This document shows positions 1 through 64,000 of a stretch of DNA of 64,000 nt, in pieces; position 1 is the stretch's first letter; each line of letters begins with the position of its first letter. The position numbers and the translations under genes were made by a program. The stretch covers positions 6,572,001 through 6,636,000 of the forward strand of contig JAGIQG010000014.1 of NCBI GenBank assembly GCA_024679065.1. The letters are read 5' to 3'. Origin of the DNA: Sphyrna mokarran. Its lineage: Eukaryota. The notes beneath the pieces are model-generated. The model did no database searches. It was not told the DNA's origin and saw nothing but the letters and a program-made list of their open reading frames with translations.

Positions 1-175
1 ATCCAGCGCATTGTTGTGCAGTGAATTCTACAGATTCGTGATCCTTTGAGAAAATAATTACACCTCACCTTTGCTTTAAGTTTGCTACCCTTTATCCTAA
101 GATTAAGATCTCTCGTTCTAGACTGTCTCTTCATTGGAAGTACACTTTCCACGTCTACGTTGTAAATTTCTAATC
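1..175 (-). mobile_element. Old CR1 3' fragment
   Basis: Degenerate match to reverse-complemented CR1 ORF2 end; paralogous to ~21342-21515. Confidence 0.5.
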
Positions 176-1829
176 TTCGTGATCGCGTAGAATGGGAATG
201 AGTTACAGAGATATGACGCATAGCAAGTTTTGGTATCACAATATCATTATCTTGTGTTGCGTGTGAACTGACGTTCAGGATTAAAACATCCCGGGCATAT
301 CCCTGCTCATGACCCGTGAAAGAAATACAATGGTTACATTGGCTCATTTCAGAAGACTGAGAAAATTACCAAAATACCTCGATGACAATCGACTCAGCCG
401 CAAAATCCAAAGACATATATTGATTAAATTTCCCGTCATTGAGTACTGTTACAGAAAATTTGACTCTAAGCTATATATTTATTTCACAGCTCAGAACATT
501 AAGCTGTACGTTATCTCTGGGAAACCTAGCAAAAATGCTATGATCATGGAACAGTGAAGAGAATTTCGAAGAGATAAACATTGGCATATCAAACCGGCTT
601 GAAATGAACATTTCCCGTCGCAGTAGAGCGAAATGGGAGTTATCGCATTGTCCAGTTTATAGGCACCACATCTGACGTCCAACGACACGAACATTCATGA
701 GAATCACTTGACTTCTATGTCACAACTGGACGTTACAGGAAAAAAGAAATGACTATGACGTGTATTACGTTAAAAAAAACATTATATTATCATAAAGGAT
801 TCGATCTGTGCTGCAGATATGACAGAATTTGAGGTTGATTTTGTGACAGTTCCGCAGTGATAATGCTGACTCCAGTGGACGCACCGTGAATCTGGATCCA
901 CTATTTGAGAATGGCCACCGTACTGCAACCCTGTGTCATCATGCTGATTACAATATATGTGCTTTGAATATGGGTTGGACTTCTTTGTCAGGCGGAAAGA
1001 ATAAACGAAGCTGACCAGAGCTCAGCATCACGACTCAATACATCTCCTTAATCCAAGCATTTTAAATAGAATGAAGCATTCCGATTGTATGCGAGCGTGA
1101 AAATGCAAGTACGAGTGCATCAATCCGCTTCGTGAGCATTGATATGATTTTTTTGCCCATTCATTTCTTGCTTTGGAATTTACACAAACGGTTACAAGAC
1201 ATATATTACAGACATACCTCACGGTTATTATTTCGGGCTCCGTAACTACGTATGCTAAGGTTTCTTTGAATATTACGAACAACTCATAGTTACACATCAC
1301 CCTCGTTCATTCTTCGCCGACTTCCATCGAGTTGTGTATAACATAATTATATGATTCTTAAAATTCACTTCATTTAATACCAATTTGTGTTCTCTATTCC
1401 AACATCGATTATATGTCTCAGTATATTAGAATTCCACTGCTAAACAGATCAACTTGTTTGTGGAAAAATAGTTTTATTTTTGAATAATATAACTGTAATT
1501 CGCCCGATTGTTGTGTTATAAATATCACTTTTCACCTTTATCGTTTCTGTCAATTAAAATTGTGTTTTACAAATCACTTATTCTCAAATTTATCAAACAA
1601 TTCTATTTCTCTTTCTGAAGTTGATGTGTGAGCATCAAATTCTATACCTTGAAACAAATTGCATTTTAATCCTGAAACTGACCCCAATGCGTGGTCTGCT
1701 GTAGACTCTGTTGATTTAATATGACTATTCTTCACTGTTTAATCGGAAAATGTGAACGTTGAAAAAAATGACGAAAAACAATAGTCATCATCCTGACAAG
1801 TTTTAGGGTAGTTCGTTTTTGCAGTTGCC

Positions 1830-2165
1830 TGAGTAGTATTATAATCCAGTAGTAACAATTCAGGCATCTAACGTATATTCTGGAGTTCTGTGTGCGGATG
1901 CCACCAGATTGTAGAATTACAAACCAATATTGTTTTTTTCAAAAATCCAGTGATCATCACGAATGGATTGTCATAACTACCTGTCTGCTTCACTGAAGCC
2001 AAAAGGGAAAGAAACATGCCACCCTCACCCACTATCGTCTGCATGACAGTCCAGACATACTGCAATCTATTTGACAATTAACTGTTCTCTGAAGAACAAT
2101 TTGGGATTAATAGCAAATTATGATTTCTACCAGCAGCGTCCCCAAGCCATAACTGAACAAAAAAA
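1830..2165 (+). mobile_element. Degenerate tRNA-derived SINE, SacSINE1/DeuSINE-like (mirror ~63361-63696)
   Basis: ggattgtcataactacctgtctgcttcact...agggaaagaaacatgcc...tccagacatactgcaat...taactgttctctgaa with an A-rich end. Related relics at ~3348-3560 and ~22993-23200. Family from memory. Confidence 0.5.
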
Positions 2166-4329
2166 GGATGCTCACCTTCAAATCAGCCCCAAACTCTCCT
2201 CAATTACATCATGTCCGCCTTTCCAATGACGTCATGCACCGTCCACCATCAACCCAGAGAAGAGAAAACTAGAGTTCACAAAAGTATGCAAATTTATTGC
2301 TGTTGAACTACTTTAGTGTGTTTTTTTTCTAAAAAAAGCATGACTGTAATTGTTGAATGGAAGTCGACACTTACCTCTCCTGCGGATGCCAGGATGAATG
2401 TTCTTTATTCTGGGCTGTGTCTTGAAGTAGCCTCTGTGAAACTTACTGATGAGTAACCAGAGGGAAAAAGTCAGTCAATTACATCTCTGAAACACCGGGC
2501 AATATGTTACCGAATAAGCCAGTCCTTCAGAAGTCATGGGTTCTTTAGATCTGCAATTGAACTTTAAAACAGCAGTGTTAGTGATTATGGGGCTGTGAGA
2601 GTTTATTTTCTGGAGTGTGGGACGAATGCAGATGGGGTTATAGGGGGAGGGGCAGAGTGATTGGAGCCTGCAGGAGGTTGCAGCTGTAGGTTCAGAGGGA
2701 TTGGGGAGTGTGCGATGAGGGGTGCTGGAGAAGACCCCATCCCCAAGGATGTATGTCTGGTCGTTGGTGACCAGCAGGATGCAGGACCCCGCTCCCTCGG
2801 CTTTCTTCGAGGCTTTGTAAGTACGCCGTGTGTAGGCCCAGACTTATCGGGCGTTTCCCTGGTCTCTGGAAACCGCTCTGGAGGAAAACCCGGTTCTGGG
2901 GCTGCGGCGCCTGCTGCTTCTCACACGTGGACAGCTGTTCCGCTTCAGTTCCATATCGGGTGTCTCCAGGGTGTCTTTCAAATCAGAAAGATATGGCACT
3001 CAAGCAATATTGGAGAGTTGAAAACACCGAGAATGAAGTTTTAGAAACAAGTGAGAAGAGTAAAAAAAAAGAACACATGCTGGACACAGCTTGCAAGAAG
3101 CCGCCTCGCTCCAGCGCCATCTTGGAAGATAGATATGAATATGGAATACTGTATTTTAAAATAGGTTGCATACTAATACTGATACTGACCGTTGATGCAG
3201 TATCCGTCGTGGTCATTGATGATTTAAAGTGTCAATTATTTGCTACTTAGTTTGAAAAGTTGAAGGAAGAAGGATATCCAAACAGAAAAAGAAAATCAAT
3301 AAACATGCTATTGCCAAGATTCAATGTACTCCAGTTTGCCGTTGACTTGTGGCATTTTAATCCCGAGATAGCATTCCAGATCGTATAGTGTGATTTCTGG
3401 TTTAGAATACCTTCATATTGTGGGATTTGGAAACAATATTATTTCAAAATCTCTGTGATGACCATGAGTGGATTGTCGTACATAGCTTTCTCGTTCATGT
3501 ATGCCTGTTAGATAGTAAAAAAAAACATGTTACCCCGACCTGTTGGAGTCTCTATTCCAAGCCAGGACAACCTAATGGAATGCAAAATGCGCTCTCAGGA
3601 ATGATATGAGATGAACACGAAATTATATCGAGGCCCACAGTTTCCCATCCCAGTAATGGATACAAAGTGTTGTCCATAGTCTGTTTAATGAATCTTCGTA
3701 TGTATATAACACGAGAATATAACAGTTGGGGTTGATGCATGTACTCACTCTTCCTGATATTTTCTTTTTGTAGCGATGTTGCACATATGACTGAGCATAT
3801 TTTTGAGCTAATGTTTAGGACATCACCATGCAAATTACATGTTGGTTGCTTCGTAGTTATATACGCACAGCGTCTTTGAAGGTCAACCGGTGTGCAACAT
3901 TGAACTAGATGCATTGATTAATTTTCTGGCAAGGTCTTTCAAATGGAGGGGTCCCAGTTGTTTGACTGGTATCTGCTCTGCATTTCCCCTTTCATTGCTG
4001 CAGCTGCCAAACTATATCAGAAATTACTGCCGCTCAGTAACGTAAAGATACAGCAATCTCCTGGAGGAAGCTACTAATCAACTGGTTAAACTGCACATTT
4101 TGACATTCTCCAGATTCTCAATCGACATCAGATCCATGCATGTTAACGAATTCTGAACAGGTGATTTCAGCTAAGACAAGGTAGAACAGAATACTTAAAC
4201 GCGCAGTACATGGATGAATTTGCGATTTGGAGACAAATAACAAGGATGGAATGATCAGTGTCATTTTAAACTCTTTCATTTGGCACTAAACTAGGGGGTC
4301 GCATGAAGCATCAGGTGGCAGCTGCCATG

Positions 4330-4945
4330 TACATTTAACATTTATGGTGCGGAACCTGTGATGTAAGTCACAATTTGTAATGCAAAAATATACCTGTGTT
4401 GTTAGTCACGTCCTGTCGTGTAAGGTACTATCCGCGGTGCAAGGCAGCATTTTTCGTTGTGAGGCTATGCTAGTTATGTAAACATATGGTATAATGCAAA
4501 CCTGCAATGAAAGCCTCTTTCTGCAGTGAAGGGAATTCCTGTGAAGAAGGGAATACATTGCGGTATGGCAATATCTAAGGTGAAAGCATTCCCCGCGGTC
4601 TAAGACAGTAACTTGTTTTTGTAATACAGCAGCTACGGTGTAAAGCAGTCCTTTCCGTTTCTAATGGTACCTGTGTTATAATCCCGATCAGAAATTTCAA
4701 GGTGTTGTATTGAAGACAGTATCCACGTTGGAAGGCAGCAGATGTAGTGTAAGGCAATACCTGCACTACGTGGACTCGTGAATGGTGCAACGCAGTACCT
4801 TTGGAGCAATCAGTACCTGCGGTGTAAAGATGTATCGTAGAACTTACGATGAAAGGAAATAGCTTTGGTGTAAGAGAACACTTATAGTGTAACAGCAACT
4901 GCAGTGCACGCCAGTACTTGCGGTTTCCGGTGGTACAATGTGTTG
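4330..4945. repeat. Degenerate ~19-bp minisatellite (consensus ~taaggcagtacctgyggtg); mirror ~60580-61195
   Basis: aaggcag / tacctg recur at ~19-nt spacing. Confidence 0.75.
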
Positions 4946-5784
4946 TGATCCAGGTCAGAAATTTGAATGCATTTAATGAAGTCTGCCTGAACCATGTGTT
5001 TTGCACATTGAATTTAGCGCTCGTAAGCGTGAGATGTTTCACTCCAAGTATGACTTAAATGACCTACTGGTGAGCTTGTGTCTCACAAACTTAATTTTAG
5101 AAAGAAGATTAGCAAATTAATTTTTAGCAATTACCAACAAGAAAACAAACAACCAAGGTATTGTATAAACCTTAACAGCTCAATGTACTGTACAAATACA
5201 ACATGCTTACGGACATACGTCCCTACTTTCGATTTTGCAAAAAAAATATGAATGCCCAAGGAGTTTTCAGCTCTGCAAGACCTGTCGTTGTTAGTTATTT
5301 GGATGGAGAAAAGAAACACCCGCTTCTCCATTCTGGAACTCACAGCCCCTCGAAGTGGAGATAGTGCCATTGCTTTTCTCCAGCTGGCAAACCAACAACA
5401 GCAAAACGTTCACTCCAGAAAAGTAAGAAACAGTATTTCAAACTAACTAGCAGAATTGTTTGAGAGAGGAGAGGGAAAATCCAGCCTCGAGTCCAGGCAA
5501 CTTCGGAATAACCAGCAAACAAAAGTAAATGTGAAAGAATCTTGCGACTTGTCCAACGTGTTTGCGCAGCAATTCCAAAATTGCCAAAAAAAAAACTCCA
5601 AGAGAATGCAGTCGGTCCAGATTAAAAATAAACAAAACGCAATTTAACTATTTGAGGAGCGTTCAACTGACAGTTAGTCAGGCTGCTCGATGCTTGTTTA
5701 TTATGTTAGAAATAACACGGTTAAATTTACGTTTCTTAAAGCACATCTTGGAAGTGTAAGCCACTACTTGAGGTCATTAGCAGT

Positions 5785-6906
5785 AGCTGGCGCAAAGTGG
5801 TGCCTGTGGTGTAATACAGAATTTTTGGTTTAAGTTACCACGTGCGCTTAAGACAGTAGCCGCGATGCAAGGGATCATCTGTAGCCTTAGGCAGTACTTG
5901 TGGGGCTATGCAGTGCTTGCAGTACAGGGCAGTGCATGTGCAGTAAGACAGCGCCTACGGTATCAGGAAGTAGGTCCAATATTATGCAGCATCTGTGGTG
6001 TAAGGCAGTCCCTGTGGTTAAGATATCAACTGTGGTGGAAGACAGCGCCTGTATGCAAAAATGGAACTGAGGTGTTAGGCATTATCTGTGGTGCAAGGCA
6101 ATTGCGTGTAGTGAAGGTAGTTCCTGCACTGAAGAAAGTACCTGCGTGTATGACATGACTTGTGGTAAAAGGCGACAGCTGTAGCATAAGGCAGTAACTC
6201 AATGTAAGTTCTTGGATGCTGTGCCACTCAGTACCATTGATGTAAGACACTAACTTTGTGTAATGGAGCGTCTGATGTGAAGGCAGTTTCTGTAGCCGAA
6301 GGCAATACCTGTTGTGCAAAGCAGTACCTCCGGTCTGAGGGATTCCCCACCTGCAGTGAAGGCAGTAGTTCTGGTGAAGGCAGTACCTACAGTGTCAAAC
6401 ATGCACGTAATTACCTATGGTGTAAGGCATAACTTGTGACGTACGTTAGCAATGTTGGTCTATAACAGACTCTGCTGCCTTAAAACAGGACCTGCACTGT
6501 AAATAAGTGGATTTGCTATATGGTAATACCCTGGTGCGATGCCTTTCATGTGGTGTAAGACATTGCCGGAGCTGAAGTTGTATCCCCGCAGTGTAAGGCA
6601 GTACCCTTGTTAGAAAGTGGTAGTGCAGTTCTTGCAGTAAAGACAATGCACGCATTGAAAGGCAGTACATGCGATATAACGCAGTACGTGTGCTTTGAGG
6701 ATGTTCCTGTGGTGGAAGGCATGCTATTGCTGCAACGCAGTGCCGGCAATGTAAGGAAGTACTTGCGGTGTAAGGCAGTGTTTACAGTACAAGCTGGTAC
6801 CCGTGGCGTTATAAAGTAGCTTTAGTTTAAGTTTTGTGGTGTAATGCAACATCTGCGGTTCCACGTAATACTTGCAGTTTGCATAGACACTGCGGTTTTA
6901 AGGCAG
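5785..6906. repeat. Degenerate ~19-bp minisatellite; mirror ~58619-59740
   Basis: e.g. aaggcagtttctgtagccg aaggcaatacctgttgtgc aaagcagtacctccggtct from ~6280. Confidence 0.85.
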
Positions 6907-7134
6907 TGTGAGTTAGTGTCTTTTGTAGTACCTTATAAGCTACAATATTAACAAAGGCATCCAAATAATGCCACAAATATCTTGAAAACACACAATGCAG
7001 AATCAGTGTAATTTAGATTTTATTAAGAAAAATGTTATTACTAGGCTTATTTTTGTTTCCAAAGTTTAACCTTCAAAGTAAAAATATGAATAGAATCTGA
7101 GATGATAAACTAACCAATGCAACAATAAAAAGAA

Positions 7135-7312
7135 CTGTAAGCAGAAGTGCTGGGGACACAAGTCAGTTAGCACCTGTGAAGCAAACAAGATGATCAATGT
7201 TTTAAACTTGTACATGTCTTTTAGTTCTGAAGCAGGATACAAGTCCAAGGTATCAATGGTTTACTCAGCAGATGCTGACTGGCCTGCTGTGTATTTCCAT
7301 TACTTCCTGCTG
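7135..7312. mobile_element. Degenerate short element with inverted ends
   Basis: agaagtgctgggg...gtcagttagcacctg pairs imperfectly with cagatgctgactggcctgctgtgtatttcc; resembles a common shark non-autonomous repeat. Confidence 0.4.
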
Positions 7313-9065
7313 CATAACTAATGTTTCACTGAGTCTCATTAAAAAACCGACCTTAGATTCCAATAAAATATAGCATTTATCACTGAATGTTAATGAGACC
7401 AAAATTAGTCTCTTCGTGCTCTAAATGTTAACTTACAATGCTCCAAGCTCTTTGACATTAGTGCCGACTTGGTGGGTGTATTACATGGAATTGAAGAGGA
7501 GAGTGTGCTGGCTAAGTTTGTAGAACAAAAATGGCACTTTTTCTTTAAATCCTTTAAAATATGTAATTATAGTCTTAGAACAGCATTGTGTAATCATTTG
7601 TTCATAATAGTCATTTAGGAAAATGTAAAAAAAGTAGTGGTTCACTGCTATTGTAGGTTTTTTGGTTTGATTGATGGTTAAGAGAGCGAATACTAAGTAA
7701 CAATGAGTGCTTCTCCATGAAAGAGAACATATTACAGGCCACTCATGTACACATCTAAACATGTTTCAGGGCAAACTTGCCAGAGTCCTTGAAACAGATC
7801 ACTTTCACTGCCATTCCTCCACTTCTTAATCAGAGCCTGACTGTCAAAAACTGCAAAGCAAGATTGAAAGTTAGGACGTGAAAAAGCATCTATGTGAATT
7901 TAAAGCTGCATCTGTTTAAGTTGGTGCACAGTTCCACAAAGACTAGTAATTCTTTGATACTTTCCTGCTTTTTTTCTCGTCAAAGCCTAGATGCTGAATA
8001 CTGGCAAGACTAATTAACTGACCTGGCTGCCAATCTGATAGTGGTCTCTGATGATATTTACATAAACATACTTATCAGCATGTGATAAAAACAGCATTCA
8101 GGAGGAGGAGGTATAGCATGCATTACTTTGTTTGCCCCCTCCATCCATACTTTAATCATCTATGTTAGGCCAGAGATCAAGTCTGAAACTTCTCTGGTCC
8201 AACAGACTGAGAACTAATTTGTGAAAACTATCCTGCTGGACTAGCTTCAAGGTGGTGATTATTACACTTAATGAAAGAGATTATTCACTTGGAAGTGATT
8301 ATAACTGAGCTTTACACTGTGTTGGCATCTTGCTAGAGCCTTGGACTCTTGGCATCCAGGTTAAGTAGAGAAGACAAAAAACTCTGGTCTCATTCAAAAT
8401 GGATTTTAATGCTGGCATATTTGGAGGATAATATTGGAGATCTGAATTCAAGTCTCTTACCTCCATTTATTTTTATGATGGAGTATTGAACTGTATAAAT
8501 AGCTGTGAAAAGTAAATTAAATCTATTGATTCTCTTTGGCATGGGGTCTGGTTTAATGTCTGTTTCGTTTTGAGTGTGTAAGAAACAGTTGTAATGCTTA
8601 AGTGATTCGAGTCTATGCTTGTAGATAAAGTGGATAGTGCACTATTCCCTTTAATGTATTTCCATGAATAATGAATAATTTTATGCCCTTTTGAACACGA
8701 CTATCATTCCTTTTCATTTACAGTGAAAAGAAATTTAAATTAGCCCCTGTAAAACTACATACTGTAAATGCATAGCAGGAATATTTTATCACTTAACAAG
8801 AGTGCAGTACAAACTTCAAGTCAATTTGTGATGTAGAACAATGTATTGGTAATGACCTCTCCTTAGTATACTAAAATTGACTTGTATTTTTCAGTCTCAA
8901 AATGATTGGTTATTGTAGCTGTTGATAGTTTGTCTTTGCTTGTGCTCCCCTGCTGACTTCTGCAAAACAAACGTTCAGAAACAGGATGTAGTTACTAATC
9001 AAAGGGAGTATGGACTGGCTCTATCTGCATTTTAGTGTTGACATGGATTGGTTTAGGTGAGCATC

Positions 9066-9500
9066 TGGTACGGAGGGCAGGTCTTATGAAGAGAGGCTGA
9101 GCGATTTGAGGTTGTTTTCGTTAGAAAGGAGGCGGCTAAGAGGGGACCTAATCGAAACATATAAGATGATTAGAGGTTTAGATAGGTGGACAGTGATAGC
9201 CTTTTTCCTAGGATGGAGAAAGCTAGCACGAGGGGACACAGCTTTAAATTAAGGGGTGATAGTTATAGGACGGATATCAGAGGTAGTTCTTTACCCAAAG
9301 GGTGGTTCGGGAGTGGAATGCCCTGCCTGCAGCAGTTGTAGATGCGCCAAGTTTGGTGGCGTTTAAGAGGTTAGATGATAAGTACATGGAAGAGAAGGGA
9401 ATGGTTTAGTTCGGAAGGGCATTGCTTTTTATATTGGTCGGCGCATCATCGAAGGCCGAAGGGCCTGTTCTGTGCTGTAATGTTCTATGTTCTATGTTCT
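9066..9500 (+). mobile_element. CR1 3' fragment, same family as the central CR1
   Basis: Encodes ...[34 protein letters not shown]; the 3' UTR closely matches 31384-31800 and ends in a (gttctat)n tail. Confidence 0.93.
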
Positions 9501-9504
9501 ATTA

Positions 9505-10580
9505 TACTTGCAGTGTAAGGCAGAATCTGCGGTATAAGACAGGAGTTGCAGTATCTGTAGTGTAAATCAGTAGCTCCTGTAAAAGGTAGAACCTATGGTG
9601 CAATTAAATACTTGTGGCGTAAGGCAAAATTGTGTTTGCAAGGAAGTAGCTTCCATGTAAAAAATGTTGTACAGTGCAGTGTCTGTGGTTCAAGGAAGTA
9701 TCTGTGGTTGAAGTTAGTATTATTGTGTAAGAAAATAACTGTGCTTTCAAGGAGAACCACTGGTGTGAGGCATTCACTGCGGAATTAGTCAGAGACTGTT
9801 CTGTAACCACAAAGTGTAATATAATGCAGTACCTGTGATGTGTGACAGAACCATTGGTGGAAGACATATCTCTTTCATAAGGAAGAATATTAGAGGTTTG
9901 CTGCGGTGTAACACCAGTGACGTAGGGCAAAACCGGTGGTGCAAGACAATGCTTGCAATATAATGCATACCTATTATGCATTATGCGCTACCTGACGTGT
10001 AACCCTACTGTGTATCCGTAGCGTAAGCAAGTAGTTTAAGTGTGAAACGGAATGTTTGGTGCAATGCCCCACTTAGGGTTGTAATGGAACATCCGCGGTT
10101 TCACGCAATACCTATATTGCAAGGTTGTACTGCGGTGTAAGGCACCATCTGGTACAAGACAGCGACTGCGGTTTAAGGGAGAAACTATGATGTATTGCAT
10201 TGCCTGCGATGTAAGGCTGTACGTCATGTATAAGGCAGTGTCTGAGATGTCAGACACCAGCCGCAGCATAAGGCGGTATCTGTGGTTCAAGACCGTCCCT
10301 GAAGTGCAGGGCTGTTCCTGTAGTGCAATAAAGTACCTACGGTTTAAGACATTACCAGCGGTGAGCCGATCGTGTAAGGTGGTACCCCCGGTATACGATA
10401 GTCGCTTTAGTGTGCGCAGTATCTGCTGTTGGACCTGCTGTGTAGTCAATATCTGCGGTATGAGTATTAACTAAGTGCAACGCAGTTCCTCCGGTTTAAG
10501 TCAGTAATCGGATGCAAGATGGTTCCTGAGGTAATGCAATAAATGCGATGCAAGAAAGTACCTGCGATTTATCGTGGTAC
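9505..10580. repeat. Degenerate ~19-bp minisatellite; mirror ~54940-56015
   Basis: Same unit resumes immediately after the CR1 tail. Confidence 0.8.
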
Positions 10581-10650
10581 AAAAAAGCAACAAAGAACAA
10601 AACAGCACGGGAAACAGACCCTTCGGCCCAACGAGCCCGCGCCGCCACCC
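10580..10650 (-). mobile_element. Short CR1/HE1-type tail fragment (mirror ~54870-54940)
   Basis: acagcacgggaaacagacccttcggcccaacgagccc matches the reverse complement of 33935-33972. Confidence 0.65.
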
Positions 10651-10957
10651 CGATGTTCTCACTTCTACCCGTGATCCCTGTCTATGTTTATAGATCTATG
10701 GTACATGCATCATAAAACTGTACATACATGCAGCGTAATTAGGACTGATGCAAACATATTTTAATCCACTATTAGAAATACATCATTCATGTTCTCACTG
10801 ACTGAGAGTAAGCCGTTACAGAAGAAAACACCAACAGTCAACGGCGGATAGCAATAGGAGGCAGAAGATACAACAGAGTGGAACAATGCTTCTGATATCC
10901 TTTATTTAAAGAGACCCTTTTTGTGGCAAGAAGGCCGGCATTTAAACGTGTACTTCA

Positions 10958-11889
10958 CTATTGCCTGAACAGGAAGACTAGATTTAATTTTACATATTTT
11001 TGCAACATCAGAATCATTGTCCAAGGAGATTTCACGATCTTCTTCAGCTCTTCTCTGAATTTAACTTGTGTAACTGCATAAATGCAACTGTTTGTGCATG
11101 AACTTAAATGGAGGAGGAAAGCTCCGGTTTCAGTGGCAATATACTCAGGGGATGTATAATCCGGCCGGTTATGAACGATTGTACCAGAGACTAAATTACT
11201 AATGACTGCTGTCAGCCACAACAGTAGAAAGCTACTAGAAATAGTGAACGATAAAATAATAGACTTCCTTCGGTTCTGTATCTCTGGATCATTCTGATTC
11301 TCACTGCTTTGACCCCGGAGGCCCGCACGGACTTTGCTGGACAACAAAATCCGTCTGATTGTCAAAAAATTAAGTAGTAATATCGAAATGAAGGGAATCC
11401 AGTTCAATAAGATACTTTGTAACCACCTGACTGTCACACCAGTGTGAGAAGTATAAAAATCTTGTTTCGGGAGGACACCCCATTGAACACCATTTACTGT
11501 ACTTCTCTCTTTATATGCAAACCAAACGTACATGTTCTGTAAATAGATAAGGACCGTGGCTGTTGTTAAAACTGCAGCCGCTGTTCTCGCTGTGCAATAG
11601 ATTGTTTTAAACTTCTGACTGCATATGGCAATATATCGGTCAAACGTGAATGAGACTGTAAACCATACTGACATATACAGGTTATTACAAATCATAAATA
11701 TCATTAATTTGCAAACAACAGTGTAGGAGAGGAATGAATTTGGAAAACGTTTTCTTAGAAGATTATACAAAATTATATTGATGACCATCACCAACAAATC
11801 TGCTATTGCCATGGCCACCATGTAGATAGAGACACATCTGGAAAGGCCGCAATTTCCTTTGGCGAGGATCACAATGGTCACGAAATTCG
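10958..11889 (-). CDS. GPR139/GPR142-like class A GPCR, copy A-left, coding exon 2
   Basis: 7TM pattern: YMVAMAIADLLV (TM2), SVWFTVSFTFDRYIAIC (TM3, DRY), NRRKSIILSFTISSSFLLLW (TM6), LSSCTNSCIY (TM7). Polypyrimidine tract plus ttacag acceptor at 11890-11896; phase-1 join to exon 1 gives 333 aa. Confidence 0.92.
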
Positions 11890-12549
11890 CTGTAAGAACG
11901 AGAGAGAAGAACCAAGTAACGGACGCAGTCTGATGACAGTCAAAGCATACTTCAATGAAATGTTTGGGTGCACTTTTAATCAGTTAATGTCACGGACTCA
12001 TTCTGTTGATCATACGAGCAGAGGCGATATATTTACTGAAATAGATCACCATAAACTCAATATTGAGGCACTCAATGCTTTCCCCATTGCAATAATTTAA
12101 GTGTAATCGTTTCCACATGTTGAGGGAAGGGTCGCCGGATTCCGTCGACAGAATGTTAATGGAAAGTTCACCTCAGCACCATAGACAACAAAAAAAAACA
12201 AGTCTCTAATGAGATCAATTTGATTTCGGAGATTTGAATAAACCAGGTGATCTGGGATCAGCCTCCTTGCATCCATATCGATTTAATTACAGTAAGCATC
12301 ACCCGTGACACTGGTCTGAGACTCCATTCACCCTAAGTCGAAATCACACTTATTCTGCATGCCCTGGGGAAAATCCCCAGAAAGAAAATTTCGGTTTCCT
12401 CAATAAATTGTAGTTTTTCTTTTTCATTTCCTCAGTGAGTGTCACAAGCTCAAACATCTTCAGCTGCTTCATCGTGACGTTTCTTCCACTACACGGTCAG
12501 AAGTGGGAATGATCATTCATGACTCTACAATATATAATATCGCACGCGA

Positions 12550-13490
12550 ATCTTCAGATACCAAGACAGCCCATGTCCAATTGCAGCAAGATCAGGACAA
12601 CATCCAAGTTTGGGCTGACAAGTTCCAAATGATGGTTGTGTCACGCACGTTTCAGGGAATGACCGCCTATAACAATACATAATCTAAGCATTTCCCCTCT
12701 ACATTCGATGCCATCACGGAATCTGCAACTATTAGCATCAACCACAAACACAATCTGAACGGAACGAGCGATATGAAAATAAAGTTTAACAAATCTCAGC
12801 AGGGCTGGCAGCTTCCGTTGAGGGAGAAAACAGTCATTGTTTTTTTAAGCATTCCCTACGTTTGCTTCAAATCTCAACAAATGCTTATTTTAGCGAGTAA
12901 ATAGCGTCCAGAGCAGCAACTCAACGGTTAGAAATCATGCGATAATTAGCTGACCCCTTGTCTCTCAAAAACCTGTGCACTATTTATAAGTTGATGGAGT
13001 GATGGAATACTCTCCACTATCCTGCACGAGGGCGGCTCCAAGGATATTCAAAATGCTCCAGACAATGAAGGACGAAGCAGGCAGTTGGGTTGTTAATCAT
13101 CCACAAAATGATAACGACCTCAACCGCAGACGCTCTGTAGCAGCGGTGAGCAGCATTTACAGGAACTCACCAGGCACCTTACACAGAATTATACTAAACT
13201 CTCAACCACTACCATTTACAAAGTGACGGGCAGCAGATATATGGGAATAACACCATCTTAACGTTTTCCCAAAGACAGTGACAAAACTGAGTGGAATATA
13301 TATCGCCACTCATTCACTGTAGTTGTGCCAAATTCTTGGAACTCTCTTTCCCTCTACCAGCACTGTGGGTGCACTTATAACTTGGACCGCAGCGAATCAG
13401 GAAGACAGCTCACCACCCTCATCCTAAGGGCAATGAGGAATGACCAATAAAGGACATCGATGCCCACATATCACAAATTAATAAAATAAA
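12550..13490 (+). mobile_element. Old CR1-like LINE 3' fragment in GPCR A intron, antisense to gene (mirror ~52029-52969)
   Basis: Relic LQQDQDNIQVWADK post-RT peptide and tail cagctcaccacc...agggcaatgaggaatgaccaataaa...gcccacat; shared with unit B, so it predates the A/B duplication. Confidence 0.7.
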
Positions 13491-14247
13491 TGCGACCAAG
13501 CAACTGATTCATTTCTATACAGTAATTTCCTTCGCTGCACTTTTGACAACTAAATCCATCTACCACGAGGCTTGTGTCAGGTGATGCGCCGGATGCACGG
13601 TAGAGCAATCGATTGAATTTAGTGTTTTAAATTTACTTGGAGGAGTATCTCAAGAGCTGCATTCGACATGAGGAGTACATATTAGCATTTCAAATAAATC
13701 AGTGAGATGACAAAATTGAAATAAATTTTGAAATGGAAATAAGTACGAAACTGATGGATTCTACTTTTTATCACCAGCGTAAGGGAACTGTCGGGCACAG
13801 AACGGGAAATAGCGGAACGGAAAACTGATTTGCATCTTTGAGGAGAGGAGCGGCCTTCTGAATAGTTTTTTTTTATCCCTTGAAATAGCATCCAATGATT
13901 TCTGCTTTCCACAGAAGCGCATTTCGATGTATTGCCATCTTAAAGTGGTAAGAATACAGATTGTCATTGCAAATAAATCGCATACATATCTATGAACTGT
14001 TGGAAGGGCAGAGAATCAGGCTCGATCTTCGTAAATGTGGGGAGGGAAGTTAAACTCCCGGTGTCACGTTCTTCTGAGCTGAACCGCAGCTCAGAGGCCA
14101 TGCGAACCGTTGAGACTTTCCCTGATATTCAACAATTTAACTCGACAGAGAAAAGGCATTGCAATAATGACCGTCTCGCAATTAGTTGCTGAATCAGTGA
14201 GCAGTGAGATACTCCGCAACTATGAGGCAAATGGTACCTTGACTTAC

Positions 14248-14317
14248 CGGGAGCACCAAAAGCTGCTAGCACAGGATAGAAAAGTTCCTTGATCTGAAGA
14301 ATTAATGGACGGGCCAT
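14248..14317 (-). CDS. GPCR copy A-left, coding exon 1 (MARPLILQIKELFYPVLAAFGAP)
   Basis: ATG at 14317, 70 nt, then donor G|gtaagt. Splices in frame to give ...FGAP-ANFVTIVIL (TM1 with conserved Asn); conserved in all four copies. Confidence 0.88.
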
Positions 14318-15709
14318 TATGATATCGAGAAGAATGCAAACGTTTCACTAGATGCACCGTTGCATGTAAGATTCGTAAATTGTCCCCTTTTGTAATGTAA
14401 TACGTTCCCTGGGGTGAAACATCAGGCTGCTTACGAATTGCAGCAACTTAACGCAAAAGATTCCTTTCCTCTGGTTGGCCAATCGACACACTGTCAGTTC
14501 GTCAATTAACATGTGTGATCAGAAAGGCATCCCAGAGCACATGTGTTCTGCATTGGTCCCAGAATTCAGAATGGAACATCCCAATTGACGCAATGTTTGA
14601 TTCTGCCAGCTTCATCATGCACTTGTTTAAACGCACGCATTTAATGCGCAGCTTGCATCTATTTCGCTCCTGTTTCCCTGACTTTTCATTTGATGTGCAT
14701 TGTGACAATTAGTGATGAATCGACTTTTTTTATTTGTGGCCATTATCTCACTTTCCTGTGTCTTTACTACATTCTGAATTGTAGAAACTAAACTACAAAT
14801 TCACTATGAATATTAATTTATCATTATCAATGCAAACTGTAATTAAATGTGTATGACCTACTGAATCATTACTTGAGGTGATACTATTTCAGATACTTCC
14901 GTGCCAATCCGTGAAACATAGATTAGGCTTGGCATATTTTTTGTCATCCCTCTGACGCATCAGTAAGAAATTGATACGAAGCGATTAACACAGCTTGATG
15001 GGCACGTTACATTGCTCTAGATGAGTGGCAGCAAGCTACCGCTGGATATTGATCTCAGTGCAGCCGAGCTGCAAAGAAAATTTCAGAGTGCTTTGAAGCA
15101 TTTTATTGCCCTCAACTGGAACTTTAGCTATTTGAGATTTCAGTCAATCAATAAGCGATGAAAATAGTTCCTTGCCGTGTGGACACGATATTTCATCCAT
15201 TGAAACAGTTTTTGCAGGAGTCTACCCTGACCAATTAGCCAGTATTTAATTGACGAAATGTTTGCTGTCTCTGGACGAGCAATGCCTCCATTTTAACTCC
15301 TGATTCTTAAATTCAAATTCCACATAGCTACGCTACTGTCCATCAATATCATGACTTCCACCCAAAGATTTGCTAAGCTTTACTATTCTCTTATCTTGGC
15401 ATTTTGGATACTGCTCGAATTTGGCTTTCGGATTTTCAACTGAATTTATCTAATATTCCAAATCACGAGTTCGTTTCCCCTTAAGAATCTATAGCAACCT
15501 TCATATTTGAGCAGGATTTTTCACGAGAGTTGATGCCTCCTTCTGTGCTCAGAGCCAGTGTTTTTACCATGTTTTCTATTGATAAGTCTTTTAGCAAGAA
15601 GATTGGAAGGTTGGTTACTTCAATGACGCTTCAAAGACAAGCTGTTCTTGTGAAGAATAATATCTATTACATTTAACTTTACTTAGTCGATCCATATGAA
15701 GTCACGAAT

Positions 15710-16248
15710 TGGGATCTAGAGTATGCCCTTCAAAGTCTGCTCGTCCATTTAATACGTTTCAGGCTGATCTGGTTCTAACTTCAATCCCACTTTCCTCCCA
15801 ATTTTTGATTATCTTTCACCCCCTTGACGCTCAAGCAAAACATCTTACTATGCTTAAAATTATTAAAAGACACTATTTGTATTTGGAGACAGAGACTATG
15901 AGTGGCGCACGACCAAATGTAAGAGAAACAAAATCTATTCTCAGCCTTCAATTAGCGACCACTTATTTTTAAGCTTGCACTCCTCGTTCCAGATTTTCTG
16001 ACAATAAAAAATATCCTCTCCACCTTCACTCATTAATGCTCCTCAGGATGGGAAAGCTTTTGATCAAGTCATCAATTACTCTTGTCAATTCTTGTGGATG
16101 AAATTTAACCTCTCCAATCTTCCATCATCGAACAATTCAATTATTCCTAGAATTCGTGTAGTCGTCGAATATTCCTTCAGCAATGAAGAAGATCATTTTC
16201 ATTTGTCATCCAAGGGTTGTGCTGACCAGTTATTGAGGTCTCTAATGA
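15710..16248 (-). mobile_element. Old CR1 3' fragment upstream of GPCR A (mirror ~49270-49808)
   Basis: Paralogous to 34010-34565. Confidence 0.5.
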
Positions 16249-19200
16249 GCGTGATTTTCGTAGGTTCCACTGTAGTGAGGACAGGAGAATGCGGCTTGCA
16301 GGTCGTCGACGGCGGTATTCTTAGGTTTTTTTTTTAACGTGCCTTGATACTATCCATTACCTCACGAATGCGGATGCAGAGTTGGAAATTACACTCTTCC
16401 AGGCTTAGAGGTCCTGGGGAAATGTCTTGCATGATGCATTGTTAATTTTAAAATCCTGAATGATAACTTGCAAGGTGCCCTTTACACGTTTCGTCTGTGC
16501 ACCACTGAAGAGTACTCTATTTTTTAGTTCAACACCGAAGATTTAAGAGGGAATCATTGCTCAGGCATTCCGGCGACTGCTTCAATTCATCAGAGCAGTT
16601 TTTCTAACAACATTGGGAAAATCCTGACCATACAGGGTCTTCCGAGGACCTGTGTGTCTGGGAATTTGCCCTGCGTCTTGATTTTCTGACGTTTGTTGAG
16701 GCAGCAAAGGTAGAAGAGATGAATTTCATTCTGTGTCAGTTGTAGCCCGTCCAGGTCTCATTCTTGCAAAGAAGAATGGAGATTGGGGTTGTTCAGTTGA
16801 CATTGAACACGGCACTTCGCCTCACCCCTCAATTTCCGGTAAAGAGCAGCAACGATTTGGTAATTCTGGCCTTGGGCTCGCCATCCATCAGAACATAACG
16901 TGTGGAAGTGCTGCACATTTGGATGAACTTGTCCACAGGTCGCAACCTCTGTTTGTCTACTCTCAGTGCTAGCTCTTCATTGAGATTTACTTGGAGCAGA
17001 TTGAAACATGACTTACGTCTTCTTTATACTGATGGCAAGACCGAACTTATTGCATGGAGCAGATCAATTATGCATTGCTCACTGAAAGCATTTAGTGCAC
17101 AGTCGCCAGCAAATTCAAATTCATGTAATCTATCGTTGAGGAATTTCGTCTTGGTGGCGTCGCAAATTGAAAATCTGGTTGTTTGTTCCATAGCTGATTT
17201 CTATGCCTAATCCTTAGCCTCGATGGCATCAGTGCGGAGGGGTTAAGAACATGATGTTCAAGATAACCAGTGCCAGTATGCAGCACTATTACACTCCATT
17301 GATGACAGTAAACAGGGCCAAAATCACATTGTCAAGGAGGAGGCGGGCCTGTATGCCATATTGCAACCATTGAATCATCGGGTTGAGATTGTCTCGAAAC
17401 CCAAACTTCTTTATAATCATCCAGAGCCCTTCGCTGCTGACAATTTCGAAGGCTTCGCTAGATGGATGAATTTGGGGCATTGTTCGGCATTTTGTTTTGG
17501 GCATTTCTCCTGCATTTGGCGAGCAACACACACCATGCCGATGGCTTCAATTCTGTTTTCTTTTACTCACACTGGCTCTCCGGAAAGAAGCCCTGCTCAA
17601 GTCAGTCGGTTTAGAAGCATTCTGGCAAAGTCCTTTCCGGAAATAGACGGTGCATATAATTAGTTGTGTTTGTCACAGGACTGGAGATTGACTTTATTTT
17701 TGCAGATGTGAGCAAAGAAGCAGTCATTGAAGTATTGTGGAAGATCCCTTTCCCCCCCATGTGAACTTCAGAGATGTGTGTACTTTGTGAGCCTGTATGA
17801 TGCACCATATCTATAGATTTCTGCTGGAATTTGATCGGCTTCAGGAACTTTGTCATTTGACAATTACATCAAGCAGTGTCGATGGAGTGCCGAGATAAAC
17901 GGTGGGATTAACCTGGGGATGTTTACTTTACTTCATTAATATGGGACAGTCAATTGAGGACATTATCGAAGGCTCACCCGTCTGTAACATCAGAAATTAC
18001 GTTGTGAGTACTGTCGACTCTAAAACACTGAATAGCGGAGAACAATTGTCTGGGTGAGCCCTAAGGAACATCTTGACAGATTCGTAGCGGTGCCTCATGT
18101 AATTTTTGCCAACTCAGACTTACGTTTCATCTGTCTTTTGTCTCAGCCACTTGCCCTTCATCTCATGTAGTCTGCCTTGCAGTGTGCTACGAATGGGGTT
18201 ACAAACAGTTACTATGTCTCCCAATGTTTCATTTCGTTTCATTAAGGCATTCTTTGTATTTTTGCTTCGAAAGGATGCCGGATTTCAGGGCCATTTTCAT
18301 CAAAACATTCCTGATTCTTTCCCTCTGTGTGACCCAGTAACCGTTAAGCTGTGGCGTACACAGTGTCCCATCAGAAACACCGAAGTCCCTCGATCTTGTC
18401 TCCGGGTTTCTGAAGGTCACTTGGCCTCCTTCGACCATCAGTGAACTGCAGTTGGATGTGTTCGATCTTTAAACTTGAGATTTTCAGTCGTTCGGTGATC
18501 GTATTCCCTTGAGGACGTTACTTTAACTGAATCTTCAGGCATGCTTTGGAGGTAACAGTGCTCAATCCAACAGTCGGTGCCGCATAGGGTCCGAATCATC
18601 TTTAGGTCCTGACCTTTTGCAGTTCATGAGGTTCCAAAAGCCATCTTTTGCGTCGACGATTTCAGGATGTCTGAATTTGGCATGGGAGCCAGAAAACTGT
18701 GCTGGTGAGATGAAGTTCATGCTCAGCGTTAAATTGCAAGCGTGACAGTCCATTGCTGTTGCTTTTGCCAAATGCGTTTTCAGGACGACACCTCCCCAAG
18801 TTTGGTTATCTGTGCTGACTCTGGCATTAAAGTTACCAATTTTTGTTCAGCTTGTCGATGTCGCTATAATCAGGAAGTCAGCAAGTGACTTCACAGAACT
18901 CAATATATATAGTTTTTACTGTTTTGCTTCCTGTCAGCCATTGTGATCTTGCAAGATATGAGACAGCCATTTAAACTCTCTTGAAGGCTGATCAACGTGT
19001 TCACCATTTCATGATTTTTTTTTGCACAAAACCCCCATCGGCCTCGGTCCTGTCCTCTTTGGGTGAACAGTTCCAGAACGAAGTGCATCCAACCCCTCTT
19101 TCCCTGAATTGAAATTCCTCTGCCAGGCACATTCTGCTAAGTGCGGCAATGCCAACTTTAATTCGGCAAGGGCCTCTGCCCTGGAGGTCAGTTTTTCTGT

Positions 19201-19530
19201 TCTATCAGCTTGGCTGTTGGCCAAGAGGATGCGTACATTCCTTGCACCAAAAGTGAGATTTATCACATTTGTTTTCTTCCTCTTTTTGATATTGCTGCCG
19301 CTAAAGAGGTAAGAACTCCAAAGCGGCTTCTGTAATTTAGGTATTTTTTGGGAGGGACACCCTTCCTATCTCGTACCTCGGACGTTTTTTTGAGCAGTGC
19401 TGTCTTTAAAATGGCTCTTCAGTCTTTCAACGCATTCAACGCTGCTTCGCTTCAGTGACAGATCACCCCATGGCCTGAGCCACCTATATGCAGATTCACA
19501 GCTCCATTTAGAGTGTGTCACTCAAGCTGT
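16249..19530 (-). mobile_element. Degenerate near-full-length RTE-clade LINE
   Basis: Relic peptides LTFGARNVRILLANSQADRTE (cf. RTE LGTWNVRTLLD...DRPERRT) and AFEIVSSEGLWMIIKKFG...FTVINGV (cf. KAFDTVSREGLWKI..KFG...VTNGVKQG); many stops and frameshifts. Confidence 0.8.
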
Positions 19531-19629
19531 TTTGTCCCTTATTCCACGCATTTGAGATTTGGATGATAGAAATATGGAGAGAATTTGATTTTAAGTAAGG
19601 GACAGTTGACTCACTCGCTACTCGTGTAT

Positions 19630-20265
19630 TGCGAGAGAATAAAATCTCACAAAAAATTATAATTACGTATATTCTTACGAGAACTTTTAAGTAAGGTCCG
19701 TATGATAAAATGTGACGAGATCAGCATGTTAATCGATAATAGCTAATGTGATCAAAGTATGTTGACCAATGTGATAGAATCAGTATGGTAATCACTTATA
19801 ATCAATGGATGTAAGCAGTAACAGCCTCGGGAAATAATGGTTGTTGATCAGTTACTCAGCTTAAATATGATCATGAAGGGTAGAATGTAGTAAATATGTT
19901 CTCTTTATCATTCGGCTTAGGCTAGCTAAGCCACAAATTGTTATATAAGCAGAATGAATTGGGCAAGGACAGATTGTAACTATCATGGTTTCACTGTATC
20001 AAATAGTGACCAATCCGAAACGAAGCAGATAACCAATAGCTCAGCAAAAATAGCGGTTAAAGAAATCCAACCTTGAGAATGAGATAAGGGTCTCGGGGTA
20101 TGTAACTACAGCAAATATAAAAAGACTGTAAGCGAGCAGTTCGTTGGATTGCTCCGGACATCCCGTCTCTATTCTCTTGCACTGAAGAATGAAATCTTTT
20201 TACGTGGGAGATCAAGGCTCATTTGATCAGCTAAAAGTTCGTTGTCATCCTGGGGAAGCACGACA
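19630..20265 (+). mobile_element. Probable solo LTR (636 bp)
   Basis: TG...CA termini flanked by direct repeat GTAT (19626-19629 and 20266-20269); two CCAAT boxes (~20011, ~20034), TATAAAA (~20117), then a degenerate polyA-like signal. Confidence 0.6.
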
Positions 20266-20529
20266 GTATCCAGTGGCAGCACTGAATCCAGATGGCTGGA
20301 TTTAAGCAGGGCGCACTACGTGATCTCCTTGTGTCTCGTTTTGCTCATCGTGCTCCATAATACTTTGATGATTCTGCCTTTCATTCTGCTGAATGTGCTA
20401 GTGTTTCTTCCACGCAGTCAGTAAGATTTCTCACATTCAGGTAGGCTACCCAAGTCTCACTGATGACGTCAGCACACCCGTTACTCTCAACTGTTTTATC
20501 TCCCTCGCAGGAGTAATTTACCGTGCTGT

Positions 20530-20790
20530 GGAAGCAGCCGCCTTGGATTCCTGGCCTGGGTCACTGTATATGCGCGCTCTGCCCGTTCTTCCCGTCTCTT
20601 CGTGGGTTTCCTCTGACTTTACGGGCTTGTTCGCACTGTCAGAAGTTCGTGCTGGTTTGCTGCTTTAACGATGCTAATTTCTCCTTCAGATTACCCGCAT
20701 AGGTACTGGAATATGACAGCTTGGGAATTTTTATAGCCACTTCATTGCGGTGCAAATATTACCCGACATATGACACAAATATATAAACAT
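20530..20790 (+). mobile_element. Degenerate V-SINE-like element (mirror ~44722-44982)
   Basis: gattcctggcctgggtcactgt...gttcttcccgtctcttcgtgggtttcctct...acttcattgcggtg follows the typical shark SINE layout. Confidence 0.65.
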
Positions 20791-21159
20791 AGCTTAATCT
20801 TAATTTCAACAGCCACTTGGAGCCTTAGTTGAGAGATGAGTGCCATATGGTGTCTGGAGCGTGCGAACTGCTCCAAGAAGAGCGCAGCACGTTCCCTGAC
20901 ATGGACCTTTCTCCTGTCACCCCTTACACTACAAAATACAATTAGAGTACTTTACCATCTCTGAACTGCTTCTAAAATGTTCGCACTTTCTTTGATAAAG
21001 AGGGCAATTCTCTTGTATTTTGTGATTTGAACAATTGAGAAATATACAGAATGATCTTCCTTGTCTCCACGCTGCCACAACAAGCACTATATATAAAGAA
21101 AAACATTTTCCTAGACTCAGAATCAATTTCCATGTCGCTGTGGATTTCCATTTCTTTAG

Positions 21160-21515
21160 GGCAGAAGAAGAAGGAACAGGAGTACGCAATTCAACCCCTC
21201 TAACATACTGTGCCATTCCATACAATAAGAATTAATCTATCGCACTCTTAACTACACTTTCTTGACGGTTCACCAAAAGCCTTCAACTTTATTAATAATA
21301 ACAATAGCTGTCTCCTGCTTAAATATACTCGATGGCCCACTATCCACCCCATTGTTGTGCAGTGAATTCTACAGATTCACAATCCTTTGAGAAGGATAAT
21401 TGCACCTCACCATTGCTTAATGTTTGCTACCCTTTATCGAAGAGTAAGACCTTTCGTTTTAGATTGTCTCTTCGTTGGAAGTTTGCTTTCCACCTCTACG
21501 TTGCAAATTTCTAAT
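21160..21515 (-). mobile_element. Old CR1 3' fragment (mirror ~43997-44352)
   Basis: aggaacaggagtacgcaattcaacccctc resembles the reverse-complemented CR1 tail (aggagcaggagtaggccattcagcccctc). Confidence 0.55.
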
Positions 21516-22358
21516 GCTGATGTGCGCCATAGAAAGATAATGAGTTACAGAGACATGACGTACAAGTTTTCAATCATGGTATCATGGCCTTATGTTGCAT
21601 CTGAACTGACATTCAGAACTAAAACACCCCAGATTTGTCCCTGCACATGGCCCGTGAAAGAAATAAAATGGTTACATTGGTTCATTTCACAGGACTGAGG
21701 AAATTGTTAAAGCACCTTGATGACAATTGACTTTTTGTGCAATATTGAAAGACATACATCGGGTAAAATCCTGTCATTGCAGACTGCTACAGAAAAGGCT
21801 GACTCTAAGTTCGCCACTCAGAACATTAAGGTGTACGTTATTTATGAGAACCCGAGCAAAAATACGATAATCATGCAACAAAGAAGAGAATTTCGAAGAG
21901 AACACAAAAGCACAGTTGACAAAAGTATGCAAATTCGTCGCTGCTGAACTGCTTTAATGTTTTACTTTTAACTTTGGAAAAGTATGCTTGTAATTGCTGA
22001 ATTGAAATCGACATGTATCTCATTTGAGGATGCCAGAGGAATGTTGTGTATTGAGGTCTGTATCTTGAAGTAACATATGTAAAACTTATTGATTAGCAAC
22101 CAGAGGGAAAACTCAGTTAGTTACACCTCTGAAACACTGGACAATGTGTTACTGAATAAGCCAGTCCTTCAGAAGACATGGTTTATTTAAATCTGCAATT
22201 CAACATAAAGGAACAATGATAGTGACAGTGGGGCTTGAGAGTTTTTTTGGGGAGTTTGGGACGAGTGTAGGGGCTGGGGGAGTTGTAAGGGAAGAGGAGT
22301 GAATGATTGGAGCCTGCAGGAGGTTGCAGTTGTCTGCTCAAAGGGGATGGGGAGTGTG

Positions 22359-22362
<4 letters not shown>

Positions 22363-22401
<39 letters not shown>
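22363..22401 (+). repeat. (TG)19 microsatellite
   Basis: Seen directly. Confidence 0.98.
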
Positions 22402-22402
<1 letters not shown>

Positions 22403-24009
22403 GGAGGTGGGAATAGTGGAGAGGCCTTCAGCCTCAGGGATGCAGGTCTGGTCGTTGTTGACCAGCAGAATGCAGGTGCCCGTTCCGGTGGCTTTTCCCT
22501 AGGCTCTGGGAGTACTCCTAGTGTATGCCCAGGCTTCTTGGGTGTTTTTCTGTCTCTGGAAGCCGCTCTGGAGGAATCCCCGGCCCTGAGGATGCAACGC
22601 CCGCTGCTGCTCACTTGTGGGCAGCTGCTCCGCGTCACTTCCAGACGGGAGTCTCCAGGGCACTAAGAATCGTCAATCATAATAAAATGCATTCGAGCAT
22701 TATTAGAGACTTTTAAAAAATTAGAATCAAGTTTGTGAAGCACAGAAGAAGAGTAGAAGGAAGACTAGAAAGATTATCTTGGAAGACAGATAGAGTATGG
22801 GACGCTCTATTTTAAAAGAGGTTGTCTGCTAATCCTCGCACTCGCCCTCGATGCAGTATCCGTCATGGTCATTGATGAATAAAAGTGGCTACTATTCGCT
22901 ACTTATTCTGGAAAGGTGAACGAAGAAGGATATCAAAACAGAAAAAAAGAAAAATAAGCAAGATTTAGGGTAGTTCTGTTTGCAGTTGACATTGTGGCAT
23001 TGTAATCCCCAGATAGCAATCCAGACACCGCTCGTATGGTGTGGATTCTTGGGGAGAACACCTTCATATTGTGGAATTTGAAAACGATATTTTTTCAAAA
23101 AATGTGTGATGACCATGAATGGATTGTCGTAAATACTTTCCAGTTCACGTATCCCATTAGAGAAGTGAACATGATATCCTCATCTGTTGTGAAGTTCTTT
23201 CCAACCCATCGCAATCTAGTAGATTGTTATTTTTTTTTGTCTCCGGGACGATACGAGAGGAATAGTAAATTATATCGAGGCCAGCCCCGATCCCAGTAAT
23301 GGATAAAAAGTGTTGCCCTTAGTCTTTTTAATGAACCTTCGTGTGTATATAACACGAGACTCTAACTGTTGGGTTTGTTGTATGTGCTCATCTCTTCCTG
23401 ATATTAATGATTTTTTTTATTATTTTTGCAGCGATGTTGCCTACATGACAGCATATTTTTGAGCAGAAGTTTAGGGCATCATCATACAAATTACATATTG
23501 GTTGCTTCATGTCTCCATCAGTAATTATATACGCACAACGTTTGTGGAATTCAACCAGTAGGCAACATTAAACTGAATGCATTCATTAACTTTCTGGCAA
23601 GCAATTCCAAATGGAGGGATCCAAGTTGTTTGACTGGTATCTGTCCTGCATTTCCCCTTTCATTGCTGCAGCTGCCAAAGTATATAATAAATTACCTGCT
23701 GCTCAGTAATGTAAAGATACAGCAATCTCCTGGAGGAAGCCATGAATCAACTGGTTAAACTGCACATTTTCACATTCTCTAGATTCTGAATAGAAATCAG
23801 AGCCATGCATGTTGACGAATTCTGAACTGGTGATTTCATCTGAGACAAATTGGAACATAATAGATAAGCGCACAGTACTTGGATGAACATGGCGTTTGGA
23901 GGGGGATGACAATGAATGGAAAGATCAAAGGGATTTTAAACTCTGTCATTTAGCATTAAACTAGGGGGTCGCATGAAACATTAGGTGGCACTTGCCGTGT
24001 ACATTAACA

Positions 24010-24915
24010 TTTGTGGTGTGAGGCTGCCTATGGTCAAATGCGACTGATGTAGAGTAAGGCACCAAATCTTTGTTACAAAACAACTATGGTGTAAGTTAGC
24101 ACCACCACGATAGAGCAGTATCTGTTGTAACGCAATTCCTGAATTTAAGAGGAAACGATAGTGTACGGTAAAACGTACGGTGTGATGCTTTACCTGTGGT
24201 GTGAGGCATAACAGTGTACGAAACACTTGTTACTTAAGGCGGATCCAACATTGTCAGAAGATTACTGTGGTTTAAGGCAGAACATGTTGTGTAAGATAGT
24301 AATTGTGGTGTAAGGCAGCACCTCCAATATAAGACACTACCTATATTGCAAAACGGTACCTATGTCATTCGTCATTTTTTGTTGTGTAAGGCACCATGCG
24401 CGGTGCAAGGCAGCATTTTTGTCGTGAGACAGTACCAGCTTTGTAAACGTGTGGTATAATGTAGAACCTGCAATGAAAGACACTTTCCGCAGTGAGGGCA
24501 ATTCTTGTGGAGAAGTGCAATATCTTGGGTGAAAACATTTTCCGCGGTCTAAGGTCCTTTGTTGTAACACAACAACTACGGTGTAAGGCAGTCCTTGCGG
24601 TTTAAAGTGGTACCTGTGTTATAACCCAGCTCAGAAGTTTCAAGGTATTGTGTGAAATCAGCCAGCACCAGTGAAGGCAGTGTCCACGTTGGAAGGCACC
24701 AGCTCCGCTGTAAACCAATTGTTGTAGTGTAAGGACATGTGGATAGTGCAACACAATACCTCTGAAGCAATCAGTACCTGCGGTGTAAAGAAGCTCCAGT
24801 GGTGTAAGATGGAACTTATGATGTAAGGAAGTAGCTTCGATGTTTGAGAGCACTTATTGTGTAACAGCAACTGCAGTGCAAGGTATTATTTGCGTTTTCC
24901 TGAAGCACCTGTGTT
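24010..24915. repeat. Degenerate ~19-bp minisatellite in unit B; mirror ~40596-41500
   Basis: Same unit; paralogous to 4330-4945 but longer. A further short stretch lies at ~25785-25980. Confidence 0.78.
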
Positions 24916-26243
24916 AGAATGCATGCCAGCAATTTCAATGTGTTTAATGAAGTCGGCCTGAAACGTGCGTTTTGTACATTGAATTTGGCGCAGGTAAGCT
25001 TAAAATGTTTGACTCCAGGTATGACTTAAATGAACTGCTGCTGAGCTTGTCCCATAAAGTAAATTTCAGAATATAGTTAACACATAGAAAGAAAAGTAGC
25101 AAAATGAATTTTAGCAATTACAAACCAGAAACAACCAATGTATTATATAAACCTTAACAGCTCAGCACATCATGCGTACTAGCATACGCCACTAGTTTCG
25201 ATTTAGCACAAAAATTATGTATGCCCAATGAGTTTTCAGCTCTGTGAGGCCTGTGGTTGTTCGTTCTTTAGATGGAGAAAAGAAACACTTGCTTCTCCAT
25301 TCTGGAACTCCCAACACCTCGAAGTGGAGATAGTGCCGCTGCTTTCCTTCAGCTTGCAAACTATCAACAGCAAAGCGTTCACTCCAGAAAAGTAAGAAAT
25401 ATTATTTCAAACTAGCCAGCAGAATTTTAAATAGAACAGAGAGGCAAAATAGTGCACCCAGCCTCGAGTCTAAGCAACTTCGAAATAAAAACAACCAAAA
25501 CTAAAAGTGAAAGAATCTTGCGAAGGTAAATAAAAGACATCTCTTTCCCTTTGACCGATAACCGTTGTCCCGCAGCAATTCCAAATTTCCAATAACTCTA
25601 AAAGAGTGCTTTAGGTCCAGATTGAAAATAAACACAACACAAATTAATCATTTAAGGACCAATTAAATTACATTAATCAGACAGCTCGGTGCCTGTTTAT
25701 TATTGCAGAAAACACGATTAAACATACATATCTTAAACATAGTAGCCTCACCTCTGCATTGTCATTCGTTACTTGAAGTCAAAAGCAGTACCTGTTGCAA
25801 AGTGGTATCTGTAGTGTAACATGGATTTATTTTTTGGTTAAAGGTACCGCCTGTAAGACAGTAACCGCGATGTAAAGGATTATCTGAGTCTAAGGCAGAA
25901 GTTTTGGGGCTATGCAGTGCTTGGAGTGTAGGGCGACAACTGTGCTGTAAGGGCAGTAACTGTGATGTCAGGAAGTAGGCAAGATGTGGAGATGCCGGCG
26001 TTGGACTGGTTTAAACACAATAAGAAGTCTCACAAAACCAAGTTAAAGTCCAATATGTTTTTTTTAGTAGTAAAGGACTCTAGCATTTGAGGCTCTGCCT
26101 CTTTGTCAGTTGAGTTCACCAATGATTCTGCAGTAGCGTCAGAAGATAGAACAAAGAGTGGAATAATGCTTCTGATGTCGTTTATTTAAAGACACCGTTA
26201 TATTGTTTGTGTCAGGGAGGCCAGCATTCAAACGTGTACTTCA

Positions 26244-27164
26244 CTATTGCCTGAATATGGAGACTAGATTTAATTTTACATATTTTTGCAACATCAGAAT
26301 TATTCTCCAAGGAGATATCACGACCTTCCCTGAATTTAGCTTGTGTAACTGCATAAATACATGTGTTTGTGCATGAACTTAAATGCATGAGCATTGTTCC
26401 GGTTTCAATGGCGATATATTCAGGAGATGTATCATCCAGCTGGATCTGAGCGACCATCCCACTGACTAAAAACTAACGACTCTTGTCAGCCACAACAATA
26501 GAAAGCTACTAGAAATAGTGAACAATAAAATAATAGACTTCCTTCGGTTCTGTATCTCTGGATCATTCTGATTCTCACTGCTTTGAGCCCGGAGGCCCGC
26601 ACGGGTTTTGCTGGACAACAAAATCCGTCTGATTGTCAAAAAATTAAATAGCACTATCAAAGTGAAAGGAATCCATGTCAGTAAGATACTCTGTAACCAG
26701 CTGAATGCCATACCAGTGTGAGAGGAATACAAATCTTGGTTGGGGATGACACCCCATTGAACACCGTTTATTGTGCTTTTATGTTCATATGCAAACCAAG
26801 TGTAAGAGTTGTGTAAATAGATAAGGACTGTAACTGTTATTAAAACTGCAGCCGCTGTTCTCGCTGTGCAATACGTTGTTTTAAACTTCTGACTGCATAT
26901 AGCAATATATCGGTCAAACGTGAATGAAACTGTAAACCATACTGACATACACAGGTTATTACAAAGCATATATATCATTAATTTGCAAACAACAGTGTAG
27001 GAGAGGAATGAATTAGGAAAACGTTTTCTCAGAACGTTATACAAAATTACATTGACGAGCATTACTAACAAATCTGCTGCTGCCATGGCCACCATGTAGA
27101 TAGAGACACATCTGGAAAGACCGCAATTTTCTTTGGCGAGGATCACGATGGTTCACGAGATTCA
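26244..27164 (-). pseudogene. GPCR copy B-left, exon 2, frameshifted
   Basis: Versus intact B-right: +1 nt at ~27152 (gtgaacc vs gtgacc), -1 nt at ~26469 (gttagtttttag vs gttagttatttag), -11 nt at ~26328 (agctgcagaag missing). Exon is 921 vs 932 nt. Confidence 0.85.
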
Positions 27165-27824
27165 CTGTCAGAACGAGAGAGAAGAGACAAGTAATGGAAA
27201 TAGTCTGGTAACACTCAAAGTATACGTTAGTGAAATGTTTGGGTACCCTTTTGCTCAGTTATTGGCACGGAGACATTCTATTGAACAAGCGAACAGAGGT
27301 GATATATTTATTGAAATAGACACCATAAACTCAATATTTAGGCACTCAATGCTTTCCCCATTGCAAACATTTAAGTGTAATGTTTCCACATGTCGAGGGA
27401 AGGGTCGCCCGATTCCGTCTATAGAATGTTAATGCAAAGTTCCCCTCAGCACCATCGACAACAACAAAAAAAACGAGTCTCAGATGAGATCAATTATGAT
27501 TTCGGAGGATTGAATAAACCTAGTGATCTGGGATCAACCTCCTTGCATCCGTATCTATTTAATTACAGTAAGCATCACCCCTGACATTGGGTTTGAGACT
27601 GCATTCACCCTAAGTCGAAATCACACTCATTCTGCATGCCCCGAGGGAAATCCTCAGAAAGGAAATTTCGGCTTCCTCAATAAATTGTAGTTTTTTTTCA
27701 TTTCCTCAGTTAGTGTCCCAGGCTCAAATATCTTCAGCTGCTTCATCGTGACCTTTCTTCCACTACAAGGTCAGAAGTGGGAATGATCATTCATGATTCC
27801 ACAATATATAATATCACACGTGAA

Positions 27825-28770
27825 TCCTCAGATACCAAGACAGCCCGTGTCCAATTACAACAAGATCTGGACAACATCCAGGTTCGGACTGACAACTGAC
27901 AAATAATGGCTGCGTCACACAAGTTTCAGGGAATGACCCCCTACAACAATAATAATCTAAACATTTCCCCCTCGACATTCGAAACCATCACTGAGTCTGC
28001 AACTATAAGCTTCATCCATTAGCACAATCTGAACTGAATGAGTGATATGAAAATAAAGTTTAACAACACTCAGCAGGGCTGGCAGCTTCCGTTGGGGGAG
28101 AAAACAGTTCTTTTTCTTTCTAGCTTTCCCTGCGTTTGCTCCTGATTCCAGCATCCACTGTATTTTGCTTATTTTAGCAAGTAAATATCGTCCACAAGAT
28201 CAGATCAGCGTTTAGAAATCTTGAGGTGATTAATTGACTTCTTGTCTCCCAAAATCCGGTGTACTACTTATATGTTGATGGAGTGATGGAATACTCTCCA
28301 TTTTCTTGCACGAGGCAGCTCCAAAGACACTCAAGATGCTCTAGACAATGCAGGACGAAACAAACGGTTGGAATGCTAACGCGTCCACAAAATGTTAATT
28401 ACCTCTACCGCAGATGCCCTGTAGCAGCCTTGAGCAGCGTTTGCAGGTAATCACCAGGCACCTTACACAGCATTGTACAAAACCCTCGACTAACACCATC
28501 CAGAAAGTCACGGGTAGCAGATATATGGGGACGCTGCCATCTTAATGTTCTCTCAGTCGTCAACCAAACTGAGTGGAAATTTATAGCCGTTCCTTCACTG
28601 CAGTTGTGCCAAAATCTTGGAACTCTCTTTCCCTCTACCAGTAGTGTGGGTGCACTTATAACTTGGACCGTAGTGAATCAGGAAGACAGCTCACTACCCT
28701 CATCCTGAGGGCAACGAGGAATGAACAGTAAGTACATCGGCGCAGACATCTCACAAATGAGTAAAATAAA
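27825..28770 (+). mobile_element. Old CR1-like LINE 3' fragment in GPCR B intron (mirror ~36730-37675)
   Basis: Relic LQQDLDNIQVRTDN peptide; paralogous to 12550-13490. Confidence 0.7.
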
Positions 28771-29549
28771 TGCAACCAAACAAATGTTTCATTTCTATAT
28801 AGTAATTCCCTGTGCTGCCGTTTTGACAATTAAAACCATCTGCCACGAGGCTTGTGTCATTTGATGCATCGGCCAATTGTGTAAGTGAGCGCGGTGGCAC
28901 GGTGGGACAATCGATTGAATTTAGTGTATTAAGTTTACTTGAAGAGGGGGTATCTCAAGAACGGCATCCCATATCAGGGATACCCAATAGTATTTCAAAT
29001 AAATCAGAGAGATGACAATAATAGCTATAGAAATAAATACAAGACTGTGGGATTCTATTGTTTATTATCTGCTTAAGGGAACTGTCGGGTACAGAAAGAG
29101 AAATAGCGGGACGGGAAAACTAAATTGCATCCGTGAGGGGAAGAGCAACCTCCTGAATAGTTATTTTTTCCCCCATGAAATATATTCCAATGATTTTTAT
29201 ACTTTCCGGAGATGCTGCATTTCGAGCTGTTGTCATCTTAAAGGGGTAAATATACAGATTGTCATTGCAAATAAATCGCATACAGACCTATGAACTGTTG
29301 GAAGGGCGGAGAATCAGCCTCGATCTCCGTAAATGTGGGAAGGGAATTTAAACTCCAAGTGCCACATTATTCTGAGCTGAACCGCGGCTCACAGGCCATG
29401 CGAACATTTGAGACTCTCACTGCTATTCAACAATTTATCTCGGCAGAAAGAAAAAAACAATGCAATAATGACCTTTTCGCATTCGGTTGCTGAATCAGTG
29501 AGCAGTGAGATATTCCGCAACTATGCAGCAAAATGGTACATTCACTTAC

Positions 29550-29619
29550 CGGGAGCACCAAAAGCTGCCAGCACTGGATAGAAAATTCCCTTGATCTGTA
29601 GAATTAATGGGAGGGCCAT
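29550..29619 (-). pseudogene. GPCR copy B-left, exon 1 (intact exon of disrupted gene)
   Basis: Mirror of 35881-35950; ATG at 29619, gtaagtg donor at 29549-29543. Confidence 0.83.
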
Positions 29620-31291
29620 TGTGATTTCGAAAAGAATGCAAACGTTTCACTAGATGCACTGTTTTATGTAAGATTCGTAAGTTCTCCCTTTTATACGGTA
29701 ATATGTTCCCTGGGGAGAAAGTTGCGTCAGTTTCACCAACTTAACTTAAAAGGTCCCTTCCCTCTGGAGGGAATGCTGGTTGGCCAATCGACACACTGTC
29801 AGTCCATGAAGCTCCGTCAATTAACATAAGTGATCAGAAAAGAGTCCCGAGCACGTGCGTTCTACGCTGTTTCCCAGAGGATAGAATTGAACATCCACAT
29901 TGACACAATGTTTGATTCTGCCAACTTCATCATGCACTTATTTAAAAGCACGCATTTAATGCACAGCTTAAATTAATTTCGCTCCTGTTTCCCTAACTTT
30001 TCAGTTGATGTGCACTGTGATACGTAATGATGAATCGACGTTTTTATTTGTGACAATTATCTTACTTTCTTGTGTCTTTACTACAGTCTGAATTATAGGA
30101 ACTAAACTACAAATTTACCACTAGTGTTAATTTTCCATTAACAATGCTAACCTAACTTAAATATGCATGACCTACTGAATCATTACCTGAGATGATGCTA
30201 TCTCACAGTGCCCCGTGACAATCCGTGAAATATAGATTAAGTTTGATATCATTCTTTGTCATCCGTCTGACCCACCAGTAAAAAATTGAGACCCAGCGCT
30301 TGACATAGCTTGATGGACAAGTTGCATCGCTCTGAACGAGTGACAGCAAGCTACTGCTGGTGATTGATCTCAGCGCAGCCGAGCTGCAAAGAACATTATA
30401 AAATGCTTTGCATGATTTTATTGACCTCAGCTGAAACTTTACCTATTTGAGATTTCAATCCATCAACAAGCCATGAAAATATTTCCTTGCCGTGTGGACA
30501 CGATATTTCATCCAATGAAACTTTTTGCATGAGTCTTCCCTGACTACTTGGCCAGTATCTAATTTGACCAAATGTTTATCATCCCTGGACGAGCAATGCC
30601 TCCATTTTAACTCCTGATTTTTAAATTCAAATCCCTCGTGGCTACGCTGTTTCCCATCTCAAACATGAATTCCATCCAAAGATTTGCTAAGCTTTACTAT
30701 TCTCATATTCTTGCAGTTTGGACATTGCTCGAATTTGATGTCTGGGATTTCAACTGAATTGGTCTAATCGTCTAAATCACCAGTTTCATTTCCCCCTAAA
30801 GAATCTAAAGCAATCCTTCATATTTGAACAAGATTTTGTCGCGAGAGCTGATGTCTCGTTCCATAGTCAGAGTCAGTGTTTTTGCCATGTATTGACAACT
30901 CTCTTAACAAGAAAGTTGGAAATTTGGTTACTTTAGGGATCTGGAGTATGCCCTTCAAAGTCTGCTCGGCCATTTAATAAGTTTCGGGCTGATCTGCTTG
31001 TAACTACCATTCCATATTTCTTCCAACTCCTGATACATTTCACTCCCTTGATAATCAAGAAAATGTCTCTCTCTGCTTTAAGATTATTCAGAGAGTCTCT
31101 TTGGATTTGGGGAAAGAAACTATGAGTGACGCACGACCAAATAGGAGGGAGGAACAAAATCTCATCACGGCCTTCAACCAGCGAACACTTACTTTAAGCT
31201 TGCATTCATCGTTCCAGATTTGCTTACACAGAAGCAGATTCCCTCCCCACTTCAATCGATTAATGCCCTCATAGTGTGGAAGCTTTTTGGT

Positions 31292-31383
31292 NNNNNNNNN
31301 NNNNNNNNNNNNNNNNNNNNNNNNNNNNNNNNNNNNNNNNNNNNNNNNNNNNNNNNNNNNNNNNNNNNNNNNNNNNNNNNNNN
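31292..31383. other. Assembly gap (92 N)
   Basis: Run of N seen directly. Confidence 1.
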
Positions 31384-33760
31384 ATTACAGTGCAGAACAG
31401 GCCCTACGGCCTTCGATGTTGCGCCGACCAATTATGAAAAAAGCAATGACCCTCCAAACTAAACCATTCCCTTCTCTTCCATAAACGTATCAACTAACCT
31501 CTTAAACGCCACCAAACTTGGCGCATCTACAACTGCCGCAGGCAGGGCATTCCACTCCCTAACCACCCTCTGGTAAAGAACCTACCTCTGATATCCGTCC
31601 TATAACTATCACCCCTTAATTTAAAGCTGTGGTCCCTCGTGCTAGCTTTCTCCATCCGAGGAAAAAGGCTATCACTGTCCACCCTATCTAAACCTCTAAT
31701 CATCTTATATGTTTCGATCAGGTCTCCTCTTAGCCGCCTCCTCTCTAACGAAAACAACCTCAAATCCCTCAGCCTCTCCTCATAAGAACTGCCCTCCATA
31801 CCAGGCAACATCCTGGTAAACCTCCTCTGTACCCTCTCCAATGCCTCCACATCTTTCTTATACTGTGGGGACCAGAACTGCACACAATACTCCAAGTGCG
31901 GCCGCACTAGAGTTTGGTACAGTTGCAACATGACGTTGCGGCTCCGAAATTCAATCCCCCTACCAATAAAAGCTAAGACTCCATATGCCTTCTTAACAAC
32001 CTTATCGACTTGACTGCCTACTTTCAGGGATCTATGCACAAATATACCAAGATCCCTCTGTTCATCAACACTATTAAGAATCCTACCATTAGCCCTATAC
32101 TCTACACACTTATTATTCCTGCCATAGTGCATTACCTCACACTTTTCCACATTAAACTCCATTTGCCACCTCTCGGCCCAGCTCTGCAACTTGTCCAAGT
32201 CCCTCTGCAAACTATAACACCCCTCTTCCCTATCTACCACTCCACCGACTTTAGTGTCATCTGCAAATTTACTAATCCATCCTTCAATAACCTCATCCAG
32301 ATCATTTATAAAAATTACAAACAGCAGGGGCCCCAAAACAGACCCCTGAGGTACACCACTTGTCACCGAACTCCACGATTAATATCTCCCATCAACCACC
32401 ACCCTCTGTCTTCTATCTGCTAGCCAATTCCTAACCCAATTAGCTAAATCAGCCTCTATCCCATACATCTGCATTTTCTGCAGAAGTCTTCCATGGGCCA
32501 CCTTATCAAACGCCTTACTAAAGTCCATATATACCACATCAACCACCTTACCCCCATCCACCTCTTTGGTCACTTTTTCAAAAACTCAATAAGGTTAGTA
32601 AGGCACGACCTACCCTTCACAAAACCATGCTGACTATCCCCAATCAATTCATTTCTCTCTAAATAACTATAAATCATATCCCTAATAATTCTCTCCAATA
32701 CTTTACCCACAACAGAAGTAAGACTCACTGGCCTATAATTCCCTGGAAAGTCTCTCTTCCCCTTCTTGAACAATGGGATCACATTCGCTATCCTCCAGTC
32801 TTCCGGAACTATACCCGTAACCAACGACGACCTGAAGATCACAGCCAGAGCCTCTGCAATCGCCTCTCTTGCCTCCCAGAGAATCCTAGAGTAAATCCCG
32901 TTCAGCCCAGGGCACTTATCTAACTTCAAACCCTCAAGAATATCTAGCACATCCTCCCTATCTACTTCAATACTTTCCAGTTTGCAACGATGTACCTCAG
33001 TGTTCTCCACAACTTCATTTACATCTCCATGCGTGAATACCGAAGAGAAATATTTATTCAGTGCCTCTCCAATCTCTTCAGGCTCCACGCACAACTTCCC
33101 ACTGCTGTCTATGACTGGCCCTAATCTTGTCCAAACCAATCTTCTATTCTTAACATATCTAAAGAAAGTTTTAGGATTCTCCTTAATCCTATCAGCCAAA
33201 GTCTTCTCGTGTCCCCTCTTAGCTCTCCTCAACTCACAATTTAGCTCCCTCCTGGCTAATCTATAGCTATCCATTGCACTAACTGAGCCTTCAAGCCTCA
33301 TCCTGACATAAGCCTCCTTTTTCCTTTTAACCAGTGAATTAACTTTTTTCGTACACCAAAGTTCCCTTACTCGACCATTTCCTCCTTGCCTGACAGGGAC
33401 ATACTTATCAAGGACTCACAGTAGCTGCTCCTTGAATAAGCTCCACATTTCAGATGTTTCCAGTCCCTGTAGTTTCCTAGTCCAACCTATGCACCCTAAT
33501 TCCCTCCTTATGGCCTCATAATTACCATTCCCCCAGCTATAACTACTGCCTCCATCTTCATGCCTATCCATCAATAAGGTGAACGTAACCAAATTGTGGT
33601 CACTATCACCAAAATGTTCACCAACTTCCAAGCCTAACACCTGGTCTGGCTCATTGCCCAGCACCAAATCCAATGTAGCCTCACCTCTAGTTGGCCTATC
33701 TACATACTGAGTCAAAAAACATTCCTGCACACTTTGTACAAAAACTGACCCCTCTAACGA
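31384..33760 (-). mobile_element. CR1-clade LINE (HER1-like), 5'-truncated, ORF2 disrupted
   Basis: Endonuclease end (PTRGEATLDLVLGN, FGDSDHN), [75 protein letters not shown]. Two in-frame stops (33416, 32379) and frameshifts near 32580 and 31575. The 3' UTR runs into the gap. Confidence 0.95.
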
Positions 33761-33794
33761 GGGGTTTTCACAATTAATTTTCACAATAAATGCT

Positions 33795-33997
33795 TCACTC
33801 CCACATCCCAAAAATGTGCTCTTAGGCTGATTGGGTAACAAATTGCCCTATATTGGTCCCTATATGGGAATCTTCAACAATAGACATAGCCAAAGGACAA
33901 GGCTATGTCATGAGGGACGTTAGGACGGCGGTGTGGGCTCGTTGGGCCGAAGGGCCTGTTTCCCGTGCTGTGTTGCCTTTGTTCGTCGTGTTCTCTT
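33795..33997 (+). mobile_element. 3' half of an HE1/V-SINE-like element
   Basis: ctcccacatcccaaaaatgtgctcttaggctgattgg...aaattgccc core and gggccgaagggcctgtttcccgtgctgt CR1-type tail; family recognised from memory. Confidence 0.65.
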
Positions 33998-34009
33998 TGT
34001 AAGACAAGT

Positions 34010-34565
34010 CCATTAGAGACTTCACATAAGGTCGCCCACGCCTGGAGACAAATAAAATGATCTTTTTCAGTGGTAAAGGATATGGTACGTCGAATGCACG
34101 AGTCAAGGCATAATTGGCTTGTTCCAATGATAGAAGATTGGAAAGTTAACTTTGAACTCACAAGAATTCAGTCGAGTAATGGATGACTTGATCAAAAGCT
34201 TCCACACTCTGAGGGGCATTATCGAGTGAAGGTGGGGAGGAATTTGCTTCTTGTAAGCAAATCTGGAACGAGGAATGCAAGCTTAAAGTAAGTGTTCACT
34301 TAAAGCAAGTGTAAAGTAAGTGTTGAAGGCCGTGATGAGATTTTGTTCCTCCCTCCCATTTGGTCGTGTGTCACTCATAGTTTCTTTCCCCAAATCCAAA
34401 GAGACTCTCTGAATAATCTTAAAGCAGAGAGAGACATTTTCTTGATTATCAAGGGAGTGAAATGTATCAGGAGTTGGAAGAAATATGGAATGGTAGTTAC
34501 AAGCAGATCAGCCCGAAACTTATTAAATGGCCGAGCAGACTTTGAAGGGCATACTCCAGATCCCT
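34010..34565 (+). mobile_element. Old CR1 3' fragment upstream of GPCR B (partial mirror 30935-31291)
   Basis: aaagcagagagagacattttcttgatt...cagatcagcc...aaatggccgagcagactttgaagggc resembles a shark CR1 3' UTR. Confidence 0.55.
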
Positions 34566-35669
34566 AAAGTAACCAAATTTCCAACTTCCTTGTTAAGAGA
34601 GTTGTCAATACATGGCAAAAACACTGACTCTGACTATGGAAGGAGACATCAGCTCTCGCGACAAAATCTTGTTCAAATATGAAGGATTGCTTTAGATTCT
34701 TTAGGGGGAAATGAAACTGGTGATTTAGACGATTAGACCAATTCAGTTGAAATCCCAGACATCAAATTCGAGCAATGTCCAAACTGCAAGAATATGAGAA
34801 TAGTAAAGCTTAGCAAATCTTTGGATGGAATTCATGATTGAGATGGGAAACAGCGTAGCCACGAGGGATTTGAATTTAAGAATCAGGAGTTAAAATGGAG
34901 GCATTGCTCGTCCAGGGATGATAAACATTTGGTCAAATTAGATACTGGCCAAGTAGTCAGGGAAGACTCATGCAAAAAGTTTCATTGGATGAAATATCGT
35001 GTCCACACGGCAAGGAAATATTTTCATGGCTTGTTGATGGATTGAAATCTCAAATAGGTAAAGTTTCAGCTGAGGTCAATAAAATCATGCAAAGCATTTT
35101 ATAATGTTCTTTGCAGCTCGGCTGCGCTGAGATCAATCACCAGCAGTAGCTTGCTGTCACTCGTTCAGAGCGATGCAACTTGTCCATCAAGCTATGTCAA
35201 GCGCTGGGTCTCAATTTTTTACTGGTGGGTCAGACGGATGACAAAGAATGATATCAAACTTAATCTATATTTCACGGATTGTCACGGGGCACTGTGAGAT
35301 AGCATCATCTCAGGTAATGATTCAGTAGGTCATGCATATTTAAGTTAGGCTAGCATTGTTAATGGAAAATTAACACTAGTGGTAAATTTGTAGTTTAGTT
35401 CCTATAATTCAGACTGTAGTAAAGACACACGAAAGTAAGATAATTGTCACAAATAAAAACGTCGATTCATCATTAAGTATCACAGTGCACATCAACTGAA
35501 AAGTTAGGGAAACAGGAGCGAAATTAATTTAAGCTGTGCATTAAATGCGTGCTTTTAAATAAGTGCATGATGAAGTTGGCAGAATCAAACATTGTGTCAA
35601 TGTGGATGTTCAATTCTATCCTCTGGGAAACAGCGTAGAACGCACGTGCTCGGGACTCTTTTCTGATCA

Positions 35670-35815
35670 CTTATGTTAATTGACGGAGCTTCATGGACAG
35701 ACAGTGTGTCGATTGGCCAACCAGCATTCCCTCCAGAGGGAAGGGACCTTTTAAGTTAAGTTGGTGAAACTGACGCAACTTTCTCCCCAGGGAACATATT
35801 ACCGTATAAAAGGGA
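35670..35815 (+). promoter_or_regulatory. Putative proximal promoter of GPCR B-right (homeodomain, CCAAT, O/E-like site, TATA)
   Basis: TAATTG 35677-35682, ATTGG 35712-35716, TCCCCAGGGA 35784-35793, TATAAAA 35805-35811, ATG 35881. Same order in unit A at ~51005-51135 (ACCCCAGGGA, TACAAAA). Confidence 0.5.
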
Positions 35816-35880
35816 GAACTTACGAATCTTACATAAAACAGTGCATCTAGTGAAACGTTTGCATTCTTTTCGAAATCACA

Positions 35881-35950
35881 ATGGCCCTCCCATTAATTCT
35901 ACAGATCAAGGGAATTTTCTATCCAGTGCTGGCAGCTTTTGGTGCTCCCG
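35881..35950 (+). CDS. GPCR copy B-right, coding exon 1 (MALPLILQIKGIFYPVLAAFGAP)
   Basis: ATG at 35881, donor gtaagtg at 35951; not called in the ORF track. Confidence 0.88.
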
Positions 35951-38334
35951 GTAAGTGAATGTACCATTTTGCTTCATAGTTGCGGAATATCTCACTGCTC
36001 ACTGATTCAGCAACCGAATGCGAAAAGGTCATTATTGCATTGTTTTTTCTTTCTGCCGAGATAAATTGTTGAATAGCAGTGAGAGTCTCAAATGTTCGCA
36101 TGGCCTGTGAGCCGCGGTTCAGCTCAGAATATTGTGGCACTTGGAGTTTAAATTCCCTTCCCACATTTACGGAGATCGAGGCTGATTCTCCGCCCTTCCA
36201 ACAGTTCATAGGTCTGTATGCGATTCATTTGCAATGACAATCTGTATATTTACCCCTTTAAGATGACAACAGCTTGAAATGCAGCATCTCCGGAAAGTAT
36301 AAAAATCATTCGAATATATTTCATGGGGGAAAAAATAACTATTCAGGAGGTTGCTCTTCCCCTCACGGATGCAATTTAGTTTTCCCGTCCCGCTATTTCT
36401 CTTTCTGTACCCGACAGTTCCCTTACGCTGATGATAAACAATAGAATCCCACAGTCTTGTATTTATTTCTATAGCTATTGTTGTCATCTCTCTGATTTAT
36501 TTGAAATACTATTGGGTATCCCTGATATGGGATGCCGTTCTTGAGATACCCCCTCTTCAAGTAAACTTAATACACTAAATTCAATCGATTGTCCCACCGT
36601 GCCACCGCGCTCACTTACACAATTGGCCGATGCATCAAATGACACAAGCCTCGTGGCAGATGGTTTTAATTGTCAAAACGGCAGCACAGGGAATTACTAT
36701 ATAGAAATGAAACATTTGCTTGGTTGCATTTATTTTACTCATTTGTGAGATGTCTGCGCCGATGTACTTATTGTTCATTCCTCGTTGCCCTCAGGATGAG
36801 GGTGGTGAGCTGTCTTCCTGATTCACTACGGTCCAAGTTATAAGTGCACCCACACTGCTGGTAGAGGGAAAGAGAGTTCCAAGATTTTGGCACAACTGCA
36901 GTGAAGGAACGGCTATAAATTTCCACTCAGTTTGGTTGACGACTGAGAGAACATTAAGATGGCAGCGTCCCCATATATCTGCTACCCGTGACTTTCTGGA
37001 TGGTGTTAGTCGAGGGTTTTGTATAATGCTGTGTAAGGTGCCTGGTGATTTCCTGCAAATGCTGCTCAAGGCTGCTACAGGGCATCTGCGGTAGAGGTAA
37101 TTAACATTTTGTGGACGCGTTAGCATTCCAACCGTTTGTTTCGTCCTGCATTGTCTAGAGCATCTTGAGTGTCTTTGGAGCTGCCTCGTGCAAGAAAATG
37201 GAGAGTATTCCATCACTCCATCAACATATAAGTAGTACACCGGATTTTGGGAGACAAGAAGTCAATTAATCACCTCAAGATTTCTAAACGCTGATCTGAT
37301 CTTGTGGACGATATTTACTTGCTAAAATAAGCAAAATACAGTGGATGCTGGAATCAGGAGCAAACGCAGGGAAAGCTAGAAAGAAAAATTTCTGTTTTCT
37401 CCCCCAACGGAAGCTGCCAGCCCTGCTGAGTGTTGTTAAACTTTATTTTCATATCACTCATTCAGTTCAGATTGTGCTAATGGTTGAAGCTTATAGTTGC
37501 AGACTCAGTGATGGTTTCGAATGTCGAGGGGGAAAAGTTTAGATTATTATTGTTGTAGGGGGTCATTCCCTGAAACTTGTGTGACGCAGCCATTATTTGT
37601 CAGTTGTCAGTCCGAACCTGGATGTTGTCCAGAACTTGTTGTAATTGGACACGGGCTGTCTTGGTATCTGAGGATTCACATGTGATATTATATATTGTGG
37701 AATCATGAATGATCATTCCCACTTCTGACCTTGTAGTGGAAGAAAGGTCACGATGAAGCAGCTGAAGATGTTTGAGCCTGGGACACTAACTGAGGAAATG
37801 AAAAAAAAACTACAATTTATTGAGGAAGCCGAAATTTCCTTTCTGAGGATTTCCCTCGGGGCATGCAGAATGAGTGTGATTTCGACTTAGGGTGAATGCA
37901 GTCTCAGACCCAATGTCAGGGTGATGCTTACTGTAATTAAATCGATACGGATGCAAGGAGGTTGATCACAGATCACTAGGTTTATTCAATCCTCCGAAAT
38001 CATAATTGATCTCATTTGAGACTCGTTTTTTTTGTTGTTGTCGATGGTGCTGAGGGGAACTTTGCATTAACATTCTATAGACGGAATCGGGCGACCCTTC
38101 CCTCGACATGTGGAAACATTACACTTAAATGTTTGCAATGGGGAAAGCATTGAGTGCCTAAATATTGAGTTTATGGTGTCTATTTCAATAAATATATCAC
38201 CTCTGTTCGCTTGTTCAATAGAATGTCTCCGTGCCAATAACTGAGCAAAAGTGTACCCAAACATTTCACTAACGTATACTTTGAGTGTTACCAGACTATT
38301 TCCATTACTTGTCTCTTCTCTCTCGTTCTGACAG

Positions 38335-39266
38335 TGAATCTCGTGACCATCGTGATCCTCGCCAAAGAAAATTGCGGTCTTTCCAGATGTGTCTCTATCT
38401 ACATGGTGGCCATGGCAGCAGCAGATTTGTTAGTAATGCTCGTCAATGTAATTTTGTATAACGTTCTGAGAAAACGTTTTCCTAATTCATTCCTCTCCTA
38501 CACTGTTGTTTGCAAATTAATGATATATATGCTTTGTAATAACCTGTGTATGTCAGTATGGTTTACAGTTTCATTCACGTTTGACCGATATATTGCTATA
38601 TGCAGTCAGAAGTTTAAAACAACGTATTGCACAGCGAGAACAGCGGCTGCAGTTTTAATAACAGTTACAGTCCTTATCTATTTACACAACTCTTACACTT
38701 GGTTTGCATATGAACATAAAAGCACAATAAACGGTGTTCAATGGGGTGTCATCCCCAACCAAGATTTTTATTCCTCTCACACTGGTATGGCATTCAGCTG
38801 GTTACAGAGTATCTTACTGACATGGATTCCATTCACTTTGATAGTGCTATTTAATTTTTTGACAATCAGACGGATTTTGTTGTCCAGCAAAACCCGTGCG
38901 GGCCTCCGGGCTCAAAGCAGTGAGAATCGGAATGATCCAGAGATACAGAACCGAAGGAAGTCTATTATTTTATTGTTCACTATTTCTAGTAGCTTTCTAT
39001 TGTTGTGGCTGACAAGAGTCGTTAGTTATTTAGTCAGTGGGATGGTCGCTCAGATCCGGCCGGATTATACATCTAATGAATATATCGCCATTGAAACCGG
39101 AACAATGCTCGTGCATTTAAGTTCATGCACAAACACATGTATTTATGCAGTTACACAAGCTAAATTCAGGGAAGAGCTGCAGAAGGTCGTGATATCTCCT
39201 TGGAGAATAATTCTGATGTTGCAAAACTATGTAAAATTAAATCTAGTCTCCATATTCAGGCAATAG
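38335..39266 (+). CDS. GPR139/GPR142-like class A GPCR, copy B-right, coding exon 2
   Basis: Acceptor ctctctcgttctgacag ends at 38334. In-frame join ...FGAP-VNLVTIVIL gives 333 aa with DRY motif and seven hydrophobic segments; TAG at 39264-39266. Confidence 0.92.
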
Positions 39267-39323
39267 TGAAGTACACGTTTGAATGCTGGCCTCCCTGACA
39301 CAAACAATATAACGGTGTCTTTA

Positions 39324-39329
39324 AATAAA
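39324..39329 (+). terminator. Putative polyadenylation signal of GPCR B-right
   Basis: AATAAA 57 nt after the stop codon; also present at the equivalent position in unit A. Confidence 0.55.
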
Positions 39330-39389
39330 CGACATCAGAAGCATTATTCCACTCTTTGTTCTATCTTCTGACGCTACTGCAGAATCATT

Positions 39390-39530
39390 GGTGAACTCAA
39401 CTGACAAAGAGGCAGAGCCTCAAATGCTAGAGTCCTTTACTACTAAAAAAAAACATATTGGACTTTAACTTGGTATTGTGAGACTTCTTACTGTGTTTAA
39501 ACCAGTCCAACGCCGGCATCTCCACATCTT
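39390..39530 (+). mobile_element. Penelope-like element terminus fragment (mirror ~25984-26130 on -)
   Basis: ctgacaaagaggcagagcctcaaatgctag...ttggactttaacttggtattgtgagacttcttactgtgtttaaaccagtccaacgccggcatctccacat resembles an abundant shark repeat end; classification from memory. Confidence 0.55.
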
Positions 39531-42500
39531 GCCTACTTCCTGACATCATAGTTACTGCCCTTACAGCACAGTTGTCGCCCTACACTCCAAGCACTGCATA
39601 GCCCCAAAACTTCTGCCTTAGACTCAGATAATCCTTTACATCGCGGTTACTGTCTTACAGGCGGTACCTTTAACCAAAAAATAAATCCATGTTACACTAC
39701 AGATACCACTTTGCAACAGGTACTGCTTTTGACCTCAAGTAACGAATGACACTGCAGCGGTGAGGCTACTATGTTTAAGATATGTATGTTTAATCGTGTT
39801 TTCTGCAATAATAAACAGGCACCGAGCCGTCTGATTAATGTAATTTAATTGGTCCTTAAATGATTAATTTGTGTTGTGTTTATTTTCAATCTGGACCTAA
39901 AACACTCTTTTGGAGTTATTGGAAATTTGGAATTGCTGCGGGACAACGGTTATCGGTCAAAGGGAAAGAGATGTCTTTTATTTTCCTTCGCAAGATTCTT
40001 TCACTTTTAGTTTTGGTTGTTTTTATTTCGAAGTTGCTTAGACTCGAGGCTGGGTGCACTATTTTGCCCCTCTGTTCTATTTAAAATTCTGCTGGCTAGT
40101 TTGAAATAATATTTCTTACTTTTCTGGAGTGAACGCTTTGCTGTTGATAGTTTGCAAGCTGAAGGAAAGCAGCGGCACTATCTCCACTTCGAGGTGTTGG
40201 GAGTTCCAGAATGGAGAAGCAAGTGTTTCTTTTCTCCATCTAAAGAACGAACAACGACAGGCCTTACAGAGCTGAAAACTCATTGGGCATACATAATTTT
40301 TGTGCTAAATCGAAACTAGTGGCGTATGCTAGTACGCATGATGTGCTGAGCTGTTAAGGTTTATATAATACATTGGTTGTTTCTGGTTTGTAATTGCTAA
40401 AATTCATTTTGCTACTTTTCTTTCTATGTGTTAACTATATTCTGAAATTTACTTTATGGGACAAGCTCAGCAGCAGTTCATTTAAGTCATACCTGGAGTC
40501 AAATATTTTAAGCTTACCTGCGCCAAATTCAATGTACAAAACGCACGTTTCAGGCCGACTTCATTAAACACATTGAAATTTCTGGCATGCATTCTAACAC
40601 AGGTGCTTCAGGAAAACGCAAGTAATACCTTGCACTGCAGTTGCTGTTACACAATAAGTGCTCTCTTACATCGAAGCTACTTCCTTACATCATAAGTTCC
40701 ATCTTACACCACTGGAGCTTCTTTACACCGCAGGTACTGATTGCTCCAGAGGTATTGTGTTGCACTATCCACATGTCCTTACACTACAACTATTGGTTTA
40801 CAGCGGAGCTGGTGCCTTCCAACGTGGACACTGCCTTCACTGGTGCTGGCTGATTTCACACAATACCTTGAAACTTCTGAGCTGGGTTATAACACAGGTA
40901 CCACTTTAAACCGCAAGGACTGCCTTACACCGTAGTTGTTGTGTTACAACAAAGGACCTTAGACCGCGGAAAATGTTTTCACCCAAGATATTGCACTTCT
41001 CCACAAGAATTGCCCTCACTGCGGAAAGCGTCTTTCATTGCAGGTTCTACATTATACCACACGTTTACAAAGCTGGTACTGTCTCACGACAAAAATGCTG
41101 CCTTGCACCGCGCATAGTGCCTTACACAACAAAAAATGACGAATGACACAGGTACCGTTTTGCAATATAGGTAGTGTCTTACATTAGAGGTGCTGCCTTA
41201 CACCACAATTACTATCTTACACAACATGTTCTGCCTTAAACCACAGTAATCTTCTGACAATGTTGGATCCGCCTTAAGTAACAAGTGTTTCGTACACTGT
41301 TATGCCTCACACCACAGGTAAAGCATCACACCGTACGTTTTACCGTACTCTATCGTTTCCTCTTAAATTCAGGAATTGCGTTACAACAGATACTGCTCTA
41401 TCGTGGTGGTGCTAACTTACACCATAGTTGTTTTGTAACAAAGATTTGGTGCCTTACTCTACATCAGTCGCATTTGACCATAGGCAGCCTCACACCATAA
41501 ATGTTAATGTACACGGCAAGTGCCACCGAATGTTTCATGCGACCCCCTAGTTTAATGCTAAATGACAGAGTTTAAAATCCCTTTGATCTTTCCATTCATT
41601 GTCATCCCCCTCCAAACGCCATGTTCATCCAAGTACTGTGTGCTTATCTATTATGTTCCAATTTGTCTCAGATGAAATCACCAGTTCAGAATTCGTCAAC
41701 ATGCATGGCTCTGATTTCTATTCAGAATCTAGAGAATGTGAAAATGTGCAGTTTAACCAGTTGATTCATGGCTTCCTCCAGGAGATTGCTGTATCTTTAC
41801 ATTACTGAGCAGCAGGTAATTTATTATATACTTTGGCAGCTGCAGCAATGAAAGGGGAAATGCAGGACAGATACCAGTCAAACAACTTGGATCCATCCAT
41901 TTGGAATTGCTTGCCAGAAAGTTAATGAATGCATTCAGTTTAATGTTGCCTACTGGATGAATTCCACAAACGTTGTGCGTATATAATTACTGATGGAGAC
42001 ATGAAGCAACCAATATGTAATTTGTATGATGATGCCCTAAACTTCTGCTCAAAAATATGCTGTCATGTAGGCAACATCGCTGCAAAAATAATAAAAAAAA
42101 TCATTAATATCAGGAAGAGATGAGCACATACAACAAACCCAACAGTTAGAGTCTCGTGTTATATACACACGAAGGTTCATTAAAAAGACTAAGGGCAACA
42201 CGCTTTATCCATTACTGGGATCGGGGCTGGCCTCGATATAATTTACTGTTCCTCTCGTATCGTCCCGGAGACAAAAAAAAATAACAATCTACTAGATTGC
42301 GATGGGTTGGAAAGAACTTCACAACAGATGAGGATATCATGTTCACTTCTCTAATGGGATACGTGAACTGGAAAGTATTTACGACAATCCATTCATGGTC
42401 ATCACACATTTTTTGAAAAAAATATCGTTTTCAAATTCCACAATATGAAGGTGTTCTCCCCAAGAATCCACACCATACGAGCGGTGTCTGGATTGCTATC

Positions 42501-43109
42501 TCGGGATTACAATGCCACAATGTCAACTGCAAACAGAACTACCCTAAATCTTGCTTATTTTTCTTTTTTTCTGTTTTGATATCCTTCTTCGTTCACCTTT
42601 CCAGAATAAGTAGCGAATAGTAGCCACTTTTATTCATCAATGACCATGACGGATACTGCATCGAGGGCGAGTGCGAGGATTAGCAGACAACCTCTTTTAA
42701 AATAGAGCGTCCCATACTCTATCTGTCTTCCAAGATAATCTTTCTAGTCTTCCTTCTACTCTTCTTCTGTGCTTCACAAACTTGATTCTAATTTTTTAAA
42801 AGTCTCTAATAATGCTCGAATGCATTTTATTATGATTGACGATTCTTAGTGCCCTGGAGACTCCCGTCTGGAAGTGACGCGGAGCAGCTGCCCACAAGTG
42901 AGCAGCAGCGGGCGTTGCATCCTCAGGGCCGGGGATTCCTCCAGAGCGGCTTCCAGAGACAGAAAAACACCCAAGAAGCCTGGGCATACACTAGGAGTAC
43001 TCCCAGAGCCTAGGGAAAAGCCACCGGAACGGGCACCTGCATTCTGCTGGTCAACAACGACCAGACCTGCATCCCTGAGGCTGAAGGCCTCTCCACTATC
43101 CCCACCCCC

Positions 43110-43110
<1 letters not shown>

Positions 43111-43149
<39 letters not shown>
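43111..43149 (+). repeat. (AC)19 microsatellite (mirror)
   Basis: Seen directly; same length as the left copy. Confidence 0.98.
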
Positions 43150-43153
<4 letters not shown>

Positions 43154-45246
43154 CACACTCCCCATCCCCTTTGAGCAGACAACTGCAACCTCCTGCAGGC
43201 TCCAATCATTCACTCCTCTTCCCTTACAACTCCCCCAGCCCCTACACTCGTCCCAAACTCCAAAAAAAAACTCTCAAGCCCCACTGTCACCATCATTGTT
43301 CCTTTATGTTGAATTGCAGATTTAAATAAACCATGTCTTCTGAAGGACTGGCTTATTCAGTAACACATTGTCCAGTGTTTCAGAGGTGTAACTAACTGAG
43401 TTTTCCCTCTGGTTGCTAATCAATAAGTTTTACATATGTTACTTCAAGATACAGACCTCAATACACAACATTCCTCTGGCATCCTCAAATGAGATACATG
43501 TCGATTTCAATTCAGCAATTACAAGCATACTTTTCCAAAGTTAAAAGTAAAACATTAAAGCAGTTCAGCAGCGACGAATTTGCATACTTTTGTCAACTGT
43601 GCTTTTGTGTTCTCTTCGAAATTCTCTTCTTTGTTGCATGATTATCGTATTTTTGCTCGGGTTCTCATAAATAACGTACACCTTAATGTTCTGAGTGGCG
43701 AACTTAGAGTCAGCCTTTTTTGTAGCAGTCTGCAATGACAGGATTTTACCCGATGTATGTCTTTCAATATTGCACAAAAAGTCAATTGTCATCAAGGTGC
43801 TTTAACAATTTCCTCAGTCCTGTGAAATGAACCAATGTAACCATTTTATTTCTTTCACGGGCCATGTGCAGGGACAAATCTGGGGTGTTTTAGTTCTGAA
43901 TGTCAGTTCAGATGCAACATAAGGCCATGATACCATGATTGAAAACTTGTACGTCATGTCTCTGTAACTCATTATCTTTCTATGGCGCACATCAGCATTA
44001 GAAATTTGCAACGTAGAGGTGGAAAGCAAACTTCCAACGAAGAGACAGTCTAAAACGAAAGGTCTTACTCTTAGATAAAGGGTAGCAAACATTAAGCAAA
44101 GGTGAGGTGCAATTATCCTTCTCAAAGGATTGTGAATCTGTAGAATTCACTGCACAACAATGGGGTGGATAGCGGGCCATCGAGTATATTTAAGCAGGAG
44201 ACAGCTATTGTTATTATTAATAAAGTTGAAGGTTTTTGGTGAACCGTCAGGAAAGTGTAGTTAAGAGTGCGATAGATTAATTCTTATTGTATGGAATGGC
44301 ACAGTATGTTAGAGGGGTTGAATTGCGTACTCCTGTTCCTTCTTCTTCTGCCCTAAAGAAATGGAAATCCACAGCGACATGGAAATTGATTCTGAGACTA
44401 GGAAAATGTTTTTCTTTATATATAGTGCTTGTTGTGGCAGCGTGGAGACAAGGAAGATCATTCTGTATATTTCTCAATTGTTCAAATCACAAAATGCAAG
44501 AGAATTGCCCTCTTTATCAAAGAAAGTGCGAACATTTTAGAAGCAGTTCAGAGATGGTAAAGTACTCTAATTGTATTTTGTAGTGTAAGGGGTGACAGGA
44601 GAAAGGTCCATGTCAGGGAACGTGCTGCGCTCTTCTTGGAGCAGTTCGCACGCTCCAGACACCATATGGCACTCATCTCTCAACTAAGGCTCCAAGTGGC
44701 TGTTGAAATTAAGATTAAGCTATGTTTATGTATTTGTGTCATACGTCGGGTAACATTTGCACCGCAATGAAGTGGCTATAAAAATTCCCAAGCTGTCATA
44801 TTCCAGTACCTATGCGGGTAATCTGAAGGAGAAATTAGCATCGTTAAAGCAGCAAACCAGCACGAACTTCTGACAGTGCGAACAAGCCCATAAAGTCAGA
44901 GGAAACCCACGAAGAGACGGGAAGAACGGGCAGAGCGCGCATATACAGTGACCCAGGCCAGGAATCCAAGGCGGCTGCTTCCACAGCACGGTAAATTACT
45001 TCTGCGAGGGAGATAAAACAGTTGAGAGTAACGGGTGTGCTGACGTCATCAGTGAGACTTGGCTAGCCTACCTGAATGTGAGAAATCTTACTGACTGCGT
45101 GGAAGAAACACTAGCACATTCAGCAGAATGAAAGGCAGAATCATCAAAGTATTATGGAGCACGATGAGCAAAACGAGACACAAGGAGATCACCTAGTGCG
45201 CCCTGCTTAAATCCAGCCATCTGGATTCAGTGCTGCCACTGGATAC

Positions 45247-45888
45247 TGTCGTGCTTCCCCAGGATGACAACGAACTTTTAGCTGATCAAATGAGAGTCTG
45301 AGCCTTGATCTCCCAGGTAAAAAGATTTCATTCTTCAGTGCAAGAGAATAGAGACGGGATGTACGGAGCAATCCAACGAACTGCTCGCTTACAGTCTTTT
45401 TATATTTGCTGTAGTTACATACCCCGAGACCCTTATCTCATTCTCAAGGTTGGATTTCTTTAACCGCTATTTTTGCTGAGCTATTGGTTATCTGCTTCGT
45501 TTCGGATTGGTCACTATTTGATACAGTGAAACCATGATAGTTACAATCTGTCCTTGCCCAATTCATTCTGCTTATATAACAATTGTGGCTTAGCTAGCCT
45601 AACCGAATGATAAAGAGAACATATTTACTTCATTCTACCCTTCATGATCATATTTAAGCTGAGTAACTGATCAACAACCATTATTTCCCGAGGCTGTTAC
45701 TGCTTACATCCATTGATTATAAGTGATTACCATACTGATTCTATCACATTGGTCAACATACTTTGATCACATTAGCTATTATCGATTAACATGCTGATCT
45801 CGTCACATTTTATCATACGGACCTTACTTAAAAGTTCTCGTAAGAATATACGTAATTACAATTTTTTGTGAGATTTTATTCTCTCGCA
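45247..45888 (-). mobile_element. Probable solo LTR (mirror)
   Basis: ATAC direct repeat at 45243-45246 and 45889-45892; carries a 7-bp block absent from the left copy. Confidence 0.6.
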
Positions 45889-45989
45889 ATACACGAGTAG
45901 CGAGTGAGTCAACTGTCCCTTACTTAAAATCAAATTCTCTCCATATTTCTATCATCCAAATCTCAAATGCGTGGAATAAGGGACAAAAC

Positions 45990-48900
45990 AGCTTGAGTGA
46001 CACACTCTAAATGGAGCTGTGAATCTGCATATAGGTGGCTCAGGCCATGGGGTGATCTGTCACTGAAGCGAAGCAGCGTTGAATGCGTTGAAAGACTGAA
46101 GAGCCATTTTAAAGACAGCACTGCGCAAAAAAACGTCCGAGGTACGAGATAGGAAGAGTGTCCCTCCCAAAAAATACCTAAATTACAGAAGCCGCTTTGG
46201 AGTACTTACCTCTTTAACGGCAGCAATATCAAAAAGAGGAAGAAAACAAATGTGATAAATCTCACTTTTGGTGCAAGGAATGTACGCATCCTCTTGGCCA
46301 ACAGCCAAGCTGATAAAACAGAAAAACTGACCTCCAGGGCAGAGGCCCATGCCGAATTAAAGTTGGCATTGCCGCACTTAGCAGAATGTGCCTGGCAGAG
46401 GAATTTCAATTCAGGGAAAGAGGGGTTGGATGCACTTCGTTCTGGAACTGTTCACCCAAAGAGGACAGGACCGAGGCCGATGGGGGTTTTGTGCAAAAAA
46501 AAATCATGAAATGGTGAACACGTTGATCAGCCTTCAAGAGAGTTTAAATGGCTGTCTCATATCTTGCAAGATCACAATGGCTGACAGGAAGCAAAACAGT
46601 AAAAACTATATATATTGAGTTCTGTGAAGTCACTTGCTGACTTCCTGATTATAGCGACATCGACAAGCTGAACAAAAATTGGTAACTTTAATGCCAGAGT
46701 CAGCACAGATAACCAAACTTGGGGAGGTGTCGTCCTGAAAACGCATTTGGCAAAAGCAACAGCAATGGACTGTCACGCTTGCAATTTAACGCTGAGCATG
46801 AACTTCATCTCACCAGCACAGTTTTCTGGCTCCCATGCCAAATTCAGACATCCTGAAATCGTCGACGCAAAAGATGGCTTTTGGAACCTCATGAACTGCA
46901 AAAGGTCAGGACCTAAAGATGATTCGGACCCTATGCGGCACCGACTGTTGGATTGAGCACTGTTACCTCCAAAGCATGCCTGAAGATTCAGTTAAAGTAA
47001 CGTCCTCAAGGGAATACGATCACCGAACGACTGAAAATCTCAAGTTTAAAGATCGAACACATCCAACTGCAGTTCACTGATGGTCGAAGGAGGCCAAGTG
47101 ACCTTCAGAAACCCGGAGACAAGATCGAGGGACTTCGGTGTTTCTGATGGGACACTGTGTACGCCACAGCTTAACGGTTACTGGGTCACACAGAGGGAAA
47201 GAATCAGGAATGTTTTGATGAAAATGGCCCTGAAATCCGGCATCCTTTCGAAGCAAAAATACAAAGAATGCCTTAATGAAACGAAATGAAACATTGGGAG
47301 ACATAGTAACTGTTTGTAACCCCATTCGTAGCACACTGCAAGGCAGACTACATGAGATGAAGGGCAAGTGGCTGAGACAAAAGACAGATGAAACGTAAGT
47401 CTGAGTTGGCAAAAATTACATGAGGCACCGCTACGAATCTGTCAAGATGTTCCTTAGGGCTCACCCAGACAATTGTTCTCCGCTATTCAGTGTTTTAGAG
47501 TCGACAGTACTCACAACGTAATTTCTGATGTTACAGACGGGTGAGCCCTCGATAATGTCCTCAATTGACTGTCCCATATTAATGAAGTAAAGTAAACATC
47601 CCCAGGTTAATCCCACCGTTTATCTCGGCACTCCATCGACACTGCTTGATGTAATTGTCAAATGACAAAGTTCCTGAAGCCGATCAAATTCCAGCAGAAA
47701 TCTATAGATATGGTGCATCATACAGGCTCACAAAGTACACACATCTCTGAAGTTCACATGGGGGGGAAAGGGATCTTCCACAATACTTCAATGACTGCTT
47801 CTTTGCTCACATCTGCAAAAATAAAGTCAATCTCCAGTCCTGTGACAAACACAACTAATTATATGCACCGTCTATTTCCGGAAAGGACTTTGCCAGAATG
47901 CTTCTAAACCGACTGACTTGAGCAGGGCTTCTTTCCGGAGAGCCAGTGTGAGTAAAAGAAAACAGAATTGAAGCCATCGGCATGGTGTGTGTTGCTCGCC
48001 AAATGCAGGAGAAATGCCCAAAACAAAATGCCGAACAATGCCCCAAATTCATCCATCTAGCGAAGCCTTCGAAATTGTCAGCAGCGAAGGGCTCTGGATG
48101 ATTATAAAGAAGTTTGGGTTTCGAGACAATCTCAACCCGATGATTCAATGGTTGCAATATGGCATACAGGCCCGCCTCCTCCTTGACAATGTGATTTTGG
48201 CCCTGTTTACTGTCATCAATGGAGTGTAATAGTGCTGCATACTGGCACTGGTTATCTTGAACATCATGTTCTTAACCCCTCCGCACTGATGCCATCGAGG
48301 CTAAGGATTAGGCATAGAAATCAGCTATGGAACAAACAACCAGATTTTCAATTTGCGACGCCACCAAGACGAAATTCCTCAACGATAGATTACATGAATT
48401 TGAATTTGCTGGCGACTGTGCACTAAATGCTTTCAGTGAGCAATGCATAATTGATCTGCTCCATGCAATAAGTTCGGTCTTGCCATCAGTATAAAGAAGA
48501 CGTAAGTCATGTTTCAATCTGCTCCAAGTAAATCTCAATGAAGAGCTAGCACTGAGAGTAGACAAACAGAGGTTGCGACCTGTGGACAAGTTCATCCAAA
48601 TGTGCAGCACTTCCACACGTTATGTTCTGATGGATGGCGAGCCCAAGGCCAGAATTACCAAATCGTTGCTGCTCTTTACCGGAAATTGAGGGGTGAGGCG
48701 AAGTGCCGTGTTCAATGTCAACTGAACAACCCCAATCTCCATTCTTCTTTGCAAGAATGAGACCTGGACGGGCTACAACTGACACAGAATGAAATTCATC
48801 TCTTCTACCTTTGCTGCCTCAACAAACGTCAGAAAATCAAGACGCAGGGCAAATTCCCAGACACACAGGTCCTCGGAAGACCCGGTATGGTCAGGATTTT

Positions 48901-49270
48901 CCCAATGTTGTTAGAAAAACTGCTCTGATGAATTGAAGCAGTCGCCGGAATGCCTGAGCAATGATTCCCTCTCAAATCTTCGGTGTTGAACTAAAAAATA
49001 GAGTACTCTTCAGTGGTGCACAGACGAAACGTGTAAAGGGCACCTTGCAAGTTATCATTCAGGATTTTAAAATTAACAATGCATCATGCAAGACATTTCC
49101 CCAGGACCTCTAAGCCTGGAAGAGTGTAATTTCCAACTCTGCATCCGCATTCGTGAGGTAATGGATAGTATCAAGGCACGTTAAAAAAAAAACCTAAGAA
49201 TACCGCCGTCGACGACCTGCAAGCCGCATTCTCCTGTCCTCACTACAGTGGAACCTACGAAAATCACGCT
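45990..49270 (+). mobile_element. Degenerate RTE-clade LINE (mirror)
   Basis: Reverse complement of 16249-19530. Confidence 0.8.
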
Positions 49271-51200
49271 CATTAGAGACCTCAATAACTGGTCAGCACA
49301 ACCCTTGGATGACAAATGAAAATGATCTTCTTCATTGCTGAAGGAATATTCGACGACTACACGAATTCTAGGAATAATTGAATTGTTCGATGATGGAAGA
49401 TTGGAGAGGTTAAATTTCATCCACAAGAATTGACAAGAGTAATTGATGACTTGATCAAAAGCTTTCCCATCCTGAGGAGCATTAATGAGTGAAGGTGGAG
49501 AGGATATTTTTTATTGTCAGAAAATCTGGAACGAGGAGTGCAAGCTTAAAAATAAGTGGTCGCTAATTGAAGGCTGAGAATAGATTTTGTTTCTCTTACA
49601 TTTGGTCGTGCGCCACTCATAGTCTCTGTCTCCAAATACAAATAGTGTCTTTTAATAATTTTAAGCATAGTAAGATGTTTTGCTTGAGCGTCAAGGGGGT
49701 GAAAGATAATCAAAAATTGGGAGGAAAGTGGGATTGAAGTTAGAACCAGATCAGCCTGAAACGTATTAAATGGACGAGCAGACTTTGAAGGGCATACTCT
49801 AGATCCCAATTCGTGACTTCATATGGATCGACTAAGTAAAGTTAAATGTAATAGATATTATTCTTCACAAGAACAGCTTGTCTTTGAAGCGTCATTGAAG
49901 TAACCAACCTTCCAATCTTCTTGCTAAAAGACTTATCAATAGAAAACATGGTAAAAACACTGGCTCTGAGCACAGAAGGAGGCATCAACTCTCGTGAAAA
50001 ATCCTGCTCAAATATGAAGGTTGCTATAGATTCTTAAGGGGAAACGAACTCGTGATTTGGAATATTAGATAAATTCAGTTGAAAATCCGAAAGCCAAATT
50101 CGAGCAGTATCCAAAATGCCAAGATAAGAGAATAGTAAAGCTTAGCAAATCTTTGGGTGGAAGTCATGATATTGATGGACAGTAGCGTAGCTATGTGGAA
50201 TTTGAATTTAAGAATCAGGAGTTAAAATGGAGGCATTGCTCGTCCAGAGACAGCAAACATTTCGTCAATTAAATACTGGCTAATTGGTCAGGGTAGACTC
50301 CTGCAAAAACTGTTTCAATGGATGAAATATCGTGTCCACACGGCAAGGAACTATTTTCATCGCTTATTGATTGACTGAAATCTCAAATAGCTAAAGTTCC
50401 AGTTGAGGGCAATAAAATGCTTCAAAGCACTCTGAAATTTTCTTTGCAGCTCGGCTGCACTGAGATCAATATCCAGCGGTAGCTTGCTGCCACTCATCTA
50501 GAGCAATGTAACGTGCCCATCAAGCTGTGTTAATCGCTTCGTATCAATTTCTTACTGATGCGTCAGAGGGATGACAAAAAATATGCCAAGCCTAATCTAT
50601 GTTTCACGGATTGGCACGGAAGTATCTGAAATAGTATCACCTCAAGTAATGATTCAGTAGGTCATACACATTTAATTACAGTTTGCATTGATAATGATAA
50701 ATTAATATTCATAGTGAATTTGTAGTTTAGTTTCTACAATTCAGAATGTAGTAAAGACACAGGAAAGTGAGATAATGGCCACAAATAAAAAAAGTCGATT
50801 CATCACTAATTGTCACAATGCACATCAAATGAAAAGTCAGGGAAACAGGAGCGAAATAGATGCAAGCTGCGCATTAAATGCGTGCGTTTAAACAAGTGCA
50901 TGATGAAGCTGGCAGAATCAAACATTGCGTCAATTGGGATGTTCCATTCTGAATTCTGGGACCAATGCAGAACACATGTGCTCTGGGATGCCTTTCTGAT
51001 CACACATGTTAATTGACGAACTGACAGTGTGTCGATTGGCCAACCAGAGGAAAGGAATCTTTTGCGTTAAGTTGCTGCAATTCGTAAGCAGCCTGATGTT
51101 TCACCCCAGGGAACGTATTACATTACAAAAGGGGACAATTTACGAATCTTACATGCAACGGTGCATCTAGTGAAACGTTTGCATTCTTCTCGATATCATA

Positions 51201-51270
51201 ATGGCCCGTCCATTAATTCTTCAGATCAAGGAACTTTTCTATCCTGTGCTAGCAGCTTTTGGTGCTCCCG
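51201..51270 (+). CDS. GPCR copy A-right, coding exon 1
   Basis: ATG at 51201, donor gtaagtc at 51271. Confidence 0.88.
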
Positions 51271-53629
51271 GTAAGTCAAGGTACCATTTGCCTCATAGTT
51301 GCGGAGTATCTCACTGCTCACTGATTCAGCAACTAATTGCGAGACGGTCATTATTGCAATGCCTTTTCTCTGTCGAGTTAAATTGTTGAATATCAGGGAA
51401 AGTCTCAACGGTTCGCATGGCCTCTGAGCTGCGGTTCAGCTCAGAAGAACGTGACACCGGGAGTTTAACTTCCCTCCCCACATTTACGAAGATCGAGCCT
51501 GATTCTCTGCCCTTCCAACAGTTCATAGATATGTATGCGATTTATTTGCAATGACAATCTGTATTCTTACCACTTTAAGATGGCAATACATCGAAATGCG
51601 CTTCTGTGGAAAGCAGAAATCATTGGATGCTATTTCAAGGGATAAAAAAAAAACTATTCAGAAGGCCGCTCCTCTCCTCAAAGATGCAAATCAGTTTTCC
51701 GTTCCGCTATTTCCCGTTCTGTGCCCGACAGTTCCCTTACGCTGGTGATAAAAAGTAGAATCCATCAGTTTCGTACTTATTTCCATTTCAAAATTTATTT
51801 CAATTTTGTCATCTCACTGATTTATTTGAAATGCTAATATGTACTCCTCATGTCGAATGCAGCTCTTGAGATACTCCTCCAAGTAAATTTAAAACACTAA
51901 ATTCAATCGATTGCTCTACCGTGCATCCGGCGCATCACCTGACACAAGCCTCGTGGTAGATGGATTTAGTTGTCAAAAGTGCAGCGAAGGAAATTACTGT
52001 ATAGAAATGAATCAGTTGCTTGGTCGCATTTATTTTATTAATTTGTGATATGTGGGCATCGATGTCCTTTATTGGTCATTCCTCATTGCCCTTAGGATGA
52101 GGGTGGTGAGCTGTCTTCCTGATTCGCTGCGGTCCAAGTTATAAGTGCACCCACAGTGCTGGTAGAGGGAAAGAGAGTTCCAAGAATTTGGCACAACTAC
52201 AGTGAATGAGTGGCGATATATATTCCACTCAGTTTTGTCACTGTCTTTGGGAAAACGTTAAGATGGTGTTATTCCCATATATCTGCTGCCCGTCACTTTG
52301 TAAATGGTAGTGGTTGAGAGTTTAGTATAATTCTGTGTAAGGTGCCTGGTGAGTTCCTGTAAATGCTGCTCACCGCTGCTACAGAGCGTCTGCGGTTGAG
52401 GTCGTTATCATTTTGTGGATGATTAACAACCCAACTGCCTGCTTCGTCCTTCATTGTCTGGAGCATTTTGAATATCCTTGGAGCCGCCCTCGTGCAGGAT
52501 AGTGGAGAGTATTCCATCACTCCATCAACTTATAAATAGTGCACAGGTTTTTGAGAGACAAGGGGTCAGCTAATTATCGCATGATTTCTAACCGTTGAGT
52601 TGCTGCTCTGGACGCTATTTACTCGCTAAAATAAGCATTTGTTGAGATTTGAAGCAAACGTAGGGAATGCTTAAAAAAACAATGACTGTTTTCTCCCTCA
52701 ACGGAAGCTGCCAGCCCTGCTGAGATTTGTTAAACTTTATTTTCATATCGCTCGTTCCGTTCAGATTGTGTTTGTGGTTGATGCTAATAGTTGCAGATTC
52801 CGTGATGGCATCGAATGTAGAGGGGAAATGCTTAGATTATGTATTGTTATAGGCGGTCATTGCCTGAAACGTGCGTGACACAACCATCATTTGGAACTTG
52901 TCAGCCCAAACTTGGATGTTGTCCTGATCTTGCTGCAATTGGACATGGGCTGTCTTGGTATCTGAAGATTCGCGTGCGATATTATATATTGTAGAGTCAT
53001 GAATGATCATTCCCACTTCTGACCGTGTAGTGGAAGAAACGTCACGATGAAGCAGCTGAAGATGTTTGAGCTTGTGACACTCACTGAGGAAATGAAAAAG
53101 AAAAACTACAATTTATTGAGGAAACCGAAATTTTCTTTCTGGGGATTTTCCCCAGGGCATGCAGAATAAGTGTGATTTCGACTTAGGGTGAATGGAGTCT
53201 CAGACCAGTGTCACGGGTGATGCTTACTGTAATTAAATCGATATGGATGCAAGGAGGCTGATCCCAGATCACCTGGTTTATTCAAATCTCCGAAATCAAA
53301 TTGATCTCATTAGAGACTTGTTTTTTTTTGTTGTCTATGGTGCTGAGGTGAACTTTCCATTAACATTCTGTCGACGGAATCCGGCGACCCTTCCCTCAAC
53401 ATGTGGAAACGATTACACTTAAATTATTGCAATGGGGAAAGCATTGAGTGCCTCAATATTGAGTTTATGGTGATCTATTTCAGTAAATATATCGCCTCTG
53501 CTCGTATGATCAACAGAATGAGTCCGTGACATTAACTGATTAAAAGTGCACCCAAACATTTCATTGAAGTATGCTTTGACTGTCATCAGACTGCGTCCGT
53601 TACTTGGTTCTTCTCTCTCGTTCTTACAG

Positions 53630-54561
53630 CGAATTTCGTGACCATTGTGATCCTCGCCAAAGGAAATTGCGGCCTTTCCAGATGTGTCTCTATCTACATG
53701 GTGGCCATGGCAATAGCAGATTTGTTGGTGATGGTCATCAATATAATTTTGTATAATCTTCTAAGAAAACGTTTTCCAAATTCATTCCTCTCCTACACTG
53801 TTGTTTGCAAATTAATGATATTTATGATTTGTAATAACCTGTATATGTCAGTATGGTTTACAGTCTCATTCACGTTTGACCGATATATTGCCATATGCAG
53901 TCAGAAGTTTAAAACAATCTATTGCACAGCGAGAACAGCGGCTGCAGTTTTAACAACAGCCACGGTCCTTATCTATTTACAGAACATGTACGTTTGGTTT
54001 GCATATAAAGAGAGAAGTACAGTAAATGGTGTTCAATGGGGTGTCCTCCCGAAACAAGATTTTTATACTTCTCACACTGGTGTGACAGTCAGGTGGTTAC
54101 AAAGTATCTTATTGAACTGGATTCCCTTCATTTCGATATTACTACTTAATTTTTTGACAATCAGACGGATTTTGTTGTCCAGCAAAGTCCGTGCGGGCCT
54201 CCGGGGTCAAAGCAGTGAGAATCAGAATGATCCAGAGATACAGAACCGAAGGAAGTCTATTATTTTATCGTTCACTATTTCTAGTAGCTTTCTACTGTTG
54301 TGGCTGACAGCAGTCATTAGTAATTTAGTCTCTGGTACAATCGTTCATAACCGGCCGGATTATACATCCCCTGAGTATATTGCCACTGAAACCGGAGCTT
54401 TCCTCCTCCATTTAAGTTCATGCACAAACAGTTGCATTTATGCAGTTACACAAGTTAAATTCAGAGAAGAGCTGAAGAAGATCGTGAAATCTCCTTGGAC
54501 AATGATTCTGATGTTGCAAAAATATGTAAAATTAAATCTAGTCTTCCTGTTCAGGCAATAG
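53630..54561 (+). CDS. GPR139/GPR142-like class A GPCR, copy A-right, coding exon 2
   Basis: Acceptor ttcttacag ends at 53629; translation identical to A-left. Confidence 0.92.
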
Positions 54562-54612
54562 TGAAGTACACGTTTAAATGCCGGCCTTCTTGCCACAAAA
54601 AGCGTCTCTTTA

Positions 54613-54618
54613 AATAAA
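54613..54618 (+). terminator. Putative polyadenylation signal of GPCR A-right (mirror 10901-10906 on -)
   Basis: AATAAA ~50 nt after the stop codon. Confidence 0.55.
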
Positions 54619-56018
54619 GGATATCAGAAGCATTGTTCCACTCTGTTGTATCTTCTGCCTCCTATTGCTATCCGCCGTTGACTGTTGGTGTTTTCTTCTG
54701 TAACGGCTTACTCTCAGTCAGTGAGAACATGAATGATGTATTTCTAATAGTGGATTAAAATATGTTTGCATCAGTCCTAATTACGCTGCATGTATGTACA
54801 GTTTTATGATGCATGTACCATAGATCTATAAACATAGACAGGGATCACGGGTAGAAGTGAGAACATCGGGGTGGCGGCGCGGGCTCGTTGGGCCGAAGGG
54901 TCTGTTTCCCGTGCTGTTTTGTTCTTTGTTGCTTTTTTGTACCACGATAAATCGCAGGTACTTTCTTGCATCGCATTTATTGCATTACCTCAGGAACCAT
55001 CTTGCATCCGATTACTGACTTAAACCGGAGGAACTGCGTTGCACTTAGTTAATACTCATACCGCAGATATTGACTACACAGCAGGTCCAACAGCAGATAC
55101 TGCGCACACTAAAGCGACTATCGTATACCGGGGGTACCACCTTACACGATCGGCTCACCGCTGGTAATGTCTTAAACCGTAGGTACTTTATTGCACTACA
55201 GGAACAGCCCTGCACTTCAGGGACGGTCTTGAACCACAGATACCGCCTTATGCTGCGGCTGGTGTCTGACATCTCAGGCACTGCCTTTTTCATGACGTAC
55301 AGCCTTACATCGCAGGCAATGCAATACATCATAGTTTCTCCCTTAAACCGCAGTCGCTGTCTTGTACCAGATGGTGCCTTACACCGCAGTACAACCTTGC
55401 AATATAGGTATTGCGTGAAACCGCGGATGTTCCATTACAACCCTAAGTGGGGCATTGCACCAAACATTCCGTTTCACACTTAAACTACTTGCTTACGCTA
55501 CGGATACACAGTAGGGTTACACGTCAGGTAGCGCATAATGCATAATAGGTATGCATTATATTGCAAGCATTGTCTTGCACCACCGGTTTTGCCCTACGCC
55601 ACTGGTGTTACACCGCAGCAAACCTCTAATATTCTTCCTTATGAAAGAGATATGTCTTCCACCAATGGTTCTGTCACACATCACAGGTACTGCATTATAT
55701 TACACTTTGTGGTTACAGAACAGTCTCTGACTAATTCCGCAGTGAATGCCTCACACCAGTGGTTCTCCTTGAAAGCACAGTTATTTTCTTACACAATAAT
55801 ACTAACTTCAACCACAGATACTTCCTTGAACCACAGACACTGCACTGTACAACATTTTTTACATGGAAGCTACTTCCTTGCAAACACAATTTTGCCTTAC
55901 GCCACAAGTATTTAATTGCACCATAGGTTCTACCTTTTACAGGAGCTACTGATTTACACTACAGATACTGCAACTCCTGTCTTATACCGCAGATTCTGCC
56001 TTACACTGCAAGTATAAT

Positions 56019-56460
56019 AGAACATAGAACATAGAACATTACAGCACAGAACAGGCCCTTCGGCCTTCGATGTTGCGCCGACCAATATAAAAAGCAATGC
56101 CCTTCCGAACTAAACCATTCCCTTCTCTTCCATATACTTATCAACTAACCTCTTAAAACGCTACCAAACTTGGCGCATCTACAACTGCTGCAGGCAGGGC
56201 ATTCCACTCCCGAACCACCCTTTGGGTAAAGAACCTACCTCTGATATCCGTCCGATAAATATCACCCCTTAATTTAAAGCTGTGTCCCCTCGTGCGTGCT
56301 AGCTTTCTCCATCCTAGGAAAAAGGCTATCGCTGTCCACCCTATCTAAACCTCTAATCATCTTATATGTTTCGATTAGGTCCCCTCTTAGCCGCCTCCTT
56401 TCTAACGAAAACAACCTCAAATCGCTCAGCCTCTCTTCATAAGACCTGCCCTCCGTACCA
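56019..56460 (-). mobile_element. CR1 3' fragment (mirror of 9066-9500)
   Basis: (agaacat)n tail at 56019 followed by the reverse-complemented CR1 end. Confidence 0.93.
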
Positions 56461-59400
56461 GATGCTCACCTAAACCAATCCATGTCAACACTAAAATGCA
56501 GATAGAGCCAGTCCATACTCCCTTTGATTAGTAACTACATCCTGTTTCTGAACGTTTGTTTTGCAGAAGTCAGCAGGGGAGCACAAGCAAAGACAAACTA
56601 TCAACAGCTACAATAACCAATCATTTTGAGACTGAAAAATACAAGTCAATTTTAGTATACTAAGGAGAGGTCATTACCAATACATTGTTCTACATCACAA
56701 ATTGACTTGAAGTTTGTACTGCACTCTTGTTAAGTGATAAAATATTCCTGCTATGCATTTACAGTATGTAGTTTTACAGGGGCTAATTTAAATTTCTTTT
56801 CACTGTAAATGAAAAGGAATGATAGTCGTGTTCAAAAGGGCATAAAATTATTCATTATTCATGGAAATACATTAAAGGGAATAGTGCACTATCCACTTTA
56901 TCTACAAGCATAGACTCGAATCACTTAAGCATTACAACTGTTTCTTACACACTCAAAACGAAACAGACATTAAACCAGACCCCATGCCAAAGAGAATCAA
57001 TAGATTTAATTTACTTTTCACAGCTATTTATACAGTTCAATACTCCATCATAAAAATAAATGGAGGTAAGAGACTTGAATTCAGATCTCCAATATTATCT
57101 TCCAAATATGCCAGCATTAAAATCCATTTTGAATGAGACCAGAGTTTTTGTCTTCACTACTTAACCTGGATGCCAAGAGTCCAAGGCTCTAGCAAGATGC
57201 CAACACAGTGTAAAGCTCAGTTATAATCACTTCCAAGTGAATAATCTCTTTCATTAAGTGTAATAATCACCACCTTGAAGCTAGTCCAGCAGGATAGTTT
57301 TCACAAATTAGTTCTCAGTCTGTTGGACCAGAGAAGTTTCAGACTTGATCTCTGGCCTAACATAGATGATTAAAGTATGGATGGAGGGGGCAAACAAAGT
57401 AATGCATGCTATACCTCCTCCTCCTGAATGCTGTTTTTATCACATGCTGATAAGTATGTTTATGTAAATATCATCAGAGACCACTATCAGATTGGCAGCC
57501 AGGTCAGTTAATTAGTCTTGCCAGTATTCAGCATCTAGGCTTTGACGAGAAAAAAAGCAGGAAAGTATCAAAGAATTACTAGTCTTTGTGGAACTGTGCA
57601 CCAACTTAAACAGATGCAGCTTTAAATTCACATAGATGCTTTTTCACGTCCTAACTTTCAATCTTGCTTTGCAGTTTTTGACAGTCAGGCTCTGATTAAG
57701 AAGTGGAGGAATGGCAGTGAAAGTGATCTGTTTCAAGGACTCTGGCAAGTTTGCCCTGAAACATGTTTAGATGTGTACATGAGTGGCCTGTAATATGTTC
57801 TCTTTCATGGAGAAGCACTCATTGTTACTTAGTATTCGCTCTCTTAACCATCAATCAAACCAAAAAACCTACAATAGCAGTGAACCACTACTTTTTTTAC
57901 ATTTTCCTAAATGACTATTATGAACAAATGATTACACAATGCTGTTCTAAGACTATAATTACATATTTTAAAGGATTTAAAGAAAAAGTGCCATTTTTGT
58001 TCTACAAACTTAGCCAGCACACTCTCCTCTTCAATTCCATGTAATACACCCACCAAGTCGGCACTAATGTCAAAGAGCTTGGAGCATTGTAAGTTAACAT
58101 TTAGAGCACGAAGAGACTAATTTTGGTCTCATTAACATTCAGTGATAAATGCTATATTTTATTGGAATCTAAGGTCGGTTTTTTAATGAGACTCAGTGAA
58201 ACATTAGTTATGCAGCAGGAAGTAATGGAAATACACAGCAGGCCAGTCAGCATCTGCTGAGTAAACCATTGATACCTTGGACTTGTATCCTGCTTCAGAA
58301 CTAAAAGACATGTACAAGTTTAAAACATTGATCATCTTGTTTGCTTCACAGGTGCTAACTGACTTGTGTCCCCAGCACTTCTGCTTACAGTTCTTTTTAT
58401 TGTTGCATTGGTTAGTTTATCATCTCAGATTCTATTCATATTTTTACTTTGAAGGTTAAACTTTGGAAACAAAAATAAGCCTAGTAATAACATTTTTCTT
58501 AATAAAATCTAAATTACACTGATTCTGCATTGTGTGTTTTCAAGATATTTGTGGCATTATTTGGATGCCTTTGTTAATATTGTAGCTTATAAGGTACTAC
58601 AAAAGACACTAACTCACACTGCCTTAAAACCGCAGTGTCTATGCAAACTGCAAGTATTACGTGGAACCGCAGATGTTGCATTACACCACAAAACTTAAAC
58701 TAAAGCTACTTTATAACGCCACGGGTACCAGCTTGTACTGTAAACACTGCCTTACACCGCAAGTACTTCCTTACATTGCCGGCACTGCGTTGCAGCAATA
58801 GCATGCCTTCCACCACAGGAACATCCTCAAAGCACACGTACTGCGTTATATCGCATGTACTGCCTTTCAATGCGTGCATTGTCTTTACTGCAAGAACTGC
58901 ACTACCACTTTCTAACAAGGGTACTGCCTTACACTGCGGGGATACAACTTCAGCTCCGGCAATGTCTTACACCACATGAAAGGCATCGCACCAGGGTATT
59001 ACCATATAGCAAATCCACTTATTTACAGTGCAGGTCCTGTTTTAAGGCAGCAGAGTCTGTTATAGACCAACATTGCTAACGTACGTCACAAGTTATGCCT
59101 TACACCATAGGTAATTACGTGCATGTTTGACACTGTAGGTACTGCCTTCACCAGAACTACTGCCTTCACTGCAGGTGGGGAATCCCTCAGACCGGAGGTA
59201 CTGCTTTGCACAACAGGTATTGCCTTCGGCTACAGAAACTGCCTTCACATCAGACGCTCCATTACACAAAGTTAGTGTCTTACATCAATGGTACTGAGTG
59301 GCACAGCATCCAAGAACTTACATTGAGTTACTGACTTATTCTACAGCTGTCGCCTTTTACCACAAGTCATGTCATACACGCAGGTACTTTCTTCAGTGCA

Positions 59401-62400
59401 GGAACTACCTTCACTACACGCAATTGCCTTGCACCACAGATAATGCCTAACACCTCAGTTCCATTTTTGCATACAGGCGCTGTCTTCCACCACAGTTGAT
59501 ATCTTAACCACAGGGACTGCCTTACACCACAGATGCTGCATAATATTGGACCTACTTCCTGATACCGTAGGCGCTGTCTTACTGCACATGCACTGCCCTG
59601 TACTGCAAGCACTGCATAGCCCCACAAGTACTGCCTAAGGCTACAGATGATCCCTTGCATCGCGGCTACTGTCTTAGGCGCACGTGGTAACTTAAACCAA
59701 AAATTCTGTATTACACCACAGGCACCACTTTGCGCCAGCTACTGCTAATGACCTCAAGTAGTGGCTTACACTTCCAAGATGTGCTTTAAGAAACGTAAAT
59801 TTAACCGTGTTATTTCTAACATAATAAACAAGCATCGAGCAGCCTGACTAACTGTCAGTTGAACGCTCCTCAAATAGTTAAATTGCGTTTTGTTTATTTT
59901 TAATCTGGACCGACTGCATTCTCTTGGAGTTTTTTTTTTTGGCAATTTTGGAATTGCTGCGCAAACACGTTGGACAAGTCGCAAGATTCTTTCACATTTA
60001 CTTTTGTTTGCTGGTTATTCCGAAGTTGCCTGGACTCGAGGCTGGATTTTCCCTCTCCTCTCTCAAACAATTCTGCTAGTTAGTTTGAAATACTGTTTCT
60101 TACTTTTCTGGAGTGAACGTTTTGCTGTTGTTGGTTTGCCAGCTGGAGAAAAGCAATGGCACTATCTCCACTTCGAGGGGCTGTGAGTTCCAGAATGGAG
60201 AAGCGGGTGTTTCTTTTCTCCATCCAAATAACTAACAACGACAGGTCTTGCAGAGCTGAAAACTCCTTGGGCATTCATATTTTTTTTGCAAAATCGAAAG
60301 TAGGGACGTATGTCCGTAAGCATGTTGTATTTGTACAGTACATTGAGCTGTTAAGGTTTATACAATACCTTGGTTGTTTGTTTTCTTGTTGGTAATTGCT
60401 AAAAATTAATTTGCTAATCTTCTTTCTAAAATTAAGTTTGTGAGACACAAGCTCACCAGTAGGTCATTTAAGTCATACTTGGAGTGAAACATCTCACGCT
60501 TACGAGCGCTAAATTCAATGTGCAAAACACATGGTTCAGGCAGACTTCATTAAATGCATTCAAATTTCTGACCTGGATCACAACACATTGTACCACCGGA
60601 AACCGCAAGTACTGGCGTGCACTGCAGTTGCTGTTACACTATAAGTGTTCTCTTACACCAAAGCTATTTCCTTTCATCGTAAGTTCTACGATACATCTTT
60701 ACACCGCAGGTACTGATTGCTCCAAAGGTACTGCGTTGCACCATTCACGAGTCCACGTAGTGCAGGTATTGCCTTACACTACATCTGCTGCCTTCCAACG
60801 TGGATACTGTCTTCAATACAACACCTTGAAATTTCTGATCGGGATTATAACACAGGTACCATTAGAAACGGAAAGGACTGCTTTACACCGTAGCTGCTGT
60901 ATTACAAAAACAAGTTACTGTCTTAGACCGCGGGGAATGCTTTCACCTTAGATATTGCCATACCGCAATGTATTCCCTTCTTCACAGGAATTCCCTTCAC
61001 TGCAGAAAGAGGCTTTCATTGCAGGTTTGCATTATACCATATGTTTACATAACTAGCATAGCCTCACAACGAAAAATGCTGCCTTGCACCGCGGATAGTA
61101 CCTTACACGACAGGACGTGACTAACAACACAGGTATATTTTTGCATTACAAATTGTGACTTACATCACAGGTTCCGCACCATAAATGTTAAATGTACATG
61201 GCAGCTGCCACCTGATGCTTCATGCGACCCCCTAGTTTAGTGCCAAATGAAAGAGTTTAAAATGACACTGATCATTCCATCCTTGTTATTTGTCTCCAAA
61301 TCGCAAATTCATCCATGTACTGCGCGTTTAAGTATTCTGTTCTACCTTGTCTTAGCTGAAATCACCTGTTCAGAATTCGTTAACATGCATGGATCTGATG
61401 TCGATTGAGAATCTGGAGAATGTCAAAATGTGCAGTTTAACCAGTTGATTAGTAGCTTCCTCCAGGAGATTGCTGTATCTTTACGTTACTGAGCGGCAGT
61501 AATTTCTGATATAGTTTGGCAGCTGCAGCAATGAAAGGGGAAATGCAGAGCAGATACCAGTCAAACAACTGGGACCCCTCCATTTGAAAGACCTTGCCAG
61601 AAAATTAATCAATGCATCTAGTTCAATGTTGCACACCGGTTGACCTTCAAAGACGCTGTGCGTATATAACTACGAAGCAACCAACATGTAATTTGCATGG
61701 TGATGTCCTAAACATTAGCTCAAAAATATGCTCAGTCATATGTGCAACATCGCTACAAAAAGAAAATATCAGGAAGAGTGAGTACATGCATCAACCCCAA
61801 CTGTTATATTCTCGTGTTATATACATACGAAGATTCATTAAACAGACTATGGACAACACTTTGTATCCATTACTGGGATGGGAAACTGTGGGCCTCGATA
61901 TAATTTCGTGTTCATCTCATATCATTCCTGAGAGCGCATTTTGCATTCCATTAGGTTGTCCTGGCTTGGAATAGAGACTCCAACAGGTCGGGGTAACATG
62001 TTTTTTTTTACTATCTAACAGGCATACATGAACGAGAAAGCTATGTACGACAATCCACTCATGGTCATCACAGAGATTTTGAAATAATATTGTTTCCAAA
62101 TCCCACAATATGAAGGTATTCTAAACCAGAAATCACACTATACGATCTGGAATGCTATCTCGGGATTAAAATGCCACAAGTCAACGGCAAACTGGAGTAC
62201 ATTGAATCTTGGCAATAGCATGTTTATTGATTTTCTTTTTCTGTTTGGATATCCTTCTTCCTTCAACTTTTCAAACTAAGTAGCAAATAATTGACACTTT
62301 AAATCATCAATGACCACGACGGATACTGCATCAACGGTCAGTATCAGTATTAGTATGCAACCTATTTTAAAATACAGTATTCCATATTCATATCTATCTT

Positions 62401-64000
62401 CCAAGATGGCGCTGGAGCGAGGCGGCTTCTTGCAAGCTGTGTCCAGCATGTGTTCTTTTTTTTTACTCTTCTCACTTGTTTCTAAAACTTCATTCTCGGT
62501 GTTTTCAACTCTCCAATATTGCTTGAGTGCCATATCTTTCTGATTTGAAAGACACCCTGGAGACACCCGATATGGAACTGAAGCGGAACAGCTGTCCACG
62601 TGTGAGAAGCAGCAGGCGCCGCAGCCCCAGAACCGGGTTTTCCTCCAGAGCGGTTTCCAGAGACCAGGGAAACGCCCGATAAGTCTGGGCCTACACACGG
62701 CGTACTTACAAAGCCTCGAAGAAAGCCGAGGGAGCGGGGTCCTGCATCCTGCTAGTCACCAACGACCAGACATACATCCTTGGGGATGGGGTCTTCTCCA
62801 GCACCCCTCATCGCACACTCCCCAATCCCTCTGAACCTACAGCTGCAACCTCCTGCAGGCTCCAATCACTCTGCCCCTCCCCCTATAACCCCATCTGCAT
62901 TCGTCCCACACTCCAGAAAATAAACTCTCACAGCCCCATAATCACTAACACTGCTGTTTTAAAGTTCAATTGCAGATCTAAAGAACCCATGACTTCTGAA
63001 GGACTGGCTTATTCGGTAACATATTGCCCGGTGTTTCAGAGATGTAATTGACTGACTTTTTCCCTCTGGTTACTCATCAGTAAGTTTCACAGAGGCTACT
63101 TCAAGACACAGCCCAGAATAAAGAACATTCATCCTGGCATCCGCAGGAGAGGTAAGTGTCGACTTCCATTCAACAATTACAGTCATGCTTTTTTTAGAAA
63201 AAAAACACACTAAAGTAGTTCAACAGCAATAAATTTGCATACTTTTGTGAACTCTAGTTTTCTCTTCTCTGGGTTGATGGTGGACGGTGCATGACGTCAT
63301 TGGAAAGGCGGACATGATGTAATTGAGGAGAGTTTGGGGCTGATTTGAAGGTGAGCATCCTTTTTTTGTTCAGTTATGGCTTGGGGACGCTGCTGGTAGA
63401 AATCATAATTTGCTATTAATCCCAAATTGTTCTTCAGAGAACAGTTAATTGTCAAATAGATTGCAGTATGTCTGGACTGTCATGCAGACGATAGTGGGTG
63501 AGGGTGGCATGTTTCTTTCCCTTTTGGCTTCAGTGAAGCAGACAGGTAGTTATGACAATCCATTCATGATGATCACTGGATTTTTGAAAAAAAAAATATT
63601 GGTTTGTAATTCTACAATCTGGTGCCATCCGCACACAGAACTCCAGAATATACGTTAGATGCCTGAATTGTTACTACTGGATTATAATACTACTCAGGCA
63701 ACTGCAAAAACGAACTACCCTAAAACTTGTCAGGATGATGACTATTGTTTTTCGTCATTTTTTTCAACGTTCACATTTTCCGATTAAACAGTGAAGAATA
63801 GTCATATTAAATCAACAGAGTCTACAGCAGACCACGCATTGGGGTCAGTTTCAGGATTAAAATGCAATTTGTTTCAAGGTATAGAATTTGATGCTCACAC
63901 ATCAACTTCAGAAAGAGAAATAGAATTGTTTGATAAATTTGAGAATAAGTGATTTGTAAAACACAATTTTAATTGACAGAAACGATAAAGGTGAAAAGTG

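What the first reader, a model, noticed from the sequence alone, without database searches (positions are those of the whole stretch)
1526..64000. Giant palindrome (arms of ~30 kb or more) carrying a head-to-head GPCR amplicon
Seen: the window folds about ~32,750 into near-identical arms. The layout is A(-) B(-) [gap, CR1] B(+) A(+), with all genes pointing outward. Known: gene-bearing palindromes maintained by arm-to-arm gene conversion are characteristic of mammalian X/Y amplicons. Inference: this may be an equivalent structure in a cartilaginous fish. The serious alternative is two haplotype contigs scaffolded in opposite orientation, because the left arm ends exactly at the N gap.
Basis: partly seen in the sequence, partly recalled or inferred. 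Interest (0 to 1): 0.8.

Follow-up and report, generated by a model that had tools for sequence, protein, structure and literature searches.

The report
Likely false palindrome at assembly gap
The mirror-image 30 kb repeat in this shark-or-ray sequence is present in the assembly, but it is most likely the two parental copies of one receptor-gene cluster stitched back-to-back across a gap, not a real chromosome palindrome.

Summary
The inverted repeat is in the sequence: 1526-31287 mirrors 34194-64000 at 99.3%. It carries two-exon, 333-aa orphan class A GPCR genes of a cartilaginous-fish family labelled 'probable GPR139'.

The details fit an assembly artefact better than a conversion-maintained amplicon:
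- A 92-N gap lies at the inner edge of the left arm.
- The last ~63 bp before the gap are raw-read-like noise (about 10 errors, P~1e-8), so the inner boundary is a contig end.
- Divergence is a step: 0.14% over the outer 17.6 kb, a flat 0.98% over the inner 12.1 kb.
- Left gene B has three frameshifts.

Both arms carry their own derived changes (52 left, 30 right), so they are two molecules, not a fold-back read. Best reading: two haplotypes of a tandem GPCR cluster scaffolded head-to-head (about 0.7). A real palindrome remains possible (about 0.2); nothing links it to a sex chromosome. Read depth, which I could not obtain, decides it.

The parts
1526..31287 (.). Left arm (left contig); 1-1525 probably mirrors sequence beyond the window's right end
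34194..64000 (.). Right arm (right contig), runs off the window
1526..19168 (.). Outer low-divergence zone (mirror ~46350-64000): 25 SNVs + 7 indels in 17.6 kb; 21 of 32 differences lie in repeats
19169..31228 (.). Inner high-divergence zone (mirror ~34253-46349): 118 SNVs + 12 indels in 12.1 kb, evenly spread
31229..31291 (.). Noisy end of the left contig: about 10 errors in 63 bp, mostly single-base slips in runs; the right arm keeps the register of the older paralogue
31292..31383 (.). 92-N gap
31384..33757 (-). 5'-truncated, dead non-LTR retrotransposon (CR1-type; clade label recalled): RT region with stops and frameshifts. Its 3' end meets the gap where the sister copy's (TGTTCTA)n tail begins
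33758..34193 (.). Rest of the spacer: a 57-bp repeat tail (33927-33983) and 34011-34193, which is homologous to the upstream flank of unit A, i.e. ordinary continuation of unit B that the left contig lacks
10958..14317 (-). GPCR gene A, left copy: exon 1 14317-14248, exon 2 11889-10958; intact, CDS identical to the right copy
26244..29619 (-). GPCR gene B, left copy, pseudogene: exon 1 29619-29550, exon 2 27164-26244; frameshifts at 27152 (+1), 26470 (-1), 26324 (-11); spliced product stops after about 65 aa
35881..39266 (+). GPCR gene B, right copy: exon 1 35881-35950, exon 2 38335-39266; intact, 333 aa, 81% identical to A
51201..54561 (+). GPCR gene A, right copy: exon 1 51201-51270, exon 2 53630-54561; intact, 333 aa
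1..16247 (-). Older tandem unit A, 74-83% identical in five blocks to unit B (21342-31287 and on to 34011): the underlying tandem GPCR array
9065..9502 (+). 3' fragment of the same retrotransposon family with its (TGTTCTA)n tail (mirror 56038-56461); hotspot of 11 arm-to-arm differences
16300..19280 (-). Degraded LINE remnant (RTE-like by recalled motifs; bounds approximate); the divergence step (17971-19169) falls inside it
   Evidence: RT profile hit iE 0.003 at 17250-17459

Best explanation
This is a heterotype false duplication. The genome most likely has one locus, a tandem array of ~15-21 kb units, each with a two-exon orphan class A GPCR (B then A). The sequenced animal carried two haplotypes. 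They differ by about 1% across unit B, where one has a dead B allele, and by about 0.1% across unit A. The assembler emitted both as contigs, starting in the divergent block and overhanging into the near-identical block. Both contigs stop within 3 kb of the same genomic point, and a proximity-based scaffolder joined those two ends across an N gap, which makes a mirror image. Shown: the gap, the noisy contig end, the step in divergence, the two independent lineages and the frameshifts. Inferred: allelism, the assembler's behaviour and the scaffolder type.
For: (1) The gap lies between the copies, and the left arm stops at it. Ko et al. list gaps between duplicated pairs and raised heterozygosity, especially at homozygous/heterozygous boundaries, as marks of false duplication (passages); the VGP paper describes the same (passages). 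(2) The left contig's last 62 bases have 15 mismatches, 12 of 15 equal to the preceding base of the right arm; about 10 events on gapped alignment, Poisson P 8e-9 against the inner-zone rate. The right arm keeps the register of the older paralogue there. So the inner boundary is a data end. (3) Homology of unit B to unit A continues in the right contig to 34011: the left copy is simply cut short. (4) Change point at 19169: 25 SNVs in 17,643 bp against 118 in 12,060 bp; 2dLL 106, maximum 19.6 in 2000 null sets. The inner zone is flat (KS p 0.55; thirds 32/44/39), as a haplotype-block edge would be, with no gradient toward the centre. (5) Outer non-repeat divergence is 11 events in 13.7 kb, 0.08%, the size of whale-shark heterozygosity, 0.074-0.083%. 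(6) Inference: the break falls where the copies are easiest to tell apart, while the 99.8% outer arms are not collapsed, the reverse of how a real palindrome should fail. (7) In my toy contact-decay model an inverted join scored best in 4 of 4 contig-length settings and head-to-head in 3 of 4. (8) Precedent: palindromes in the first Adineta vaga assembly vanished in a better one and were ascribed to erroneous scaffolding of phased haplotypes (passage).
Against: No read, depth or map data were available, so the defining half-depth test was not run. 1% divergence is more than ten times whale-shark heterozygosity; it needs an old haplotype or a paralogue-derived block, though Stanhope et al. report long high- and low-heterozygosity tracts in some sharks. 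That both contigs end within 2.9 kb of each other comes free under a real palindrome but needs a shared cause here. 92 N is not a round scaffolder gap and could be a measured one. Extra noise at the start of the right contig was only borderline (4 of 9 indels in the first 75 of 421 bp, p 0.06). Real palindromes also break assemblies, and suspected artefact palindromes in Botryllus passed depth tests. The Hi-C model is a toy that assumes cross-mapped contacts.
Confidence: 0.7

Rival explanations
1. A real palindrome with arms of 30 kb or more around a 2.9 kb spacer. It arose by inverted duplication long enough ago to reach 1% divergence. The outer 17.6 kb or more was re-homogenised recently by a long conversion or break-induced copy, and the left B decayed.
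For: Meets the formal definition used for primate X palindromes: arms >8 kb, >99% identity, spacer within 77 bp-358 kb. Both arms carry derived changes (52:30). Gene A's CDS is identical in both arms. The two contig ends lie close together. Palindrome centres are unstable and often misassembled.
Against: The centre is an unspanned gap with a noisy end. Inner divergence of 0.98% is about five times the <0.2% average within primate species. It is a single step, not a gradient. Gene B was not rescued: three frameshifts. No other gene was found in the ORFs scanned, so no sex-linked marker. 'Palindrom' occurs 0 times in the main text of the three shark genome and sex-chromosome papers checked for it.
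Confidence: 0.2
2. Mixed case. Only unit B (about 12 kb, 1% diverged, one copy dead) is really duplicated, inverted or elsewhere in the array. The near-identical outer arm is the second allele of a single-copy unit A, attached to the extra B by a misjoin or by an unequal-crossover haplotype.
For: Explains both rates at once: about 0.1% allelic, about 1% paralogous. The step lies in a LINE remnant between units A and B. The locus is already a tandem array. 9 of 10 coding SNVs in B are non-synonymous, as expected for a released duplicate.
Against: Needs two events. A null allele would show the same coding pattern, and 4 of the non-synonymous SNVs are derived on the intact copy. No misjoin scar was seen in the arm alignment at the step.
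Confidence: 0.08
3. A fold-back chimera (missed hairpin adapter, template-complement read or amplification chimera) duplicating one molecule.
For: Mirror geometry with a low-quality junction.
Against: One molecule gives arms that differ only by errors. Here, of 92 SNVs in blocks alignable to the older paralogue, 52 are derived on the left, 30 on the right and 10 unpolarised. There is also an 11-bp deletion between GAAG repeats and a 20-bp insertion, and SNVs outnumber indels about 10:1 in the inner zone. The junction is asymmetric by 2.8 kb.
Confidence: 0.02

Closest known systems
Heterotype false duplication in diploid assemblies (Ko et al. 2022, PMC9516828; VGP preprint 10.1101/2020.05.22.110833; passages read)
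   Same: Near-identical copies side by side on one scaffold, separated by a gap, at a boundary between high and low divergence, in a multigene family.
   Different: The passages read describe tandem or separate-contig placement, not inverted placement; depth, read-pair and k-mer criteria could not be tested here.
Artefact palindromes of the Adineta vaga AV13 assembly (Simion et al. 2021, PMC8494291; passages read)
   Same: Apparent palindromes attributed to erroneous scaffolding of phased haplotypes.
Primate X palindromes / amplicons (Jackson et al. 2021, PMC8327919; passages read)
   Same: Head-to-head arms >8 kb at >99% overall, short spacer, genes in the arms.
   Different: Those are single-haplotype finished sequence with <0.2% mean arm divergence and testis-biased genes. 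Here the centre is a gap, the inner 12 kb is 1% diverged, one gene copy is dead, and sex linkage and expression are unknown.
Elasmobranch 'probable G-protein coupled receptor 139' multigene family (NCBI/UniRef labels)
   Same: PF00001 7tm_1, 333 aa, 48-63% identity to the 120 listed hits; many copies per species.
   Different: No hit above 63%. A and B are each other's sisters (SH-aLRT 100, quick tree of 40 of the 120 listed hits). The match to solved GPR139 is weak (E 6e-5) and no better than to relaxin-3, PrRP or bradykinin B2 receptors, so the label is not orthology.

Membership tests
Sex-chromosome palindromic amplicon | Inverted arms >8 kb at >99% identity | tested here: met
   29.8 kb at 99.3% overall; the inner 12 kb alone is about 98.9%
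Sex-chromosome palindromic amplicon | Both arms and spacer on one molecule (contiguous single-haplotype sequence) | not testable with these tools
   The assembly has a gap and a noisy end at the centre; no reads available
Sex-chromosome palindromic amplicon | Arm divergence held low (<0.2% on average) by ongoing conversion | tested here: not met
   Outer 0.14%, inner 0.98%, single step; benchmark
Sex-chromosome palindromic amplicon | Intact gene copies in both arms | tested here: not met
   A intact and identical in both; left B has three frameshifts
Sex-chromosome palindromic amplicon | Location on X/Y and gonad-biased expression | not testable with these tools
   No eukaryotic genome or expression collection; only GPCR and retroelement hits in the window
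Heterotype false duplication | Gap between the duplicated pair on one scaffold | tested here: met
   92 N at 31292-31383; criterion
Heterotype false duplication | Raised divergence next to a near-identical block | tested here: met
Heterotype false duplication | Half depth, one-copy k-mers, discordant or spanning reads | not testable with these tools
   No read data
Fold-back read chimera | Arms differ only by sequencing error; symmetric junction | tested here: not met
   Derived changes on both arms, multi-base indels, 2.8 kb asymmetry
Class A (rhodopsin-like) GPCR | PF00001 above gathering cut-off | tested here: met
   58.1 and 60.4 bits against 30.5
GPR139 orthologue | Closer to GPR139 than to other class A receptors | tested here: not met
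   GPR139 structures rank 4th-5th of 10 hits, E 6e-5; exon-2 ORF only, no tree with true GPR139
CR1 LINE | RT-bearing ORF2, 5' truncation, short tandem-repeat 3' tail | tested here: met
   RVT_1 31.9 bits against 29.6; 2607 RT homologues; tail seen in the sister copy
CR1 LINE | RT falls in the CR1 clade by phylogeny against named clades | not tested
   The CR1 label is recalled; none of the 120 listed hit names says CR1

The most novel reading that the evidence does not exclude
A real gene-bearing palindrome with arms of 30 kb or more in a shark or ray, caught mid-process. One long homogenising event has reset the outer arms and gene A to near identity, while the inner 12 kb has drifted to 1% and lost one copy of gene B. 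It would sit in a large, apparently unstudied elasmobranch orphan-GPCR family. If also X- or Y-linked, it would extend palindrome biology to the oldest vertebrate sex chromosomes.
Probability: 0.2. Interest if true: 0.6.

Novelty: not a real feature. Interest (0 to 1): 0.17.

Why it matters
If false, as is most likely, it doubles the local count of a GPCR family and marks a join to purge. It would still show a deep haplotype pair with a null allele of gene B. If real, it would give a measurable case of conversion tract length and gene death inside a non-mammalian vertebrate palindrome. One search (listing only) and three shark papers showed no elasmobranch palindrome report, though inverted duplications of this size are a known kind of structure.

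Tried and rejected
- Chance: rejected.
- Fold-back chimera: rejected.
- Conversion failing gradually near a tight loop: no gradient in the inner zone.
- Left-arm differences being mere consensus errors: rejected, because 30 of 82 polarised SNVs are derived on the right. The left excess (52:30, p 0.02) leaves room for some error or relaxed selection.
- Noise on the right side of the gap: inconclusive (p 0.06).
- Indel:SNV ratio, outer against inner (7:25 and 12:118): inconclusive (p 0.064).
- Other genes: 35 of the 38 stop-to-stop ORFs of 90 aa or more in 1-26000 were scanned against Pfam; 3 weak hits, all below cut-off. No Rfam match and no tRNA.
- The careful tree did not finish; only the quick tree is used.
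- Literature on this GPCR expansion: (listings) showed no paper about it; passages of PMC6504862 mention fish and coelacanth GPR139/142 subtypes but no sharks.
- Structure prediction and the prokaryotic genome, phage and plasmid collections were not used, since they cannot bear on the question.
- No eukaryotic genome collection was available, so the orthologous locus and the sequence beyond the window stayed unchecked. No supplementary files were read; those of the shark genome papers may list this gene family.

Full report
OBSERVATION. A self-alignment of the window gives one inverted match, 1526-31287 against 64000-34194, 29,816 columns at 99.3%; the longest inverted match in 5 shuffles was 38 bp. 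A run of 92 N lies at 31292-31383, four bases past the end of the left arm. The spacer is 2.9 kb. It holds the gap, a 5'-truncated dead retrotransposon on the minus strand (31384-33757; RVT_1; 2607 RT homologues; the CR1 label is recalled) and about 430 bp more. The right arm leaves the window, so its outer boundary is unseen.

GENES. Each arm has two genes pointing outward. Both have a 70-bp first exon with a GT donor, an intron of about 2.4 kb and a 932-bp second exon, giving 333-aa proteins that are 81% identical. Both pass the Pfam 7tm_1 cut-off. A homology search with A found 465 proteins among 2447 candidates. Of the 120 listed, 119 are named and all come from sharks and rays, mostly labelled 'probable GPR139', best identity 63%. 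Against solved structures the real GPR139 scores only E 6e-5, ranking 4th-5th of 10 hits, so this is an expanded orphan family and the label is not orthology. In a quick tree with the top 40 of the 120 hits, A and B are sisters. A and B sit in older tandem units that are 74-83% identical over five blocks. Gene A's coding sequence is identical in both arms. The left copy of B has frameshifts at 27152, 26470 and 26324 and stops after about 65 codons; 9 of its 10 coding SNVs against the right copy change the amino acid.

HOW THE ARMS DIFFER. I set aside the 15 mismatched columns beyond 31228, which left 143 SNVs and 19 indels. They fall in two zones with a change point at 19169, bracketed by 17971-19169. 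The outer 17,643 bp have 25 SNVs (0.14%) and the inner 12,060 bp have 118 (0.98%); 2dLL is 106 against a maximum of 19.6 in 2000 null sets. The inner zone is flat (115 SNVs up to 31170, KS p 0.55). In the outer zone 21 of 32 differences lie in the 22% of sequence marked as repeat (p 2e-7; 10 of 21, p 0.004, without the retroelement fragment), while the inner zone shows no such bias (25 of 130, p 0.48). That repeat mask was my own, low-threshold and drawn after seeing the clustering. Outer non-repeat divergence is 11 events in 13.7 kb, 0.08%, close to whale-shark heterozygosity of 0.074-0.083% (passages). With unit A as outgroup, 92 SNVs were alignable: 52 derived on the left, 30 on the right and 10 unpolarised. 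So both arms are separate lineages, and a fold-back of one molecule is excluded.

THE JUNCTION. The last 62 bases of the left contig differ from the right arm at 15 positions, and 12 of the 15 equal the preceding right-arm base. A gapped alignment gives about 10 events, mostly single-base slips in runs (Poisson P 8e-9). The right arm keeps the register of paralogue A here. This looks like an unpolished contig end (inference). Homology between units B and A carries on in the right contig to 34011, so the left copy has no biological end point: it just stops. The right contig begins where the retroelement's (TGTTCTA)n tail starts in its sister copy at 9466-9502. A test for noise on that side was inconclusive (p 0.06). 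I cannot tell whether 92 is a measured size or a trimmed round gap.

MECHANISM. The most likely account (0.7) is two haplotypes of one tandem GPCR cluster, emitted as separate contigs and joined at their neighbouring ends. Ko et al. (PMC9516828, passages) and the VGP preprint (passages) give a gap between copies and raised heterozygosity at block boundaries as marks of such false duplications. Simion et al. (PMC8494291, passages) found that assembly palindromes in Adineta vanished in a better assembly and ascribed them to erroneous scaffolding of phased haplotypes. In my toy contact-decay model an inverted join scored best in 4 of 4 length settings and head-to-head in 3 of 4; it is illustrative only. 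I also infer that a real palindrome with a 2.9 kb spacer and 1%-diverged inner arms should be crossed by long reads and should collapse in its 99.8% outer arms, the opposite of what is seen.

AGAINST THIS READING. 1% is high for alleles in a low-diversity shark, although long tracts of high and low heterozygosity are reported in some species (PMC9826928, passages). The closeness of the two contig ends needs a shared cause. Real palindromes are often misassembled (PMC8327919, passages). Suspected artefact palindromes in Botryllus survived depth checks (PMC12448946, passages). A real palindrome keeps 0.2, a real 12-kb duplicate of B with an allelic outer arm 0.08, and a fold-back 0.02.

COMPARISON WITH KNOWN SYSTEMS. 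The assembled sequence meets the formal size and identity definition of primate X palindromes (>8 kb, >99%). It fails two functional marks tested here: arm divergence under 0.2% and intact genes in both arms. Contiguity, sex linkage and expression could not be tested. The word 'palindrom' occurs 0 times in the main text of three shark genome or sex-chromosome papers (10.1101/2025.03.13.642935, 10.1101/2022.10.17.512540, PMC13100897; term searches and passages). The bamboo-shark Y genes named in the passage read include no GPCR. Four searches (listings only) and term searches in PMC11979771 and PMC6504862 showed no paper on this GPCR expansion. The library lacks most subscription papers, and supplements were not read.

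VERDICT. This is probably a haplotype false duplication, unproven without read depth. Interest 0.17; about 0.6 if the palindrome proved real (probability 0.2).

Noticed in passing
window 35881-39266 and 51201-54561; hits: The genes belong to a large elasmobranch family auto-labelled 'probable GPR139' (465 hits; many copies per species) that is not close to true GPR139. Four literature searches showed no paper on it, and the whale-shark paper speaks of a paucity of GPCRs in cartilaginous fishes. This may be more interesting than the palindrome.
   Followed up: partly
window 26244-29619: Left B has three frameshifts and a cluster of 6 SNVs in 54 bp (26388-26441); under the allele reading it is a segregating null allele on a 1%-diverged haplotype.
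   Followed up: partly
window ~16300-19280 (-), mirror ~46240-49220: Degraded LINE remnant, RTE-like by recalled motifs, with a weak RT profile hit; the step in arm divergence falls inside it.
   Followed up: partly
window 9184-9446: 11 arm-to-arm differences in about 270 bp of a retroelement 3' fragment, against about 0.1% around it; split between the arms when compared with the central copy. Ectopic conversion or polishing noise.
   Followed up: partly
window 5754-6779, 9508-10568, 24082-24334, 25852-25977 and mirrors: Degenerate 19-bp minisatellite lying downstream of both GPCR units.
   Followed up: no
window 33927-33983 and 10589-10646: Short repeat 3' tails, 90% alike, partly matching the retroelement's 3' end; possibly a SINE sharing the LINE tail (recalled idea, not tested).
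   Followed up: no
window 31384: The contig after the gap starts exactly where the retroelement's microsatellite tail would begin, and the gap is 92 N, not a round number.
   Followed up: partly

Follow-up and report, generated by a model that had tools for sequence, protein, structure and literature searches.

Several families of class A receptors, among them the OR, TAAR, V1R/ORA, FPR and MRGPR families, consist of clustered, compact genes whose products combine a conserved signalling face with a variable pocket; in the FPR and MRGPR clusters, a pocket-variable, clustered, birth-and-death pattern is typical. In the catshark, 8 OR-type genes, about 3 ORA, 3 TAAR, 2 TARL and 32 annotated canonical V2R genes have been counted (PMC11979771), and cartilaginous fishes are regarded as having few GPCRs and olfactory receptors, a paper on the whale shark writing of a “relative paucity” (PMC8455134). 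The gene for GPR139 has two exons, and its human and zebrafish orthologues share 70% identity (PMC7318219). Its response to Trp/Phe is assigned to the residues F109, H187, W241 and N271 (PMC5430874), and the known ligands of the wider group are endogenous aromatic-tailed neuropeptides (PMC8557429). Beside GPR139/GPR142 stand non-mammalian orphan class A receptors, GPR210A/B (PMC6504862) and “Orphan 139-like” (PMC5207463), which have been presented as two or three low-copy subtypes from the coelacanth, gar and fishes; the main text on GPR210A/B contains none of the terms “shark”, “cartilaginous” or “chondrichth” (PMC6504862). Here we describe a locus of the hammerhead Sphyrna mokarran whose receptors lie close to these orphans and appear to belong to a much larger family.

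Results

The window, by which we mean the whole stretch of 64,000 nucleotides analysed, holds four copies of a class A GPCR gene, each with two exons and 333 amino acids. In every copy a first coding exon of 70 nt is separated from a second exon of 932 nt by a phase-1 GT-AG intron of about 2.36-2.38 kb, and about 8 residues precede TM1. On the minus strand, A-left has coding exon 1 (ATG, 23 codons plus 1 nt, GT donor) at 14,248-14,317 and exon 2 (TM1-TM7, helix 8 and stop; Pfam 7tm_1 E 1.6e-17) at 10,958-11,889, while coding exon 1 of B-left lies at 29,550-29,619. On the plus strand, B-right occupies 35,881-35,950 and, with an intact exon 2, 38,335-39,266; A-right occupies 51,201-51,270 and 53,630-54,561, the latter exon having the same sequence as that of A-left. 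Three of the four frames (A-left, A-right, B-right) are intact, and a family HMM run over all six frames found no fifth copy in the window. The original prediction of four short-N-terminus copies thus holds for the frames but not for the number of genes: since the coding sequence of A-left does not differ from that of A-right by a single letter and the copies are mirrored, the locus contains two distinct genes. An older tandem duplication, also predicted, is borne out by the distance between A and B (88.9% identity in nucleotides, 81.1% in amino acids, dS 0.16, intron distance 0.175), which carries an overall dN/dS of 0.65.

By sequence and predicted fold, A and B are class A (rhodopsin-like) GPCRs. 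Pfam 7tm_1 scored 64-67 bits against a cut-off of 30.5 and was the only model to match, the OR, TAAR and V1R Pfam models giving no match. The motifs D107-R108-Y109 and N290/Y294 are present, the AF2 model of A-left has seven helices at a pLDDT of 90.7, and all of the 50 best Foldseek matches listed are class A. Searches for tRNAs and Rfam families gave no match.

Upstream of A-left, the A/B alignment outlines a conserved core promoter-like block (14,388-14,490, minus strand) with a CCAAT-type and a TATA-like box, names that we use as consensus labels for a putative function; the TATA-like box reads TACAAAA in A and TATAAAA in B (at about 35,805-35,811 in B-right). Downstream of gene A lies a degenerate array with a 19-bp period (9,000-10,500), and further such arrays, copied along with the tandem unit, lie at about 5,500-6,500 and 24,000-24,800 (lag-19 match 0.43-0.46, against a shuffle maximum of 0.31-0.35). 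In none of three regions upstream of the promoters did a 26-bp array rise above shuffles.

The predicted disrupted copy is B-left, whose exon 2 (26,244-27,164, minus strand) carries three frame lesions: a 1-nt insertion near 27,152, a 1-nt deletion near 26,471 and an 11-nt deletion near 26,325. A stop falls at about codon 66, as read by eye, and all five B-left-specific substitutions alter an amino acid, a pattern of decay like that of a pseudogene. Sequencing error is an unlikely origin of the lesions, given that one of them is a deletion of 11 nt and that five substitutions change the amino acid.

The mirrored arrangement comes from an inverted repeat in which the left arm (1,526-31,287) matches the right arm (64,000-34,194 in reverse) at 99.3% identity over at least 29.8 kb, running off the window. 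The left side carries tandem units A (about 1-16,250) and B (about 21,342-31,287), which are 73-83% alike, and the arms diverge by about 0.1% over left-arm 1.5-19 kb and by 0.95% over 19-31 kb. At the centre, an indel-rich contig tail (about 31,179-31,291) runs into an assembly gap of 92 N (31,292-31,383), followed on the right contig only by a young LINE of very high copy number whose reverse-transcriptase frames are broken (31,384-33,950, minus strand; Pfam RVT_1 in two of the three frames scanned; depth bins of 10^6). The recent inversion originally read into this repeat is doubtful as a biological event.

On balance we judge the mirror more likely to be two haplotypes of one locus joined at the gap than a true palindrome; with joined haplotypes, the broken B would be a null allele that segregates, and the doubling to four copies may be an assembly artefact. 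A genomic palindrome, with four loci in the genome and outer arms homogenised by gene conversion, nevertheless keeps a good share of the probability: the arm differences are mostly substitutions (144, against 27 indel events), derived letters occur on both arms (50 left, 28 right), a divergence of 0.95% over 12 kb is large between alleles, and the receptor family is prone to duplication. Besides the gap with its ragged tail and young LINE, what speaks against it is run X1, which has a single letter at each listed site and the ancestral one at 17 of 22 polarisable sites; if two fixed arms had been collapsed at random, about half would be expected. The depth of the arm contigs in run X1 (35-43), like that of single-locus LINE joints (20-44), points weakly the same way. 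Run X2, which leaves much of gene B uncovered, served to polarise sites only.

A family search returned 487 matches among 2313 candidates, of which the best 120 came from sharks throughout, and 93 clusters at 50% identity had E <= 1e-30. The further paralogues sought after the original prediction number at least 25 to 31 per species in three sharks (Pristiophorus at least 31, Heterodontus at least 29, Heptranchias at least 25, among the matches listed), these being 90%-identity clusters counted by eye near one query. The automatic label “probable GPR139” masks members of the family; the ESM Atlas yielded the same “probable GPR139” clusters and, as leads only, nematode Srw-type and rotifer look-alikes.

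Phylogenetically, A and B nest inside an expanded clade of sharks, rays and chimaera (support 94/94), and all 17 of its members that were looked up are from sharks, rays or Callorhinchus. Its sister is a one-copy amphibian-sturgeon gene (100/98), represented by 20 amphibian clusters, each from a different named species (Xenopus tropicalis among them), plus one sturgeon. A second one-copy subtype lies outside (100/100), as do amphioxus genes, and three sharks also carry this other subtype at 60-66% to the coelacanth. In the tree, a protein of the coelacanth (P0215/P0275) stands at the head of the sister subtype; going by UniProt-Ensembl numbering for H3B118, this protein would be GPR210B (ENSLACP00000015589), and the second one-copy subtype is probably “GPR210B”. 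Together with coelacanth, fish and amphibian orphans, the family forms a gnathostome clade apart from invertebrate receptors (93/92; 97.3/100 in a second tree of the same topology), presumably the GPR210 / “Orphan 139-like” lineage. A motif check of the 299 proteins retrieved turned up no GPR139 or GPR142, so that neither is in the trees. A and B group with uncharacterised non-mammalian orphans. GPR165 had been entertained as the family's identity and was dropped, since it is placed with GPR83 (PMC6504862).

Sequence comparison nonetheless makes GPR139, within the wider GPR139/GPR142 group, the nearest characterised receptor. It is the best PDB match to the single protein (phmmer 35 bits, E 8.9e-8, human chain) and to the profile (E 1e-27, against 3.9e-21 for the next, NTSR1; 193 matches), while GPR142 was not among the 60 of the 193 matches listed. 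GPR139 shares the two-exon structure of the shark genes, and its intron presumably interrupts the same P|A codon as theirs, where TM1 begins. Orthology, however, does not hold. A match of E 8.9e-8 is far below the 70% human-zebrafish identity of GPR139 itself, and Foldseek ranks GPR139 17th among near-equal matches, a search that did not separate class A receptors from one another. The shark receptors have a longer ECL2 and a longer ICL3, with a family motif, and form dozens of paralogues where GPR139 and GPR142 are each one conserved gene. Mapped by eye, the Trp/Phe site F3.33, H5x43, W6.48, N7x38 becomes C, Q, W, A/T in A/B, so that only the Trp is kept, and the columns of this site are among the most variable in the family. 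The proposal that the cluster is an expanded set of GPR139/GPR142-type sensors of L-Trp and L-Phe, for which the best-match rank and shared two-exon structure would speak, is accordingly very improbable: of the four residues on which that activation depends, three are different.

Across the expanded clade, entropy is 2.61 bits at 33 positions that we take to form the pocket, against 1.51 at 171 other TM positions (p 6e-10) and 2.10 at non-pocket extracellular positions (p 3.5e-4), whereas the one-copy lineages show the reverse (0.76 vs 1.08 and 0.26 vs 0.70 bits); this contrast sets paralogues against orthologues, with hand-placed helix anchors and p values that assume independent columns. The same pattern appears inside each of four single species (p 6e-8 to 4e-3), and between A and B 13 of the 33 pocket positions are different, against 24 of the 171 others. 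Of the members, 95-100% retain R3.50, D2.50, N5.58, N7.49 and Y7.53, and the entropy of the intracellular half is low (1.20 bits). Such a pocket, variable within an otherwise conserved frame, is in keeping with a set of sensors that has diversified. Between A and B, pocket pN is 0.243 and pS 0.283 (ratio about 0.86; one pair, 33 codons), which, with the overall dN/dS, amounts to no excess of amino-acid change, and neutral drift of a relaxed pocket would give the same. A and B belong to a subfamily without the ECL2 cysteine, a loss that is old and not a sign of decay because seven close relatives, which come from four further shark genera, have it too.

Discussion

With many paralogues, tandem units, a pseudogene and repertoire-like variability, the clustered birth-and-death family originally suspected is supported. 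We lean, by a little, towards seeing A and B as two tandem paralogues in a cartilaginous-fish repertoire of chemical-sensor receptors. Within an old chordate lineage of orphans related to GPR139, one subtype was kept as one copy in amphibians and sturgeon and multiplied in sharks, rays and chimaeras through tandem duplication of a cassette of promoter plus two exons, with losses through pseudogenisation as in B-left. Members retain the intracellular G-protein face and differ in the pocket, each perhaps with a separate ligand, likeliest small peptides or metabolites of external or microbial origin, and all may signal through a shared G-protein route of some sensory or barrier epithelium, by analogy with olfactory receptors, TAARs and FPRs. 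Two observations speak against this picture: the wider group is known to respond to endogenous neuropeptides (PMC8557429), and a catshark brain-plus-olfactory library has no GPCR among its 50 most specific genes (PMC11979771). The shark genes resemble the OR, TAAR, V1R/ORA, FPR and MRGPR families in being clustered and compact, with a short N-terminus, pseudogenes and the measured combination of conserved signalling face and variable pocket; they are of other origin, and their nearest invertebrate sequences resemble peptide-type receptors. Relative to the parts of the GPR210A/B and “Orphan 139-like” accounts considered, which likewise concern non-mammalian orphans beside GPR139/GPR142 (PMC6504862, PMC5207463), what is additional here is the expanded clade, together with the sister gene in amphibians and the variability of the pocket.

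The same pocket statistics would also follow if local segmental duplication simply multiplied the cassette while the pocket drifted neutrally, leaving receptors ligand-free or redundant; whole units of 15-20 kb are duplicated, and there have been losses of the ECL2 cysteine, of P4.60 and perhaps, in A, of the TATA box. We hold this to be unlikely, given intact frames in sharks, rays and a chimaera, an intracellular half that is still constrained and the age of the cysteine loss. Within a sensor repertoire, the tissue could be leukocytes, skin or gut, with receptors serving as immune or barrier pattern sensors and not in smell or taste. The resemblance to FPR and MRGPR clusters favours this, as does the result from the catshark library, although low-expressed repertoires would be missed there (PMC11979771); immune genes are absent from the window, and we regard the alternative as possible but improbable.

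Returning to the chemical-sensor repertoire, the window alone offers little beyond two paralogues and a caution on copy counts, and the wider interest lies in the apparently undescribed family. No description of its expansion was found in the openly accessible literature, and 24 whale-shark supplementary files contain no “receptor 139”, GPR139 or GP139. At 25-31 or more members per species near one query, the family equals or tops the catshark OR, ORA, TAAR, TARL and V2R counts. A bolder and quite speculative extension is that it forms the largest class A chemosensory repertoire of sharks, rays and chimaeras, derived from a GPR139-related orphan that is one-copy or lost in other vertebrates, with each cell of the olfactory organ, or each taste or skin cell, expressing one or a few of them: a fifth vertebrate olfactory receptor family. 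If true, it would account for chemical discrimination beyond a handful of OR, TAAR and ORA genes. The one-copy amphibian sister gene, with its invariant pocket and presence in Xenopus tropicalis, offers a handle on the ancestral ligand, and catshark tissue RNA-seq already exists, from which the family's expression can be read at once.

Receptor genes in the window

Self-comparison of the window reveals two tandem units on each arm of an inverted repeat, 73-83% alike and holding one GPCR gene each. The gene encodes 333 aa in two coding exons, of 70 and 932 nt, separated by a phase-1 GT-AG intron of 2358 nt in gene A and 2384 nt in gene B. The original prediction had counted four copies of this two-exon, 333-aa anatomy, one of them disrupted, and both count and structure are correct, but only two distinct genes exist: A is identical on the left and right arms, and the left-arm copy of B is a broken B. 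The right-arm B has an intact frame with 81.1% identity to A; the disrupted left-arm B carries indels of +1, -1 and -11 nt and five private substitutions (polarised with A), all five altering an amino acid. A family HMM run over the six frames of the window found no further copies. In Pfam the receptor proteins match 7tm_1 only, and the predicted structure has seven helices (pLDDT 90.7). A compact promoter-like block common to A and B contains a CCAAT-type box and a TATA-type box. The latter reads TACAAAA in gene A (14388-14394) versus TATAAAA in gene B (35805-35811), a replacement that may mean weak expression of A.

The inverted repeat and a possible false duplication

The inverted repeat (1526-31287 against 64000-34194; 99.3% identity in the self-comparison) is centred on an assembly gap of 92 N (31292-31383); the contig to the left of the gap ends in an indel-rich tail, and a young LINE lies to the right of it. 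A total of 144 substitutions and 27 indel events separates the arms. Over 1.5-19 kb, leaving aside a LINE fragment at 9.0-9.5 kb, they number about 1 per kb, and over 19-31 kb 9.5 per kb. In that fragment (9065-9481 versus 56038-56461), unlike in the nearly identical sequence around it, substitutions and indels form a cluster, the pattern expected if a high-copy repeat had been mis-polished.

Contigs of the sequencing run X1 were compared over 19.5-39.4 kb using 35 of 40 listed rows (five rows, four in LINEs and one in a repeat, were set aside; 265 further rows lie outside this list). At these 35, X1 has the right-arm base at 24 and a private base at 11. When 7 sites inferred to have the left-arm base are added to the 24, 22 of the 31 can be polarised, and X1 is ancestral at 17 of these. 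X1 looks more like a third allele than like a mixture of two fixed arms, subject to linkage among sites and to variants dropped by contigs. The eight arm contigs listed have a depth of 35-43, and 13 of the 15 joints listed, mostly single-locus LINE contigs, lie at 20-44, a comparison that is weak because the joints are the best supported of 119 and depth is not a copy number. A true inverted duplication, instead of an assembly artefact, is favoured by the 0.95% divergence across 12 kb, which is high for alleles, and by derived letters on each arm (50 and 28). We nevertheless judge it somewhat more likely than not that the mirror is a false duplication. The predicted "tandem plus inverted cluster" is a modest one, and half of it is probably an artefact.

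A large receptor family of cartilaginous fishes

The protein search gave 487 matches among 2313 candidates, and the best 120 of the 487 are all from sharks (11 species, 46-63% identity), auto-named almost always "probable G-protein coupled receptor 139". Among the matches listed, there are at least 31 members in Pristiophorus, 29 in Heterodontus and 25 in Heptranchias, these being lower bounds from 90% clusters counted by eye, with a few possible isoforms. An exhaustive search yielded 860 clusters at 50% identity (93 with E ≤ 1e-30). When 30 proteins were looked up, 17 belonged to the expanded clade, the many-copy clade containing A and B, all from sharks, skates, rays or Callorhinchus; the remaining 13 include salamander, coelacanth, teleost, frog, amphioxus and Aplysia. 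These matches mark the source of the window as a cartilaginous fish, probably a shark that has no near entry in the protein database. The receptor family genuinely exists and is unexpected, and what it does can be tested directly. Other auto-names also occur (allatostatin-A, 5-HT4, CCR3, FMRFamide, vasopressin V2, capa, oestrogen receptor-like), and such a mixture would mask family size in annotation-based counts.

For an IQ-TREE run, 31 rows were chosen from more than 400 proteins, GPR139 and GPR142 not being among them. Amphioxus falls outside two jawed-vertebrate subtypes, a topology repeated with 52 rows and, in FastTree, with 226. The coelacanth-type subtype (100/100) is present in sharks as well as in coelacanth, ray-finned fishes, amphibians and reptiles, and looks single-copy in these groups; by accession numbering, its coelacanth protein is probably the GPR210B of Rinne et al. 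The other subtype (100/98) unites the expanded clade (94/94, with a chimaera sequence inside) and an amphibian-sturgeon gene, which shows a single cluster for each species across 20 amphibian rows and occurs in sturgeon too. Because a single expanded clade stands beside the amphibian-sturgeon gene, the tree indicates that the expansion arose from one subtype, and its start probably predates the chimaera-elasmobranch split.

Related genes, at least two of them, occur in amphioxus outside both jawed-vertebrate subtypes, and some carry the automatic name GPR139 (proteins P0263, P0260, P0333, P0338, P0345, P0356, P0357). In Stegostoma and Hyla, the one-copy sister subtype is labelled "transmembrane protein 183A isoform" (P0347, P0400), which hints at conserved linkage to or overlap with TMEM183A and makes that gene a synteny anchor for the subtype.

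Binding pocket and disulfide

Weighted column entropy was calculated for 33 generic pocket positions (helix anchors set by eye) versus other TM positions, in the 339 of 423 sequences covering at least 240 profile columns. In the expanded clade (184 rows, some placed by tree position) the pocket reaches 2.61 bits versus 1.51 for other TM positions, and also exceeds non-pocket extracellular positions (2.10); the values are 0.76 versus 1.08 in the coelacanth-type lineage (112 rows) and 0.26 versus 0.70 in the amphibian lineage (25 rows). The pocket excess is present within all four single shark species tested. The intracellular half of the expanded clade is conserved (1.20 bits), with R3.50, D2.50, N5.58, N7.49 and Y7.53 kept at 95-100%.

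The ECL2 cysteine is found in 171 of the 184 expanded-clade rows and is invariant in both one-copy lineages. In A and B it is replaced by Val (residue 162; window region 11404-11406), and P4.60 is lost too. Their closest relatives are 7 of the 13 other rows without this cysteine (Heterodontus, Carcharodon, Rhincodon, Stegostoma), and C3.25 is also missing in 4 of these 7. A and B thus fall into an old subfamily that lacks the usual TM3-ECL2 disulfide, and the absence of this bond may produce a more open pocket.

The best solved relative by sequence is human GPR139, weakly with a single protein (E 8.9e-8) and clearly with a profile (1e-27, against 3.9e-21 for the next match, NTSR1). According to Nohr et al., GPR139 activation requires F109, H187, W241 and N271, and one site is common to Trp and Phe (PMC5430874). 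At these four positions genes A and B carry C, Q, W and A/T, keeping only the W, which makes Trp/Phe sensing of the GPR139 kind unlikely.

Proposed role and novelty

No description of the expansion was found in the literature searched on GPR139 with sharks or cartilaginous fishes, a search that most subscription journals fall outside; GPR139 does not occur in the main text of the catshark (PMC11979771) and whale shark (PMC8455134) genome papers, nor in 24 whale shark supplements (PMC8455134). Rinne et al. use the names "GPR210A/B" for low-copy fish orphans near GPR139/142 (PMC6504862), and a table of Furlong and Seong gives one row to "Orphan 139-like" receptors, with no further details (PMC5207463). 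The present analysis contributes four points: single-copy sister genes exist beyond the cartilaginous fishes, pocket variability was compared with controls, one subfamily lacks the disulfide, and the mirror is open to doubt.

We lean slightly towards a putative sensor repertoire, which would have grown through tandem duplication of receptor genes and been pruned via pseudogenisation, each sensor having a distinct ligand and all sharing a G-protein output; within this reading, the odds are about even between smell or taste on one side and immune or barrier sensing on the other. Neutral drift of the pocket, which we consider rather unlikely, would fit the comparison of A with B (dN/dS 0.65; pocket pN 0.243 versus pS 0.283), values that leave positive selection unsupported by this pair. 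As candidate ligands of the sensor repertoire, peptides come first, because protostome members of the wider group bind aromatic-tailed neuropeptides (PMC8557429).

Other sequence in the window

Degenerate arrays with a 19-bp period lie downstream of the genes (5500-6500, 9000-10500, 24000-24800 and their mirrors) and cause several spurious repetitive ORFs. Between the tandem units, at 17000-19400 and in its mirror, lie degraded reading frames that resemble old LINE fragments.
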